In this document: piece by piece, positions 1 through 33,775 of the stretch
How the letters are laid out: every line of letters begins with the position of its first letter
Position numbering within the stretch: the stretch's first letter is position 1
DNA from: Minisyncoccia bacterium
Lineage (GTDB): Bacteria > Patescibacteriota > Minisyncoccia > Phycocordibacterales > UBA9973
Assembly (NCBI GenBank): GCA_044229265.1
Contig: JBGATK010000001.1
Coordinates: 1-33,775 of the forward strand
Direction of reading: 5' to 3'
DNA: 33,775 bases
Notes under the pieces: generated by a model
What the model was told of the DNA's origin: nothing
What the model saw: only the letters and a program-made list of their open reading frames with translations
The model's database searches: none
Program-made: the position numbers and the translations under genes

Positions 1-111
1 ATAAATACCGCGCCTTTTGAGTGATATCTTATGTTATTTCTCCGAACTTCTCTATTTTCATGAGAACGTCGGAGGAGAAACACAGATCAGAGCTCAACTA
101 ACGCTTTTGTC

Positions 112-140
112 ATACTATCAGATCCCTAAAAAATAGTCAA
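112..140 (-). promoter_or_regulatory. sigma70-type promoter (TTGACT-17-TAGTAT, extended TG) driving transcription off the left edge
   Basis: Plus agtcaa at 135-140 and atacta at 112-117, 17-nt spacer, TGn before the -10. Confidence 0.6.
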
Positions 141-347
141 ATGCAAAAACCTCATGTCAACCTGCCACGTTGACACCCTATTTATCGTTTTTCTAAAAAA
201 TACAAACTCGACCCTAATAAAGTTGGAGGGGTGATAAAGAGAATTATGGTAGAAGCATTTCAAAACCATGATTTCTCTGAAAAACCATTTGTTCACAGAC
301 ATCATCATGGTCACGGAGGACATTAAACCCAAATCGGAAAAAAATCC

Positions 348-377
348 AAAATCCCCCACCTTTCGGCGGGGGATTTT
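348..377 (-). terminator. intrinsic terminator after rplE
   Basis: Minus strand AAAATCCCCCGCC-GAAA-GGTGGGGGATTTT, GC-rich stem with GNRA loop, 25 nt after the rplE stop. Confidence 0.85.
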
Positions 378-402
378 TTATTTGTGTATTATTTATATTT
401 TC

Positions 403-972
403 TTATTTCTTCTTTTTACTGTCCTCTTCTTTTTTGAAAGGCATACCTATTAGTTCAAAGAATTTTGTAGCTTCAGGTTTAGTCTTTGCAGTGGAAACTA
501 GTGTTATAGCTAGTCCGAATACGTCTTTGAGTTCTTCGTCTGCTGTTTCTGGGAAAATTGTGTGTTCTTTTATACCCATAGTTGCATTGCCGATATTATC
601 CACAATAGTTCTATTTATACCGCGAAAGTCTTTAGTACGAGGAAGTGCTACATTGAAAAGTTTTTCGAGAAATGAATACATGCGCTTGCCACGAAGAGTA
701 ATAGATACTCCAACAGGATCACCTTGACGAATTTTGAAAGTAGATACAGATTGTTTTGCGCCTTTTGTAGTTCCCTTTTGGCCAGTAATTTTTGCAAGAC
801 GCTCTAATATAAAATCATTCTTATTCTTATCTTTCTTTATCATTGTGCCTGTGCCCACATTTAAAACCACCTTCACGAGTTTTGGAGAAGCCATTACATT
901 TTTATAATGAAAATCACCTTTCATTATTTCAAATGCTTTATTTTCTTTTTCTTTTACAGTTAAAGTTTTCAT
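403..972 (-). CDS. rplE: 50S ribosomal protein L5
   Basis: PKLVKVVLNVG, ITGQK, FKIRQG, LPRTKDFRG, GIKEHTIFPE motifs; follows rplX. Confidence 0.98.
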   Translation of the reverse strand: MKTLTVKEKENKAFEIMKGDFHYKNVMASPKLVKVVLNVGTGTMIKKDKNKNDFILERLAKITGQKGTTKGAKQSVSTFKIRQGDPVGVSITLRGKRMYSFLEKLFNVALPRTKDFRGINRTIVDNIGNATMGIKEHTIFPETADEELKDVFGLAITLVSTAKTKPEATKFFELIGMPFKKEEDSKKKK

Positions 973-983
973 ATATTTAAAAT

Positions 984-1289
984 TTAAATTTCTTGATTGC
1001 TTTTCTTTGCAATACGGACTAATTTGTCGCCGACTTTTTTCTTGCCAATACGAGTTTGTTTTCCACTTTTTGGATCAACAAGCATTACATTTGAAGCATT
1101 GATAGGCATAGAGATATTTACAATACTACCCTTTTCACCACGGCGAGAAGCCTTGCGATGCTTCTTCATCATATTCATACCATCAATTATCACTTTATTT
1201 TCCTTTGACAAAACACGAGAAATAGCGCCTTTTTTGCCTTTTTCTTTGCCTGTGATTATTATTACATTGTCTCCTTTTTTTAATTTCAT
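984..1289 (-). CDS. rplX: 50S ribosomal protein L24
   Basis: KLKKGDNVIIITGKEKGKKG KOW motif, PINASNV; operon position. Confidence 0.98.
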   Translation of the reverse strand: MKLKKGDNVIIITGKEKGKKGAISRVLSKENKVIIDGMNMMKKHRKASRRGEKGSIVNISMPINASNVMLVDPKSGKQTRIGKKKVGDKLVRIAKKSNQEI

Positions 1290-1307
1290 AAATTTTCTTT
1301 TTTTAGT

Positions 1308-1679
1308 TTAAATAACTTCTTGGGCAAGAGAAATAATCTTTTGGAAACCTTTTTCTGCAAGTTCGCGAGGTATAGGCCCGAAAACACGTCCTGCTTTTGG
1401 ATCTTTCTTGCCTTTTTCTAATATAACTACTGCATTGTCATCAAAACGAATATATGAACCGTCTTTTCGGCGATGAGCGCGACGAGTTCTAACTACTACT
1501 GCTTGATGCACATCTTTCTTCTTTACGGCTTTACGAGGTTGAGCTGTTTTTACAGAAATTATAACCAACTCACCAATATCAGCATACCTTTTTGCGGCAC
1601 TGCCTAAAACCTTGAAGACTTTACCCACTGTGCCTCCAGCATTATCAGCTATTTTTACTAAACTTCCATCTTGTATCAT
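1308..1679 (-). CDS. rplN: 50S ribosomal protein L14
   Basis: MIQ..ADNAG, RKDGSYIRFDDNAVV, RVFGPIPREL. Confidence 0.99.
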   Translation of the reverse strand: MIQDGSLVKIADNAGGTVGKVFKVLGSAAKRYADIGELVIISVKTAQPRKAVKKKDVHQAVVVRTRRAHRRKDGSYIRFDDNAVVILEKGKKDPKAGRVFGPIPRELAEKGFQKIISLAQEVI

Positions 1680-1688
1680 ATATTTTTT

Positions 1689-1943
1689 TTAATTAGTGAC
1701 TTTAAATTTTTTATCTTTTGAAATTGGTCGTGTTTCGACTATTTCTACCTTATCCCCAATTTTGTGTTTATTTTCCTCATCATGAGCTTTGTATTTCTTG
1801 CTGATCTTGTAGAATTTGCCGTATTTTGGATGTTTTACGAAACGACTAACAGAAACAACAATAGTTTTATCCATCTTGTCTGAAATGACTACACCTGTTA
1901 ATGTATGTCCCTTCTTTATTTCATTGTCCTTTTTGTTTGTCAT
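1689..1943 (-). CDS. rpsQ: 30S ribosomal protein S17
   Basis: [29 protein letters not shown]. Confidence 0.98.
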
Positions 1944-1970
1944 AAATTATTTTCTGTTTTTTATATAAAA

Positions 1971-2396
1971 TTACTTTTGCACTCTAGCTACTATTCTAGT
2001 CTTTACTGGTAGTTTACTGCCTGCCTTACGTAAAGCTTCACGAGCTACAGTTTCTTCGACTCCGTCTACTTCAAATAAAACTCGGCCTGGTAAAACTTCT
2101 ACGCAATATCCTTGTGGGTCACCCTTACCCTTACCCATGCCCACTTCAGCTGCTTTAGCTGTATATGGTCTATCTGGGAAAACACGTATCCAGTATTTAC
2201 CTGTTTTGGTAAGTGTACGAGAGATAACTTTACGAGCAGCTTCAATTTGATTTGAACGAATACGCTCTGATGTTTCTGCCTTCAAGCCGAATGCACCAAA
2301 AGAAAGCTTTGTGCCTCTGGTCTCTGGAGTAATACGGTTTGGATTCCTGCGCATACTGTGCCATTTTCTAAATTTTACTTTTTTCGGAATTAACAT
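1971..2396 (-). CDS. rplP: 50S ribosomal protein L16
   Basis: PKKVKFRKWH, QIEAAR, WIRVFPD, MGKGKG, KLPVKT. Confidence 0.98.
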   Translation of the reverse strand: MLIPKKVKFRKWHSMRRNPNRITPETRGTKLSFGAFGLKAETSERIRSNQIEAARKVISRTLTKTGKYWIRVFPDRPYTAKAAEVGMGKGKGDPQGYCVEVLPGRVLFEVDGVEETVAREALRKAGSKLPVKTRIVARVQK

Positions 2397-2408
2397 AATA
2401 TTAAAAAA

Positions 2409-3077
2409 TTATTTTGTGTTCTTTTGATTAAAAATTTTACCGCGATAAATCCATACTTTGATGCCGATAGTTCCGTATGCCATAGTCGCACGCTCACGCT
2501 TGAAATCAATATCAGCTCTGAAAGTTTGCAGTGGTATAGAACCTCTTTTTAATTCTTCTGATCGTGCAATTTCAGCTCCGCCTAAACGCCCACCTAGCAG
2601 TATGCGCACACCTTCTACTCCACGAGTAGCCATTACCTTTTCTACTGTTTGTTTTAAAACACGACGATAAGGCAAACGCTTTTCTAAGCCTTCAGCAACC
2701 ATATAAGCTACGATAGAAGCATCTGCTTCAGGATTTGTGATTTCTACTATTTCAAGTTTAAAATCTTCTGGTTTTTGTAAACCAAGCTTTTGCATTTTCT
2801 TTAAAATTTCTTCTTTGATCTTTGTAGCACCTTCACCAGAACGACCGATGATAAGGCCTGGGCGTGAAGTCTTAATTATAAAACGAGTTGTTTTTTGATT
2901 TCTTTCGATCTCAATAGATGACACATACATAGGGCGAAGCTTTTTAGTAAGCCATTCACGAATAAGAGTATCCCCTTTTAGATAAGAGACGTATTTTTTT
3001 GGATCAGCAAACCAGCGACTGCGCCAGTCCCTTAGTATTACTAACCTATGTGCGTATGGATTAACTGTTTTTGACAT
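2409..3077 (-). CDS. rpsC: 30S ribosomal protein S3
   Basis: RPGLIIGRSG KH motif, GRLGGAEIARSE, PLQTFRADID, YGTIGIKVWI. Confidence 0.99.
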   Translation of the reverse strand: MSKTVNPYAHRLVILRDWRSRWFADPKKYVSYLKGDTLIREWLTKKLRPMYVSSIEIERNQKTTRFIIKTSRPGLIIGRSGEGATKIKEEILKKMQKLGLQKPEDFKLEIVEITNPEADASIVAYMVAEGLEKRLPYRRVLKQTVEKVMATRGVEGVRILLGGRLGGAEIARSEELKRGSIPLQTFRADIDFKRERATMAYGTIGIKVWIYRGKIFNQKNTK

Positions 3078-3088
3078 AAATATATAAA

Positions 3089-3454
3089 TTATTTTGTTAT
3101 TTTCTTACTTGCTTTCTTAACTACCTTTTTTGCCTTTTCACCTAAAACCAACATTACATGCGAAGTTCGTTTATTTATCCGTGAAGCTCTACCCATGGCT
3201 CTTGGCATGAATCTCTTCATGATAAGACCTTTGTCTACTCGAAATTCTTTTATAAACAAATCTTCCATATTTGCACCACTTGCTTTTGCATTTGCTATTG
3301 CTGACTCAAGTAATTTTTTAAGCGGAGTGCTCGCGCGCTTCGCCAAAAAATCTAACTCCACTAGAGCATCTGGTACTTTTTTACCTTTCAAAAGGTCAGC
3401 CACAAGGCGAACTTTTCTAGGTGATTGTCTATAATTTTTTAAAAATGCTTTCAT
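3089..3454 (-). CDS. rplV: 50S ribosomal protein L22
   Basis: RQSPRKVRLVADL, KLLESAIANA, KRFMPRAMGRA..INKRTSH. Confidence 0.98.
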   Translation of the reverse strand: MKAFLKNYRQSPRKVRLVADLLKGKKVPDALVELDFLAKRASTPLKKLLESAIANAKASGANMEDLFIKEFRVDKGLIMKRFMPRAMGRASRINKRTSHVMLVLGEKAKKVVKKASKKITK

Positions 3455-3485
3455 TGTTTTGTTTTATTATTTAAATACCTTTGGT

Positions 3486-3833
3486 TTACTTTTTCTTTGC
3501 GTCACCTGCTGTAGCAGTAGCTGCTTTAGCAGCTGTTATTTCAGCTTCTTTTTTCTTTTGTTCTAATTCTTTTTGCATTTTACCTCCATGCTTGTTGAAC
3601 TTACGTGTTGGTGAAAATTCACCTAAACGATGTCCTACCATGTCTTCGGTAACCAAAACTTCGACATGTTGTTTACCATTGTAAACACCAAAAGTAAAAC
3701 CTACAAATTCTGGCGCAATAACACAAGCCCTGTTCCAGACTTTTATCATAGGTGTTTGAAGCGGGATTTTACCCACCACCTTTTTTGCAATTCTTTCGTC
3801 TACGAATATTCCTTTCTTTATTGATCTTGTCAT
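3486..3833 (-). CDS. rpsS: 30S ribosomal protein S19 with C-terminal extension
   Basis: MTRSIKKG, VYNGKQH, MVGHRLGEFSPTR. Confidence 0.98.
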   Translation of the reverse strand: MTRSIKKGIFVDERIAKKVVGKIPLQTPMIKVWNRACVIAPEFVGFTFGVYNGKQHVEVLVTEDMVGHRLGEFSPTRKFNKHGGKMQKELEQKKKEAEITAAKAATATAGDAKKK

Positions 3834-3872
3834 GTGTTTATATTAAAAAAAGCCCTAAGCGAGCTATAACCC

Positions 3873-3900
3873 ATAATAGCAAATTTAAATATTATGTCAA
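3873..3900 (-). promoter_or_regulatory. internal promoter for the rpsS-rplE block (TTGACA-16-TATTAT, extended TG)
   Basis: Plus tgtcaa at 3895-3900 and ataata at 3873-3878; minus reads TGCTATTAT. Confidence 0.65.
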
Positions 3901-3961
3901 CACGATTTTATACGAACCTTGTTTTATAAAGCTCAAATCAAATTTCGTCAAATTTAGAAAT

Positions 3962-3994
3962 AAAAAAAGCCGAAAAAATTCTTAATTCGGCTTT
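3962..3994 (-). terminator. intrinsic terminator after the SixA-like gene
   Basis: AAAGCCGAA...TTCGGCTTT stem followed by a U-tract on the minus strand. Confidence 0.7.
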
Positions 3995-4017
3995 CAAGTT
4001 ATTAACTAATCTTTATT

Positions 4018-4422
4018 TTATATCTTCTGTGAACCTATAAAAATATCACACTGGTCAACACCTACATAAGACTGATATTTCTTTTCTAAGTAATACGCAA
4101 TATCTGGCTCATGGGATATCATTATTACAAAAGAATCTTGGTTCGGTAAGTTGTCTTGAATTTTCTCGTAATCGCAATTCAGAAATCCTTTTTCTTTTAT
4201 AAGACTCTTAACAAGTAAATTCTCCTGCAAGTATGATGCTGTTTCTTTGGCTCTGTTTTGCGGAGAATGCCAAATTTCTATTTCAGAAATATTGTTTTCT
4301 TCCAAAAAAGTAGAGAGCTTTCCAGCAGATAATTCAATTTGCCTTTGACCATTAGGAGTAACGATATTACTGCTATGATCTGCGTGACGCATTACAGCGT
4401 AATTAATTCCTGTATTTTCCAT
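4018..4422 (-). CDS. histidine phosphatase superfamily protein, SixA-like
   Basis: MRHA (RHG-type motif), HSPQNRAKETA, ISHEPDI; small size typical of SixA. Confidence 0.85.
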   Translation of the reverse strand: MENTGINYAVMRHADHSSNIVTPNGQRQIELSAGKLSTFLEENNISEIEIWHSPQNRAKETASYLQENLLVKSLIKEKGFLNCDYEKIQDNLPNQDSFVIMISHEPDIAYYLEKKYQSYVGVDQCDIFIGSQKI

Positions 4423-4457
4423 TATTTAATTTTTGGTGAAGAATATATTTAAACAAC

Positions 4458-4485
4458 ATCTTACAAAAAAACAAGAAATTGTCAA
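4458..4485 (-). promoter_or_regulatory. promoter of the SixA-like gene (TTGACA-16-TAAGAT)
   Basis: Plus tgtcaa at 4480-4485 and atctta at 4458-4463. Confidence 0.55.
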
Positions 4486-4536
4486 GCCAGAGGGTGCTTA
4501 AGAATTTCAAGGCAATCCAAACAAAACTCACTAACT

Positions 4537-4557
4537 GCACCAGGCAAGACCTAGTGC
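4537..4557 (-). repeat. REP-like hairpin, copy 1 (GCACTAGGTCTTGCCTGGTGC)
   Basis: Shares 16 of 17 nt (ACTAGGTCTTGCCTrGT) with 32942-32958; both fold as ACTAGG-TCTTG-CCTRGT. Confidence 0.5.
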
Positions 4558-4574
4558 TGAAATTAAATTTAATA

Positions 4575-4603
4575 CAAAAAATCCCCTTTGTGGGGATTTT
4601 TTG
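4575..4603 (-). terminator. intrinsic terminator after rplB
   Basis: Perfect 12-bp inverted repeat caaaaaatcccc-tttgt-ggggattttttg, 12 nt after the rplB stop. Confidence 0.85.
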
Positions 4604-4615
4604 AGAGTTTTTAAA

Positions 4616-5464
4616 TTATCCTTGCTTTCGATTTTTACCTGTTTTTCTGCGAGATACGATGAATACATTTGAGTATTTCTTTGGAGTTCTTGTCTTTCTT
4701 CCACCAGTAACTTTACCCCACATAGTCTTTGGTCTCTTTATACCACGGCCTTGTCTACCTTCACCACCACCATATGGGTGATCCACAGGATTCATGGCAG
4801 TACCACGCACTGTAGGACGAATACCTTTCCAACGAGAGCGTCCTGCTTTACCATAATTTTCTAAATGGTGCTCTTCATTTGAAACTGTTCCGATACAAGC
4901 AAAAGCTAATTCTGAAACTTTACGAATTTCACTAGATGGCATTTTTATATTTGTATAACCATCGGCATTTGCTACTACTTGAGCAAAGATACCGGCTGAT
5001 CTTGCGATTTTGGAACCACCACCTGCTTTTAATTCTATGTTATAAACAAAAGTACCTACAGGAATATTTTTTAGCATCATTCTATTGCCAGTAGTAAGCT
5101 CTCCTTTATCTGATACCAAGAAAGTATCACCTGGTTTCATAGTTTTTGGTACTACGACATAACGCTTCTCGCCATCTCTGTAAACCGCAAGGCCAATAAA
5201 AGCACTACGATTTGGGTCATATTCTACGGATGTTAGTTTTGCTGGAATATTTTTCTTGTTATATAAAAAGTCGACATCACGATAAAGGCGCTTGTGCCCA
5301 CCTCCTTTGTGTCTAGTGGTTATGCGTCCAGCACTATTGCGACCAACAGCACGCTTGAAACCAAAAGTAAGCGATTTTTCAGGTTTTGATTTTGTAAGCA
5401 CGCCCTTATAAGTGACGTGAGTCATTTGTCTGCGGGATTTAGTTGTAGGTTTATATGTTTTCAT
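4616..5464 (-). CDS. rplB: 50S ribosomal protein L2
   Basis: GRNSAGRITTRHKGGGHKR, EYDPNRSA, RPTVRGTAMNPVDHPYGGGEG. Confidence 0.99.
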   Translation of the reverse strand: MKTYKPTTKSRRQMTHVTYKGVLTKSKPEKSLTFGFKRAVGRNSAGRITTRHKGGGHKRLYRDVDFLYNKKNIPAKLTSVEYDPNRSAFIGLAVYRDGEKRYVVVPKTMKPGDTFLVSDKGELTTGNRMMLKNIPVGTFVYNIELKAGGGSKIARSAGIFAQVVANADGYTNIKMPSSEIRKVSELAFACIGTVSNEEHHLENYGKAGRSRWKGIRPTVRGTAMNPVDHPYGGGEGRQGRGIKRPKTMWGKVTGGRKTRTPKKYSNVFIVSRRKTGKNRKQG

Positions 5465-5471
5465 AAAATTA

Positions 5472-5750
5472 TTATGCCAAATCTATTTTGTCTCCTTTTT
5501 TAAGATACACGAGGGCTTTTTTACCACCTCGAACGACTATTTTATGGCCACGAACTGTCTTTGTTTTATCTTTAACTGACAGAATGTTTATTTTTAAAGG
5601 TTTTACTTTAAATTTTGCAAAAATTTCTTTTGCAATTTCACTCTTATTTGCTCCTACTTTTAAGTCAAAAGTGTATACACCTTTTTCAACAGCAAAAGAA
5701 GCTTTTTCGGTAATTCTTGGATTTTTAATTGTTTTTAAGTCTGTTTTCAT
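5472..5750 (-). CDS. rplW: 50S ribosomal protein L23
   Basis: PRITEKA, YTF, ANKSEI, KKALVYLKKG; between rplD and rplB. Confidence 0.96.
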   Translation of the reverse strand: MKTDLKTIKNPRITEKASFAVEKGVYTFDLKVGANKSEIAKEIFAKFKVKPLKINILSVKDKTKTVRGHKIVVRGGKKALVYLKKGDKIDLA

Positions 5751-5762
5751 ATTTTTTTTATA

Positions 5763-6425
5763 TTATTTTCGGCTAGCAAAAAAATTAACAGATTCTGTAG
5801 GATTTTCGATAAGTAAATATTGATGATTCAAAATATCGAGTGGATTTAAATTTTTTACAAAAACCATGGATAACTGAGGAAGATTTCGGAAACTTTTTTC
5901 TGAATTTTCATTACGAGCGAAAAGAGCAACTAAAGTTTTTGGTTTTTTAGAAGTTGCAAAAGTTTTAACACTTGTGCCTTTTGAAATTGCTTTCATTATA
6001 GATTCTGCTTCTTTAGTATTTTTCTTTCCTGTGTCTAGAGAATCTACAAAAAATATCTCGCCTGCTTTCATTTTCTTAGAAAGTACTGAAAAAAGAGCTT
6101 CTGCACGCATTTTCTTAGAAATTTTACGTTTGTAATTCTTCGCTGAAAGTGGACCATGAGTAACACCACCACCCACCCAAATAGGGCTACGTGATGAACC
6201 ATGACGAGCACGACCTGTGCCTTTTTGTTTCCATGGTTTCTTACCTCCACCAGAAACTTCGCCACGATCTTTTGTATCAGCTGTGCCAGAACGCTTGTTG
6301 CTACGCATGCCTTCTACTACTTGGTGAACCAAGTCCGCTCGCCATTTTGCACCGAATACAGCTTCAGGTAATTCTACCTTGCCTGCCACTATGCCTTTTT
6401 GATTGTATATATTTGCTTCGATCAT
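5763..6425 (-). CDS. rplD: 50S ribosomal protein L4
   Basis: TKDRGEVSGGGKKPWKQKGTGRARHGSSRSPIWVGGG. Confidence 0.99.
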   Translation of the reverse strand: MIEANIYNQKGIVAGKVELPEAVFGAKWRADLVHQVVEGMRSNKRSGTADTKDRGEVSGGGKKPWKQKGTGRARHGSSRSPIWVGGGVTHGPLSAKNYKRKISKKMRAEALFSVLSKKMKAGEIFFVDSLDTGKKNTKEAESIMKAISKGTSVKTFATSKKPKTLVALFARNENSEKSFRNLPQLSMVFVKNLNPLDILNHQYLLIENPTESVNFFASRK

Positions 6426-6438
6426 AAATTTTAAGTAA

Positions 6439-7044
6439 TTACTGTGCGATAATTTCTACTAAAGTACCCTTGCGTCCTGCAATAGCACCTTTTATAAGCA
6501 TAACGTTATTTTCTTTGTCTACAAAAACAACTTTTAAATTCTTTTGAGTTATTCTATCAGAACCCATGCGTCCTGCCATGCGCATACCTTTTGGCACGCG
6601 AGTACGAAGACCGCCACCGATAGAACCCGGCTCACGCTCAGAGTGCTTTTGACCGTGAGTGCGAGGACCGCCACCGAAACCATGACGCTTAACTACACCT
6701 TGAAAACCCTTACCTTTTGATATTGAAGAGACTCTAACTTTTTCATCAACTGAAAAAGTATTTTCCACTTGATCTCCAGCTTTAAGTTCAGTATTTGTTT
6801 CGATTCTAAATTCCTTTAATCCTTTAAAAGTATCGCCTTTCATTACTCCTAAAACGGGCTTTGAAATTCTTTGCTTTTTCTGTTCACCGTAGCCTACTTT
6901 TACAGCTTTGTATCCATGTTTTTCATTACTTAAAACATCTATAACTTTCATAGGGTAAGTAGAAATAACTGTGACTGGAATTACTTTACCATCTTCACCG
7001 AAGAATTCTGACATATTTTCTTTTTTTCCAAGAATAAATTTCAT
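6439..7044 (-). CDS. rplC: 50S ribosomal protein L3
   Basis: ILGKK, IPVTVI, SKGKGFQGVVKRHGF, KGMRMAGRMG. Confidence 0.99.
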   Translation of the reverse strand: MKFILGKKENMSEFFGEDGKVIPVTVISTYPMKVIDVLSNEKHGYKAVKVGYGEQKKQRISKPVLGVMKGDTFKGLKEFRIETNTELKAGDQVENTFSVDEKVRVSSISKGKGFQGVVKRHGFGGGPRTHGQKHSEREPGSIGGGLRTRVPKGMRMAGRMGSDRITQKNLKVVFVDKENNVMLIKGAIAGRKGTLVEIIAQ

Positions 7045-7053
7045 ATATTTTTA

Positions 7054-7431
7054 TTACATCATTTTTACATCAATATCCACACCAGAAGGAAGGGACATAT
7101 TTGTAAGCGCTTCAACCGTTTTCGCATTTGGATTTAAAATATCAATTAATCTTTTGTGCACTCTTATCTCAAACTGTTCTCGTGAATTCTTATAGATAAA
7201 AGATGCACGATTAACTGTATACTTTTTTATTTCTGTAGGTAGAGGAATAGGTCCAACTACTTTTGCGTCATAGCGAGCAGCTGTATCGATGATCTGTTTT
7301 ACAGAAGCATCTAATATTTTGCTCTCGTAAGCTCGCACTCTGATACGCAAAACAACACTGCCTTCCTCTTTTTTCTTTGCTTTTGCTTTTACCACTTTCG
7401 GTTTTTTAATTGTTGTTTCTTTTGTTGTCAT
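7054..7431 (-). CDS. rpsJ: 30S ribosomal protein S10 with Lys-rich N-terminal extension
   Basis: LRIRVRAY, GPIPLPT, SREQFEIRVHKRLIDI, LPSGVDI. Confidence 0.98.
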   Translation of the reverse strand: MTTKETTIKKPKVVKAKAKKKEEGSVVLRIRVRAYESKILDASVKQIIDTAARYDAKVVGPIPLPTEIKKYTVNRASFIYKNSREQFEIRVHKRLIDILNPNAKTVEALTNMSLPSGVDIDVKMM

Positions 7432-7493
7432 AGATTATTTTTCCCTTTTGTTTTGGCTTATAAAGTCAAAACTTGGAATCTAGAAGCTAATTT

Positions 7494-8687
7494 TTAAGCA
7501 AGAATTTTTGTAACAACTCCTGCGCCCACTGTTTTACCTCCTTCACGGATAGCAAATTTTTGTTGTTCTTCTAGAGCTACTGGTGAAACCAATTTCACTG
7601 TAAATGTAGCAGTATCACCTGGCATAACCATTTCTTTACCCTCAGCTAGAGTAACATCGCCTGTTACGTCTGTAGTACGGATGTAGAATTGAGGTTTATA
7701 TCCAGTGAAAAATGGAGTGTGGCGACCACCTTCTTCTTTTTTCAAAATATAAACTTCACAAGTAAAGTGATCGTGTGGAGTAACAGTACCTGGTTTTGCA
7801 AGCACTTGACCACGAGTAATGTCTTCTTTTTTAAGACCACGTAGAAGTACACCAGCATTGTCGCCAGCCATACCTTCTTGTAGGTTTTTGTTAAACATTT
7901 CAATACCTGTAACAGTAGTTTTTTGTGTAGCTTTAATACCGATTATTTCGATTTCTTCACCTACTTTTACGATACCACGTTCGATTTTACCTGTAACCAC
8001 AGTTCCACGGCCTTCGATAGAGAAAATGTCTTCAACAGGCATAAGGAATGGCTTTGTAATATCACGTTCTGGAACTGGGATATAAGTATCAAGTGCGTTT
8101 GCAAGTTCTAGAACTTTTTGAGCCCAAGGATCATTGATATCTGTAGCTTCTAGGGCTTTTAGGCCAGAACCACGGATAACTGGAGCATTTGCACCATCAA
8201 AACCTTGTTTTGTAAGGAGTTCACGGATTTCTTCTTCTACCATATCGAGCATATCCTTATCATCAACCATATCGCATTTGTTTAGGAAAACGATAATTTT
8301 TGGAACACCAACTTGTTTTGCAAGAAGAACGTGTTCACGAGTTTGTGGCATTGCACCGTCTGTAGCAGCAACCACCAAAATAGCACCGTCCATTTGAGCG
8401 GCACCCGTGATCATGTTTTTAATGTAGTCAGCGTGACCTGGAGCATCGATGTGAGCATAGTGACGAGTGTCTGTAGAATACTCATTGTGAGAGATGTTGA
8501 TAGTAATACCACGAGCTTTTTCTTCTGGAGCATTGTCGATATCGCCAACGCCTTTCATTTTAACTTGCTTACCTGCAAGGTTTAAAACGTTCAAAATAGC
8601 CGCAGTTAAAGTGGTCTTACCGTGGTCAACGTGACCGATAGTACCTACGTTTACGTGTGGCTTATCTCTTTTAAATTCTTCTGCCAT
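7494..8687 (-). CDS. tuf: elongation factor Tu
   Basis: [51 protein letters not shown]. Confidence 0.99.
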
Positions 8688-8854
8688 ATAATTTTCCCGC
8701 TAAAAGCGGATAATAATATTTAAAATTTGATATACGAGAATGCTACCAAATCCTAAATACTAAAATAGTGTTAATTTATTAATAATTTTCGACATTTTCT
8801 AGTGATTTTGTAAAAAAAGCAATAGAAAAACTGCAGAAAAGTGCAGTTGCTCTT

Positions 8855-8883
8855 ATACTAGCAGATACTAAAAGACCTGTCAA
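8855..8883 (-). promoter_or_regulatory. promoter for the tuf-S10 block (TTGACA-17-TAGTAT, extended TG)
   Basis: Plus tgtcaa at 8878-8883 and atacta at 8855-8860. Confidence 0.7.
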
Positions 8884-8903
8884 ATATAAATTTTGGGGAA
8901 AAT

Positions 8904-8936
8904 AAAAAAACCTGTCAAATAGATATTGACAGGTTT
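8904..8936 (-). terminator. intrinsic terminator after the 532-aa membrane protein gene
   Basis: aaacctgtcaa-atagata-ttgacaggttt with a U-tract on the minus strand. Confidence 0.8.
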
Positions 8937-8956
8937 AACAATTAAAACAAAAAAAA

Positions 8957-10555
8957 TTAATTCTTTGGGAATGGTTTGCATACCTTTGCTTTCAAAGCCC
9001 AGAAACCGACTTTGAATTTATGCACTACTGTTGATGAGGGTGGAGCAGAAATAATGTTCACTTTCTGTGGCAAAGCTTCGAGTCTGAAACTCTTGTTAAG
9101 CCATTCTTCTCGTGGAGAAAGTTTAACCATTCCAACAGATCCATTTCCTACACTAGATTCTGTACCTGAAATACCTTCACTTATCTTTGTCAGTGCCCAT
9201 ATAAATGGAAAAAACAAAATATTCAAGAACTTTCCTATTTTGCCCCATAATCTATTCCTATTGATTATATATATCAATGTAATAGAAAACACTATGGTAA
9301 ATATTACCAGTACAACAAAAGAGAATAAAAAAGCAAAGACGCTCATCCAAGAAACATTGAAAATAAGATAAGATATTATAGCTACGCTAGATAGTATGCC
9401 AAATATCCTTTTAAAAATTTTAATGTTTTTTTGGTTATTAAATTTCTTTCTATAAGCCGGATCTCTTTTTAAAGTCGGTAGTAAAGAAATAGAAACAAGG
9501 AAAGATATAATTAAAGCTAAGGCTACTCCTCCTACTAACATTAATAAATGGTCGGCAACAGAGAACTCTTTCCCTTCATTCAGCCAATTGGCTTCAAAGA
9601 CAAAACTAAAATACATAAAAATAAACAAAGAATAAAATAGAAGTCCACCTATTGTTATAGGTGTGTATATTCTCTGTTTACCTATAGCTAATACTTTATA
9701 CGGATAGACATCTTCGGGTCTTTTTTCAATATGTAAATCTCTTTTATCATTTGAATCAAGCTCGTCTCCAAAAAATCTTTCCATCATATATTTTAATTCC
9801 CCATGGGAATAAGAAACAACATAGTCAGAAAAATTCTGTTTTAAATTTGTGAAGAAAGATACGGATTGATAACCGAAAAAGAAAACTATGAATCTAATGA
9901 TAAAATTTAGCACATGTAATACTAAAAAGATCACCAGTCTAAATAAAAATCCTATGCTCCACAGAATAGGCTGGATCGTGTGTGACACTATCAGTCTTTT
10001 GCGATAATCACACTGATCGATGGGTTCTAGAGAGAACCATTTGTTGTTCCACTTCCACATTTTCTCTTGCCACGCTGTCTTTGGTTTACTAGCAAAGAAT
10101 TCTTCAGGTACATCCACGATCTCCTCAGCATATGCTACCTGATAAGCCAGCGCATCGTTAGACTCAATTGAGCTTAACCATATATCTTCTTTGTATAGAT
10201 ATGAGGTTTTTCCAATGGCTGATTGTCTTAAATTTTTATCCATTTTGGAAACTAGAATAAAAATTAAGTGGTGCCTGCCTGGCTTGTGGAATTGCAAGTA
10301 GTTAATGGGTTGGAGTTCAAAGAGTGTTCTCTCAGAGTTTGAGGTATCATCTCTTCTTTCTTTTCCACCGTCATCAAGATCACGATACATATTATCAGTT
10401 ATATCAATAACCAAAATATGCGTAGGTTTTGTTTTTGTTACAGATTCATCGAATCCTATTTGGAAAGGGACCGTAGCATCCTCGAGGATTAGTTTACCCC
10501 CATTTAAAACAACCTTAACTGAAGATTGTTCCTTTAATAACAGTTTTTCTTTCAT
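8957..10555 (-). CDS. hypothetical multi-pass membrane protein
   Basis: Long ORF: ~190-aa soluble N-terminus, then several hydrophobic segments; no recognised family motif. Confidence 0.8.
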   Translation of the reverse strand: MKEKLLLKEQSSVKVVLNGGKLILEDATVPFQIGFDESVTKTKPTHILVIDITDNMYRDLDDGGKERRDDTSNSERTLFELQPINYLQFHKPGRHHLIFILVSKMDKNLRQSAIGKTSYLYKEDIWLSSIESNDALAYQVAYAEEIVDVPEEFFASKPKTAWQEKMWKWNNKWFSLEPIDQCDYRKRLIVSHTIQPILWSIGFLFRLVIFLVLHVLNFIIRFIVFFFGYQSVSFFTNLKQNFSDYVVSYSHGELKYMMERFFGDELDSNDKRDLHIEKRPEDVYPYKVLAIGKQRIYTPITIGGLLFYSLFIFMYFSFVFEANWLNEGKEFSVADHLLMLVGGVALALIISFLVSISLLPTLKRDPAYRKKFNNQKNIKIFKRIFGILSSVAIISYLIFNVSWMSVFAFLFSFVVLVIFTIVFSITLIYIINRNRLWGKIGKFLNILFFPFIWALTKISEGISGTESSVGNGSVGMVKLSPREEWLNKSFRLEALPQKVNIISAPPSSTVVHKFKVGFWALKAKVCKPFPKN

Positions 10556-10664
10556 TATGAAATTTTTTATTTTTAATTTAAATAATACTTTTTTCTATCT
10601 AACCTTACTACATATTCTTTAAAAGTCAATAGCAACGTAATGATTCCGAATTTTTTGGGGAAAT

Positions 10665-10688
10665 AAAAAAAGAGGGTTTCCCCTCTTT
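10665..10688 (-). terminator. intrinsic terminator
   Basis: Minus strand AAAGAGGG-GAAA-CCCTCTTTTTTT. Confidence 0.8.
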
Positions 10689-10716
10689 ATGTTCAAATTA
10701 ACATCATTACATCTTT

Positions 10717-11010
10717 CTAATTTTCTCGCCAAGCCATGACTCGACCATTCAAATTATTACCCTTTTCGTCTAGCCACTTAAAGCCAGATCTTGAGTTATT
10801 AATCTTTGCTTCGATAACTCTACCCGTTCCCAAAACAACTAAAAACTTTTTGTTTTTATAGCGTCTTGGAAAAGGTAAAAATTTTCCGTTTACAACACCT
10901 TCTGTGCAACCCGGATTCTTTGCGATTAAATTATAAAGATGTTCAAAATCTCCAGCCTGTTTCAATCCTGAAACTTCAACAATTCTATAAACCATAACTT
11001 TATTTTTCAT
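10717..11010 (-). CDS. hypothetical protein (~97 aa)
   Basis: ORF followed by its own terminator; ATG at 11010 preferred over the track's TTG at 11016. Confidence 0.65.
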   Translation of the reverse strand: MKNKVMVYRIVEVSGLKQAGDFEHLYNLIAKNPGCTEGVVNGKFLPFPRRYKNKKFLVVLGTGRVIEAKINNSRSGFKWLDEKGNNLNGRVMAWREN

Positions 11011-11097
11011 TTTCAAAATTTAAAAAATATTTAAAAATTATTTAAAAACCTTTATTCCAAAAAAGATTCTACAATAAAAACGTGAGAAAGTCCAGTA

Positions 11098-11775
11098 TTA
11101 GCTATTCATGGTGTCGCTGACTATTTTACCATCAGCCATGGTAATAGTTCTGTGTGCGAGCTTGGCATATTCTTCTTCGTGAGTCACCATAAGTATAGTC
11201 TGCCCTTCTTTATTTAATTTAAGAAATGCTTGTATAACATTGTTTGAAGTTTCTGAGTCTAAGTTTGCAGTAGGCTCATCAGCAAAAATTATTTTCGGAT
11301 CATGTGCTATCGCCCTTGCTATAGAAACACGTTGTTGCTGACCTCCAGAGAGTGCTGCAGGCAAATTATTCATACGATCAAGCAAATCCACTTTCTCTAG
11401 AGCTTTTTTCGCTTTTTCTGTCGCTTCTTTTGTAGAATAACCTTGCATGATAAGAGGAACCATTGTGTTTTCAAGAGCAGTAAGTGAAGGCAGTATAGCG
11501 TAATCTTGAAAAATATATCCGAGATCATTGAGGCGCAGTGTAGTGCGAAGTGATTCTTTTATGCTTACGCACTCAGTACCATCAATAAAAACTTCACCAG
11601 AGGTTGGTAGATCAAGAAGTCCTAATTGATAAAGCAAAGTGGATTTTCCACTTCCTGACTTACCAGTTATAGTTAGGAATTGTCCTTGTGGAACAGAAAA
11701 AGAAAGATTATTTAAAGCGTAAATCTTACTATCGCCACTTTGGAATATTTTAGTTAAATTTTTTACTTCTATCAT
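11098..11775 (-). CDS. ABC transporter ATP-binding protein, LolD/MacB-type
   Basis: Walker A GKSGSGKST, signature LSGGQQQRV, Walker B IIFADEPTANLD, VTH switch. Confidence 0.96.
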   Translation of the reverse strand: MIEVKNLTKIFQSGDSKIYALNNLSFSVPQGQFLTITGKSGSGKSTLLYQLGLLDLPTSGEVFIDGTECVSIKESLRTTLRLNDLGYIFQDYAILPSLTALENTMVPLIMQGYSTKEATEKAKKALEKVDLLDRMNNLPAALSGGQQQRVSIARAIAHDPKIIFADEPTANLDSETSNNVIQAFLKLNKEGQTILMVTHEEEYAKLAHRTITMADGKIVSDTMNS

Positions 11776-11780
11776 AAATT

Positions 11781-13067
11781 TTATCTTCCTAAGATTGCTG
11801 ATAATGTATTTTGTTTTACGACTATTCTAGCTGGAATATAACCTGCAATAATTGTGGTAAATAACAAAATGCCAGCACGAATCATAGTTCCACTTAAAGT
11901 TGCAACTAAAATACCGTCAGAAAATGGGAAATCGATAGGGTTTTCAGCAAAATAAGGCTTGATAAAACCAAAAAGTAAAATCATACCTATGATTACGCCA
12001 AAAGTTGCGTAAAGTAAAGCTTGATACATATAAGAATACAAAATTGCTTTTTTGTTTATACCTATACCTTTTAAAATACCAATATACCTCCTGCGAGTAA
12101 TAGCATTTACGAAGATCACAATAAAAATTGTAATCGAAGCAACCACAAGACCAATACCAGAAATAGCTGAACCTAAAATTCCAAAAGTAGCTTTTATATC
12201 TTTTAAGAATTTTGGAAAAGCCTCTTCAGCTGTCTGCACCCGGGCATATTGCTCTACCCCGCTATCTATTAAAAATTGTTTAGTAATATTAGGATCAGTG
12301 CCAGGCAGAATTTGTATGGCAATAGAACCAGCATTTAAATTAGTTTGGTTTGATAATTTACGAGCTTCACTGGCGAGCATAACAATAGAAAAATCAAAAG
12401 TATCAACTTTAGAACTTAAAATTCCCTTCACAAAATACTCTTTTTGCACATTGCCAGAAGTAAGCCTAACCCTAGAACCTACATTTGTATTTTTCAAACT
12501 TTCAAAACCCGGAGCGTCTATCGGAGTAAATTCATATAAAAAATTCTTACCAATTAAAATACTATCAGCATCATTTTTGTCTAAATATTCTCCGCGTAAA
12601 ACGAATTTTGAAACTCCGGAAAATTTATCTTCTTTTTCAGGATCAATACCTAAAATTGGAGCCCCAGCACCACCTTTTTTCTCACCAGGTTTTACTGTAT
12701 CGCGATAAGTATCTTCGACACGAACCGAGCCACCATACCTAACAGTATGATTTTTATAACCCGGAATAGTTTTAACTATTTTTTCTACTTCTGGAGTTTC
12801 TAAAATTTCACTACGAGTTAAAAAAGGAGAAATAATTACGTCACCAATAGCGTATTTTTTCTGAGCATCTTCAGAGCCTTGAATAAGACCAATTAAAATA
12901 CCAGAAACTACAACTAGGTTAAGAAAAGTAAGAGTCATCACCGCTACGATAAGTGCTGTAGTCCAAATATTTGCCCTTTGCAATTCTCTACGCGCCAAAA
13001 ACCAGCCCACTATGACATTTTGTTTAAAAGAATCTTCAATTTTTAGCCTATCTTTAGAAGCGGACAT
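11781..13067 (-). CDS. ABC transporter permease, MacB/FtsX (type VII) family
   Basis: N-terminal TM, large extracytoplasmic domain, RRRYIGILKGIG coupling motif, three C-terminal TMs, YIPAR; ATG at 13067 preferred. Confidence 0.92.
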   Translation of the reverse strand: MSASKDRLKIEDSFKQNVIVGWFLARRELQRANIWTTALIVAVMTLTFLNLVVVSGILIGLIQGSEDAQKKYAIGDVIISPFLTRSEILETPEVEKIVKTIPGYKNHTVRYGGSVRVEDTYRDTVKPGEKKGGAGAPILGIDPEKEDKFSGVSKFVLRGEYLDKNDADSILIGKNFLYEFTPIDAPGFESLKNTNVGSRVRLTSGNVQKEYFVKGILSSKVDTFDFSIVMLASEARKLSNQTNLNAGSIAIQILPGTDPNITKQFLIDSGVEQYARVQTAEEAFPKFLKDIKATFGILGSAISGIGLVVASITIFIVIFVNAITRRRYIGILKGIGINKKAILYSYMYQALLYATFGVIIGMILLFGFIKPYFAENPIDFPFSDGILVATLSGTMIRAGILLFTTIIAGYIPARIVVKQNTLSAILGR

Positions 13068-13076
13068 TATTTTCAA

Positions 13077-14612
13077 TTATTTTTTCGTGATAAGTGCAAT
13101 TTTTTCGGTAGATTCTAAACCAGAAAGAACTTCTACCATATTACCATCACCTTTTACGCCGAGAGAAATTTCTCTTTCTATATATTTTTTTCTTTTCTCA
13201 TTTGTAATTACATGGGTAAAAGTTTTTCCATCACGGTCAAAAGTAGTTACTTCTGGAATTGAAAGAACATTTTCTTTTGCGGAAATCAAAATAGTAATCT
13301 CTGCATTCATTCCAGGGCGAATATTTATATCTTTATCGAGCAAGGCTACTTTAATTTTATAATTTACCACACCATCATTAGCCTCTGAAGAAATATCAAT
13401 ACTACTGACTGTACCAGTAAACTTTTTATCAGGCAAAGCATCCACTGCTACCTCGACATTTTGATTAAGTGTAATATTTGAAATATTATTTTCATTTATA
13501 TCAGCTTCTACGTATAAATTTTCTACATCTTGTAATGTAATTGCACTTTTGCCAGCTTCGATTTGTTCTCCATATTTTACAGAAACTCTAGTGATAGTAC
13601 CGCTAGCTGGGGCTCTAATCACACCATCTTCATATACAGCATTTGCTTTTTGTAAATTCGCTTCAGCTGACAGAACTTCTGCTTTAGCAAGTTCTATTTC
13701 TGAAGGACGAGCTAGAGCTTGTTTTACAGCAAGCTCAGCTTTTCTTTGTTCTACAAGAGAAAGTGCTGATGAGACAGCAGTATCTTTAGTGCGAATAGCA
13801 GAATTATAAGCATTTAAATTTGCAAGATAATCGCTAGCCTTTTTATTTGGTATAGAAATAATCCAATTTACAGAAGATACAGATCCTGACGGGAAAGTAA
13901 TATAAAGACCAGAATTACCAATAGCTTGTGCTACATCAGTAGAAAGAGGGCTAGACGAGGTAATTAAACCAGAAGTAGAAAAATTTGCACCTCCATTTGA
14001 ATTATATACATTTACATTTATGTCCCCTTCTTTGTTAAGAGTGTAAGTTCCAGAAATAGTTGGAGGAGTTATACTAGATCCATTACTCGCATTTACAGCT
14101 TCTAAATTAGAGTTCAGTAAATCCTTATATGCGTTCTCTACTAAAGTATTTTGTTTTAAAACTTCAGAATTATAAGCTGTTTCTGCATTTTTTAAAGCAA
14201 CCTTAGCTAAATCTATTTCCTCATTACTAGCACCTTCTAAAACTTTTTTAAGTTTTGCCTGTGCGCTAGCGAGCCCCGCCTGCGCTGACAACACATCGGC
14301 ATAAAGTGAGCCGGATTCTAGACTTGCGAGCAATTGACCTTGTCTTACTTTGTCACCCACTGCTACTTTTATATAGCGCACTGTGCCTTGCTTACTAAAA
14401 GAAAGATCTAAATCAGTATTGGAAGTAATTTGGCCAGTAGCTTGGACTGTTTTTTTCAGAGTTCCGAGAGTAGGATTAACAATAGCTACATTTTCATTAC
14501 TATTATTACCGAAAACTTTAAAACCAATAAATATTAAAACTAAAACAAGTGGTATAATAACCCGTTTTTTCTTGAAATACGGTTTAATTTGAGAAAATTG
14601 AAATTTTTGCAT
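13077..14612 (-). CDS. HlyD/MacA-family membrane-fusion (adaptor) subunit
   Basis: N-terminal TM, lipoyl half-motifs VAVGDKVRQGQLLASL and IRAPASGTI, coiled coil, IRPGMNA, VEVLSGL; start at 14612 preferred (TATAAT 6 nt upstream). Confidence 0.92.
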   Translation of the reverse strand: MQKFQFSQIKPYFKKKRVIIPLVLVLIFIGFKVFGNNSNENVAIVNPTLGTLKKTVQATGQITSNTDLDLSFSKQGTVRYIKVAVGDKVRQGQLLASLESGSLYADVLSAQAGLASAQAKLKKVLEGASNEEIDLAKVALKNAETAYNSEVLKQNTLVENAYKDLLNSNLEAVNASNGSSITPPTISGTYTLNKEGDINVNVYNSNGGANFSTSGLITSSSPLSTDVAQAIGNSGLYITFPSGSVSSVNWIISIPNKKASDYLANLNAYNSAIRTKDTAVSSALSLVEQRKAELAVKQALARPSEIELAKAEVLSAEANLQKANAVYEDGVIRAPASGTITRVSVKYGEQIEAGKSAITLQDVENLYVEADINENNISNITLNQNVEVAVDALPDKKFTGTVSSIDISSEANDGVVNYKIKVALLDKDINIRPGMNAEITILISAKENVLSIPEVTTFDRDGKTFTHVITNEKRKKYIEREISLGVKGDGNMVEVLSGLESTEKIALITKK

Positions 14613-14645
14613 ATATGCATTATACACGAAATTATATTTTTAGCG

Positions 14646-14683
14646 AATAAAAAAAACCGGAATTTATTCCGGTTTTTTTTATT
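14646..14683. terminator. strong bidirectional-type terminator closing the leader-family gene array
   Basis: Perfect 18-bp inverted repeat aataaaaaaaaccggaat / attccggttttttttatt. Confidence 0.85.
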
Positions 14684-14692
14684 ACTTATTTA

Positions 14693-14845
14693 CTAGAAAC
14701 CACCAAGATCATCCTCTACTATAAATGAATTAACTGAATTTAGATTTTTAATTGCATAAGCCTGAAAAGCTACAAAAAGTGACACGATTATTATAGAGGC
14801 TACACCTAGGCCAGCTAAAACATTTTGTATATTTACCTTTTTCAT
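14693..14845 (-). CDS. 50-aa protein with the cluster-specific leader (not in the ORF track)
   Basis: Manual translation MKKVNIQNVLAGLGVASIIIVSLFVAFQAYAIKNLNSVNSFIVEDDLGGF*; same leader motif and spacing as the six upstream genes; fills the gap between the previous stop and the terminator. Confidence 0.85.
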   Translation of the reverse strand: MKKVNIQNVLAGLGVASIIIVSLFVAFQAYAIKNLNSVNSFIVEDDLGGF

Positions 14846-14851
14846 ATAGAT

Positions 14852-16021
14852 TTAAGGATTTATCGGAGGAGTATAAGGTTCTCCCTCTTCGTAAACCGGA
14901 ATATATCCTTTTTTAGTATTAGTAAAAGTACAAACAATTTCTTCTCCAGGTCCTGGAATAAAATTTAATTTTGTACCTGTACCTTTTATGTCAGGCTTTG
15001 CTCTATATCCTGCTGGAACTTTAATTTTACAAAGATATTTTGCATTAGTTGTAGAATCTGGAGTTTCTGAAATATCATAAGAAAGTATTTTACCTAAATT
15101 ATCTGTTGTGTAGATAGTAAAAGTATATTGTTTAGGATATTGAGATTTTGGATCAAGATCACCTATACCGTCATCATTAAGACGAATTGTTTGAGTATTG
15201 AACACTTTACCATCACTATTTTTACCGGTTATTTCAAAAGGAAAAACTTTCGGAGATTGTCCTGGAACATAATCTTTTATTATGGTTAATTTCGCAGTAT
15301 TACCTACTGGAGCTGTGATCAAAGTATTAGTAAATTCACATAAAACACTATAAAAAGGTTGAGGATCAAAAGGCCTACCAGTTTCAGGATTATAAAAACC
15401 TTCAGCTCTTTTGTTGTTTATCTCAACATTATTACCATCTCCTTTTATGTATAAAGCTGGATATGGTGGGTTTCCTGAACTTTTATCAAGTTCTGCAAAC
15501 CATTTACCAGTTGCAGGCTCCCAAATACCTCTATGACAAGAATACGAGGTTTTTATATTGCTTAGCTGAGTAATTTCGGTAATGTTAAATGTATCGAAAG
15601 AATCTTCAGTATTTTGCTTCTTTGCATCATCTCTATGCCATTTTACTAAACCCGCTTTATTATCTACAGCGTAAAGTTCACCACCTTTCAAACTAAAATT
15701 AATTACTTTATCTCCTTGAGTTAATTTAAAATCAAAAGCTCCTAAATCATAAGGCGGCACATTTGGATCCACATATTTTTTTACAACACAAACTCTTGTG
15801 CCTACAGGACAAGGGTTTGAAACACCCGCTACACTTTCTTCTGTATCGTATACATTTGAAATTTCATTCTTATCAGAATATAGCGACGAATCACTACCTG
15901 TGCTACCCAAATCGTAATTCGCAAAGTTTGGAATAGCGATCATTAATGCTACTGCAAGTATTGCCATTGTACCAATACCAGCTAAAACATTTTTTACATG
16001 TATTCTCATATTTTCACTCAT
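14852..16021 (-). CDS. exported protein with conserved leader and 2 CnaB/SpaA-like domains
   Basis: Leader KNVLAGIG...NFA; domains VVKKYVDP..ITE..SC..CEFTN and LTIIKDYVP..ISE..LC..CTFTN; Pro-rich tail. Confidence 0.85.
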   Translation of the reverse strand: MSENMRIHVKNVLAGIGTMAILAVALMIAIPNFANYDLGSTGSDSSLYSDKNEISNVYDTEESVAGVSNPCPVGTRVCVVKKYVDPNVPPYDLGAFDFKLTQGDKVINFSLKGGELYAVDNKAGLVKWHRDDAKKQNTEDSFDTFNITEITQLSNIKTSYSCHRGIWEPATGKWFAELDKSSGNPPYPALYIKGDGNNVEINNKRAEGFYNPETGRPFDPQPFYSVLCEFTNTLITAPVGNTAKLTIIKDYVPGQSPKVFPFEITGKNSDGKVFNTQTIRLNDDGIGDLDPKSQYPKQYTFTIYTTDNLGKILSYDISETPDSTTNAKYLCKIKVPAGYRAKPDIKGTGTKLNFIPGPGEEIVCTFTNTKKGYIPVYEEGEPYTPPINP

Positions 16022-16055
16022 ATTTTTTTTAGTTAATAATAATTAAACTTTAAAT

Positions 16056-19000
16056 TTATTGATTTCCTCCACCACCTAAAGTACTTCCTCCTCCAACAAT
16101 CTTTCCAGGATCATTTGGATCACCGTATAGTGGGCAAAGAAGACCATTTGTACAGTTAGTAAAAGTACATTCTACATCATATCCTTTTGGAACCAAGAAA
16201 TTAGGAGTTTCCCTGCTATCAGCAGAAAATGGTTTATAAAGTGGACTTGTAGGTATGTATTTACATGAATAACTACTTACTGGATAAGATGTATTCAAAA
16301 TCTCTTTAATTCTATAAGTTTTTCCTGCTTCTACTGTAATATCTTCTTTGCCTAAGTGAGTAAGTTTTACTATTTTCTTCAAAGAAGAACCTTTAAAGAA
16401 TTGGAAACTAAATAATACTCCGGTAGATGCTGGAACTGTCTTTTTGATTATAGTTACTGTTTGATTAAAGGATTTCTTTACATTAGTTATAGTACAAATT
16501 ACATGATCGCCTTTATTTATTGGAACATTCAATATAGAAGCACTATTAGGAGCACTCTTTACAATAACATTTCCTAATTTACACTCCCAAGATGGAATAT
16601 AATTAATTTCTTGCTCAGTGGTCATTTCTTCTAAGAATGAAAACCGAAGTAATGCTGGATTTACAGTAATAGTATCTTCATTCGGATAAGTAGGATCATT
16701 TTGATTATCGTCTAGAGGTTTTAGATTGTAATTTTCAGTACTGTTTTCTATTTGGAATACTTCTTTATCATCAGTAATATCAGTACCATCGTCTTTCTTT
16801 ACATCTTTTCTAATTGTAATTAAGGTACTAATTATAGTATTCACAAAAGTACAAGTCATAGATTCATTTGTACCTAGAGTTGGTGCAATAAAGCTTGCGC
16901 CAGTTCCACTGGAATTATTACGATCAGTACACTTCCAAGTAGTTTTGTAATTTGATGCTTGTTCTGGAGTCAAATCTTCTGTAAAAGTATATGTTCCACC
17001 AGCTGGTATGGTAATTTCTTTTGTAGAATCATAAGTTTGGTCAGAGTTATCATCTAAGTAAAACTCTCCGATGCCAGTATCATTTAATATTTTGAAAACA
17101 TTAGTATCCTCATCTTTACCTACTACGTCTTTAGCTATAATCAAAGTAGCGACTGCTTTTGTATTCGTAAATGTACAAGTAGCAGTTTGATTATCATCGA
17201 GCTTGATATCGGCATCGTCTGTGCCTTGGCCTTGATCTAAAATATTTCCTGTTTTGTCATCTACACATTTAAAGGAAACAGTGTATCCAGATGGAATAGA
17301 AATTTCAGAGAAAGCATAATTAGTATTTGGAGTAAGTTCAAAAATTTTCTCAGATGGGTCAGGTAAGTTTGCATTATCGTCTAATTTGAATATCTCGCTA
17401 GTATTGTGATTTCTAAAACTAAATACTCCATTATCATCAGTGAGATCTTTTCCATTTGAAGCTACAACATCTTTTTTAATTTTTAAAGCTGATGCAACTT
17501 CTTTATTTGTTAGAGTACACTGAACTCTTTCTCCTGATTTAAGATCTGGAATATTTACTTTAGCCACATTATTAGCTGTAATTGGTTGTCTTGTTGATGG
17601 TGATAAGAAAACACAATAATAACTAGGAATATAAGAATGAAGAGGGTCATTACCAAATTGTTCTATCAAATACTCATTTACTGTTATATCTCCAGGGCGA
17701 ACTTCCCAAGTTTGATTATGGTCATGTAAAATTGGCTTTTCTTCTCCTTTTGTTAAATCTGAAGAAGGACCAACACGCACATGAGCTACATCATCATAAT
17801 CCCATGCATCATCACCTATTAGATCGAATTTTTTGTGTACGAAAACGAGCGCATCTGGTAATTGCTTATTAGTAAATGTACATGTAATACCGTAATTATC
17901 AATATTTAGATTAGTTAATTCTACCTTTAGCCCTTCACCAGCTTTTAATTGAGTGCCATTGTGATCTACACACTCATAAGAAGTCTTGTACTGTAATCCT
18001 TGATCATGAGTTAGATTTTCTGTAATTTTTATACCGTCATTAGTATTAAAATACAATTTCTTTTCAGAATCTGGAGCTTGATTTGGATTACCGTCAAGAT
18101 TAAAAGGATTTATTTGAAGATTAGTTATGAATTCAAAAATATTATTATCATTTTGAATTTCATTGCCATTTTGATCTAAGACAACCTTCTTTACGGTTAC
18201 ATCCAAAAGATGATTTGTAAAAGTACAAATTGCTTTTTGTGATGCTCCCAAAGAAATCCCTATCTTTTTTGCTTCTTTATCATCTTCACTGTATTTATTT
18301 CCAGTTGCATCGTAATAATCGCAATGAATACTTGTTCGGTAAGCACTAGACTGACTATTGGATAGTAATTCTTCTAAATTATATTGAGCAGAAGGTTTAA
18401 TGTAATAAGAAGGATTAGTTTCTTCCCCATTACGCAAGCTAAACTCTGCTAATCTGACTTGATTAACTAAACCGATGCCGAAATTAAAGTGCTCATCATT
18501 GGTATTTGGTGTTGGATCCACTATTTTCTTTACAACAAGCTCTGGGTTCTTTGTGTTAGTAAAAACACAATCTAGGGTTTCTCCAGCATCAAAAGTATAA
18601 TCAAAAACACTTTTATTAGTGATCGTGAAAGATTTTGAAGGAATACTACTTGTGCAAGATATATTAGTAGAATATTTTGGATAAAACTGAGGAGAATCAA
18701 CTCTAGTTCCAGAGTATTCTGAAACATTAAAATGAATTCCGGATATCATTTTTGTAGAATGAGTTTCATTATCTCCTAAGAAAAAATAATCATAACCATT
18801 GGAATGCTCATTGTCATTGTCTGTAAATATATCAAAATCAACTTTATCAGAACTATCAGGTTCGATATTCTTGGTTATATTTAAAGTAGCAGTAGCAAGA
18901 ATATTCGTAAATTCACAAGTCATAGGGTCGTTTTCTTTTAATTCAACACCCAAACCTAAAATATCGTAGGTCTTAGTGCCAAAACCATGAATGTCTCCTT

Positions 19001-19415
19001 CCCCACGGTGATTATCGTAATAACATTCCCAAGAAGTATTATATGTATCTTTTACAGGGGTTTCTTCGATAACATGAAGCCCAGGAGAATATCCTGCATA
19101 TACAGTTCTTGATTTAGGTTCAGGATAATTTGGATCAGCATCTACGCCGTCATCATCTAAAGTTTCTCCGAAAACAAATATATTACCAGTTGATCTAACT
19201 TTATAAACTTTAAAATCAAATTCTATATCTCTGTGATTACTAACATCATGCGTAGACGGAGGTACAACATGTTTTATAATAGTAAGTTGTGCTGTGCCAG
19301 TGCTACTGACACTTGCAAAACTCATAATACTTAGCACACCGAGTAATACGACCACAGCACCTGTTCCGACACCTGCTAAAATATTTTTTATATGTAATCT
19401 CATATCTTTGCTCAT
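16056..19415 (-). CDS. large exported protein with conserved leader and 9 tandem CnaB/SpaA-like domains
   Basis: Leader KNILAGVG...SFA; nine ~110-125-aa repeats ending CEFTN, CVFTN, CTFTN, CTFTN, CTLTN, CTFTN, CTFVN, CTITN, CTFTN; Gly-rich tail. Confidence 0.88.
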   Translation of the reverse strand: MSKDMRLHIKNILAGVGTGAVVVLLGVLSIMSFASVSSTGTAQLTIIKHVVPPSTHDVSNHRDIEFDFKVYKVRSTGNIFVFGETLDDDGVDADPNYPEPKSRTVYAGYSPGLHVIEETPVKDTYNTSWECYYDNHRGEGDIHGFGTKTYDILGLGVELKENDPMTCEFTNILATATLNITKNIEPDSSDKVDFDIFTDNDNEHSNGYDYFFLGDNETHSTKMISGIHFNVSEYSGTRVDSPQFYPKYSTNISCTSSIPSKSFTITNKSVFDYTFDAGETLDCVFTNTKNPELVVKKIVDPTPNTNDEHFNFGIGLVNQVRLAEFSLRNGEETNPSYYIKPSAQYNLEELLSNSQSSAYRTSIHCDYYDATGNKYSEDDKEAKKIGISLGASQKAICTFTNHLLDVTVKKVVLDQNGNEIQNDNNIFEFITNLQINPFNLDGNPNQAPDSEKKLYFNTNDGIKITENLTHDQGLQYKTSYECVDHNGTQLKAGEGLKVELTNLNIDNYGITCTFTNKQLPDALVFVHKKFDLIGDDAWDYDDVAHVRVGPSSDLTKGEEKPILHDHNQTWEVRPGDITVNEYLIEQFGNDPLHSYIPSYYCVFLSPSTRQPITANNVAKVNIPDLKSGERVQCTLTNKEVASALKIKKDVVASNGKDLTDDNGVFSFRNHNTSEIFKLDDNANLPDPSEKIFELTPNTNYAFSEISIPSGYTVSFKCVDDKTGNILDQGQGTDDADIKLDDNQTATCTFTNTKAVATLIIAKDVVGKDEDTNVFKILNDTGIGEFYLDDNSDQTYDSTKEITIPAGGTYTFTEDLTPEQASNYKTTWKCTDRNNSSGTGASFIAPTLGTNESMTCTFVNTIISTLITIRKDVKKDDGTDITDDKEVFQIENSTENYNLKPLDDNQNDPTYPNEDTITVNPALLRFSFLEEMTTEQEINYIPSWECKLGNVIVKSAPNSASILNVPINKGDHVICTITNVKKSFNQTVTIIKKTVPASTGVLFSFQFFKGSSLKKIVKLTHLGKEDITVEAGKTYRIKEILNTSYPVSSYSCKYIPTSPLYKPFSADSRETPNFLVPKGYDVECTFTNCTNGLLCPLYGDPNDPGKIVGGGSTLGGGGNQ

Positions 19416-19531
19416 ATTGTTAAAACCCTAAAAATTAGGATATGTTAGTAATAATTAAAAAAGCTAAAATCTGCACATTTATTATATAACGTTTCAAATC
19501 ATATTCATAGTATTTTGTGGAAAACTATATG

Positions 19532-20935
19532 CTACTGTGATTTTTGGCTACGAGTATTTACGCCAGCTGGACCTGTTTTAAGGGTATTTGTATAAACACA
19601 ATAAACTTCTTCGAATTTCCTTCTATCTAGCTTAATAAATGCTTTTGAGTCGTATATATCTGTACCTCCAGAAGGATCAGTACAACTAACTACTGTATTG
19701 TAGTCCAAATATTTACCTTCAAAAATAGTAAAAACCTCATCTTTTTGAATTGGTCTTGTAATTTCTAGGATTTCGGTATTTTTATCTGTTTTTTTACCTC
19801 CATTTATAAGGCTAAATTGCTCTTTATCTAAAAAATCTTTAAAAAAACGGAAAGATTTCATGCTATCGGGTATAGTATCTTTTTCTACGACTATTCTTCC
19901 GCAGAGTTTATATATCTTATTTACTCCACCATAAGTATTTATATACACAATATCGTTATCTATAGCTATAGAATTCGGTGAATCAAAATATGAATTTCCA
20001 TTTATTTCATAAATACTCCACTTTTCTGTAGAAATATCTAATTTTTGCACTCTATCATTACCTGTATCAGCCACATACACATTCCCAGCGTTATCTATAG
20101 CTATGCCTTCTGGACCATCAAAACCACCTAGCCCATCACCAGCATCACCTGTTTGCCAGGAAAAACCATATTCTTTAATTAATTTACCGTCTAAACCAAA
20201 TTTAAAAACTCGATTCGCATAAGCATCTACTGCGTAGATGTATTCCCCCACAGCTAGTGCTTTTGGACCAGCGAACTTGCCTCCATTGTATTCATTTGTT
20301 TGCCACTGTGCCTTTGGCAGTGTGCCTACTGCTCCAAAAGTATAGATAGTGTTATTATTTTCATCATTTATTATATATAAATTGTTATTTTTATCTAAAG
20401 CTAGAGCGTAAGGATGTGGAAATGGTGTAAAAGAGGTTTTTTGACCATTAAATTCTTGGAAAATAGAGATTGGTGGTAGAGTAAGCTTTTCTTCATTACC
20501 AGCAACGCTAAAACGACGAACTTGATTACGCAAATTCCCCTTAAATTCATGTTGATCTACTACATAAGTATTACCCAGTTTATCTACTGCGACAGAAAGA
20601 GGGTTGTCCAAACCTGAAATATCTTTTTCAAAAGTTCCATCGCTATTATAAACTTTGATTTTATCAAAAAGAGAGCTTACAAAATAAACATTGCCTTTAT
20701 CATCGGTAAAAATGCTAGCGTACTGATTTTCAGGAGAATCTGGAACAAAGGTTTTTACACCATAAACATTAGATTCACAAATTATATCAGTATTAGATGT
20801 ATCACCTTTTAAAACTACAGGTGTAATAGATTCATTAGGATCGTAAGCAAAATTCACCAAACCCAAAGAAACTAAAAAGGCCAATACAACCAAACTCCCA
20901 ACTCCGGCTAAAACATTCTTATAATGTATTTGCAT
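19532..20935 (-). CDS. exported NHL-repeat beta-propeller protein with conserved leader and 1 CnaB/SpaA-like domain
   Basis: Classic NHL repeats FDGPEGIAIDNAGNVYVADTGNDRVQKL and LDNPLSVAVDKLGNTYVVD; C-terminal IVVEKDTIP...CVYTN. Confidence 0.88.
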   Translation of the reverse strand: MQIHYKNVLAGVGSLVVLAFLVSLGLVNFAYDPNESITPVVLKGDTSNTDIICESNVYGVKTFVPDSPENQYASIFTDDKGNVYFVSSLFDKIKVYNSDGTFEKDISGLDNPLSVAVDKLGNTYVVDQHEFKGNLRNQVRRFSVAGNEEKLTLPPISIFQEFNGQKTSFTPFPHPYALALDKNNNLYIINDENNNTIYTFGAVGTLPKAQWQTNEYNGGKFAGPKALAVGEYIYAVDAYANRVFKFGLDGKLIKEYGFSWQTGDAGDGLGGFDGPEGIAIDNAGNVYVADTGNDRVQKLDISTEKWSIYEINGNSYFDSPNSIAIDNDIVYINTYGGVNKIYKLCGRIVVEKDTIPDSMKSFRFFKDFLDKEQFSLINGGKKTDKNTEILEITRPIQKDEVFTIFEGKYLDYNTVVSCTDPSGGTDIYDSKAFIKLDRRKFEEVYCVYTNTLKTGPAGVNTRSQKSQ

Positions 20936-20947
20936 ATGTTTATTATA

Positions 20948-22777
20948 TTACTGCTCATTTTTAGAATCTAGTGTTCCATCTGTGGGCTTTTGAAGTCCGG
21001 TAGTTTTAGTATTAGTAAAAGTACAAATAACTATAAGGCCTCTTTGCATATACACTTGCACTTCTGTGTCTGTAGTTTTTAGTGGATTATTTTCATCTAT
21101 AACTTTTTTGCTTACGAAAGGCTTATAAATGGAATGCCCGTCTACTTCGCACTCTATTTTCGTAATATAACCTTCACTCGAGACATCATGCTCGCGAATA
21201 TTATAAGAACCATCTTCTAATACAAATTCTTTTTCATTACCACCAGAAAGAGAGAAAGTTTCCAAAATACCATTTACATAATCAGTAGGATTCACTAAGT
21301 CAAAATCAAATACACGCCCAGTATTTGGCTCTTCTATCTTTTTAATTATTAATTTCCCTTTATTTGCTTCATTTAAAAATGTACACAAAACTTTACCCTG
21401 ATTTTCTTTATTTAATTTTATTTTTACGATATTTTGATTCGTAATAGTTTGCCCTGAAATATCATCGCAGGAAACGCTGGGATTATATTTAGGGTTAAAT
21501 TCTTCACGCACAGTAAAAGTAGTGTTTTCATCAAATGCTTCCCAGATGTCAAAAGTATTTTTAGCTTTATCTTGTAAAGTAAAATTATTTTTATCTAAAA
21601 AATCTTTACTGAACACAAAAGAATCCAAAGCATTATTGCTGACATTTTTTTCAATAGTAATTTCTCCGCATTTAGTTTTGAATTTATATATATTACCTAT
21701 GCTTGCTGCAAAGAAGTTTCCCTCACTGTCGGAATCAAAATCAAAAAAATGATAACCTGGTGCTTGCCATCCTTTGATTAAAACACCATCAGAATTATAA
21801 ATTCTGAAAACATTTTGCCGAGCAAAACCATTTTTATCTAAATCCTTTGGATTTTTTAATAGCACACCCAAATTCCCATCTTTATCGATATTTACACGAG
21901 CAAAAGTTTGCTCTTTTTCTTCTTCTTTAAATTTTTGGACTACTCCATTTATTACTTCCCTTTTTTCTTGACGCTTGTAAAATGGCGAATCTTCAATCTT
22001 GGTATCAATCATTACTAAATTCTGATCATAACGCAAAATCGTGCTTATATATTCATAGCCAACTAGTATGTCATACTTGCCATTCTTCTTATTGTAATCA
22101 AAAATACCCTTTTCTACATTCATGGGCACATATACAGTACCATCTGCCCCTACTGCCATGTCTGGATAAATATCTAGTTTATGAACAAGATTATTTTGCT
22201 TTTTTAATTTTCCATTTAAATCGTATTTTTTTAATCCAGAATTATCAGAACCGAGGACAAATAAAAATTCACCGTAGCCATCAATAGAACGCGCATAGAT
22301 ATTATCCCAAAACGCTGGAGTAAGAGGTGTTCCAGATAAATCATATCTATATACCTTACTGAGCAACCTGTCGCCAGAAATATATGCTATGCCACGAACT
22401 TCATCTATATACATACCAACCAAATCATAAGATTGTTCTTTATAATTCGTACTATCTACTAAAACAGAATAATTCTTACCATCAGCACTATCAAATTTTT
22501 CTACTTGATTGTGTCCTGTAAAAATCGAATATATTTTGTTATTAGAGTCTATAAAAATACTTGTACCATTTTTTATATCGCTACGAGTTGGAGTTATGTA
22601 ATTTGAATACAAATCATAATTATCATATGGACAAATTGTAGCACTAGAAAATAAATCGGCTTCGTTGAGACCACTCAAATCATCACTGGCTTTAGAAAAA
22701 AGCCCCAAGATGAGAACAAAGGATAATACAGCCAAACCTCCAACCCCCGCTAATATATTTTTATAGTTAATATTCAT
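20948..22777 (-). CDS. exported beta-propeller protein with conserved leader and 2 CnaB/SpaA-like domains
   Basis: Degenerate NHL-like blades (DMAVGADGTVYV, DFDSDSEGNFF); ITIEKNV...CTFLN and LIIKKIEEP...CTFTN. Confidence 0.82.
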   Translation of the reverse strand: MNINYKNILAGVGGLAVLSFVLILGLFSKASDDLSGLNEADLFSSATICPYDNYDLYSNYITPTRSDIKNGTSIFIDSNNKIYSIFTGHNQVEKFDSADGKNYSVLVDSTNYKEQSYDLVGMYIDEVRGIAYISGDRLLSKVYRYDLSGTPLTPAFWDNIYARSIDGYGEFLFVLGSDNSGLKKYDLNGKLKKQNNLVHKLDIYPDMAVGADGTVYVPMNVEKGIFDYNKKNGKYDILVGYEYISTILRYDQNLVMIDTKIEDSPFYKRQEKREVINGVVQKFKEEEKEQTFARVNIDKDGNLGVLLKNPKDLDKNGFARQNVFRIYNSDGVLIKGWQAPGYHFFDFDSDSEGNFFAASIGNIYKFKTKCGEITIEKNVSNNALDSFVFSKDFLDKNNFTLQDKAKNTFDIWEAFDENTTFTVREEFNPKYNPSVSCDDISGQTITNQNIVKIKLNKENQGKVLCTFLNEANKGKLIIKKIEEPNTGRVFDFDLVNPTDYVNGILETFSLSGGNEKEFVLEDGSYNIREHDVSSEGYITKIECEVDGHSIYKPFVSKKVIDENNPLKTTDTEVQVYMQRGLIVICTFTNTKTTGLQKPTDGTLDSKNEQ

Positions 22778-22816
22778 GATTAAATTATATCACTTTTTTA
22801 AAAAAAATTACTTAAT

Positions 22817-24277
22817 TTATAATTCATCATTCTGCAGAGAAATAACAGTATTGGTAAATTCACATATTACTTCTTCGTCATTATCCAAACTTATATTAGC
22901 TTGAGCATTACCAGGAAAAAGAGTTGTATTTTGACTTGGGTCTGTGCATTTCAAAGTCCTCTTATATACTGAATTAGATTTTTCAGAAACAATGTATTTA
23001 CCATTTTCAAGCATCTTGAAAGTAATACTATTTGAGAGAGCAGCACCAGAATCAGACAAAGTGAAAGTAGAAGTTTTATTCTTTTTTATATAAAAACTAT
23101 TTGACTTAGACATTTTGTCGAAATTTTTATTGAAAGTAAAAATAGTATCACTGTTTGGCACAGTATCTTTTTTAATAGTTATTTTCCCACAAAGCCATTT
23201 TGGAGAGTATTTTACGATCTTACTTCCACTAGAAAATAAAATATAAATACTACCATCACTATCTATAGTCATATCAGACACGGATCCAGATTTATTTAAA
23301 GGAATATCTAAAATAAATTTTCCATCTGGACCATATTTTTTAATTTTCGTTGCAGGATTACCGCTTGCAAAATAAACATTTCCCGCACTATCCACCTTTA
23401 GATTAGTAGCATTAGGACCTGTTTTATCTATAAATACTTTTGAAGACTTTTTCACACCATTTACAATTTCAAAAAATTTTACTTGACCTAAAGTTTGGTC
23501 CAGCACTAACAAATTACCTTTTGCATCTGTAGCAAAGCCAGAAATACCATTAAAATTCTTTTCTGAGTTATTCCAATTGTCGCTATTGTCTGAAGGCGAA
23601 TCTGGTAAATTATTTACTTGATTCAAAATACTTATACCCTTACTATTGCTCATGTAAAGATTTGAAATAAAGATAGTGTCAAGCGTAGAATTAGGCCCAG
23701 TAGCTATAAGAGCTGGTACTACAATTTTATCTAAATTAACTTTTTCCTCTTTCTTGCTACCATCCACAAAGAATTTCCATGCTGTACCAGAGCGATTTAG
23801 GTCTGATCTATTATTACCAATATTTTCTGATACATACATATTGCCTATCCTGTCAAAGACAATAGAATCTATCAAATTATCAAATACATGATCCTCACCG
23901 GGGAAATTACCATAAATCTCTGCTCCATCTGCATTAAATCTCCTAATTTTTTTATTATTTACATCGCCAACATAGAAGTTTTTAGATAATTTATCATAAG
24001 TAATAGCAGTTATGCTTCCGAAAGCAAAACCATCTTCTTCTACATATTCTGTTTTTGAAATGCATTCATTTATATCTCTACTTACGGCAATTGAATCTAA
24101 ATCAGATTCTGTGCTTACATTAAATTCATTTGAATTTGTGTCTACAAATGTTGAGTCATTAAGAGTATTTTCTAAACCTAAATCATTTGCACTAGAAAAC
24201 ATACCCACGATAACTACTATCATAAGTACGCACATACCCCCAACTCCTGCTAAAATGTTTTTGAAATTAATATTCAT
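22817..24277 (-). CDS. exported NHL/SMP-30-like beta-propeller protein with conserved leader and 1 CnaB/SpaA-like domain
   Basis: Blades FATDAKGNLLVLD, LKVDSAGNVYFA, MTIDSDGSIYIL; ITIKKDTVP...CEFTN. Confidence 0.85.
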   Translation of the reverse strand: MNINFKNILAGVGGMCVLMIVVIVGMFSSANDLGLENTLNDSTFVDTNSNEFNVSTESDLDSIAVSRDINECISKTEYVEEDGFAFGSITAITYDKLSKNFYVGDVNNKKIRRFNADGAEIYGNFPGEDHVFDNLIDSIVFDRIGNMYVSENIGNNRSDLNRSGTAWKFFVDGSKKEEKVNLDKIVVPALIATGPNSTLDTIFISNLYMSNSKGISILNQVNNLPDSPSDNSDNWNNSEKNFNGISGFATDAKGNLLVLDQTLGQVKFFEIVNGVKKSSKVFIDKTGPNATNLKVDSAGNVYFASGNPATKIKKYGPDGKFILDIPLNKSGSVSDMTIDSDGSIYILFSSGSKIVKYSPKWLCGKITIKKDTVPNSDTIFTFNKNFDKMSKSNSFYIKKNKTSTFTLSDSGAALSNSITFKMLENGKYIVSEKSNSVYKRTLKCTDPSQNTTLFPGNAQANISLDNDEEVICEFTNTVISLQNDEL

Positions 24278-24305
24278 GATTAAATTATATTAATATTTTA
24301 GGAAA

Positions 24306-24902
24306 TTATTTTCTTGTATTAGTAAAAGTGCACACGACTTCTTCAGTAGATCCAATTGTAAATACTGGGGTTTTTCTGCCTGTGCCTGTTATATACCTAA
24401 CACGATTAACTTTTTTCACCGTTGAAGTAAATTTACAAACAGAAGAAGTATTGTATACATCTAAACCTTCTGGGTGATTAATCGTAGAAACTTCTTCTAC
24501 ATAATACGGCTCATTTCTAAAAACAACAGTGGAAGCCTTTGAAATTGGAGGAATATTATAATCATTGTCGTAAAGTACCATTATACCAGCTGTAGTATTA
24601 CCTATATCTGTTCGCTTAATATTCATAACATATTGAGGATTAGGTGGTTCTGGATTTGGTCCTGGTTTATTTTTATCAGGATCTACTTCTACTATTGTAT
24701 AAAGATGAACCAACTCAGAGCCTGCTAAAAGTGAATTCGTTTGATCTATATTATTATTGTTAGTAGTGGATAAATTACTGGATGTAGTATTTCTTGGACC
24801 CAAACTACTAGCATCTGAGAACAAACCAACATATAGAGAAGTTAAAATTATAACAGCACTACCCAAACCTACTAGAATATTTTTAAAATTTATTTTGTGC
24901 AT
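24306..24902 (-). CDS. exported protein with conserved leader, Ser/Thr/Asn linker and 1 degenerate CnaB/SpaA-like domain
   Basis: Leader KNILVGLG...SDA; YYVEE..YNTSSVC..VVCTFTN. Confidence 0.82.
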   Translation of the reverse strand: MHKINFKNILVGLGSAVIILTSLYVGLFSDASSLGPRNTTSSNLSTTNNNNIDQTNSLLAGSELVHLYTIVEVDPDKNKPGPNPEPPNPQYVMNIKRTDIGNTTAGIMVLYDNDYNIPPISKASTVVFRNEPYYVEEVSTINHPEGLDVYNTSSVCKFTSTVKKVNRVRYITGTGRKTPVFTIGSTEEVVCTFTNTRK

Positions 24903-24949
24903 TAAGATTATATTATTTTTTAATATTAATATTATACATTAGTAAAATT

Positions 24950-24979
24950 CAAAAAGCACACCTTTCGGTGTGCTTTTTG
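24950..24979 (-). terminator. intrinsic terminator after fusA
   Basis: Minus strand CAAAAAGCACACC-GAAA-GGTGTGCTTTTTG, perfect 13-bp stem. Confidence 0.9.
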
Positions 24980-24991
24980 TTTTTTAAATTT

Positions 24992-27139
24992 TTATTTTCT
25001 AGCAGCGATGATAGTATCAGCGACATTTTGTGGAACAACATCGTAACGCAAGAATTCCATAGTGAAACTCGCACGGCCTTCAGTCATAGAACGCAGGCCA
25101 GTCATGTAACCGAACATTTCAGAGAGTGGAACTATAGCTTTTACTACTTTGTTCATTCCTCTGTCCTCCATACCTTCGATAAGTCCACGTTTTGAAGACA
25201 GGTTTCCTGTAACGTCACCCATGAATTTATCTGGAGTAACAACTTCTACTTTCATCATAGGCTCTAGGATCACAGGCTTTGCAGAGCGACAAGCGTCTTG
25301 GATAGCCATTGACGCTGCAATTTTGAAAGCCATTTCGTTTGAGTCCACTTCGTGATAACTACCGTCCCAAAGGTCAACAGATACATTTACCATCTTAAAT
25401 CCTGCAAGGATACCTCTGTCTAACCCTTCTTTAAATCCTTTTTCACAAGGGGCAATGTACTCTTGAGGAATAGCACCACCTTTAATACTATTTATGAATT
25501 CAAATCCTTCAGAACGCTTGGTATTTTTTGGCAAATCAGCGATTTCTTCTTTTGTCATCATTACCATTGGTTTGATTTTGATTTTTACGTGGCCATAGTT
25601 ACCGCGACCTCCAGATTGCTTGATGTATTTACCTTCAGCATCAGCTGTGCCTATAATGGTTTCTCTGTAAGCTACTTGAGGCTTGCCAACATTGGCTTCC
25701 ACAGTAAATTCTCTTTTCATACGATCCACGATAATCTCAAGGTGAAGTTCACCCATACCTGCGATGATAGTCTCGCCTGTTTCTTGATCTGTAGATACTT
25801 TAAAAGTAGGGTCTTCTTGAGCGAGGCGGTTTAATGCCATACCCATTTTCTCTTGGTCAGCTTTTGTCTTTGGTTCAATACGAAGAGAAATAACTGGCTC
25901 TGGGAAAACAATACGATTTAATTCGATTGGTTTTTCTTCATCACAAAGAGTGTCGGAAGTTATAGTATCTTTGAGGCCAACCGCTGCTGCTATTTCACCA
26001 GCAAAAACTTTCTTTACTTCTTCACGATCATTCGCATGCATACGAAGAATACGGCCTATGCGTTCTTTATTGCGAGTACGAGGATTATAAATATAACTAC
26101 CTGCAGATACAGAACCAGAATAAACTCGGAAGAATATGAGCTGTCCTACGAATGGGTCTGTAGCCACTTTGAAAGCAAGAGCTGAAAATGGTTCAGAGTC
26201 AGAAGCTTTTCTTTCATCTGGAGCATCGTTGTTTGGGTTAATGCCTGGTATTGGAGGAATATCAGTCGGCGCTGGCAAATAATCCACCACAGCATCAAGC
26301 ACTAGTTGCACGCCTTTGTTTTTTAGAGCAGAACCTGCAAAAACTGGGAAAATTTTATTTGCAATTACCGCACTGCGCATAGCTTTTTTAAGAACATCTA
26401 TATTTGGCACAATGCCTTCTAAGTATTCTGTCATCATAGCATCATCAGTTTCCACGATTTTTTCTATGAGTTCTGCATGATAACCTTTTGCTTCCTCGAG
26501 CATATTTTCTGGAATTTCTTTTTCGATAACTTTATTACCCATATCACCTTCGAAGTAATATGCTTTCATTTTTAGAAGGTCGATAACACCTTCATGGTTT
26601 TCTTCAAGTCCTATAGGAATCTGATAACGAACAGCTCTTTTTGAAAGTCTGTCTAAAATAGTAGCGTATGATCGTTCAAATGAGGCGCCTGTACGATCAA
26701 GTTTATTTATAAAACAAATACGAGGAACATTTGCTTCGTCAGCATAACGCCAGTTGGTTTCGGATTGAGGTTCTACGCCGGCTACACCGTCGAATACCAC
26801 TACTGCACCGTCGAGCACGCGAAGAGAACGCTTTACTTCCACTGTAAAGTCTATGTGTCCTGGTGTGTCAATAATATTGAATCTGTGTTTTAGAGCTTTG
26901 TTTGTTAAATCATAAGTCGGAGTCCAAAAACATGTGACAGCCGCAGAAGTGATAGTAATACCGCGTTCGCGTTCTTGCTCCATCCAGTCTGTAGTGGTCT
27001 CACCATCGTGAACTTCACCTATTTTGTGTGATACACCTGTATAAAAAAGCACACGCTCGGTAGTGGTAGTTTTACCAGCATCGATGTGGGCTATGATTCC
27101 GAAATTTCGAACTTTTTGTAGTGGATAATCTCTTTCCAT
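24992..27139 (-). CDS. fusA: elongation factor G
   Basis: [41 protein letters not shown]. Confidence 0.99.
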
Positions 27140-27210
27140 AAATATATTCTTGTAATTAATATTAAAAATAGCGCCTCATGCGCTACAAACACTATATAAC
27201 ATATATAAAA

Positions 27211-27244
27211 TAAAAACAACCCTGTCGCTCGCGAGCGACTGGGT
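27211..27244 (-). terminator. terminator-like hairpin after the 91-aa gene
   Basis: Perfect 16-bp palindrome gtcgctcgcgagcgac (27224-27239) inside accc/gggt, followed by TGTTTTTATTTT on the minus strand. Confidence 0.7.
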
Positions 27245-27280
27245 CATATATTGTATTTTACTCTTCCTTCATGAGATAGG

Positions 27281-27556
27281 TTAAACCTCAGCATGGCTTT
27301 TAAAATTTTTTTTAACTAATTTTTTCTGAAAGTGTTTCGCGAATTTTTCTTGCCTTTGTTTGAAAGTTCCAACTAATTTTTGGCAAGTGATTGCATGATC
27401 TTTTGTTAAAAATGATGGTGTACCCCATTTTTTAGTAGTATTGGTTTCTTCTCCATCTGGAGTTAATTCCAGACTAACTTTTTGTATTACTCTTTCTTCT
27501 TTGCAGAATGGGCAATCAACCCACATTACAGACTCTCTTATGCTAGTTCGGCACAT
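27281..27556 (-). CDS. hypothetical protein, possible zinc-binding (CxxC...HxxxC)
   Basis: CPFC and HAITC motifs; own downstream hairpin. Confidence 0.6.
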   Translation of the reverse strand: MCRTSIRESVMWVDCPFCKEERVIQKVSLELTPDGEETNTTKKWGTPSFLTKDHAITCQKLVGTFKQRQEKFAKHFQKKLVKKNFKSHAEV

Positions 27557-27688
27557 AATTTATTTTTTAAAATGAAAAAAATATTTCAAAGGACACACGC
27601 CTTATCTCAAAGCTACATTAACACAAAACAAGTAAAAGTAAAGCCCCGCCGAATTCATAAATTTAAAATAAAATTATATAATTAAATT

Positions 27689-27943
27689 ATGTTTTATGTA
27701 TACGTATTAAAAAGCAAAAAAGATGAAGATTTATACATAGGAAGTACTAATGATTTAAAAAGAAGATTTAAGGAACATCAAGAAGGAAAAAGTTTTTCTA
27801 CTAAATTCAGAACACCGTTTGAATTAATTTATTATGAAGCCTATAAAAACGAAAAAGATGCTCGCCTGCGCGAACATCAATTAAAACTTAGGGGTAATTC
27901 TAGAAGATTCTTAAAAGAAAGAATCAGAAATAGTTTAAGTTAG
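27689..27943 (+). CDS. stand-alone GIY-YIG nuclease family protein
   Basis: YVYVL...LYIGSTNDLKRRFKEH...ELIYYEAY...ARLREHQLK. Confidence 0.93.
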   Translation: MFYVYVLKSKKDEDLYIGSTNDLKRRFKEHQEGKSFSTKFRTPFELIYYEAYKNEKDARLREHQLKLRGNSRRFLKERIRNSLS

Positions 27944-27949
27944 GGATTT

Positions 27950-28021
27950 ACCCGAACACTTAATTGCAAGATGCAACGAAGTTGCGCGCCTATGGCGCTT
28001 CTTGCATTTAAGTGTGCGGGT
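27950..28021. repeat. Y-shaped inverted-repeat element between the GIY-YIG gene and rpsG
   Basis: 22-bp arms (acccgaacacttaattgcaaga / tcttgcatttaagtgtgcgggt, 2 mismatches) enclosing hairpins gcaac-gaa-gttgc and gcgcc-tat-ggcgc. Confidence 0.8.
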
Positions 28022-28492
28022 TTACCAAGCGAAGTGAGCAAATGCTTTGTTTGCTTCTGCCATTTTGTGAGTATCTTCTCTTTTCTTAATAGCAGAACCT
28101 TCATTTTTGGAAGCTAGTATTAATTCTTCAGCGAGCTTTTTGTGCATTTCAGTTCCCTTTTTTGCACGAGCTGCATCACGAATCCAACGCATAGCGAGAG
28201 CAAGGCGACGTTCTGGGCGAACTTCGCGAGGTACTTGGTAGTTTGCACCACCGATACGCTTACTACGAACTTCGGTCACAGGACCAGCATTCTTCATAGC
28301 TAAGTCAAAAATTTCGAGCGGGTTTGGATTACCTGTTTTTTCTTTTATGATATCAAGTGCACCATAAACCACCTTACGAGCAGTTTCTTTTTTGCCAGAC
28401 CACATAACGTAGTTAATGAACTTTTCTAACTTTTCTGAATTATACAAAAAGTCTGGGCCAACTATATTTCTATTTTTTACTTTTCTTCGCAT
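28022..28492 (-). CDS. rpsG: 30S ribosomal protein S7
   Basis: GKKETA, EVRSKRIGGANYQVP, HKMAEANKAFAHF. Confidence 0.99.
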   Translation of the reverse strand: MRRKVKNRNIVGPDFLYNSEKLEKFINYVMWSGKKETARKVVYGALDIIKEKTGNPNPLEIFDLAMKNAGPVTEVRSKRIGGANYQVPREVRPERRLALAMRWIRDAARAKKGTEMHKKLAEELILASKNEGSAIKKREDTHKMAEANKAFAHFAW

Positions 28493-28553
28493 ATTGTTAT
28501 TTTTTAGGTTTTTAATTTTCAGGTTTTCTTGACCTTACTCCTAATATTGATAA

Positions 28554-28976
28554 TTATTTTTTGTCAGTTTTTGGTTTCTTGTTACCGTATAGTGAACGTC
28601 CTTGGCGACGCTTTTCAACTCCTTGAGTATCGAGAACACCGCGAACTATGTGATACCGAACTCCGATAAGGTCTTTCACGCGACCACCACGAAGCATTAC
28701 CACTGAGTGTTCTTGTAAATTGTGTCCTTCACCTGGAATATAAGCTGTGACTTCCATACCATTTGTAAGGCGAACACGAGCAATCTTACGAAGCGCAGAG
28801 TTAGGCTTTTTAGGTGTAGTAGTAGTTACCTTTGTGCATACTCCTCTTTTAAATGGAGCTGGGTAAAACACAGGGCGATTCTTTAGCATATTAAAACCAC
28901 GCGCAAGTGCTACCGCTTTACTTTTTCGGCGAATTGTTTTTCTGTTATTCTTAATTAATTGATTAACTGTAGGCAT
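28554..28976 (-). CDS. rpsL: 30S ribosomal protein S12
   Basis: [34 protein letters not shown]. Confidence 0.99.
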
Positions 28977-29024
28977 TTTTTGAATTTCTTAAAATAAAAG
29001 AGTCCTCAAAAGGGCTCGAATAAT

Positions 29025-29053
29025 ACTCTACTATAAAGGTAAAAAAAATGCAA
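29025..29053 (-). promoter_or_regulatory. str operon promoter (TTGCAT-17-TAGAGT)
   Basis: Plus atgcaa at 29048-29053 and actcta at 29025-29030. Confidence 0.55.
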
Positions 29054-29055
29054 CC

Positions 29056-29676
29056 CTACAAACCTATACCAGTAAAAAGTTTGAATAAAAATGCTAATGG
29101 TACATAAAGTGTATCCGCGAAATAAATTACAAATATCAGAAATATTATTAAACTATATCTTTCCAGATTTTGCTGAAAACGTATAGTAGAAGTTGGCAAA
29201 AATGCAAAAAGCAATTTTGAACCATCGAGCGGTGGTATAGGCACAAGGTTAAAAAGAGCGAGTGCCAAGTTCATGAGAACTATAGTAGAAGTAGCTGTTA
29301 TGAAAGCGGGTGAAGCCCCTTCTGCAATACCAATTCGAAAAATAAAACTAAAAATTATAGCAATCAGAATATTTGCGAGAACTCCTGCGCCAGCTACAGC
29401 AAAACTTCCCCATTTGTAATTACGCAAGTTGTTTGGATTATACGGAACTGGTTTTGCCCAACCAATAAGAAATGGTGCATTGGTCAGCACGAGAACTGCC
29501 GGCAAAAGAACAGAACCAAACCAATCTAAGTGTTTTATGGGGTTTAATGTCAGCCTGCCAGCTAATTTAGCTGTTCTGTCGCCAAAATAAAGTGCCGCAT
29601 AACCGTGCGAAACTTCATGAACTACGACTGACATAATCAGAACTACTATATAAAATATTGAATCAATTCCATCCAT
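29056..29676 (-). CDS. site-2 protease family (peptidase M50) intramembrane metalloprotease
   Basis: HEVSH zinc motif, GRLTLNPIKHLD, GWAKPVP, FNLVPIPPLDG. Confidence 0.95.
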   Translation of the reverse strand: MDGIDSIFYIVVLIMSVVVHEVSHGYAALYFGDRTAKLAGRLTLNPIKHLDWFGSVLLPAVLVLTNAPFLIGWAKPVPYNPNNLRNYKWGSFAVAGAGVLANILIAIIFSFIFRIGIAEGASPAFITATSTIVLMNLALALFNLVPIPPLDGSKLLFAFLPTSTIRFQQNLERYSLIIFLIFVIYFADTLYVPLAFLFKLFTGIGL

Positions 29677-29682
29677 AATTAT

Positions 29683-29711
29683 TTGCTTTTATTATTTACT
29701 TATGATAGCAT
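29683..29711 (+). promoter_or_regulatory. rpmB promoter (TTGCTT-17-TAGCAT, extended TG)
   Basis: ttgctt at 29683-29688 and tagcat at 29706-29711; overlaps a possible divergent TGCTATCAT for the protease gene. Confidence 0.55.
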
Positions 29712-29721
29712 AAAAATCACT

Positions 29722-29964
29722 ATGGCGAAAATTTGTGCAATAACTAAAAAAGGTTCTATCGTAGGAGGAGGCTACTCTAACCGAACTCGTGCGACTAAAT
29801 TCAACCCTACAGGCAAAGTCCGCAAGTATCCAAACCTTCAAAATAAGAAGATTTTTGTGCCTGAACTAGGTAAAACTGTAAATATCGAAGTTTCTACTCG
29901 TGGCATGAAGACTATCAAGAAAAACGGTGTCTACGCTACCCTCAAAAAAGCAGAGCTAATCTAA
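29722..29964 (+). CDS. rpmB: 50S ribosomal protein L28
   Basis: MAKICAITKK..., RKYPNLQNKKIFVPE, VSTRGMKTIKKNG; start is the ATG at 29722 rather than the track's TTG. Confidence 0.9.
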   Translation: MAKICAITKKGSIVGGGYSNRTRATKFNPTGKVRKYPNLQNKKIFVPELGKTVNIEVSTRGMKTIKKNGVYATLKKAELI

Positions 29965-29967
29965 ATT

Positions 29968-30005
29968 AAAACAAAAAAACTCCCAGACGGGAGTTTTTTT
30001 GTTTT
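29968..30005. terminator. bidirectional terminator between the convergent rpmB and helicase genes
   Basis: aaaacaaaaaaactccc-agac-gggagtttttttgtttt. Confidence 0.9.
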
Positions 30006-31333
30006 TACGCTGGGACGAATGTTAAGGATGTTCCCTTTTTATCACCACGACCAGTTCGGCCTATGCGGTGCACATATGTCTCGTAGTTTTGAGGTATATC
30101 GTAATTGATAACGTGAGAGACATTTGGTATGTCGAGGCCTCTCGCTGCCACATCAGTAGCTATTAGGATATTTATTTTGTCTTCTTTAAATGCTTCTAAA
30201 GTTCGAATGCGTTCACGGCTACGCTTGTCGCCATGAATACCGGCTACTTTGAAACCAGCGCCACGGAGTTCTTTTTCGAGAGTATCTACAGCGTGTTTCA
30301 TTTCACGGAAAATTAAAATTTTGTCAGTGCCTTCTGATTTTAAAACTTCACAAAGTTTATGAAATTTATCATCATGGCGGACACGAATTATGTCTTGATC
30401 AATATTTTTTGAAGTCTCACCAGTAATTACAGAAATAAATACTGGATCTTTCAAAAATTCAGTTGTAAGTTTTTTAATTTCTGGAGAAAGTGTCGCTGAA
30501 AAGAAAAGGGTTTGTCTATCTGCTGCCATTTTACTCATTACAAATTTCATATCATCTATGAAACCCATGTCGAGCATTCTATCCGCTTCATCTAAGACTA
30601 CAGATTTATAAAAAGATAAATCTAAAACTTTTCTTTTTATAAGGTCAGTCACACGGCCTGGAGTACCAATTACAAAATTTACTCCCCTACTAATTTCATT
30701 TATTTGTTTATTAATAGGCATACCTCCGACTACGCACACACCGTAAAAACCAGAGGCTTTGCCGAGTGCACGGAGCTCGTCTTCTATTTGCATAGCGAGC
30801 TCACGAGTAGGTGCGAGGACGAGAACTTTTTCAGCTTTATTTAAAATTACTTTATTTATTAGTGGTATAAGGAATGCAGCAGTCTTGCCTGTGCCTGTAT
30901 TTGCTAGGCCGAAAACATCTTTACCTGCTAGTGTATGAGGTATAGATTGGTCCTGAATTGGACGTGGATATACATACCCTGCACGAGCAATGTTTGATTG
31001 GAGTTGCGGACTAAAAGCAAAATCAGAAAATGTGTGTTTGTGTTCGTAAGGCTTCTCTACAGTCTTTACTGCTTTTTGTATAAAACGAGAAAAGTCTATG
31101 CGTTCACCGCGAGATCTGCCTTTGCCACCAGATCGTCCACCACCTCCTCTACCTTTAAAAGAAGAAAATCTTCCACCGGCACTTTTAAAATGCCCACCCG
31201 GACGGGAAGGGCTAGCACCAAATCTAGGCTTTTGCCCAAATGTTTTACCTCCTGTTTTTGTTCCCGAGAAACGAGAACCAGAACGTGCTGGGGCTGATGC
31301 CGAGCGCGAGAAACTGCGTTGTTTATTTATCAT
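30005..31333 (-). CDS. DEAD-box RNA helicase (RhlE-like) with N-terminal Gly/Arg/Ser-rich disordered region
   Basis: Q motif, ANTGTGKT, PTRELA, TPGR, DEAD, SAT, ARGLD, HRIGRTGR; ATG at 31333 preferred. Confidence 0.96.
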   Translation of the reverse strand: MINKQRSFSRSASAPARSGSRFSGTKTGGKTFGQKPRFGASPSRPGGHFKSAGGRFSSFKGRGGGGRSGGKGRSRGERIDFSRFIQKAVKTVEKPYEHKHTFSDFAFSPQLQSNIARAGYVYPRPIQDQSIPHTLAGKDVFGLANTGTGKTAAFLIPLINKVILNKAEKVLVLAPTRELAMQIEDELRALGKASGFYGVCVVGGMPINKQINEISRGVNFVIGTPGRVTDLIKRKVLDLSFYKSVVLDEADRMLDMGFIDDMKFVMSKMAADRQTLFFSATLSPEIKKLTTEFLKDPVFISVITGETSKNIDQDIIRVRHDDKFHKLCEVLKSEGTDKILIFREMKHAVDTLEKELRGAGFKVAGIHGDKRSRERIRTLEAFKEDKINILIATDVAARGLDIPNVSHVINYDIPQNYETYVHRIGRTGRGDKKGTSLTFVPA

Positions 31334-31447
31334 ATATTTTTTTGTGTCATGGATATCAATCCCCAGACACAAAAGTCATAGATGATCTCCACATTCGTCA
31401 GTCTCGTTATAATAAGAACTCGCTTAGCGAGTGAGATTGATATTTAT

Positions 31448-31476
31448 AGATTAGCATTGTTTATCTATTTTGTCAA
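31448..31476 (-). promoter_or_regulatory. helicase promoter (TTGACA-17-TAATCT, extended TG)
   Basis: Plus tgtcaa at 31471-31476 and agatta at 31448-31453. Confidence 0.65.
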
Positions 31477-31513
31477 ATTTGTGCCTGACTTATTAAAAAG
31501 ATAAAATAAGAAT

Positions 31514-32452
31514 ATGAATAAACATCCTGATATTTCTTATATAGAACTCTTAGAACATTTACTCGAAAATGGTACGGTAAAAACAGATCGAACTGGCACT
31601 GGCACCAAAAGCGTACTCGGCTATCAAATGCGGTTTGATTTAAATGATGGCTTCCCTTTACTTACTACTAAAAAAGTTCCCATCAAGGCTATAATTCATG
31701 AACTCTTGTGGTTTATGCGTGGCGATACAAATTTAAAATATTTAGCCGACAACAATGTGCATATTTGGGACGAATGGCCATACAAAGCATATTTAATAAA
31801 AAATAATATTACAGTGCCCGCTACCGGCAGTGATGAGTGGAATACTGGAATCAAAGAATTTATTGAAAAAATAAAAACTGACAAAAGTTTTGCAGAAGAA
31901 TATGGCAACTTGGGTCCAATTTATGGTTATCAATGGCGTAAATGGCCTGCGCCAAATGGCTCTCATATAGATCAACTCAAAAATGTAATTGAACAAATTA
32001 AAAAATCTCCAGATTCTCGCAGGCTCATAGTATCTGCATGGAATGTGGCCGATATAGACGAAATGGCTAAGGCTGGGCTCCCTCCTTGCCACTGCCTATT
32101 TCAATTTTATGTTGCTGATAGTAAATTATCTTGCCAATTATATCAACGCAGTTGTGATACATTCCTCGGTGTACCATTCAACATTGCATCATACGCATTA
32201 TTAATAATGATAATAGCCCAAATTTGTGATTTAAAAGTTGGTGAATTTGTGTGGACTGGTGGTGATGTGCATTTATATTCAAATCACGAAGAACAAGCCA
32301 GACTTCAAATCTCTCGCAAAAATGACATTCGCGCACTGCCAACTATGAAAATAAATCCAGACAGAAAAAATCTTGAAGAATTCACCGTAGAAGATTTTGA
32401 ATTATTAGATTATAATCCACACGAAGCCATAAAAGCTCCCATAGCTGTATAA
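31514..32452 (+). CDS. thyA: thymidylate synthase
   Basis: [59 protein letters not shown]. Confidence 0.99.
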
Positions 32453-32454
32453 AT

Positions 32455-32946
32455 ATGATATCAATCATCGCAGGTATTGGTAAAAATAATGAAATCGGAA
32501 AAGAAAATGCCCTTCTTTGGCACTTGCCAGCGGACTTAGCTTATTTTAAAAAAATAACTTCTGGAAAAACCATTATAATGGGCAGGAAAACTTTTGAAAG
32601 CATTGGTAAACCTTTGCCAAACAGGCAAAATATTGTAATTACTAGAGATGCTTCTTTTTCACACGAAGGAGTTCTTGTTGAAAATTCATTAGATCAAATA
32701 ACCTCACTATCTGATTCAAACAGAGATAGTGAGGTTTTTATTATTGGTGGAGCGAAAATATACAAACAAGCGATAAATATAGCGGATAAATTATATATAA
32801 CTCATATAAATGCTGAAGATAAAGATGCTGATTCATTCTTCCCTGTCATAGACAAAAACATTTGGCATGAAGTTTCTCGAGCAGAAAATAAAGCTGACGA
32901 TAAAAATCCTTACGACTACTCTTTTGTAATATACGAAAAATACTAG
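32455..32946 (+). CDS. folA: dihydrofolate reductase
   Basis: IG...LLWHLPADLAYFK, IMGRKTFESIGKPLPNRQNIVIT, IIGGAKIY, DSFFP. Confidence 0.98.
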   Translation: MISIIAGIGKNNEIGKENALLWHLPADLAYFKKITSGKTIIMGRKTFESIGKPLPNRQNIVITRDASFSHEGVLVENSLDQITSLSDSNRDSEVFIIGGAKIYKQAINIADKLYITHINAEDKDADSFFPVIDKNIWHEVSRAENKADDKNPYDYSFVIYEKY

Positions 32947-32959
32947 GTCTTGCCTAGTA
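32941..32959 (+). repeat. REP-like hairpin, copy 2 (TACTAGGTCTTGCCTAGTA), overlapping the folA stop
   Basis: 7-bp stem with TCTTG loop; near-identical to the reverse complement of 4537-4557. Confidence 0.5.
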
Positions 32960-32975
32960 CAAAATTTTTGGAAAT

Positions 32976-33009
32976 AAAAAAACCGTGGGAGAATACTCTC
33001 CACACGGTT
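32976..33009 (-). terminator. intrinsic terminator after the 237-aa gene
   Basis: aaccgtg-ggaga...tctcc-a-cacggtt stem with a U-tract on the minus strand. Confidence 0.75.
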
Positions 33010-33032
33010 GCTTTCAAATAAAGTTGAAAATC

Positions 33033-33746
33033 TTAGATATTGTCCACATTTGGGACGAAGTTTTTGTGTATCATAAAGATACATAAATCTCCTTCGCTCC
33101 AGGTATGATCAGGAATAAATGCGTGAGCTGTTGCGCTCAAACTGATATCTTCCTTATTTCTTAGCAAGATATGATAAGTTTTTAAAACTCTTTCAAATTT
33201 GTTTTGCCCAGGAACTGGAAGCTCTAAAAACAAATGTATATTCTTGTTCGCAGGTAATTTTTTACCTAAAAATTCTTTTGGCAATTTATGCCTAAGTGCA
33301 ATTTGGTAAAAATCAAATAGATTTACTTCCATTTCTCTTTCATTTTTCATGCTGTAGAAATCTGGATGATCAAAAAAAGTTACTTTGCCAAAGAACTCTT
33401 CTTTGTACCTTGTTAATCCTAATTTATTAGCACTTATCAAAATCTCTCTCTCGGTTTTATCCCGAGAAAGTTCATAAGCCATAATGGGTTTTGGAATGAT
33501 TTTACTTTTCCTTGCTAAAAAAACATTTTCAGCAGTCAGGTCTTCGACAAAATCAAAAACTTTACCGACTCGAATGTTTTCTTTTGGATTAAAATAAGAC
33601 CTTCCCCCGTCTTGGACAGCCCAATAAAGATCTGGCCTGGGGATTAAACCCTCCCCCGCAAAAGTTATTATCGGTTTTTCAATTGGAGCGGAATTTCTCA
33701 TCGCTCTTCTTTGGGACAACACTTCCCCACTCATTACATTACTCAT
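33033..33746 (-). CDS. hypothetical protein
   Basis: 237-codon ORF in AT-rich DNA with its own terminator; no recognised motif. Confidence 0.75.
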   Translation of the reverse strand: MSNVMSGEVLSQRRAMRNSAPIEKPIITFAGEGLIPRPDLYWAVQDGGRSYFNPKENIRVGKVFDFVEDLTAENVFLARKSKIIPKPIMAYELSRDKTEREILISANKLGLTRYKEEFFGKVTFFDHPDFYSMKNEREMEVNLFDFYQIALRHKLPKEFLGKKLPANKNIHLFLELPVPGQNKFERVLKTYHILLRNKEDISLSATAHAFIPDHTWSEGDLCIFMIHKNFVPNVDNI

Positions 33747-33775
33747 GTTAAACGGTTTTAGTTAAAAAAAATTTA

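What the first reader, a model, noticed from the sequence alone, without database searches (positions are those of the whole stretch)
11098..24902. Candidate sortase-independent surface fibre/adhesin system inserted between fusA and tuf
Seen: seven co-oriented genes share one leader peptide. In transcription order they encode a 1-domain protein, three beta-propeller + Ig-like proteins, a 9-domain rod, a 2-domain protein and a 50-aa mini-protein. They are bounded by the fusA terminator and an 18-bp terminator, and followed by adaptor-permease-ATPase genes. Established: CnaB/SpaA-type domains build Gram-positive pili and adhesin stalks, usually anchored by sortase at a C-terminal LPxTG + TM; NHL propellers are common binding heads. 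Seen: none of these proteins has LPxTG, a C-terminal TM or a type IV prepilin site, and no sortase is in the window. Inference: a modular appendage (stalk, interchangeable heads, small accessory subunits) held together or routed through the shared leader, plausibly for host attachment by an episymbiont.
Basis: partly seen in the sequence, partly recalled or inferred. Interest (0 to 1): 0.9.

Follow-up and report, generated by a model that had tools for sequence, protein, structure and literature searches.

The report
Surface-protein island with private export leader
A tiny-genome bacterium carries, between two translation-factor genes, a rare strain-specific set of seven genes for exported binding and stalk proteins plus a mini-peptide, all starting with the same unusual export leader; it is a real and undescribed family, but nothing shows that it builds a fibre.

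Summary
Seven adjacent minus-strand genes (14693-24902) share an N-terminal leader found nowhere else in the 640-kb genome. A leader profile finds 26 more proteins among 1.84 billion, all matched at the N-terminus. The larger ones carry the same body domains and appear to sit in multi-gene arrays.

The bodies are NHL six-bladed propellers and SpaA_3/SpaA_4 Ig-like domains. These domains have a Lys-Glu-Asn isopeptide signature and a Cys pair. There is also a nine-domain rod.

The 50-aa gene is real. It has three non-identical small homologues ending in IVEDD-L-x-[GP]-[FW], and one relative carries eight tandem copies of that peptide.

The leader looks like a cleavable Sec signal peptide: Gly at -6, Ser/Asn at -3, invariant Ala at -1. 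It also has an invariant K-N-[IV]-L-A-G-x-G motif at the n/h boundary, the position of YSIRK/GS motifs.

The HlyD/MacB-like/ABC genes are not part of it. Two relatives have them between fusA and tuf without the array.

No sortase, LPxTG, SipW-type peptidase or PapD-like chaperone was found. Fibre assembly is unsupported.

My reading: a rare, diversifying island of exported adhesin-like proteins with a private signal peptide. It is a new variant of a known kind.

The parts
24950..24979 (.). Hairpin terminator-like site after fusA; upstream boundary of the array
   Evidence: 13-pair stem, 6 G-C pairs, followed by a T-run on both strands; sequence read.
24931..24938 (-). TGTATAAT, an extended -10-like promoter element 29 nt upstream of the first ATG of the array
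   Evidence: Read directly. The same layout (terminator, then TG-n-TATAAT, then start codon) precedes hlyD in relatives G327 and G002. Function is inferred.
24306..24902 (-). g198: leader, Ser/Asn/Thr-rich linker, T-I-V-E-V-D stretch (a degenerate form of the mini-peptide motif), Pro-rich linker, one SpaA-like Ig domain
   Evidence: ORF. Leader 63.3 bits. SpaA_3 at 20.8 bits, below the cut-off of 24. Cys156/Cys191 and a C-T-F-T-N end. Relatives P0018/P0037 carry Y-I-V-E-D-E-L-N-P-W at the same place.
22817..24277 (-). g486: leader, linker, propeller (paralogue of g467) bracketed by Cys72/Cys363, one Ig domain
   Evidence: Paralogue of g467 at 29% identity over 410 aa, E 1e-14. Pfam NHL, Reg_prop and SpaA hits are weak, at or below the cut-offs.
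20948..22777 (-). g609: leader, linker, propeller-like region (Cys49/Cys370), two Ig domains
   Evidence: SpaA_4 35.5 bits against a cut-off of 27.3. Cys pattern. Aligns with the propeller proteins. Close homologue P0015.
19532..20935 (-). g467: leader, linker, six-bladed NHL propeller (Cys53/Cys345), one Ig domain
   Evidence: NHL 51.8 bits. AF2 pLDDT 75.6, pTM 0.73. Foldseek hits to Pizza6, TRIM2/3 NHL and PknD at E 1e-13 to 1e-17. Invariant K352, E406, N450, C418, C446 across 16 relatives.
16056..19415 (-). g1119 rod: leader, 9-residue linker, nine tandem SpaA_3/SpaA_4 Ig domains, C-terminal Cys loop, Gly-rich tail ending in NQ
   Evidence: SpaA_4 104.9 bits and SpaA_3 94.1 bits. Nine Cys pairs. 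Lys/Glu/Asn columns. Full-length homologues P0002 (50%) and P0003 (44%) carry the same leader and tail.
14852..16021 (-). g389: leader, linker, two Ig-like domains; mosaic with P0011
   Evidence: P0011 shares the first 50 residues (92%) and the C-terminal tail but has an NHL propeller in between.
14693..14845 (-). g50 mini-protein: leader, 10-residue spacer, C-terminal F-I-V-E-D-D-L-G-G-F
   Evidence: Starts 6 nt after the g389 stop. Leader 56.4 bits. Homologues P0012, P0020 and P0040 end in the same motif, and P0032 has eight tandem copies.
14696..14725 (-). Coding stretch for the conserved C-terminal peptide F-I-V-E-D-D-L-G-G-F of g50
   Evidence: It is the only occurrence of the motif in a leader protein in the six-frame translation of the genome.
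14646..14683 (.). Hairpin terminator-like site; downstream boundary of the array, ahead of hlyD
   Evidence: 17-pair stem flanked by A- and T-runs; sequence.

Best explanation
The seven genes form a rare, strain-variable accessory operon. It has its own promoter-like element and terminator and sits between fusA and an older hlyD-macB-like ABC unit.

It encodes a battery of exported, extracellular binding proteins:
- three propeller 'heads' mounted on Ig-like stalk domains;
- one 9-domain rod;
- two small Ig proteins;
- one small exported peptide.

The Ig domains are of the SpaA_3/SpaA_4 kind. By sequence they carry the Lys-Glu-Asn triad of an intramolecular isopeptide bond plus a disulfide, so they are built to withstand force outside the cell.

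All seven use one family-specific Sec-type signal peptide: M-x-[ILV]-[NH]-h-K-N-[IV]-L-A-G-h-G, then a fixed 16-residue stretch, ending [SN]-x-A. The end has Gly at -6, a small residue at -3 and Ala at -1. It is therefore most likely cut by the genome's single bacterial-type signal peptidase I.

The invariant K-N-x-L-A-G-x-G motif lies at the boundary of the charged and hydrophobic regions, the position of YSIRK/GS motifs. I infer that it steers where, when or how efficiently these proteins are exported, and is not a building block of the final structure.

The likely role is attachment to a host or partner surface, with heads swapped by recombination between conserved ends.

Shown: the genes, the leader family, the domains, the island status and the lack of known anchoring or assembly enzymes. 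Inferred: cleavage, isopeptide and disulfide bonds, routing by the motif, and the adhesive role.
For: Leader
- It is unique to these seven genes in the genome and scores 56-63 bits.
- Across 37 family rows there are no indels between Asn0 and Ala+23. Asn0, Gly+4 and Gly+6 are present in 37/37 rows, Lys-1 in 34/37, Leu+2 in 36/37 and Ala+23 in 36/37. Gly+18 is present in 22/37, and +21 is Ser/Asn/Ala/Thr in 35/37.
- Leader residues are conserved despite many synonymous codon differences: 3-12 of 7-20 identical residues per pair use a different codon. This argues against recent gene conversion.
- Bodies are at most 33% identical between paralogues, while leaders are 28-69% identical.
- The genome has one signal peptidase I, of bacterial type (TIGR02227, 140 bits).

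Family
- 30 of 1.84 billion representatives match at E<=0.001. Of these, 29 match within the first 36 residues. Three are the window's own and 26 are others.
- Of 24 non-window members scanned, 15 match SpaA_4, 7 SpaA_3, 6 NHL and 2 Kelch. Cys, Cys and Asn are invariant, and Lys and Glu are at least 90% conserved in their alignment.
- Equal longest-contig lengths suggest arrays: six members on a 47,292-base contig, five on 19,300, four on 17,308, two on 17,603 and two on 8,756.

Domains
- Pfam.
- Lys in 14/15, Glu in 15/15 and Asn in 15/15 window domains. The Asn count holds by construction, because domains were cut at that motif.
- The triad and frequent disulfides are described for SpaA_3/SpaA_4 in PMC12617251 (passages read).
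- NHL propeller.

Island status
- The rod is found in 0/24 same-genus genomes.
- The leader is found in 1/211 other genomes of the genus. That one is G781, an unpublished genome, and the count rests on it.
- G327 and G002 have fusA directly followed by hlyD.

Mosaicism: g389 against P0011.

Recurrence
- 8 of 20 holder runs carry at least half of the island's sampled words.
- In one of them, X2, a contig spans the hlyD-g50-g389 junction.
- Contigs of two metatranscriptome libraries from one study carry 151-272-base pieces of the rod and g467 with 0-4 differences. This is compatible with transcription but is not proof.
Against: - Cleavage of the leader is inferred from the -6/-3/-1 pattern only. 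No predictor or experiment was available. Asn at -3 (5/37) is not a classic residue, and the conserved Asn-Tyr after the Ala is not expected for a plain signal-peptidase site.
- If the leader is cut, nothing known would hold these proteins on the cell. There is no C-terminal anchor, no LPxTG and no recognisable wall-binding domain.
- The fixed length and invariant residues of the leader are stronger than ordinary signal peptides need. They could point to a dedicated partner that I did not find.
- The conserved mini-peptide and its 8-copy relative are not explained by a plain adhesin battery.
- No binding target is known.
- The adhesive role rests on analogy with Gram-positive adhesins and on the PknD/TRIM-type propeller fold.
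Confidence: 0.6

Rival explanations
1. Signal-anchor reading. The leader is not cleaved and is a conserved N-terminal transmembrane helix. All seven products then stay tethered to the cell membrane by their N-termini. The low-complexity linkers span the wall, the Ig and propeller modules project outward, and the mini-protein is a small membrane protein showing an acidic tail.
For: The leader is the only hydrophobic segment, and no other anchor exists. Ser/Asn/Thr/Asp-rich linkers of 20-60 residues follow the leader in five of the six large proteins. The fixed helix length and invariant Gly-x-Gly fit a helix with a specific partner or packing. Tethering would explain how the proteins stay on the cell.
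Against: The Gly(-6), Ser/Asn(-3), Ala(-1) pattern with invariant Ala is what signal peptidase I recognises, and such an enzyme is present. In the mini-proteins the site is even A-x-A. With N-terminal tethering the propeller heads would sit nearer the membrane than their Ig domains, the reverse of usual adhesins.
Confidence: 0.2
2. Modular appendage reading. The proteins assemble without sortase into a surface structure by beta-strand donation. The I-V-E-D-D-L-x-G-F peptide resembles the first strand of the family's own Ig domain, with the reactive Lys replaced by an acidic residue. It would dock into an Ig domain of a neighbouring subunit. The mini-protein would serve as base or anchor, and the propeller proteins and rod as exchangeable distal modules. 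This is analogous to Pam pili of CPR bacteria, archaeal threads or TasA.
For: The mini-protein is conserved: g50, P0012, P0020 and P0040 all end in the motif. P0032 has eight tandem copies. P0018/P0037 and P0036 carry the motif between leader and body, and g198 has a degenerate T-I-V-E-V-D there. The motif F-I-V-E-D-D resembles the first strand I-V-V-E-K-D of g467 (a seven-residue resemblance, a lead only). P0032 and the g198-like P0037 share a longest-contig length of 8,756. Sortase-independent donor-strand pili with Ig folds, disulfides and a membrane-tethered terminator that donates a strand exist in CPR bacteria (PMC13278184, abstract and Results read). Archaeal threads combine donor strands with isopeptide bonds (10.1101/2022.04.26.489512, title and start of abstract seen in the listing).
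Against: Only g50, and weakly g198, of the seven window proteins carry the motif, so most subunits would lack a donor strand. The modelled Ig domain of g467 has a full set of strands at pLDDT about 90. Its Lys-Glu-Asn triad implies a closed, self-locked domain with no open groove. No PapD-like chaperone was detected by sequence, and no protein with a C-terminal membrane helix lies in the cluster. If the leader is cleaved, the mini-protein cannot anchor anything. A 9-domain rod needs no polymerisation to reach about 35 nm (my estimate from about 4 nm per Ig domain, recalled).
Confidence: 0.12
3. Secreted-peptide reading. The mini-gene encodes an exported pro-peptide whose C-terminal nonapeptide is the active product, either a signal or a ligand. 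The 8-copy relative would be a poly-precursor cut at the basic spacers. One or more of the propellers would be its extracellular receptor, as proposed for sensor propellers such as the PknD ectodomain.
For: The layout is signal peptide, variable spacer (10-24 residues), then a conserved peptide exactly at the C-terminus, in 4 of 4 mini-proteins. P0032 has eight copies separated by Lys-rich spacers and ends on the motif. The PknD extracellular NHL domain is among the structural matches of g467 (ranks 37 and 44). The analogy with Phr-type and alpha-factor-type precursors is recalled, not tested.
Against: No receptor kinase, response regulator, Opp-type importer or processing protease is encoded in the array. 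The propeller proteins have no transmembrane or cytoplasmic signalling part after the leader. The motif also occurs inside larger structural proteins (P0018/P0037, P0036), which fits a structural element better than a pheromone.
Confidence: 0.06
4. Pilin-like reading. The leader is an aberrant class III (type IV prepilin-like) signal, cut at the cytoplasmic face after one of the invariant glycines by the genome's prepilin peptidase. The proteins would be 'modular pilins' loaded onto type IV pili.
For: The conserved residues lie at the n/h boundary, where prepilin peptidases cut. Two glycines are invariant there. A prepilin peptidase is encoded (47.1 bits). Type IV pili are central to CPR-host contact (PMC12206443, start of abstract seen in the listing).
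Against: The genome's own pilins carry the canonical K-K-G|F-[ST]-L-[IL]-E with Glu+5: 4 of 4 candidates found, three of them beside the peptidase. The leader lacks the basic residue at -2, Phe/Met at +1 and Glu at +5. Its hydrophobic stretch is short and ends in a signal-peptidase I motif. It is followed by flexible linkers, not a pilin globular domain.
Confidence: 0.03

Closest known systems
Gram-positive LPXTG adhesins and sortase-assembled pili with CnaB/SpaA-type stalk domains (MSCRAMMs, SpaA, RrgB)
   Same: Tandem Ig-like stalk domains with a Lys (first strand), Glu, Asn (last strand) signature. Sec signal peptide. Binding module plus stalk architecture. Clustered genes.
   Different: No sortase in the genome. 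No LPxTG, C-terminal helix or charged tail. Heads are NHL/Kelch propellers. Each domain also has a Cys pair. All proteins share one private leader.
Pam pili of CPR bacteria (PamA/PamB; Troman et al., bioRxiv 2026, PMC13278184; abstract and Results read)
   Same: CPR-type small genome. Sortase-independent. Sec signal peptides on all components. Ig-like folds with paired cysteines. An operon of several related subunits. A small membrane-tethered component proposed to donate a strand (PamR) is a formal parallel to the mini-protein.
   Different: Pam pilins have a nine-strand sandwich, a donor linker and a truncated C-terminal Ig domain. Here the domains are SpaA_3/SpaA_4 with a closing isopeptide triad, and the modelled one is complete. 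No PapD-like chaperone was found by sequence, and no C-terminal membrane helix. Homology to PamA/B could not be tested because the sequences are not held.
YSIRK/GS signal peptides of staphylococcal and streptococcal surface proteins (TIGR01168, PF04650)
   Same: A conserved motif with an invariant Gly at the n/h boundary of an otherwise ordinary cleavable Sec signal peptide, shared by a set of surface proteins. YSIRK signals direct trafficking to the septal membrane (PMC12637556, start of abstract seen in the listing).
   Different: The sequence motif differs. The leader genes do not match TIGR01168: the only genome hit is elsewhere, at 15 bits and below the cut-off (none). No sortase or cell-wall anchoring follows. 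Any routing function is inferred.
SipW-cognate signal peptides of TasA/camelysin-type fibre proteins (TIGR04088), and donor-strand fibres such as TasA and archaeal threads
   Same: A family-specific signal peptide shared by co-encoded extracellular proteins. The region around the cleavage site is rich in Phe, Ser and Ala. Sortase-independent beta-sandwich fibres are a precedent (10.1101/2022.04.26.489512, listing; TasA recalled).
   Different: No match to TIGR04088 anywhere in the genome. The only signal peptidase is bacterial-type, not SipW/archaeal-type. No TasA-like domain.
SpaA_3 (PF20674) and SpaA_4 (PF24514) predicted intramolecular isopeptide domains (PMC12617251; passages read)
   Same: Direct Pfam matches above the cut-off in the rod and g609 and in 15/24 and 7/24 non-window family members. 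Same Lys-Glu-Asn triad and frequent disulfide.
   Different: That survey does not mention Patescibacteria in its main text (0 occurrences; supplements not seen). The combination with this leader, NHL heads and a mini-peptide is not described there.

Membership tests
Sortase-dependent pili / LPXTG surface proteins | A sortase (PF04203) encoded in the genome | tested here: not met
   0 matches in the 97%-complete genome. The control rang in 3 of 14 reference genomes.
Sortase-dependent pili / LPXTG surface proteins | C-terminal LPXTG motif followed by a hydrophobic helix and a charged tail | tested here: not met
   No LPxT[GASN] in any of the 7 proteins. The only hydrophobic 19-residue windows are in the leader.
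Sortase-dependent pili / LPXTG surface proteins | CnaB/SpaA-type Ig domains with a Lys-Glu-Asn isopeptide triad | tested here: met
   By sequence only. Pfam SpaA_3/SpaA_4. Lys in 14/15, Glu in 15/15 and Asn in 15/15 window domains. K352, E406 and N450 invariant in 16 relatives. Bond formation is not shown.
SpaA_3 / SpaA_4 Pfam families | Score above Pfam's gathering cut-off | tested here: met
   Rod: 104.9 bits (cut-off 27.3) and 94.1 bits (cut-off 24). g609: 35.5 bits. g198, g486 and g389 fall below the cut-offs and are joined by alignment.
NHL six-bladed beta-propeller | NHL repeat match and a six-bladed propeller fold | tested here: met
   g467: NHL 51.8 bits against a cut-off of 20; AF2 pLDDT 75.6; Foldseek hits to NHL propellers with TM-score (normalised to the target) 0.74-0.82. 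g486 scores only 17.6 bits but is a paralogue (E 1e-14). g609 is joined by weaker paralogy only.
Pam pili (CPR donor-strand pili) | PapD/FimC-like chaperones carrying a C-terminal membrane helix in the operon | tested here: inconclusive
   No PF00345 match in the genome, and no cluster protein has a C-terminal helix. However, the Pam chaperones were recognised by predicted structure, not by sequence, and I could not fold every cluster protein.
Pam pili (CPR donor-strand pili) | Pilin with a nine-strand N-terminal sandwich, a donor linker strand and a truncated C-terminal Ig domain | tested here: not met
   Tested for g467 only. Its C-terminal Ig domain is modelled with nine strands at pLDDT about 90 and carries the closing Lys-Glu-Asn triad. 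The other proteins were not modelled: the single-sequence model of g198 failed.
Pam pili (CPR donor-strand pili) | Sequence homology to PamA/PamB | not testable with these tools
The rod and g389 have no PDB sequence match.
YSIRK/GS signal peptide | Match to TIGR01168 / PF04650 | tested here: not met
   None of the seven genes matches.
SipW-cognate signal peptide (TasA class) | Match to TIGR04088 and a SipW/archaeal-type signal peptidase | tested here: not met
   0 matches at E<=10. The single signal peptidase I scores 140.3 bits on the bacterial-type model and 30.5 bits on the archaeal-type model, whose cut-off is 51.85.
Type IV prepilin (class III) signal | Basic residue, then Gly at -1, Phe/Met at +1 and Glu at +5 before the hydrophobic stretch | tested here: not met
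   The leader has K-N-[IV]-L-A-G-x-G with no Glu+5. The genome's canonical pilins have K-K-G-F-[ST]-L-[IL]-E.
Type I secretion / MacAB-like export as part of the system | Co-inheritance of the transporter genes with the substrate genes | tested here: not met
   HlyD homologues occur in 26/30 other genus genomes. The leader occurs in 1/211. G327 and G002 have the triple between fusA and tuf without the array.

The most novel reading that the evidence does not exclude
The K-N-x-L-A-G-x-G leader is a new class of N-terminal sorting signal. The I-V-E-D-D-L-x-G-F peptide is a free-standing mimic of the Ig domain's first strand that lacks the reactive lysine. Together they would build a sortase-independent, modular surface appendage. 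Leader-bearing modules (rod, exchangeable propeller heads, small Ig subunits) would be delivered to one site. They would be joined or tethered by strand docking onto the mini-protein, or onto its 8-copy scaffold form. This would be a second CPR-specific way, besides Pam pili, of building host-contact structures.
Probability: 0.12. Interest if true: 0.85.

Novelty: new variant of a known kind. Interest (0 to 1): 0.55.

Why it matters
Ultrasmall bacteria of this kind are thought to live attached to other microbes, yet few of their contact molecules are known beyond type IV pili and the newly reported Pam pili.

This locus offers a compact, testable set:
- a private signal peptide with invariant residues and fixed length;
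- force-resistant stalk domains;
- swappable propeller heads;
- a conserved nonapeptide that can occur in eight tandem copies.

It is very patchy: 1 of 211 other species of the genus, and a handful of metagenome contigs. It is also mosaic, which fits fast-evolving host-range or surface-recognition determinants.

If the leader motif routes export to a defined site, it would be the first such signal outside the Firmicutes-type YSIRK class, and a handle for finding surface proteins in CPR genomes. If the peptide docks modules together, it would be a new assembly principle.

Tried and rejected
Structure and binding attempts
- Complex prediction of g467 (50-455), g198 (55-198) and g50 (21-50, the partner) gave 'no answer': score 0.00 in two runs, and the controls were not run. 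This counts neither for nor against binding.
- The single-sequence AF2 model of g198 failed (pLDDT 34.9), so the fold and first strand of g198 remain ambiguous. Two alignments place T-I-V-E-V-D differently.

Searches that were blunt or empty
- The word-based search with the leader of g486 (residues 1-40) returned only the query. It did not even return the window's own paralogues, so it was too blunt to use as evidence.
- The search for related loci found nothing in JGI metagenome contigs. With the rod alignment, 70 pattern matches gave 0 confirmed. With the leader pattern, 122 pattern matches gave 0 confirmed. In genome contigs it found one weak single-domain hit (L047, 31% identity). No DNA context of related arrays could therefore be read. 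Co-location rests on equal contig lengths only.
- The ESM Atlas gave no usable hit for P0032. For g389 it gave only prealbumin-like clusters, which are leads.
- PHROGs gave no hit for the nine proteins scanned: the seven array proteins and the two downstream ORFs. A phage origin is therefore unsupported.
- No flanking direct repeats mark the island. The repeats found are the leader-coding and last-strand-coding segments.

Ideas rejected
- The 532-aa multi-pass membrane protein (8957-10555) was considered as a dedicated sorting enzyme. It is rejected because it occurs in 3/211 other genus genomes, none of which has the leader.
- The five weak leader matches in 300 order genomes (16-20 bits) are treated as chance.
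- P0022, a 976-aa GC-rich repeat ORF, is a spurious leader hit and was dropped from the family.

Sequencing runs
- Run shares under 0.2, and parts of the island without cover in the RNA-library contigs, are not used as evidence of habitat or silence.

Literature
- Four searches found no paper describing this leader or peptide. Supplements of PMC13278184 and PMC12617251 could not be seen and may list related proteins.

- The look-up of encoding contigs is marked closed and was not called.

Full report
CONTEXT

The window is contig C3:1-33775 of a 640,461-base genome in 11 contigs, 97% complete. Its relatives at order and phylum level all have genomes of 0.4-1.3 Mb.

On the minus strand the order is as follows:
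- rpsL (28554-28976)
- rpsG (28022-28492)
- a small variable spot
- fusA (24992-27139; EF-G, 1077.8 bits)
- the seven genes of the finding
- an HlyD-family adaptor (13077-14627)
- an FtsX/MacB-type permease (11781-13076)
- an ABC ATPase (11098-11775)
- a 99-aa ORF and a 532-aa ORF without family matches
- tuf (7494-8687)
- rpsJ

The seven ORFs begin with M-x-[ILV]-[NH]-h-[KQ]-N-[IV]-L-[AV]-G-h-G, followed by a hydrophobic stretch and an invariant Ala. A loose regex over the whole genome finds the motif at these seven N-termini, plus once by chance. A 33-position profile scores the seven at 55.8-63.3 bits, while the best of 300 other genomes of the order reaches 20 bits.

The similarity is at the protein level. 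For pairs of leaders, 3-12 of the 7-20 identical residues use different codons, so recent gene conversion is not the cause. The bodies are far less alike than the leaders: at most 33% identity between paralogues against 28-69%.

None of the proteins has LPxTG or a second hydrophobic segment. The genome has no sortase.

Terminator-like hairpins bound the array at 24950-24979 and 14646-14683. A TGTATAAT lies 29 nt before the first start codon.

WHAT THE PROTEINS ARE

The rod (1119 aa) matches SpaA_4 at 104.9 bits and SpaA_3 at 94.1 bits. It consists of nine units, each with a Cys pair and a C-x-F-x-N last strand.

Aligning the 15 such units of the window shows Lys in the first strand in 14 of them and Glu in all. 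It also shows Asn in all, but the units were cut at that motif, so that count is by construction. Across 16 propeller proteins of the family, K352, E406, N450, C418 and C446 (g467 numbering) are invariant.

A 2025 survey lists SpaA_3 and SpaA_4 among predicted intramolecular isopeptide domains with exactly a Lys-Glu-Asn triad, and notes that disulfides are prevalent in them (PMC12617251, passages read). I therefore read these as force-resistant stalk domains. The bonds themselves are not shown.

The 467-aa protein has NHL repeats at 51.8 bits. With a 16-row alignment it folds to pLDDT 75.6 and pTM 0.73. Its best PDB matches are six-bladed NHL propellers: Pizza6, TRIM2/3/71 and the PknD ectodomain, at E 1e-13 to 4e-17. 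The 486-aa protein is a clear paralogue and the 609-aa protein a weaker one. A Cys just before the Ig domain is invariant, and a second Cys lies at the start of the propeller. This suggests a disulfide that closes the propeller, which is an inference.

THE LEADER DEFINES A SMALL, UNDESCRIBED FAMILY

Searching the leader profile against 1.84 billion representative proteins gave 30 hits at E<=0.001. Of these, 29 match within the first 36 residues. Three are the window's own proteins, one (P0022) is a spurious repeat ORF, and 26 are other proteins of 50-1118 aa. Two full-length rod homologues (50% and 44% identity) carry the same leader.

Of 24 non-window members scanned with Pfam, 15 match SpaA_4, 7 SpaA_3, 6 NHL and 2 Kelch families. 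In their alignment the two Cys and the Asn are invariant, and Lys and Glu are at least 90% conserved.

All of these proteins come from unnamed metagenome assemblies. Equal longest-contig lengths suggest that they lie several to a contig: six on 47,292 bases, five on 19,300, four on 17,308, two on 17,603 and two on 8,756. I could not read those contigs.

The family is real.

ANATOMY OF THE LEADER

Over 37 rows there is no insertion or deletion between the invariant Asn and the Ala 23 residues later. The counts are as follows:
- Asn0, Gly+4 and Gly+6: 37/37
- Lys-1: 34/37
- Leu+2: 36/37
- Ala+23: 36/37
- Gly+18: 22/37
- +21 is Ser, Asn, Ala or Thr: 35/37

Counted from the Ala, this puts a helix breaker at -6, a small residue at -3 and Ala at -1, which is the classic signal peptidase I pattern (established knowledge). 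The genome has one such enzyme, of bacterial type.

The leader is not a member of the known special classes:
- It gives no match to the SipW-cognate model or the YSIRK model.
- It lacks the G|F-x-x-x-E of prepilins, which the genome's four canonical pilin candidates do have.

What it resembles in layout is the YSIRK/GS class, with a conserved motif containing Gly at the n/h boundary of a cleavable signal. That class steers trafficking of surface proteins (PMC12637556, abstract start seen in the listing). I therefore propose that the motif tunes where or how these proteins are exported. That step is an inference.

THE MINI-PROTEIN IS REAL AND IS THE MOST UNEXPECTED PART

The 50-aa gene starts 6 nt after the preceding stop. 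Small homologues of 50, 63 and 53 aa keep the leader, have spacers of different length, and all end in I-V-E-D-D-L-x-[GP]-[FW]. P0032 (185 aa) is a leader followed by eight tandem copies of the motif, separated by Lys-rich spacers, and it ends on the motif.

The motif also sits between leader and body in P0018/P0037, which are g198-like, and in degenerate form in P0036. The window's g198 has T-I-V-E-V-D at that place.

The motif resembles the first strand of the family's Ig domain (I-V-V-E-K-D in g467), with the Lys replaced by Asp. This is a short resemblance and only a lead.

I cannot say what the peptide does. The options are given as rivals: a docking strand, a secreted ligand or signal, or a displayed tail.

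THE ARRAY IS AN ISLAND AND THE TRANSPORTER IS NOT PART OF IT

The rod has no match in 24 same-genus genomes. It has only weak one- or two-domain matches in 1 of 16 same-order genomes and 9 of 400 phylum genomes. The leader occurs in 1 of the 211 other genomes of the genus. That one is G781, which is unpublished, and this count rests on it.

By contrast the HlyD gene has homologues in 26 of 30 genus genomes. I fetched five loci. In two of them, G327 and G002, the order is fusA, terminator, TATAAT, hlyD, permease, ATPase, one or two variable genes, then tuf, with no leader genes. In the other three the triple lies elsewhere.

So the array was inserted between fusA and an older hlyD unit, or was lost elsewhere. 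The fusA-tuf gap is a variable spot. The 532-aa membrane protein downstream is also rare (3/211) but is not co-distributed with the leader.

The 389-aa protein and P0011 share the first 50 residues (92%) and the C-terminal tail, but have different middles: an Ig domain in one and an NHL propeller in the other. This indicates cassette exchange between conserved ends.

OCCURRENCE

Of the 20 public runs that hold any part of the island, 8 carry at least half of its sampled words. The 20 come from 10 studies, labelled wastewater, freshwater or bioreactor, and one of the eight may be the source of this DNA. In one of them, contigs cover nearly the whole island and one contig spans the hlyD-g50-g389 junction.

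Contigs of two metatranscriptome libraries from one study contain 151-272-base pieces of the rod and g467 with 0-4 differences. This is compatible with transcription, but DNA carry-over cannot be excluded.

COMPARISON WITH KNOWN SYSTEMS

A sortase-independent pilus of CPR bacteria was reported in 2026: Pam pili (PMC13278184; abstract and Results read). Its features are:
- Ig-like pilins joined by donor-strand exchange;
- PapD-like chaperones with C-terminal helices;
- a membrane-tethered terminator that donates a strand.

The present cluster shares the general theme but not the hallmarks. Its domains are closed SpaA-type units. No PapD-like protein is detectable by sequence. No component has a C-terminal helix. 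Homology to the Pam proteins could not be tested.

Four literature searches found no description of this leader or peptide.

VERDICT

The interpretation as a fibre system that includes the ABC genes is not supported.

The best reading (0.6) is a rare, mosaic island of exported adhesin-like proteins that share a private, probably cleaved signal peptide with a routing-type motif, plus a conserved small peptide of unknown role. The main alternatives are:
- an uncleaved signal anchor (0.2);
- a strand-docked modular appendage (0.12);
- a secreted peptide with propeller receptors (0.06);
- pilin-like processing (0.03).

Novelty: a new variant of a known kind, with known domain types and a known kind of signal but a new leader family and a new peptide motif. 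Interest: 0.55.

Noticed in passing
window 27689-27943 (+) and 27281-27556 (-): A stand-alone 84-aa GIY-YIG nuclease-domain ORF (64.5 bits) and a 91-aa ORF without family sit between rpsG and fusA. Relative G327 has a different 180-aa ORF there. This is a second variable spot inside the str operon.
   Followed up: partly
window 8957-10555 (-) and 10717-11016 (-): A 532-aa multi-pass membrane protein and a 99-aa protein, neither with a Pfam or PHROGs match, lie between the ABC ATPase and tuf. The 532-aa protein occurs in only 3 of 211 other genus genomes. Relatives carry other genes at this place: 317 aa in G327, 416 aa in G002.
   Followed up: partly
window 16056-16160 (-), C-terminus of the rod: The rod ends in a Cys-x5-Cys loop and a Gly-rich tail, G-G-G-x-x-x-G-G-G-G-[NS]-Q. 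The tail is conserved in both full-length homologues. Several other family members also end in a short Cys-x(5-8)-Cys loop right after the last strand. Function unknown.
   Followed up: no
G000 C6:64159-66784 and C3:49743: Four canonical type IV pilin-like ORFs (K-K-G-F-[ST]-L-[IL]-E) were found, three of them beside the prepilin peptidase at C6:65619-65951. The organism therefore has an ordinary type IV pilus set in addition to the island.
   Followed up: partly
window 19416-19531: The 116-nt gap between g467 and the rod gene is the only long intergenic gap inside the array; the others are 6-39 nt. It may hold an internal promoter.
   Followed up: no
P0026 and P0028 (non-window family members): In these two members the order is reversed, with leader and Ig-like domains first and a Kelch-type propeller at the C-terminus. 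The head type and its position both vary within the family.
   Followed up: no
window 19657 and 16023-16033: In one wastewater run the island's contigs carry a 9-base in-frame insertion in g467 and small indels in the g389-rod intergenic region. This shows strain-level variation of the island.
   Followed up: no

What the first reader, a model, noticed from the sequence alone, without database searches (positions are those of the whole stretch)
14753..24902. Invariant-length 25-residue leader shared by seven otherwise divergent proteins
Seen: KNVLAGIGTMAILAVALMIAIPNFA, KNILAGVGTGAVVVLLGVLSIMSFA, KNVLAGVGSLVVLAFLVSLGLVNFA, KNILAGVGGLAVLSFVLILGLFSKA, KNILAGVGGMCVLMIVVIVGMFSSA, KNILVGLGSAVIILTSLYVGLFSDA, QNVLAGLGVASIIIVSLFVAFQAYA. 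All are exactly 25 aa from K/Q to a final Ala with no indels, have N/S/A at -3, and are preceded by [ILV][HN][VIYF]. The sequence right after diverges completely. Established: ordinary Sec signal peptides keep composition but rarely sequence. Inference: the N-L-AG-x-G face is recognised by a dedicated export or processing factor, or is a helix-packing motif by which subunits co-assemble in the membrane, analogous to the pilin N-terminal helix.
Basis: partly seen in the sequence, partly recalled or inferred. Interest (0 to 1): 0.85.

Follow-up and report, generated by a model that had tools for sequence, protein, structure and literature searches.

The report
Family-specific conserved signal peptide, seven paralogs
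Seven neighbouring surface-protein genes of a tiny-genome bacterium share an unusually conserved, fixed-length export leader that most likely is a cleaved secretion signal of a new motif class, kept by selection on the protein while the rest of each protein changes fast.

Summary
Seven tandem minus-strand genes (14693-24902) each begin with [KQ]N[IV]L[AV]G[VIL]G, and Ala follows 25 residues from K/Q with no indels. The motif occurs nowhere else as an N-terminus in the 640 kb genome. A leader profile finds only 30 of 1.84 billion representative proteins, 29 of them at the N-terminus. Synonymous sites between the seven leaders are saturated (138 of 242 against 139.7 expected), so recent duplication is excluded.

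The proteins are not otherwise unrelated. They are paralogs built from NHL propellers and SpaA-like beta-sandwich domains. They form a 10.3 kb operon inserted between fusA and a resident HlyD/FtsX/ABC trio.

I read the leader as a Sec signal peptide cut by the single LepB: [SNATG]-x-A in 41 of 42 family members, a helix breaker before it, and a disordered polar linker after it. The conserved 8-mer lies at the n/h boundary, as YSIRK/GXXS does.

I found no dedicated peptidase, exporter or sortase. The pilin analogy fails. Conservation is a contiguous block, not one helix face. Cleavage and any sorting role are inferred. Leader and body recombine independently between strains.

Verdict: new variant of a known kind, moderate interest.

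The parts
24306..24902 (-). g1, 198 aa: leader (Met to Ala, 24810-24902) plus a SpaA_3-like beta-sandwich domain ending CTFTNTRK
   Evidence: ORF. Leader coordinates. Pfam SpaA_3 E 4.3e-4, 20.8 bits, below the 24-bit cut-off.
22817..24277 (-). g2, 486 aa: leader (24188-24277), NHL-type propeller, SpaA-like C-terminal domain
   Evidence: Weak NHL and SpaA hits below the cut-offs. 28.8% identical to g4 over 410 residues. TATAAT lies 6 nt before the ATG.
20948..22777 (-). g3, 609 aa: leader (22688-22777), propeller-like region, two SpaA-like domains
   Evidence: Pfam SpaA_4 E 1.9e-8, 35.5 bits, over the cut-off. TATAAT lies 6 nt before the ATG.
19532..20935 (-). g4, 467 aa: leader (20846-20935), six-bladed NHL propeller, C-terminal beta-sandwich
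   Evidence: Pfam NHL E 5.6e-14. AlphaFold2 model has mean pLDDT 78.9, helix 5-27, disordered 28-48 and a beta-sandwich at 346-452. Foldseek best hits are NHL domains of Thin (D. melanogaster) and TRIM2/3, with the PknD sensor domain further down, E 4e-17 to 1e-13.
16056..19415 (-). g5, 1119 aa: leader (19314-19415) followed directly by a chain of SpaA-like domains
   Evidence: Pfam SpaA_4 E 4.9e-30 (5 stretches) and SpaA_3 E 8.4e-27 (6 stretches). Leader coordinates.
14852..16021 (-). g6, 389 aa: leader (15920-16021), unknown middle, SpaA-like C-terminal domain, conserved tail KKGYIPVYEEGEPYTPPINP
   Evidence: In relative P0007 both ends are identical and the middle is replaced.
14693..14845 (-). 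g7, 50 aa: leader (14753-14845) plus a 19-residue tail ending IVEDDLGGF
   Evidence: ORF. Relatives are P0008, P0021, P0032 and P0036. The tail motif occurs only here in the genome in this form.
24950..24979 (-). 13-bp hairpin between the fusA stop and the g1 start: upstream boundary of the seven-gene unit
   Evidence: Terminator-like site.
14646..14683 (-). Hairpin with flanking A and T runs just after the g7 stop: downstream boundary
   Evidence: One search lists it on the + strand (17 pairs). It is symmetric, and on the minus strand a T run follows it.

Best explanation
The shared 30-34-residue N-terminus is a family-specific Sec signal peptide. A short n-region ends in Lys. An invariant block, K-N-[IV]-L-A-G-[VIL]-G, sits at the border of the n- and h-regions. 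A hydrophobic helix follows, then a Gly or Pro breaker. The c-region is [S/N/A/T/G]-x-Ala, exactly 25 residues from the Lys.

I infer that the cell's only type I signal peptidase (LepB) cuts after that Ala. This would release NHL-propeller and SpaA-like adhesin-type proteins and one 19-residue peptide.

The seven genes are old paralogs in one operon. The operon is inserted between fusA and a resident HlyD/FtsX/ABC trio in the str operon of a 0.64 Mb, CPR-like (Paceibacterota-like) bacterium. The leader is kept by purifying selection on the peptide itself. The bodies diverge to about 25% identity and are swapped by recombination.

The most likely role of the 8-mer and the fixed length (inference by analogy) is that of a sorting or recognition determinant read during Sec export. 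YSIRK/GXXS plays this role in Gram-positive surface proteins and needs no dedicated gene next door.

Shown: existence, exclusivity, protein-level constraint, signal-peptide anatomy, genomic setting. Inferred: cleavage, route and sorting role.
For: Signal-peptide anatomy:
- Lys at position 1 in 34 of 36 members, and a Gly at -6 (23 of 36) or Pro at -4 (5 of 36).
- Ala at position 25 in 41 of 42 and S/N/A/T/G at -3 in 41 of 42, with no indel in 42 of 42 once anchored on the motif.
- In the g4 model the helix spans residues 5-27 and the following residues 28-48 are disordered.
- There are no further hydrophobic segments and no C-terminal anchor in g1-g6.

Protein-level selection:
- 138 of 242 identical-residue codon pairs differ, against 139.7 expected for independent draws from local codon usage.
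- Leader identity exceeds local mature identity in 475 of 528 pairs.
- g6/P0007 and P0005/P0018 have 100% identical leaders with about 30% identical bodies.

Exclusivity:
- The motif is found only in the cluster within the genome.
- Other secreted proteins of the genome carry short generic MKK...AxA signals. One of these is a SpaA_4 protein on contig C8.

General machinery only:
- One LepB (140.6 bits), one SecA and one SecY.
- No sortase and no SipW-type peptidase over the cut-off.

Precedent:
- YSIRK/GXXS is a conserved motif in cleavable signal peptides that directs septal secretion. I saw only the start of the abstract of PMC5962339 in the listing.
Against: - No cleavage predictor and no proteomics could be run, so cleavage is inferred only.
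- The hydrophobic stretch from I3 to about F22 is long enough for a membrane anchor.
- One database relative (P0003) and the two proteins of the unpublished genome G115 lack Ala at position 25.
- If the leader is cleaved, nothing visible holds these adhesin-like proteins on a cell that has no sortase.
- Sec export alone does not explain why eight consecutive residues and the exact length are fixed.
- No partner that reads the motif was identified.
- The invariance of N, L, G and G is partly circular, because family members were collected with a profile and a pattern that reward those residues.
Confidence: 0.55

Rival explanations
1. The leader is an uncleaved signal-anchor. The helix stays in the membrane, holds each protein on the cell, and the conserved Asn plus small residues (A5, G6, G8, G9) pack the seven helices into a hetero-oligomer.
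For: - The hydrophobic stretch is about 20 residues and each of g1-g6 has only this one hydrophobic segment.
- There is no sortase and no other anchor.
- P0003 and the two G115 proteins keep the motif but lack Ala at position 25 (the G115 part rests on an unpublished genome).
- Positions 9-22 show a mild helical periodicity of conservation, with 0.041 of shuffles reaching it.
Against: - [SNATG]-x-A at a fixed place in 41 of 42 members, with a breaker before it, has no obvious use in a permanent anchor.
- The strongest conservation is a contiguous block at the cytoplasmic end, not one face (0.47 of shuffles reach the observed moment over positions 1-25).
- An anchored g7 would display only 19 residues.
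Confidence: 0.2
2. The leader is conserved mainly as a recombination handle. Conserved 5' ends (and 3' tails) would let variable bodies be exchanged between paralogs and strains. I recall that multigene families of variable surface proteins in Mycoplasma work this way.
For: - g6 and P0007 have identical first 42 residues, 89% identical last residues and an unrelated middle.
- P0002 is 80% identical to g2 in the body but carries a g1-type leader.
- A DNA contig of run X2 follows g2 up to position 24098 and then runs on into unlike sequence. I translated that sequence by hand and it matches P0002 at that spot.
Against: - Within the genome the leaders are only 41-58 of 87 nucleotides identical and synonymous sites are saturated. 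This leaves no DNA homology to recombine on.
- The breakpoints seen lie after the leader and linker, not in the motif.
- This reading explains mosaicism but not why the peptide sequence is held.
Confidence: 0.1
3. The leader is the export signal of the neighbouring HlyD/FtsX/ABC (MacAB-like) transporter, or of another dedicated machine or peptidase.
For: - The trio lies directly downstream of the cluster (13077-14627, 11781-13076, 11098-11775).
- In the unpublished genome G115 it again lies between the leader genes and tuf.
Against: - G027 and G002 have fusA-HlyD-FtsX-ABC-tuf at the same locus without any leader gene.
- The HlyD protein is found in 168 of 211 congeners, while the leader is found in 1 of 211.
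- A hairpin terminator separates g7 from the trio.
- Homologs of the 532-aa membrane protein at 8957-10555 do not share contig sizes with the four multi-gene leader-gene contigs; its closest homolog (P0042, 92%) does share the 8756 value with the g7-type protein P0032, which I read as synteny in a close strain.
Confidence: 0.04
4. The leader is a non-canonical type IV pilin-like (class III) or TasA/SipW-class signal, and the proteins are fibre subunits.
For: - Several co-clustered proteins share an N-terminal hydrophobic helix.
- The genome has a prepilin peptidase.
- SpaA-like domains occur in Gram-positive pilins (Pfam descriptions).
Against: - The residue before the hydrophobic stretch is Asn, not Gly. 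There is no Glu at +5.
- No hit to any Pfam or NCBIfam signal model appears even at E <= 10.
- The real pilins of the genome carry KGFTLIE.
- No SipW-type peptidase is present.
Confidence: 0.03

Closest known systems
YSIRK/GXXS signal peptides of Gram-positive surface proteins (Pfam PF04650 and TIGR01168; accessions recalled)
   Same: Both are conserved sequence motifs at the n/h border of an otherwise ordinary cleavable Sec signal peptide. Both are shared by a set of surface proteins and need no dedicated gene next to the cargo. For YSIRK the motif directs where secretion happens. I saw only the start of the abstract of PMC5962339 in the listing.
   Different: The sequence differs (KN[IV]LAG[VIL]G) and there is no HMM match. 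The length is fixed. The cargo has no LPXTG and the genome has no sortase. The host is CPR-like. The family is tiny: 29 representatives in 1.84 billion.
Multigene families of variable surface lipoproteins in Mycoplasma (Vsp, Vlp, Vpma). Their shared conserved signal peptides are recalled. only lists papers on the families.
   Same: Both are tandem paralog clusters in a small genome with a conserved leader, hypervariable bodies and mosaic evolution.
   Different: Those are lipoproteins with a Cys at +1 and DNA-level conserved 5' regions used for site-specific switching (recalled). Here there is no Cys, synonymous sites are saturated, and each of g2-g4 appears to have its own -10 box.
Type IV pilin N-terminal helix (class III signal peptide)
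   Same: A conserved N-terminal hydrophobic helix is shared by several co-clustered secreted proteins.
   Different: There is no G|F...E5 and no match to pilin N-terminal models. An AxA-type site follows the helix. The genome's own pilins are canonical.
SipW-cognate (TasA-class) signal peptides (TIGR04088; name and accession recalled)
   Same: Both are conserved, rather long signal peptides of a small set of co-clustered secreted structural proteins, with a conserved c-region and first mature residues.
   Different: There is no HMM match. There is no SipW-type peptidase: 30.3 bits against a 51.85-bit cut-off, on the gene that scores 140.6 bits as bacterial LepB.

Membership tests
General Sec / signal peptidase I signal peptide | Positively charged n-region followed by a hydrophobic helical h-region at the extreme N-terminus | tested here: met
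   K at position 1 in 34 of 36 members, plus K/R/H before it. Hydropathy of the best 15-residue window is 2.39-2.73 in g1-g6. Helix 5-27 in the g4 model.
General Sec / signal peptidase I signal peptide | Small uncharged residues at -1 and -3, with a helix breaker some residues before | tested here: met
   Ala at -1 in 41 of 42 and S/N/A/T/G at -3 in 41 of 42. Gly at -6 in 23 of 36 or Pro at -4 in 5 of 36. Asn at -3 is unusual (recalled).
General Sec / signal peptidase I signal peptide | Actual cleavage by LepB | not testable with these tools
   One LepB gene is present (G000:C5:13614-14078, 140.6 bits). No predictor or proteomics was on hand.
YSIRK/GXXS signal peptide | Match to the YSIRK...G..S motif or model | tested here: not met
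   No Pfam or NCBIfam hit on whole proteins at E <= 1, or on the 40-50-residue N-termini at E <= 10.
YSIRK/GXXS signal peptide | Cargo anchored by LPXTG and sortase | tested here: not met
   No sortase in the genome, which is 97.4% complete. The C-termini lack a hydrophobic segment.
Type IV pilin / class III signal peptide | Gly at -1, hydrophobic +1, Glu at +5; match to the N-terminal methylation-site models | tested here: not met
   K-N precedes the hydrophobic stretch and there is no Glu. No model hit. Canonical pilins elsewhere in the genome carry KGFTLIE.
SipW-cognate (TasA-class) signal peptide | Model match and a SipW-type (archaeal/ER-type) signal peptidase in the genome | tested here: not met
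   No model hit. TIGR02228 gives only 30.3 bits, under the 51.85-bit cut-off, on the LepB gene.
SpaA-like prealbumin-fold domain proteins (PF24514, PF20674) | Pfam match over the gathering score | tested here: met
   Met for g5 (104.9 and 94.1 bits) and g3 (35.5 bits). g1, g2 and g6 are below the cut-off and are linked only through paralog BLAST and the shared C...C-x-F-x-N pattern.
Substrates of a dedicated MacAB-like exporter | Co-occurrence of leader genes with the transporter | tested here: not met
   The transporter is at the same locus without leader genes in G027 and G002. HlyD occurs in 168 of 211 congeners and the leader in 1 of 211.

The most novel reading that the evidence does not exclude
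KN[IV]LAG[VIL]G together with the exact 25-residue spacing is a new sorting code read by a still unidentified membrane factor. It would route, or co-assemble before cleavage, a co-expressed set of fast-evolving propeller/SpaA-like binding proteins and the small IVEDDLxGF peptide to one site on the cell, for instance the contact zone of an episymbiont with its host. The leader would then be the one constant part of a recombining, strain-variable attachment kit.
Probability: 0.2. Interest if true: 0.75.

Novelty: new variant of a known kind. Interest (0 to 1): 0.5.

Why it matters
Signal peptides are usually the least conserved part of a secreted protein. Here the leader is the most conserved part. 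It has a fixed length and a contiguous 8-residue block, in a genome that has only the general Sec machinery.

That makes it a clean natural case for asking what, beyond hydrophobicity, Sec-dependent export can read. The same question is still open for YSIRK/GXXS.

It also marks a rare accessory operon of variable surface proteins placed inside the str ribosomal operon of a CPR-like bacterium. Very little is known about how such organisms attach to partners.

The practical limits are that the family is tiny, the hosts are uncultivated, and every functional statement is inferred.

Tried and rejected
- Recent duplication or gene conversion: rejected, because synonymous sites are saturated.
- Generic genome-wide signal peptide: rejected.
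- Known signal-peptide families: no hit at E <= 10.
- Dedicated SipW-type peptidase, sortase or accessory SecA2/SecY2: none found.
- MacAB-like trio as dedicated exporter: rejected by synteny and distribution.
- 532-aa membrane protein as a co-occurring factor: not found in 5 congeners, and its database homologs do not share contig sizes with the four multi-gene leader-gene contigs (its 92% homolog P0042 shares 8756 with P0032).
- Complex prediction of the g4 body (residues 49-467) with the g7 tail (residues 21-50): the verdict was 'no answer' (score 0.00, controls not run). This is no evidence either way.
- ESM Atlas search with the g3 leader: no usable hit.
- The search for related loci with leader alignments:
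  - Genome contigs: 152 and 16 pattern matches, none confirmed.
  - Metagenome contigs: 355 and 22 pattern matches, none confirmed.
  - Confirmation by tblastn with a 40-residue hydrophobic query may be insensitive, so this is weak evidence of absence.
- Five weak profile hits in other genomes (16-21 bits): on inspection they are generic hydrophobic segments without the motif.
- Rfam on the whole window: no family.
- Parts of the cluster without contig cover in runs X2, X19 and X20: these carry no weight.
The contigs that carry the relatives could therefore not be read.


Full report
**Observation**

They are the N-termini of seven consecutive minus-strand ORFs:
- g1, 24306-24902, 198 aa
- g2, 22817-24277, 486 aa
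- g3, 20948-22777, 609 aa
- g4, 19532-20935, 467 aa
- g5, 16056-19415, 1119 aa
- g6, 14852-16021, 389 aa
- g7, 14693-14845, 50 aa

In all seven, K/Q to the final Ala is exactly 25 residues. The full Met-to-Ala leaders are 30-34 residues. The gaps between the genes are 6 to 116 bp. A 13-bp hairpin (24950-24979) separates the unit from fusA. A hairpin flanked by A and T runs (14646-14683) follows g7.

**Is it more than chance or a generic signal?**

Over all six frames of the window's own genome (640,461 bases, 11 contigs, 97.4% complete) the loose pattern N[IVLM]L.G.G occurs 10 times. Seven are these leaders, and the other three are not ORF N-termini.

Other predicted secreted proteins of the genome carry short, generic signals of the type MKK, then a Phe/Leu-rich core, then AxA. 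The type IV pilins carry KGFTLIE. A second SpaA_4-domain protein of the same genome (contig C8, 50761-53532) has such a generic signal. So do the SpaA_4 proteins of congeners G002, G023 and G015. The leader therefore belongs to this gene family, not to the organism or to the domain type.

**Recent duplication?**

No. Between the seven leaders 41-58 of 87 nucleotides agree. At positions where two leaders have the same residue, 138 of 242 codon pairs differ. The expectation is 139.7 if codons were drawn independently from local usage. Gly6, Gly8, Ala5 and Ala25 each use three or four different codons. The conservation is on the peptide.

**The family outside the window**

A profile of the seven leaders was scored against 1,835,955,588 representative proteins. 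It finds 30 at E <= 0.001. In 29 the match starts at residue 1-5. The thirtieth (P0033) is an internal low-complexity match. A word-based search of the 5.77 billion-cluster collection adds a few more (24 hits at E <= 1).

Together with the window's seven this gives 42 proteins of 50-1119 residues. When anchored on the motif, all 42 keep the same spacing. Ala is at position 25 in 41 of 42, and S/N/A/T/G is at -3 in 41 of 42. In the first 36 analysed:
- K1 is present in 34.
- N2, L4, G6 and G8 are present in 36.
- A5 is present in 32.
- Gly at position 20 (-6) is present in 23.
- Positions +1 and +2 prefer N/S/D and Y/D.

One caveat applies. The members were collected with a profile and anchored with a pattern that reward these residues, so the invariance is partly by construction.

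Leader identity is higher than the identity of the locally alignable mature parts in 475 of 528 pairs among the 33 proteins of at least 150 residues. The means are 47.5% against 32.8%, the latter over about 48% of the shorter partner. Two pairs, g6/P0007 and P0005/P0018, have 100% identical leaders and about 30% identical bodies.

**Distribution**

The family is very rare and patchy. The leader profile gave:
- No convincing match in 60 relatives. On inspection its five weak hits are generic hydrophobic segments.
- 1 of 211 other species of the genus, the unpublished genome G115.
- 0 of 400 genomes drawn from the order.

Pattern scans of 185,579 species genomes and of JGI metagenomes gave no confirmed relative. 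The confirmation step may be insensitive for such short queries.

The relatives come from ENA, NCBI and Logan assemblies. Several share the same 'longest contig' value:
- 47292: P0005, P0011, P0018, P0027, P0041
- 19300: P0013, P0019, P0023, P0031, P0034, P0039
- 17603: P0009, P0029, P0036, P0040
- 17308: P0015, P0037

I read this as multi-gene clusters in at least four other organisms. It is an inference from equal contig lengths, because the contigs themselves could not be fetched.

**What the proteins are**

- g5 is a chain of SpaA-like prealbumin-fold domains (SpaA_4 E 4.9e-30, SpaA_3 E 8.4e-27).
- g3 has SpaA_4 (E 1.9e-8).
- g4 has NHL repeats (E 5.6e-14).
- g1, g2 and g6 score below Pfam's cut-offs. 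They are tied to the others by paralog BLAST (for example g2-g4, 28.8% over 410 residues) and by the shared C-terminal C...C-x-F-T-N pattern.

An AlphaFold2 model of g4 was built on a 24-row family alignment. It has mean pLDDT 78.9 and pTM 0.73. It shows:
- an N-terminal helix at residues 5-27
- a disordered linker at 28-48
- a six-bladed propeller
- a beta-sandwich at 346-452

The best PDB matches are NHL domains of Thin (D. melanogaster) and TRIM2/3, with the extracellular sensor domain of PknD further down (E 4e-17 to 1e-13).

None of g1-g6 has a second hydrophobic segment or a C-terminal sorting signal. The genome has no sortase.

**Genomic setting**

On the minus strand the order is rpsL, rpsG, fusA (24992-27139), g1-g7, HlyD-like (13077-14627), FtsX-like (11781-13076), ABC ATPase (11098-11775), an orphan 532-aa polytopic membrane protein (8957-10555), tuf (7494-8687) and rpsJ.

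In congeners:
- G007 has fusA and tuf 182 bp apart.
- G112 and G019 have 1.8-2.3 kb of unrelated genes between them.
- G027 and G002 have fusA-HlyD-FtsX-ABC-(variable gene)-tuf. There FtsX and ABC are 82-87% identical to the window's and HlyD is 53% identical. No leader gene is present.

So g1-g7 is a 10.3 kb insertion between fusA and a trio that was already resident there.

The HlyD-like protein is found in 168 of 211 congeners. Homologs of the 532-aa protein are named Candidatus Paceibacterota or Parcubacteria by their sources, the best named one at 43% identity. Its closest homolog (P0042, 92%) shares the 8756 contig value with the g7-type protein P0032, which I read as synteny in a close strain. 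The other homologs do not share contig sizes with the four multi-gene leader-gene contigs. The protein was not found in five congeners.

The placement as CPR-like rests on these names, the genome size and the 35% G+C. It is an inference.

**Machinery**

The genome has one bacterial-type signal peptidase I (140.6 bits). The archaeal/SipW-type model reaches only 30.3 bits on that same gene, under its 51.85-bit cut-off. There is one SecA, one SecY and one prepilin peptidase. No Pfam or NCBIfam signal-peptide family matches the leaders even at E <= 10.

**Reading**

The anatomy is that of a cleavable Sec signal peptide:
- a Lys-bearing n-region
- a helical h-region
- a Gly/Pro breaker
- a -3/-1 box at a fixed place
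- a polar, disordered stretch after it

What is unusual is a contiguous, nearly invariant 8-mer at the n/h border and the invariant length.

The conservation does not lie on one helical face. The moment at 100 degrees over positions 1-25 is reached by 0.47 of shuffles. Over positions 9-22 there is only a mild signal (0.041). This fits recognition of a linear element better than helix-helix packing.

The nearest known logic is YSIRK/GXXS. That is a conserved motif at the same place in Gram-positive surface-protein signal peptides. It directs septal secretion and is handled by general factors. I saw only the start of the abstracts of PMC5962339 and PMC11898559 in the listing.

I therefore commit to a family-specific, LepB-cleaved Sec signal peptide whose 8-mer is a sorting or recognition determinant, with confidence 0.55. 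Cleavage and the sorting role are inferred.

The main rival (0.2) is an uncleaved signal-anchor. Three things favour it: the long hydrophobic stretch, the lack of any other anchor, and three variants without Ala25 (P0003, and two G115 proteins, the latter from an unpublished genome).

**Modularity**

Leader and body have separate histories.
- g6 and P0007 share the first 42 residues exactly and the last ~25 at 89%. Their middles are unrelated: P0007 has an NHL propeller there.
- P0002 is 80% identical to g2 but starts with a g1-type leader and linker.
- In DNA run X2 (a wastewater metagenome, coded) the contigs cover 29 of 30 bins of the cluster at 90-100% identity. One contig follows g2 only up to 24098 and then continues into unlike sequence. 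Translated by hand, that sequence matches P0002 at that point. The g1/g2 junction therefore differs between close strains.
- G115, whose EF-G is 92% identical to the window's, has family members only about 25-33% identical to any known one (unpublished genome).

The bodies thus evolve and recombine fast while the leader motif is held.

**Expression**

Short contigs from two metatranscriptomic libraries of one study lie on g5 (17046-17504, 18550-19370) and g4 (19536-19738, 20366-20783). Each has 0-4 mismatches, apart from a seventh contig at 17622-17768 with 11. This is a weak hint of transcription, because DNA carry-over cannot be excluded.

**Not available**

No supplementary files were needed.

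Noticed in passing
window 14693-14752 (tail of g7); P0032, P0036, P0021, P0008, P0014, P0034: The 19-residue tail of g7 ends in IVEDDLGGF directly before the stop codon. The same motif, [IV]VEDD[LI]xx[FW], ends P0008, P0021 and the g6-like P0036. It follows the leader in P0014 and P0034. It is repeated nine times in the 185-aa P0032, whose last copy is again at the C-terminus. It looks like a C-terminal tag, a repeated peptide unit or a ligand motif. Its function is unknown.
   Followed up: partly
window 24284-24289, 22784-22789, 20942-20947; whole genome G000: TATAAT lies exactly 6 nt before the ATG of g2, g3 and g4. Genome-wide it sits at that spacing before 48 of 547 ORFs, and at 7-9 nt before 37 more. 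Only 23 of 547 ORFs have a Shine-Dalgarno-like core. This suggests widespread leaderless mRNAs in this organism.
   Followed up: partly
window 8687-24992; L017, L018, L033, L034: The fusA-tuf interval is a variable cargo slot in this genus. It is 182 bp in G007, 1.8-2.3 kb of unrelated genes in G112 and G019, the HlyD/FtsX/ABC trio plus a variable gene in G027 and G002, and 16.3 kb here. Within the trio HlyD is 53% identical between species while FtsX and ABC are 82-87% identical.
   Followed up: partly
window 8957-10555: A 532-aa polytopic membrane protein without any Pfam family. It was not found in five congeners. It has 27-43% homologs named Candidatus Paceibacterota or Parcubacteria and one 92% homolog on an 8756-base contig, the same contig size as for P0032.
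   Followed up: partly
window 24098 and 20821-20892, run X2: Close strains differ at the leader ends of g2 and perhaps g4. There is a loose end at 24098 and a joint skipping 20821-20892 (shorter side 30 letters, weak), which overlaps the g4 leader.
   Followed up: partly
window 27140-28021: About 880 bp between fusA and rpsG has no ORF of 100 aa or more and no Rfam family. Two terminator-like hairpins lie at 27857-27878 and 27168-27186. G027 has a 180-aa ORF at the corresponding place.
   Followed up: no
L016 (G115:C52), unpublished genome: In G115 a second leader-bearing NHL protein lies next to rpsR-ssb-rpsF rather than at fusA. The family is therefore not tied to one locus.
   Followed up: no

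Follow-up and report, generated by a model that had tools for sequence, protein, structure and literature searches.

The window, the whole stretch of 33,775 nucleotides considered here, belongs to a 640-kb Minisyncoccia genome that is 97% complete. After the fusA terminator it carries seven consecutive minus-strand genes, encoding proteins of 198, 486, 609, 467, 1119, 389, and 50 amino acids (aa), and the smallest is the last of these seven adjacent genes, all of which share a leader (Table 1). The large proteins of the array contain SpaA-type prealbumin-like domains (PF24514, PF20674) and NHL-type propellers. Domains in the array open with x-L-x-I-x-K and close with C-x-FTNT, a layout that we take to resemble the Lys-Asn isopeptide stalk domains of the SpaA/CnaB type. 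None of the six large proteins has an LPXTG-like end, and no sortase match was found in the 97% complete genome. The 50-aa protein had no Pfam match and thus lacks the SpaA-type or NHL body of its paralogues.

Table 1. Coordinates of the array, the parts of the small gene, and adjoining features (window numbering).
Feature	Position	Strand	Remarks
HlyD/MacA-type adaptor gene	13077..14612	minus	core genome, outside the island; likely ATG at 14612
Island	14646..24979	.	approximate extent, ~10.3 kb from fusA terminator to HlyD-type gene; GC 0.30-0.35
Hairpin terminator closing the array	14646..14683	minus	17 pairs and a T-run
Second in-frame stop, TAA	14690-14692	minus	directly past TAG
Small gene	14693..14845	minus	50 codons and TAG stop (14693-14695); ATG start; exact protein on 3 public contigs
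C-terminal unit, residues 42-50 (IVEDDLGGF)	14696..14722	minus	conserved in P0001-P0003
Variable linker, residues 32-41 (IKNLNSVNSF)	14723..14752	minus	from comparison with P0002 and P0003
Leader, residues 1-31 (MKK, NVLAGLG, hydrophobic core, QAYA)	14753..14845	minus	from alignment with six paralogues
389-aa paralogue	14852..16021	minus	same leader; two domains ending C.FTNT
Five leader-bearing genes (1119, 467, 609, 486, 198 aa)	16056..24902	minus	SpaA-type prealbumin-like domains and/or NHL propellers
TATAAT-ATG sites	24903-24912, 24278-24289, 22778-22789, 20936-20947, 14613-14624		perfect boxes in the window

The array lies in an island whose GC content (0.30 to 0.35) is lower than that of fusA (0.40 to 0.41). 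In genomes G027 and G002, whose elongation factor G (EF-G) is 91% identical to that of the window, the HlyD-type gene comes directly after fusA, across a short spacer with a terminator hairpin, and the stretch of about 10.3 kb is therefore an insertion. Its content consists of the seven leader genes only, with no regulator, protease, or transporter. A relative of the 389-aa protein was present in 1 of 150 other genus genomes, namely G146, an unpublished genome of a second species of the genus. On its contig G146:C2 (locus L177), the gene directly downstream of fusA encodes a protein of over 527 aa with the leader, and the contig ends inside this gene. In this one unpublished genome, the leader gene is thus located at the same insertion site as the array in the window. 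The matches of some contigs from other runs break off at 14650-14683, at the edge of the island, which weakly hints at strains that lack it.

Downstream of the array follow HlyD/MacA-type, FtsX/MacB-type, and ABC ATPase genes. Of 40 other genus genomes, 31 also contained an HlyD-type match. A functional link between the small open reading frame (ORF) and this candidate exporter was considered and rejected: the trio adjoins fusA in G027 and G002, which have no island, and a terminator separates it from the array. The listed GTG start of the HlyD-type gene (13077-14627) falls inside the gene's own TATAAT box, while the ATG at 14612 gives MQKFQF..., as in the G027 orthologue. Between the ABC genes and tuf, a 532-aa multi-pass membrane protein (8957-10555) and a 99-aa protein with no Pfam match (10717-11016) are encoded, and the fusA-tuf stretch seems to collect accessory genes. 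A 134-aa ORF without a Pfam match (4018-4422) was also seen in the S10 ribosomal-protein operon, where it separates the S19 gene from the L2 gene.

The last gene of the array encodes the 50-aa protein MKKVNIQNVLAGLGVASIIIVSLFVAFQAYAIKNLNSVNSFIVEDDLGGF, hereafter P0001. Six nucleotides (14846-14851) separate its start from the TAA stop of the 389-aa gene, which ends at 14852, and about 10 nt lie between its two stops and the hairpin. The sequence-only reading, an earlier interpretation made from the DNA letters alone, had described the 6-nt gap, the TAG TAA double stop, and the position just before the terminator, all of which are seen in the sequence. Folded as RNA on the gene's strand, the hairpin reaches −20.9 kcal/mol (z = −6.57), a stability that none of 200 shuffles matched. 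The frame is shorter than the 60-aa default cutoff of the ORF listing, and at the local base composition, 50 stop-free codons have a per-frame chance of about 0.024; the small ORF is credible because of its homology, not its length. Its protein had already been called as a gene on 3 contigs in the public protein collection. The locus is also present in a second strain: a wastewater run of a different study includes a contig of 6,072 nt that spans 13000-15349 with 97 differences and no gaps, at about 96% identity. We consider it very probable that the small ORF is a real gene.

The seven array genes share the leader consensus KN[IV]LAG[VIL]G ... S/N/A-x-A, and their alignment has six invariant positions (M1, N8, L10, G12, G14, and A31). 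In a whole-genome search, the leader of the small ORF matched those of the 389-aa and 198-aa proteins with E values of 2.6e-4 and 2.7e-4, respectively, confirming the earlier proposal that the leader is common to the family. A leader profile matched the small ORF at an E value of 1.3e-17, a figure obtained with a profile that itself includes the small-ORF sequence. When the whole 640,461-bp genome was scanned in six frames with a relaxed leader pattern, the only matches were the seven array genes. Across 212 genus genomes, the leader profile gave matches at E ≤ 0.01 in seven (G000, G146, G147, G118, G219, G009, and G024). Those in G000 and the unpublished G146 are believable (2 of 212), and among the other five, the two that were inspected, in G147 and G118, are unrelated.

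The small-ORF leader has sequence features that fit a Sec/signal peptidase I (SPI) signal: K2K3, a hydrophobic core of 19 residues (V9-F27; 19-residue Kyte-Doolittle maximum of the mean hydropathy, 2.65), and AYA. The clean AxA site that the sequence-only reading had pointed out holds up as well, the −3/−1 pattern being AYA in the small ORF and S/N-x-A in the other six leaders, and the genome has one signal peptidase I gene. Hydrophobicity and core length of the leader are also sufficient for a membrane anchor. Two other classes of signal were rejected. Type IV pilin-like (class III) signals have a short basic leader ending in Gly, followed by a hydrophobic stretch with Glu at +5; G12 of the small ORF is followed by LGVASIII, the hydrophobic stretch contains no Glu, and the other six leaders do not differ in this respect. 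A double-glycine (C39) leader, read from the ...LGG/F end, was judged against the double-glycine leader consensus and dismissed in view of the Asp at −4 and of the many units that end in DPF, APW, or VPW, not GGF.

We then examined the tail of the protein. Its 19 residues include one basic and three acidic residues. When proteins of 27 to 88 aa in a 5.8-billion-cluster protein collection were searched for small relatives, three candidates were scored: P0001 itself, P0002 (50 aa, 88% identical, with the C-terminal end IVEDDLRGF), and P0003 (53 aa, 75% identical, ending in IVEDDLAPW). The length conservation that the earlier reading had looked for in relatives was thus found, and the layout is the same in all three. 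Compared with P0001, the C-terminal unit is identical at 8 of 9 positions in P0002 and at 6 of 9 in P0003, with IVEDDL invariant and the last three residues variable. Linker identity amounts to 9/10 in P0002 and to 7/13 aligned positions in P0003, which has a 3-residue insertion, while the leader is identical at 27 of 31 positions in each comparison and is the best-conserved segment of the small proteins.

Longer relatives exist. Of 37 longer candidates, the sole match was P0004 (196 aa), in which a related leader precedes a repeated tail motif. A phmmer search with P0004 against 1.84 billion representatives returned 5 matches at E ≤ 0.001 (P0005 to P0009). P0005 (185 aa; E value of 1.7e-53 to P0004) again has a related leader and eight units; P0006 (474 aa) has the leader and a degenerate unit, IFEDGLGF, followed by NHL and SpaA domains; P0007 to P0009 proved to be unrelated repeat proteins and were discarded. 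A profile built from P0004 and P0005 recovered those two alone. The two proteins are identical at 26 of 36 leader positions and at 90 of 163 positions in the remainder, and their units recur with an irregular period of 18 to 26 residues. Because their eight units and spacers align one to one, the eight-unit array must be old.

The unit has the consensus IVEDD[LIV]x[GP][FW] and occurs in 19 copies in P0001 to P0005 (1 + 1 + 1 + 8 + 8). All five proteins terminate exactly on the F or W of the unit, and the tail is therefore a conserved unit. An aromatic residue directly precedes 11 of the 19 copies, including that of P0001. What characterizes an IVEDD-unit protein, namely a related leader, at least one unit, and an end on the unit, is found in the small ORF. 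The family is tiny: in a collection of about 15 billion proteins, it numbers five. A profile of the 19 units matched only the small ORF in the window's genome; since the profile contains the small ORF, this result shows merely that the genome has no second copy.

The searches for further members gave no relatives in the collections covered. P0001 had five matches outside G000 among 61 related genomes, all unrelated (FtsW-like, MacB-like, and others); P0004 found no unit-bearing gene outside G000 in 212 genus genomes; and P0005 gave three matches, all unrelated, in 401 order genomes and none in 401 family genomes. Locus L146 (1219-1941, genome G374) encodes a 240-aa protein of 11-residue repeats, TKDDLKxFA(T), which are of a coiled-coil KDDLKxF type and unrelated to the unit. 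Two scans of metagenome contigs produced 588 and 594 pattern matches, 0 of which were confirmed as relatives. With a degenerate DNA pattern for IVEDDxGGF, genome contigs yielded 119 loci with one match each and no leader-bearing small ORF; we regard these loci as chance noise, most of them lying in high-GC genomes (for example, IVEDDGGGF of a histidine kinase). Viral contigs yielded one locus (L169 6609-9641, an IMG/VR contig), which encodes a 1010-aa phage protein judged unrelated. That protein, probably a fiber, consists of long contiguous decapeptide repeats, PVIIVEDDIT / PTEIPIVDDL, and its likeness to the unit is superficial. Pfam, NCBIfam, Protein Data Bank sequence, and ESM Atlas searches returned no usable match for the small or the multiunit proteins. 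The literature searches likewise found no relevant paper for "IVEDDL" in full text and, for small secreted or repeat peptides in Patescibacteria/CPR, no description of such a family.

The sequence-only reading had reasoned that a gene made up almost entirely of a leader implies that the leader is the functional part. This view is not sustained by the relatives, in which the nonapeptide tail is kept (P0002 and P0003) or repeated eight times (P0004 and P0005), and it is probably the unit, not the leader alone, that is functional in the small protein. The leader may nevertheless have a role beyond export targeting, given that it is the best-conserved segment and has anchor-grade hydrophobicity. 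One alternative builds on this: the leader would stay uncleaved and serve as an association helix of the seven island proteins, and the small protein would be a membrane-anchored subunit, a scaffold or adaptor with a 19-residue tail. It overlaps with our preferred explanation in that the unit would be displayed, and differs as to which part is functional. It draws on the high conservation of the leader, both in the small proteins (27/31) and in P0004 and P0005 (26/36, compared with 90/163 elsewhere), on the polar Asn and two Gly residues that are invariant across all seven leaders, on a hydrophobic core whose length and hydropathy are of transmembrane-helix grade, and on the restriction of the leader to the island, with believable matches in 2 of 212 genus genomes. 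An uncleaved leader would also explain how proteins without LPXTG-like ends are retained on the cell in a genome without a sortase. Against this, Ala at −1 is invariant and the −3 residue is small or neutral in all seven leaders, a pattern typical of signal peptidase I sites, and the genome encodes this enzyme. Conserved motifs in signal peptides that are cleaved also have a precedent in the YSIRK/GXXS type, as described in PMC5962339. By itself, moreover, an anchored subunit gives no reason for the unit to be kept and multiplied. We regard this alternative as unlikely, although it is the one that we take most seriously.

The other view offered in the sequence-only reading was that of a truncated relic. 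In its present form, this explanation holds that the small ORF is a functionless leftover, either the 5′ end of a P0006-like gene that lost its body or a collapsed multiunit gene, which is still kept because it is young. P0006, with its leader and degenerate unit ahead of NHL and SpaA domains, shows what such a parent might look like; the small gene is last in the array, at the edge of the island; neither a promoter-like box nor a Shine-Dalgarno motif precedes it; and its close relatives are merely 75 to 88% identical, with an indel in the linker. However, start, frame, double stop, and terminator are all intact, and the three versions hold a length of 50 to 53 aa, each ending on the unit. IVEDDL is invariant while the linker and the last three residues of the unit vary. 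The roughly 10 nt between the stops and the hairpin leave no room for, and no trace of, a lost body. When the tail was aligned with the six large paralogues, the best local scores lay inside the range of 200 shuffles, and because the tail resembles no part of these proteins, a truncated relic is unlikely. The idea that relatives would have a longer gene at this position fared unevenly. No longer SpaA-type gene is found there, the nearest species examined lacking the whole array; longer relatives do exist (P0004 and P0005), but their extra length comes solely from the repeated tail unit. Taken alone, the conservation of the 150-nt frame in three close strains is modest evidence. In all, we consider a functionless leftover improbable. 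Given P0006, the gene could have originated by truncation (or P0006 by the reverse, a fusion), which is a question separate from its present function.

The multiunit proteins bring up another alternative, in which units and spacers stack as structural repeats of a beta-rich, possibly calcium-binding, curli-type fiber, and the one-unit gene provides a cap or nucleator. The eight imperfect repeats have a roughly constant period, their spacers are conserved between P0004 and P0005, and a beta-strand-like IVE is followed by acidic and Gly residues. The period is nevertheless irregular, the window's genome has no multiunit gene that could be capped (the unit profile matches the small ORF only), and Protein Data Bank and Pfam searches were empty. 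An AlphaFold2 model of P0005 showed no fold, with a mean pLDDT of 40.8, which is weak evidence against structural repeats, as the alignment had 2 rows; this low value may weakly fit a linear precursor. For P0006, predicted from a 4-row alignment, the mean pLDDT was 57.3, and the blocks covering residues 31 to 60 stood at 28, 23, and 34. The unit copy in cis was not docked in this model, an outcome that says little with so shallow an alignment. We think it very improbable that the units are structural repeats.

We also looked at how the array might be expressed. In four array genes, TATAAT ends 4 nt (198-aa gene) or 6 nt (486-, 609-, and 467-aa genes) before the ATG, and in the HlyD-type gene it ends 6 nt upstream of the likely start. 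Upstream of the array genes, a Shine-Dalgarno-like motif is absent in every case, and the small ORF has no promoter-like box of its own. Genome-wide, TATAAT followed after 6 nt by ATG occurs 68 times, and 56 of these sites open frames of at least 80 codons, compared with 18% for all ATGs, which suggests that leaderless mRNAs may be widespread in this genome. RNA runs X19 and X20 gave contigs that map to the HlyD-type gene and to sections of the array, among them 15755-16140, 17825-18108, and 18995-19146. No contig from either run covers 14693-14845, with the qualification that contigs cannot prove absence and that DNA carry-over is possible.

Starting from the observed gene, family, conserved unit, and island context, we infer from sequence features that the small protein would be exported, cleaved, and used as a ligand. 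In the combined reading that we prefer, and to which we assign a probability of roughly 0.55, the small ORF is a real gene for an exported or displayed pre-peptide whose functional unit acts as a ligand. After read-through transcription, it would be translated by coupling to the 389-aa gene, as suggested by the 6-nt gap and the lack of both a promoter-like box and a Shine-Dalgarno motif. The Sec-type leader, common to six neighboring surface-protein genes, would carry the pre-peptide into or across the membrane. Its payload would be a nonapeptide, IVEDD[LIV]x[GP][FW], placed at the C-terminus behind a short linker of variable sequence, with the small gene as the single-unit form in a family in which other known members have eight units per chain.

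Cleavage by signal peptidase I after AYA31 would yield a free acidic peptide of 19 residues. Release of a free peptide is a tentative part of this scheme, which we put at somewhat below even odds; with an uncleaved leader, the tail would instead be displayed on a membrane anchor. Since 11 of the 19 unit copies follow an aromatic residue and each unit also ends in one, we propose that the 19-mer might be trimmed further to the nonapeptide by cuts after aromatic residues, and a protease with this preference would free the nonapeptide from single- and multiunit precursors alike. The genome yielded no subtilisin-type protease that could do such trimming. Outside the cell, the unit would be a short linear ligand, either a diffusible signal or a docking tag, and the targets of a docking tag would be the co-inherited NHL-propeller/SpaA-type proteins or a target on a host cell. 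The island has no regulator, protease, or transporter, and a partner, if co-encoded, must therefore be one of the six surface proteins; NHL propellers would be plausible candidates for binding a peptide.

CPR/Patescibacteria are mostly uncultivated, and little is known of how they recognize hosts or one another. A short, chemically simple, synthesizable peptide in an adhesin island would offer a direct experimental handle: the nonapeptide could serve to fish for partners among the six co-encoded proteins, and the organism has been found in bioreactor and wastewater communities, where the peptide could be sought by mass spectrometry. Six runs contain at least half of the words sampled from the locus. 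A more far-reaching possibility, speculative and in our view unlikely, is that the island is the recognition kit of an episymbiotic CPR bacterium, made up of six adhesin-like proteins and the exported nonapeptide IVEDDLxGF as a signal or docking tag. If true, the nonapeptide would be either the first such signal to be described in Patescibacteria or a tag read by the co-encoded NHL propellers or by a host-cell protein, and its dose would depend on how many units a precursor has (1 in this lineage, 8 in another). More generally, the gene that tells most about a locus can be a frame of fewer than 60 codons at the end of an operon, and a "leader-only" appearance can conceal a conserved short motif.

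Finally, we compared the small protein with known systems. The C-terminal tip of bacterial SSB is an acidic stretch ending in I-P-F, and an SSB-like ORF in locus L019 has such a tip as well. The unit shares with it an acidic run, a hydrophobic residue, Pro or Gly, and a C-terminal aromatic residue (as in the P0004 units ...DDLDPF and ...DDIEPF), but has one extra residue between the hydrophobic residue and Pro/Gly. SSB partners are cytoplasmic, whereas the small protein has an export leader, and the resemblance may be due to chance.

In multicore RiPP precursors, such as those of cyanobactins and multicore graspetides, a leader precedes repeated short peptides with spacers. P0004 and P0005 likewise combine a leader with repeated, conserved short peptides and spacers. 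The island, in contrast, encodes no modifying enzyme, dedicated protease, or peptidase-ABC exporter, the leader is Sec-like, and the adjacent HlyD/MacB/ABC genes are core genes behind a terminator.

A signal-peptide motif conserved across a set of surface proteins recalls the YSIRK/GXXS motif, and in both cases this suggests a role of the leader beyond plain export. According to PMC5962339, that motif is conserved in signal peptides of staphylococcal and streptococcal surface proteins, which are still cleaved. The motif of the island is KN[IV]LAG.G, however; its leaders contain no YSIRK/GXXS and gave no NCBIfam signal-peptide match. The array proteins also lack LPXTG, the genome has no sortase match, and the leader is confined to the island, in 2 of 212 genomes.

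The closest likeness in layout is to the RRNPPA propeptides (Rap/NprR/PlcR/AimR-type; Firmicutes and phages). PMC9765709 describes propeptides that are exported via Sec/SPI and carry the mature peptide at the C-terminus, some with up to six copies, and propeptides with several pheromone copies are likewise reported in 10.1101/2024.08.13.607696. Similarly, the small ORF encodes about 50 aa or less, with what appear to be N-terminal Sec/SPI-type signal features and a conserved short peptide at the extreme C-terminus, and multicopy forms occur in both groups, with up to six copies there and eight here. An Opp-type binding protein is also encoded in the genome of the small ORF (SBP_bac_5, OppA-type, at C4:20085-21194), for which a nutritional role is equally likely. 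On the other hand, no TPR receptor gene lies beside the small ORF, its neighbors being SpaA-type and HlyD-type genes, and genome searches gave 0 matches for RNPP_C and sub-threshold matches only for TPR_12. As no receptor gene was found, we do not count the small ORF as an RRNPPA member. The genome encodes several histidine-kinase-type ATPase domains, and nothing links them or the OppA-type gene to the peptide. Further differences are that the organism belongs to the Patescibacteria (CPR) and is not a Firmicute, that the leader is common to six large surface proteins, that the unit is a strongly acidic nonapeptide, and that the small protein had no sequence similarity to any described propeptide in the searches made. 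On balance, the small ORF would best be read as encoding a propeptide of the Sec-exported type, with a C-terminal unit that occurs in single- and multicopy forms, in an unusual genomic context.
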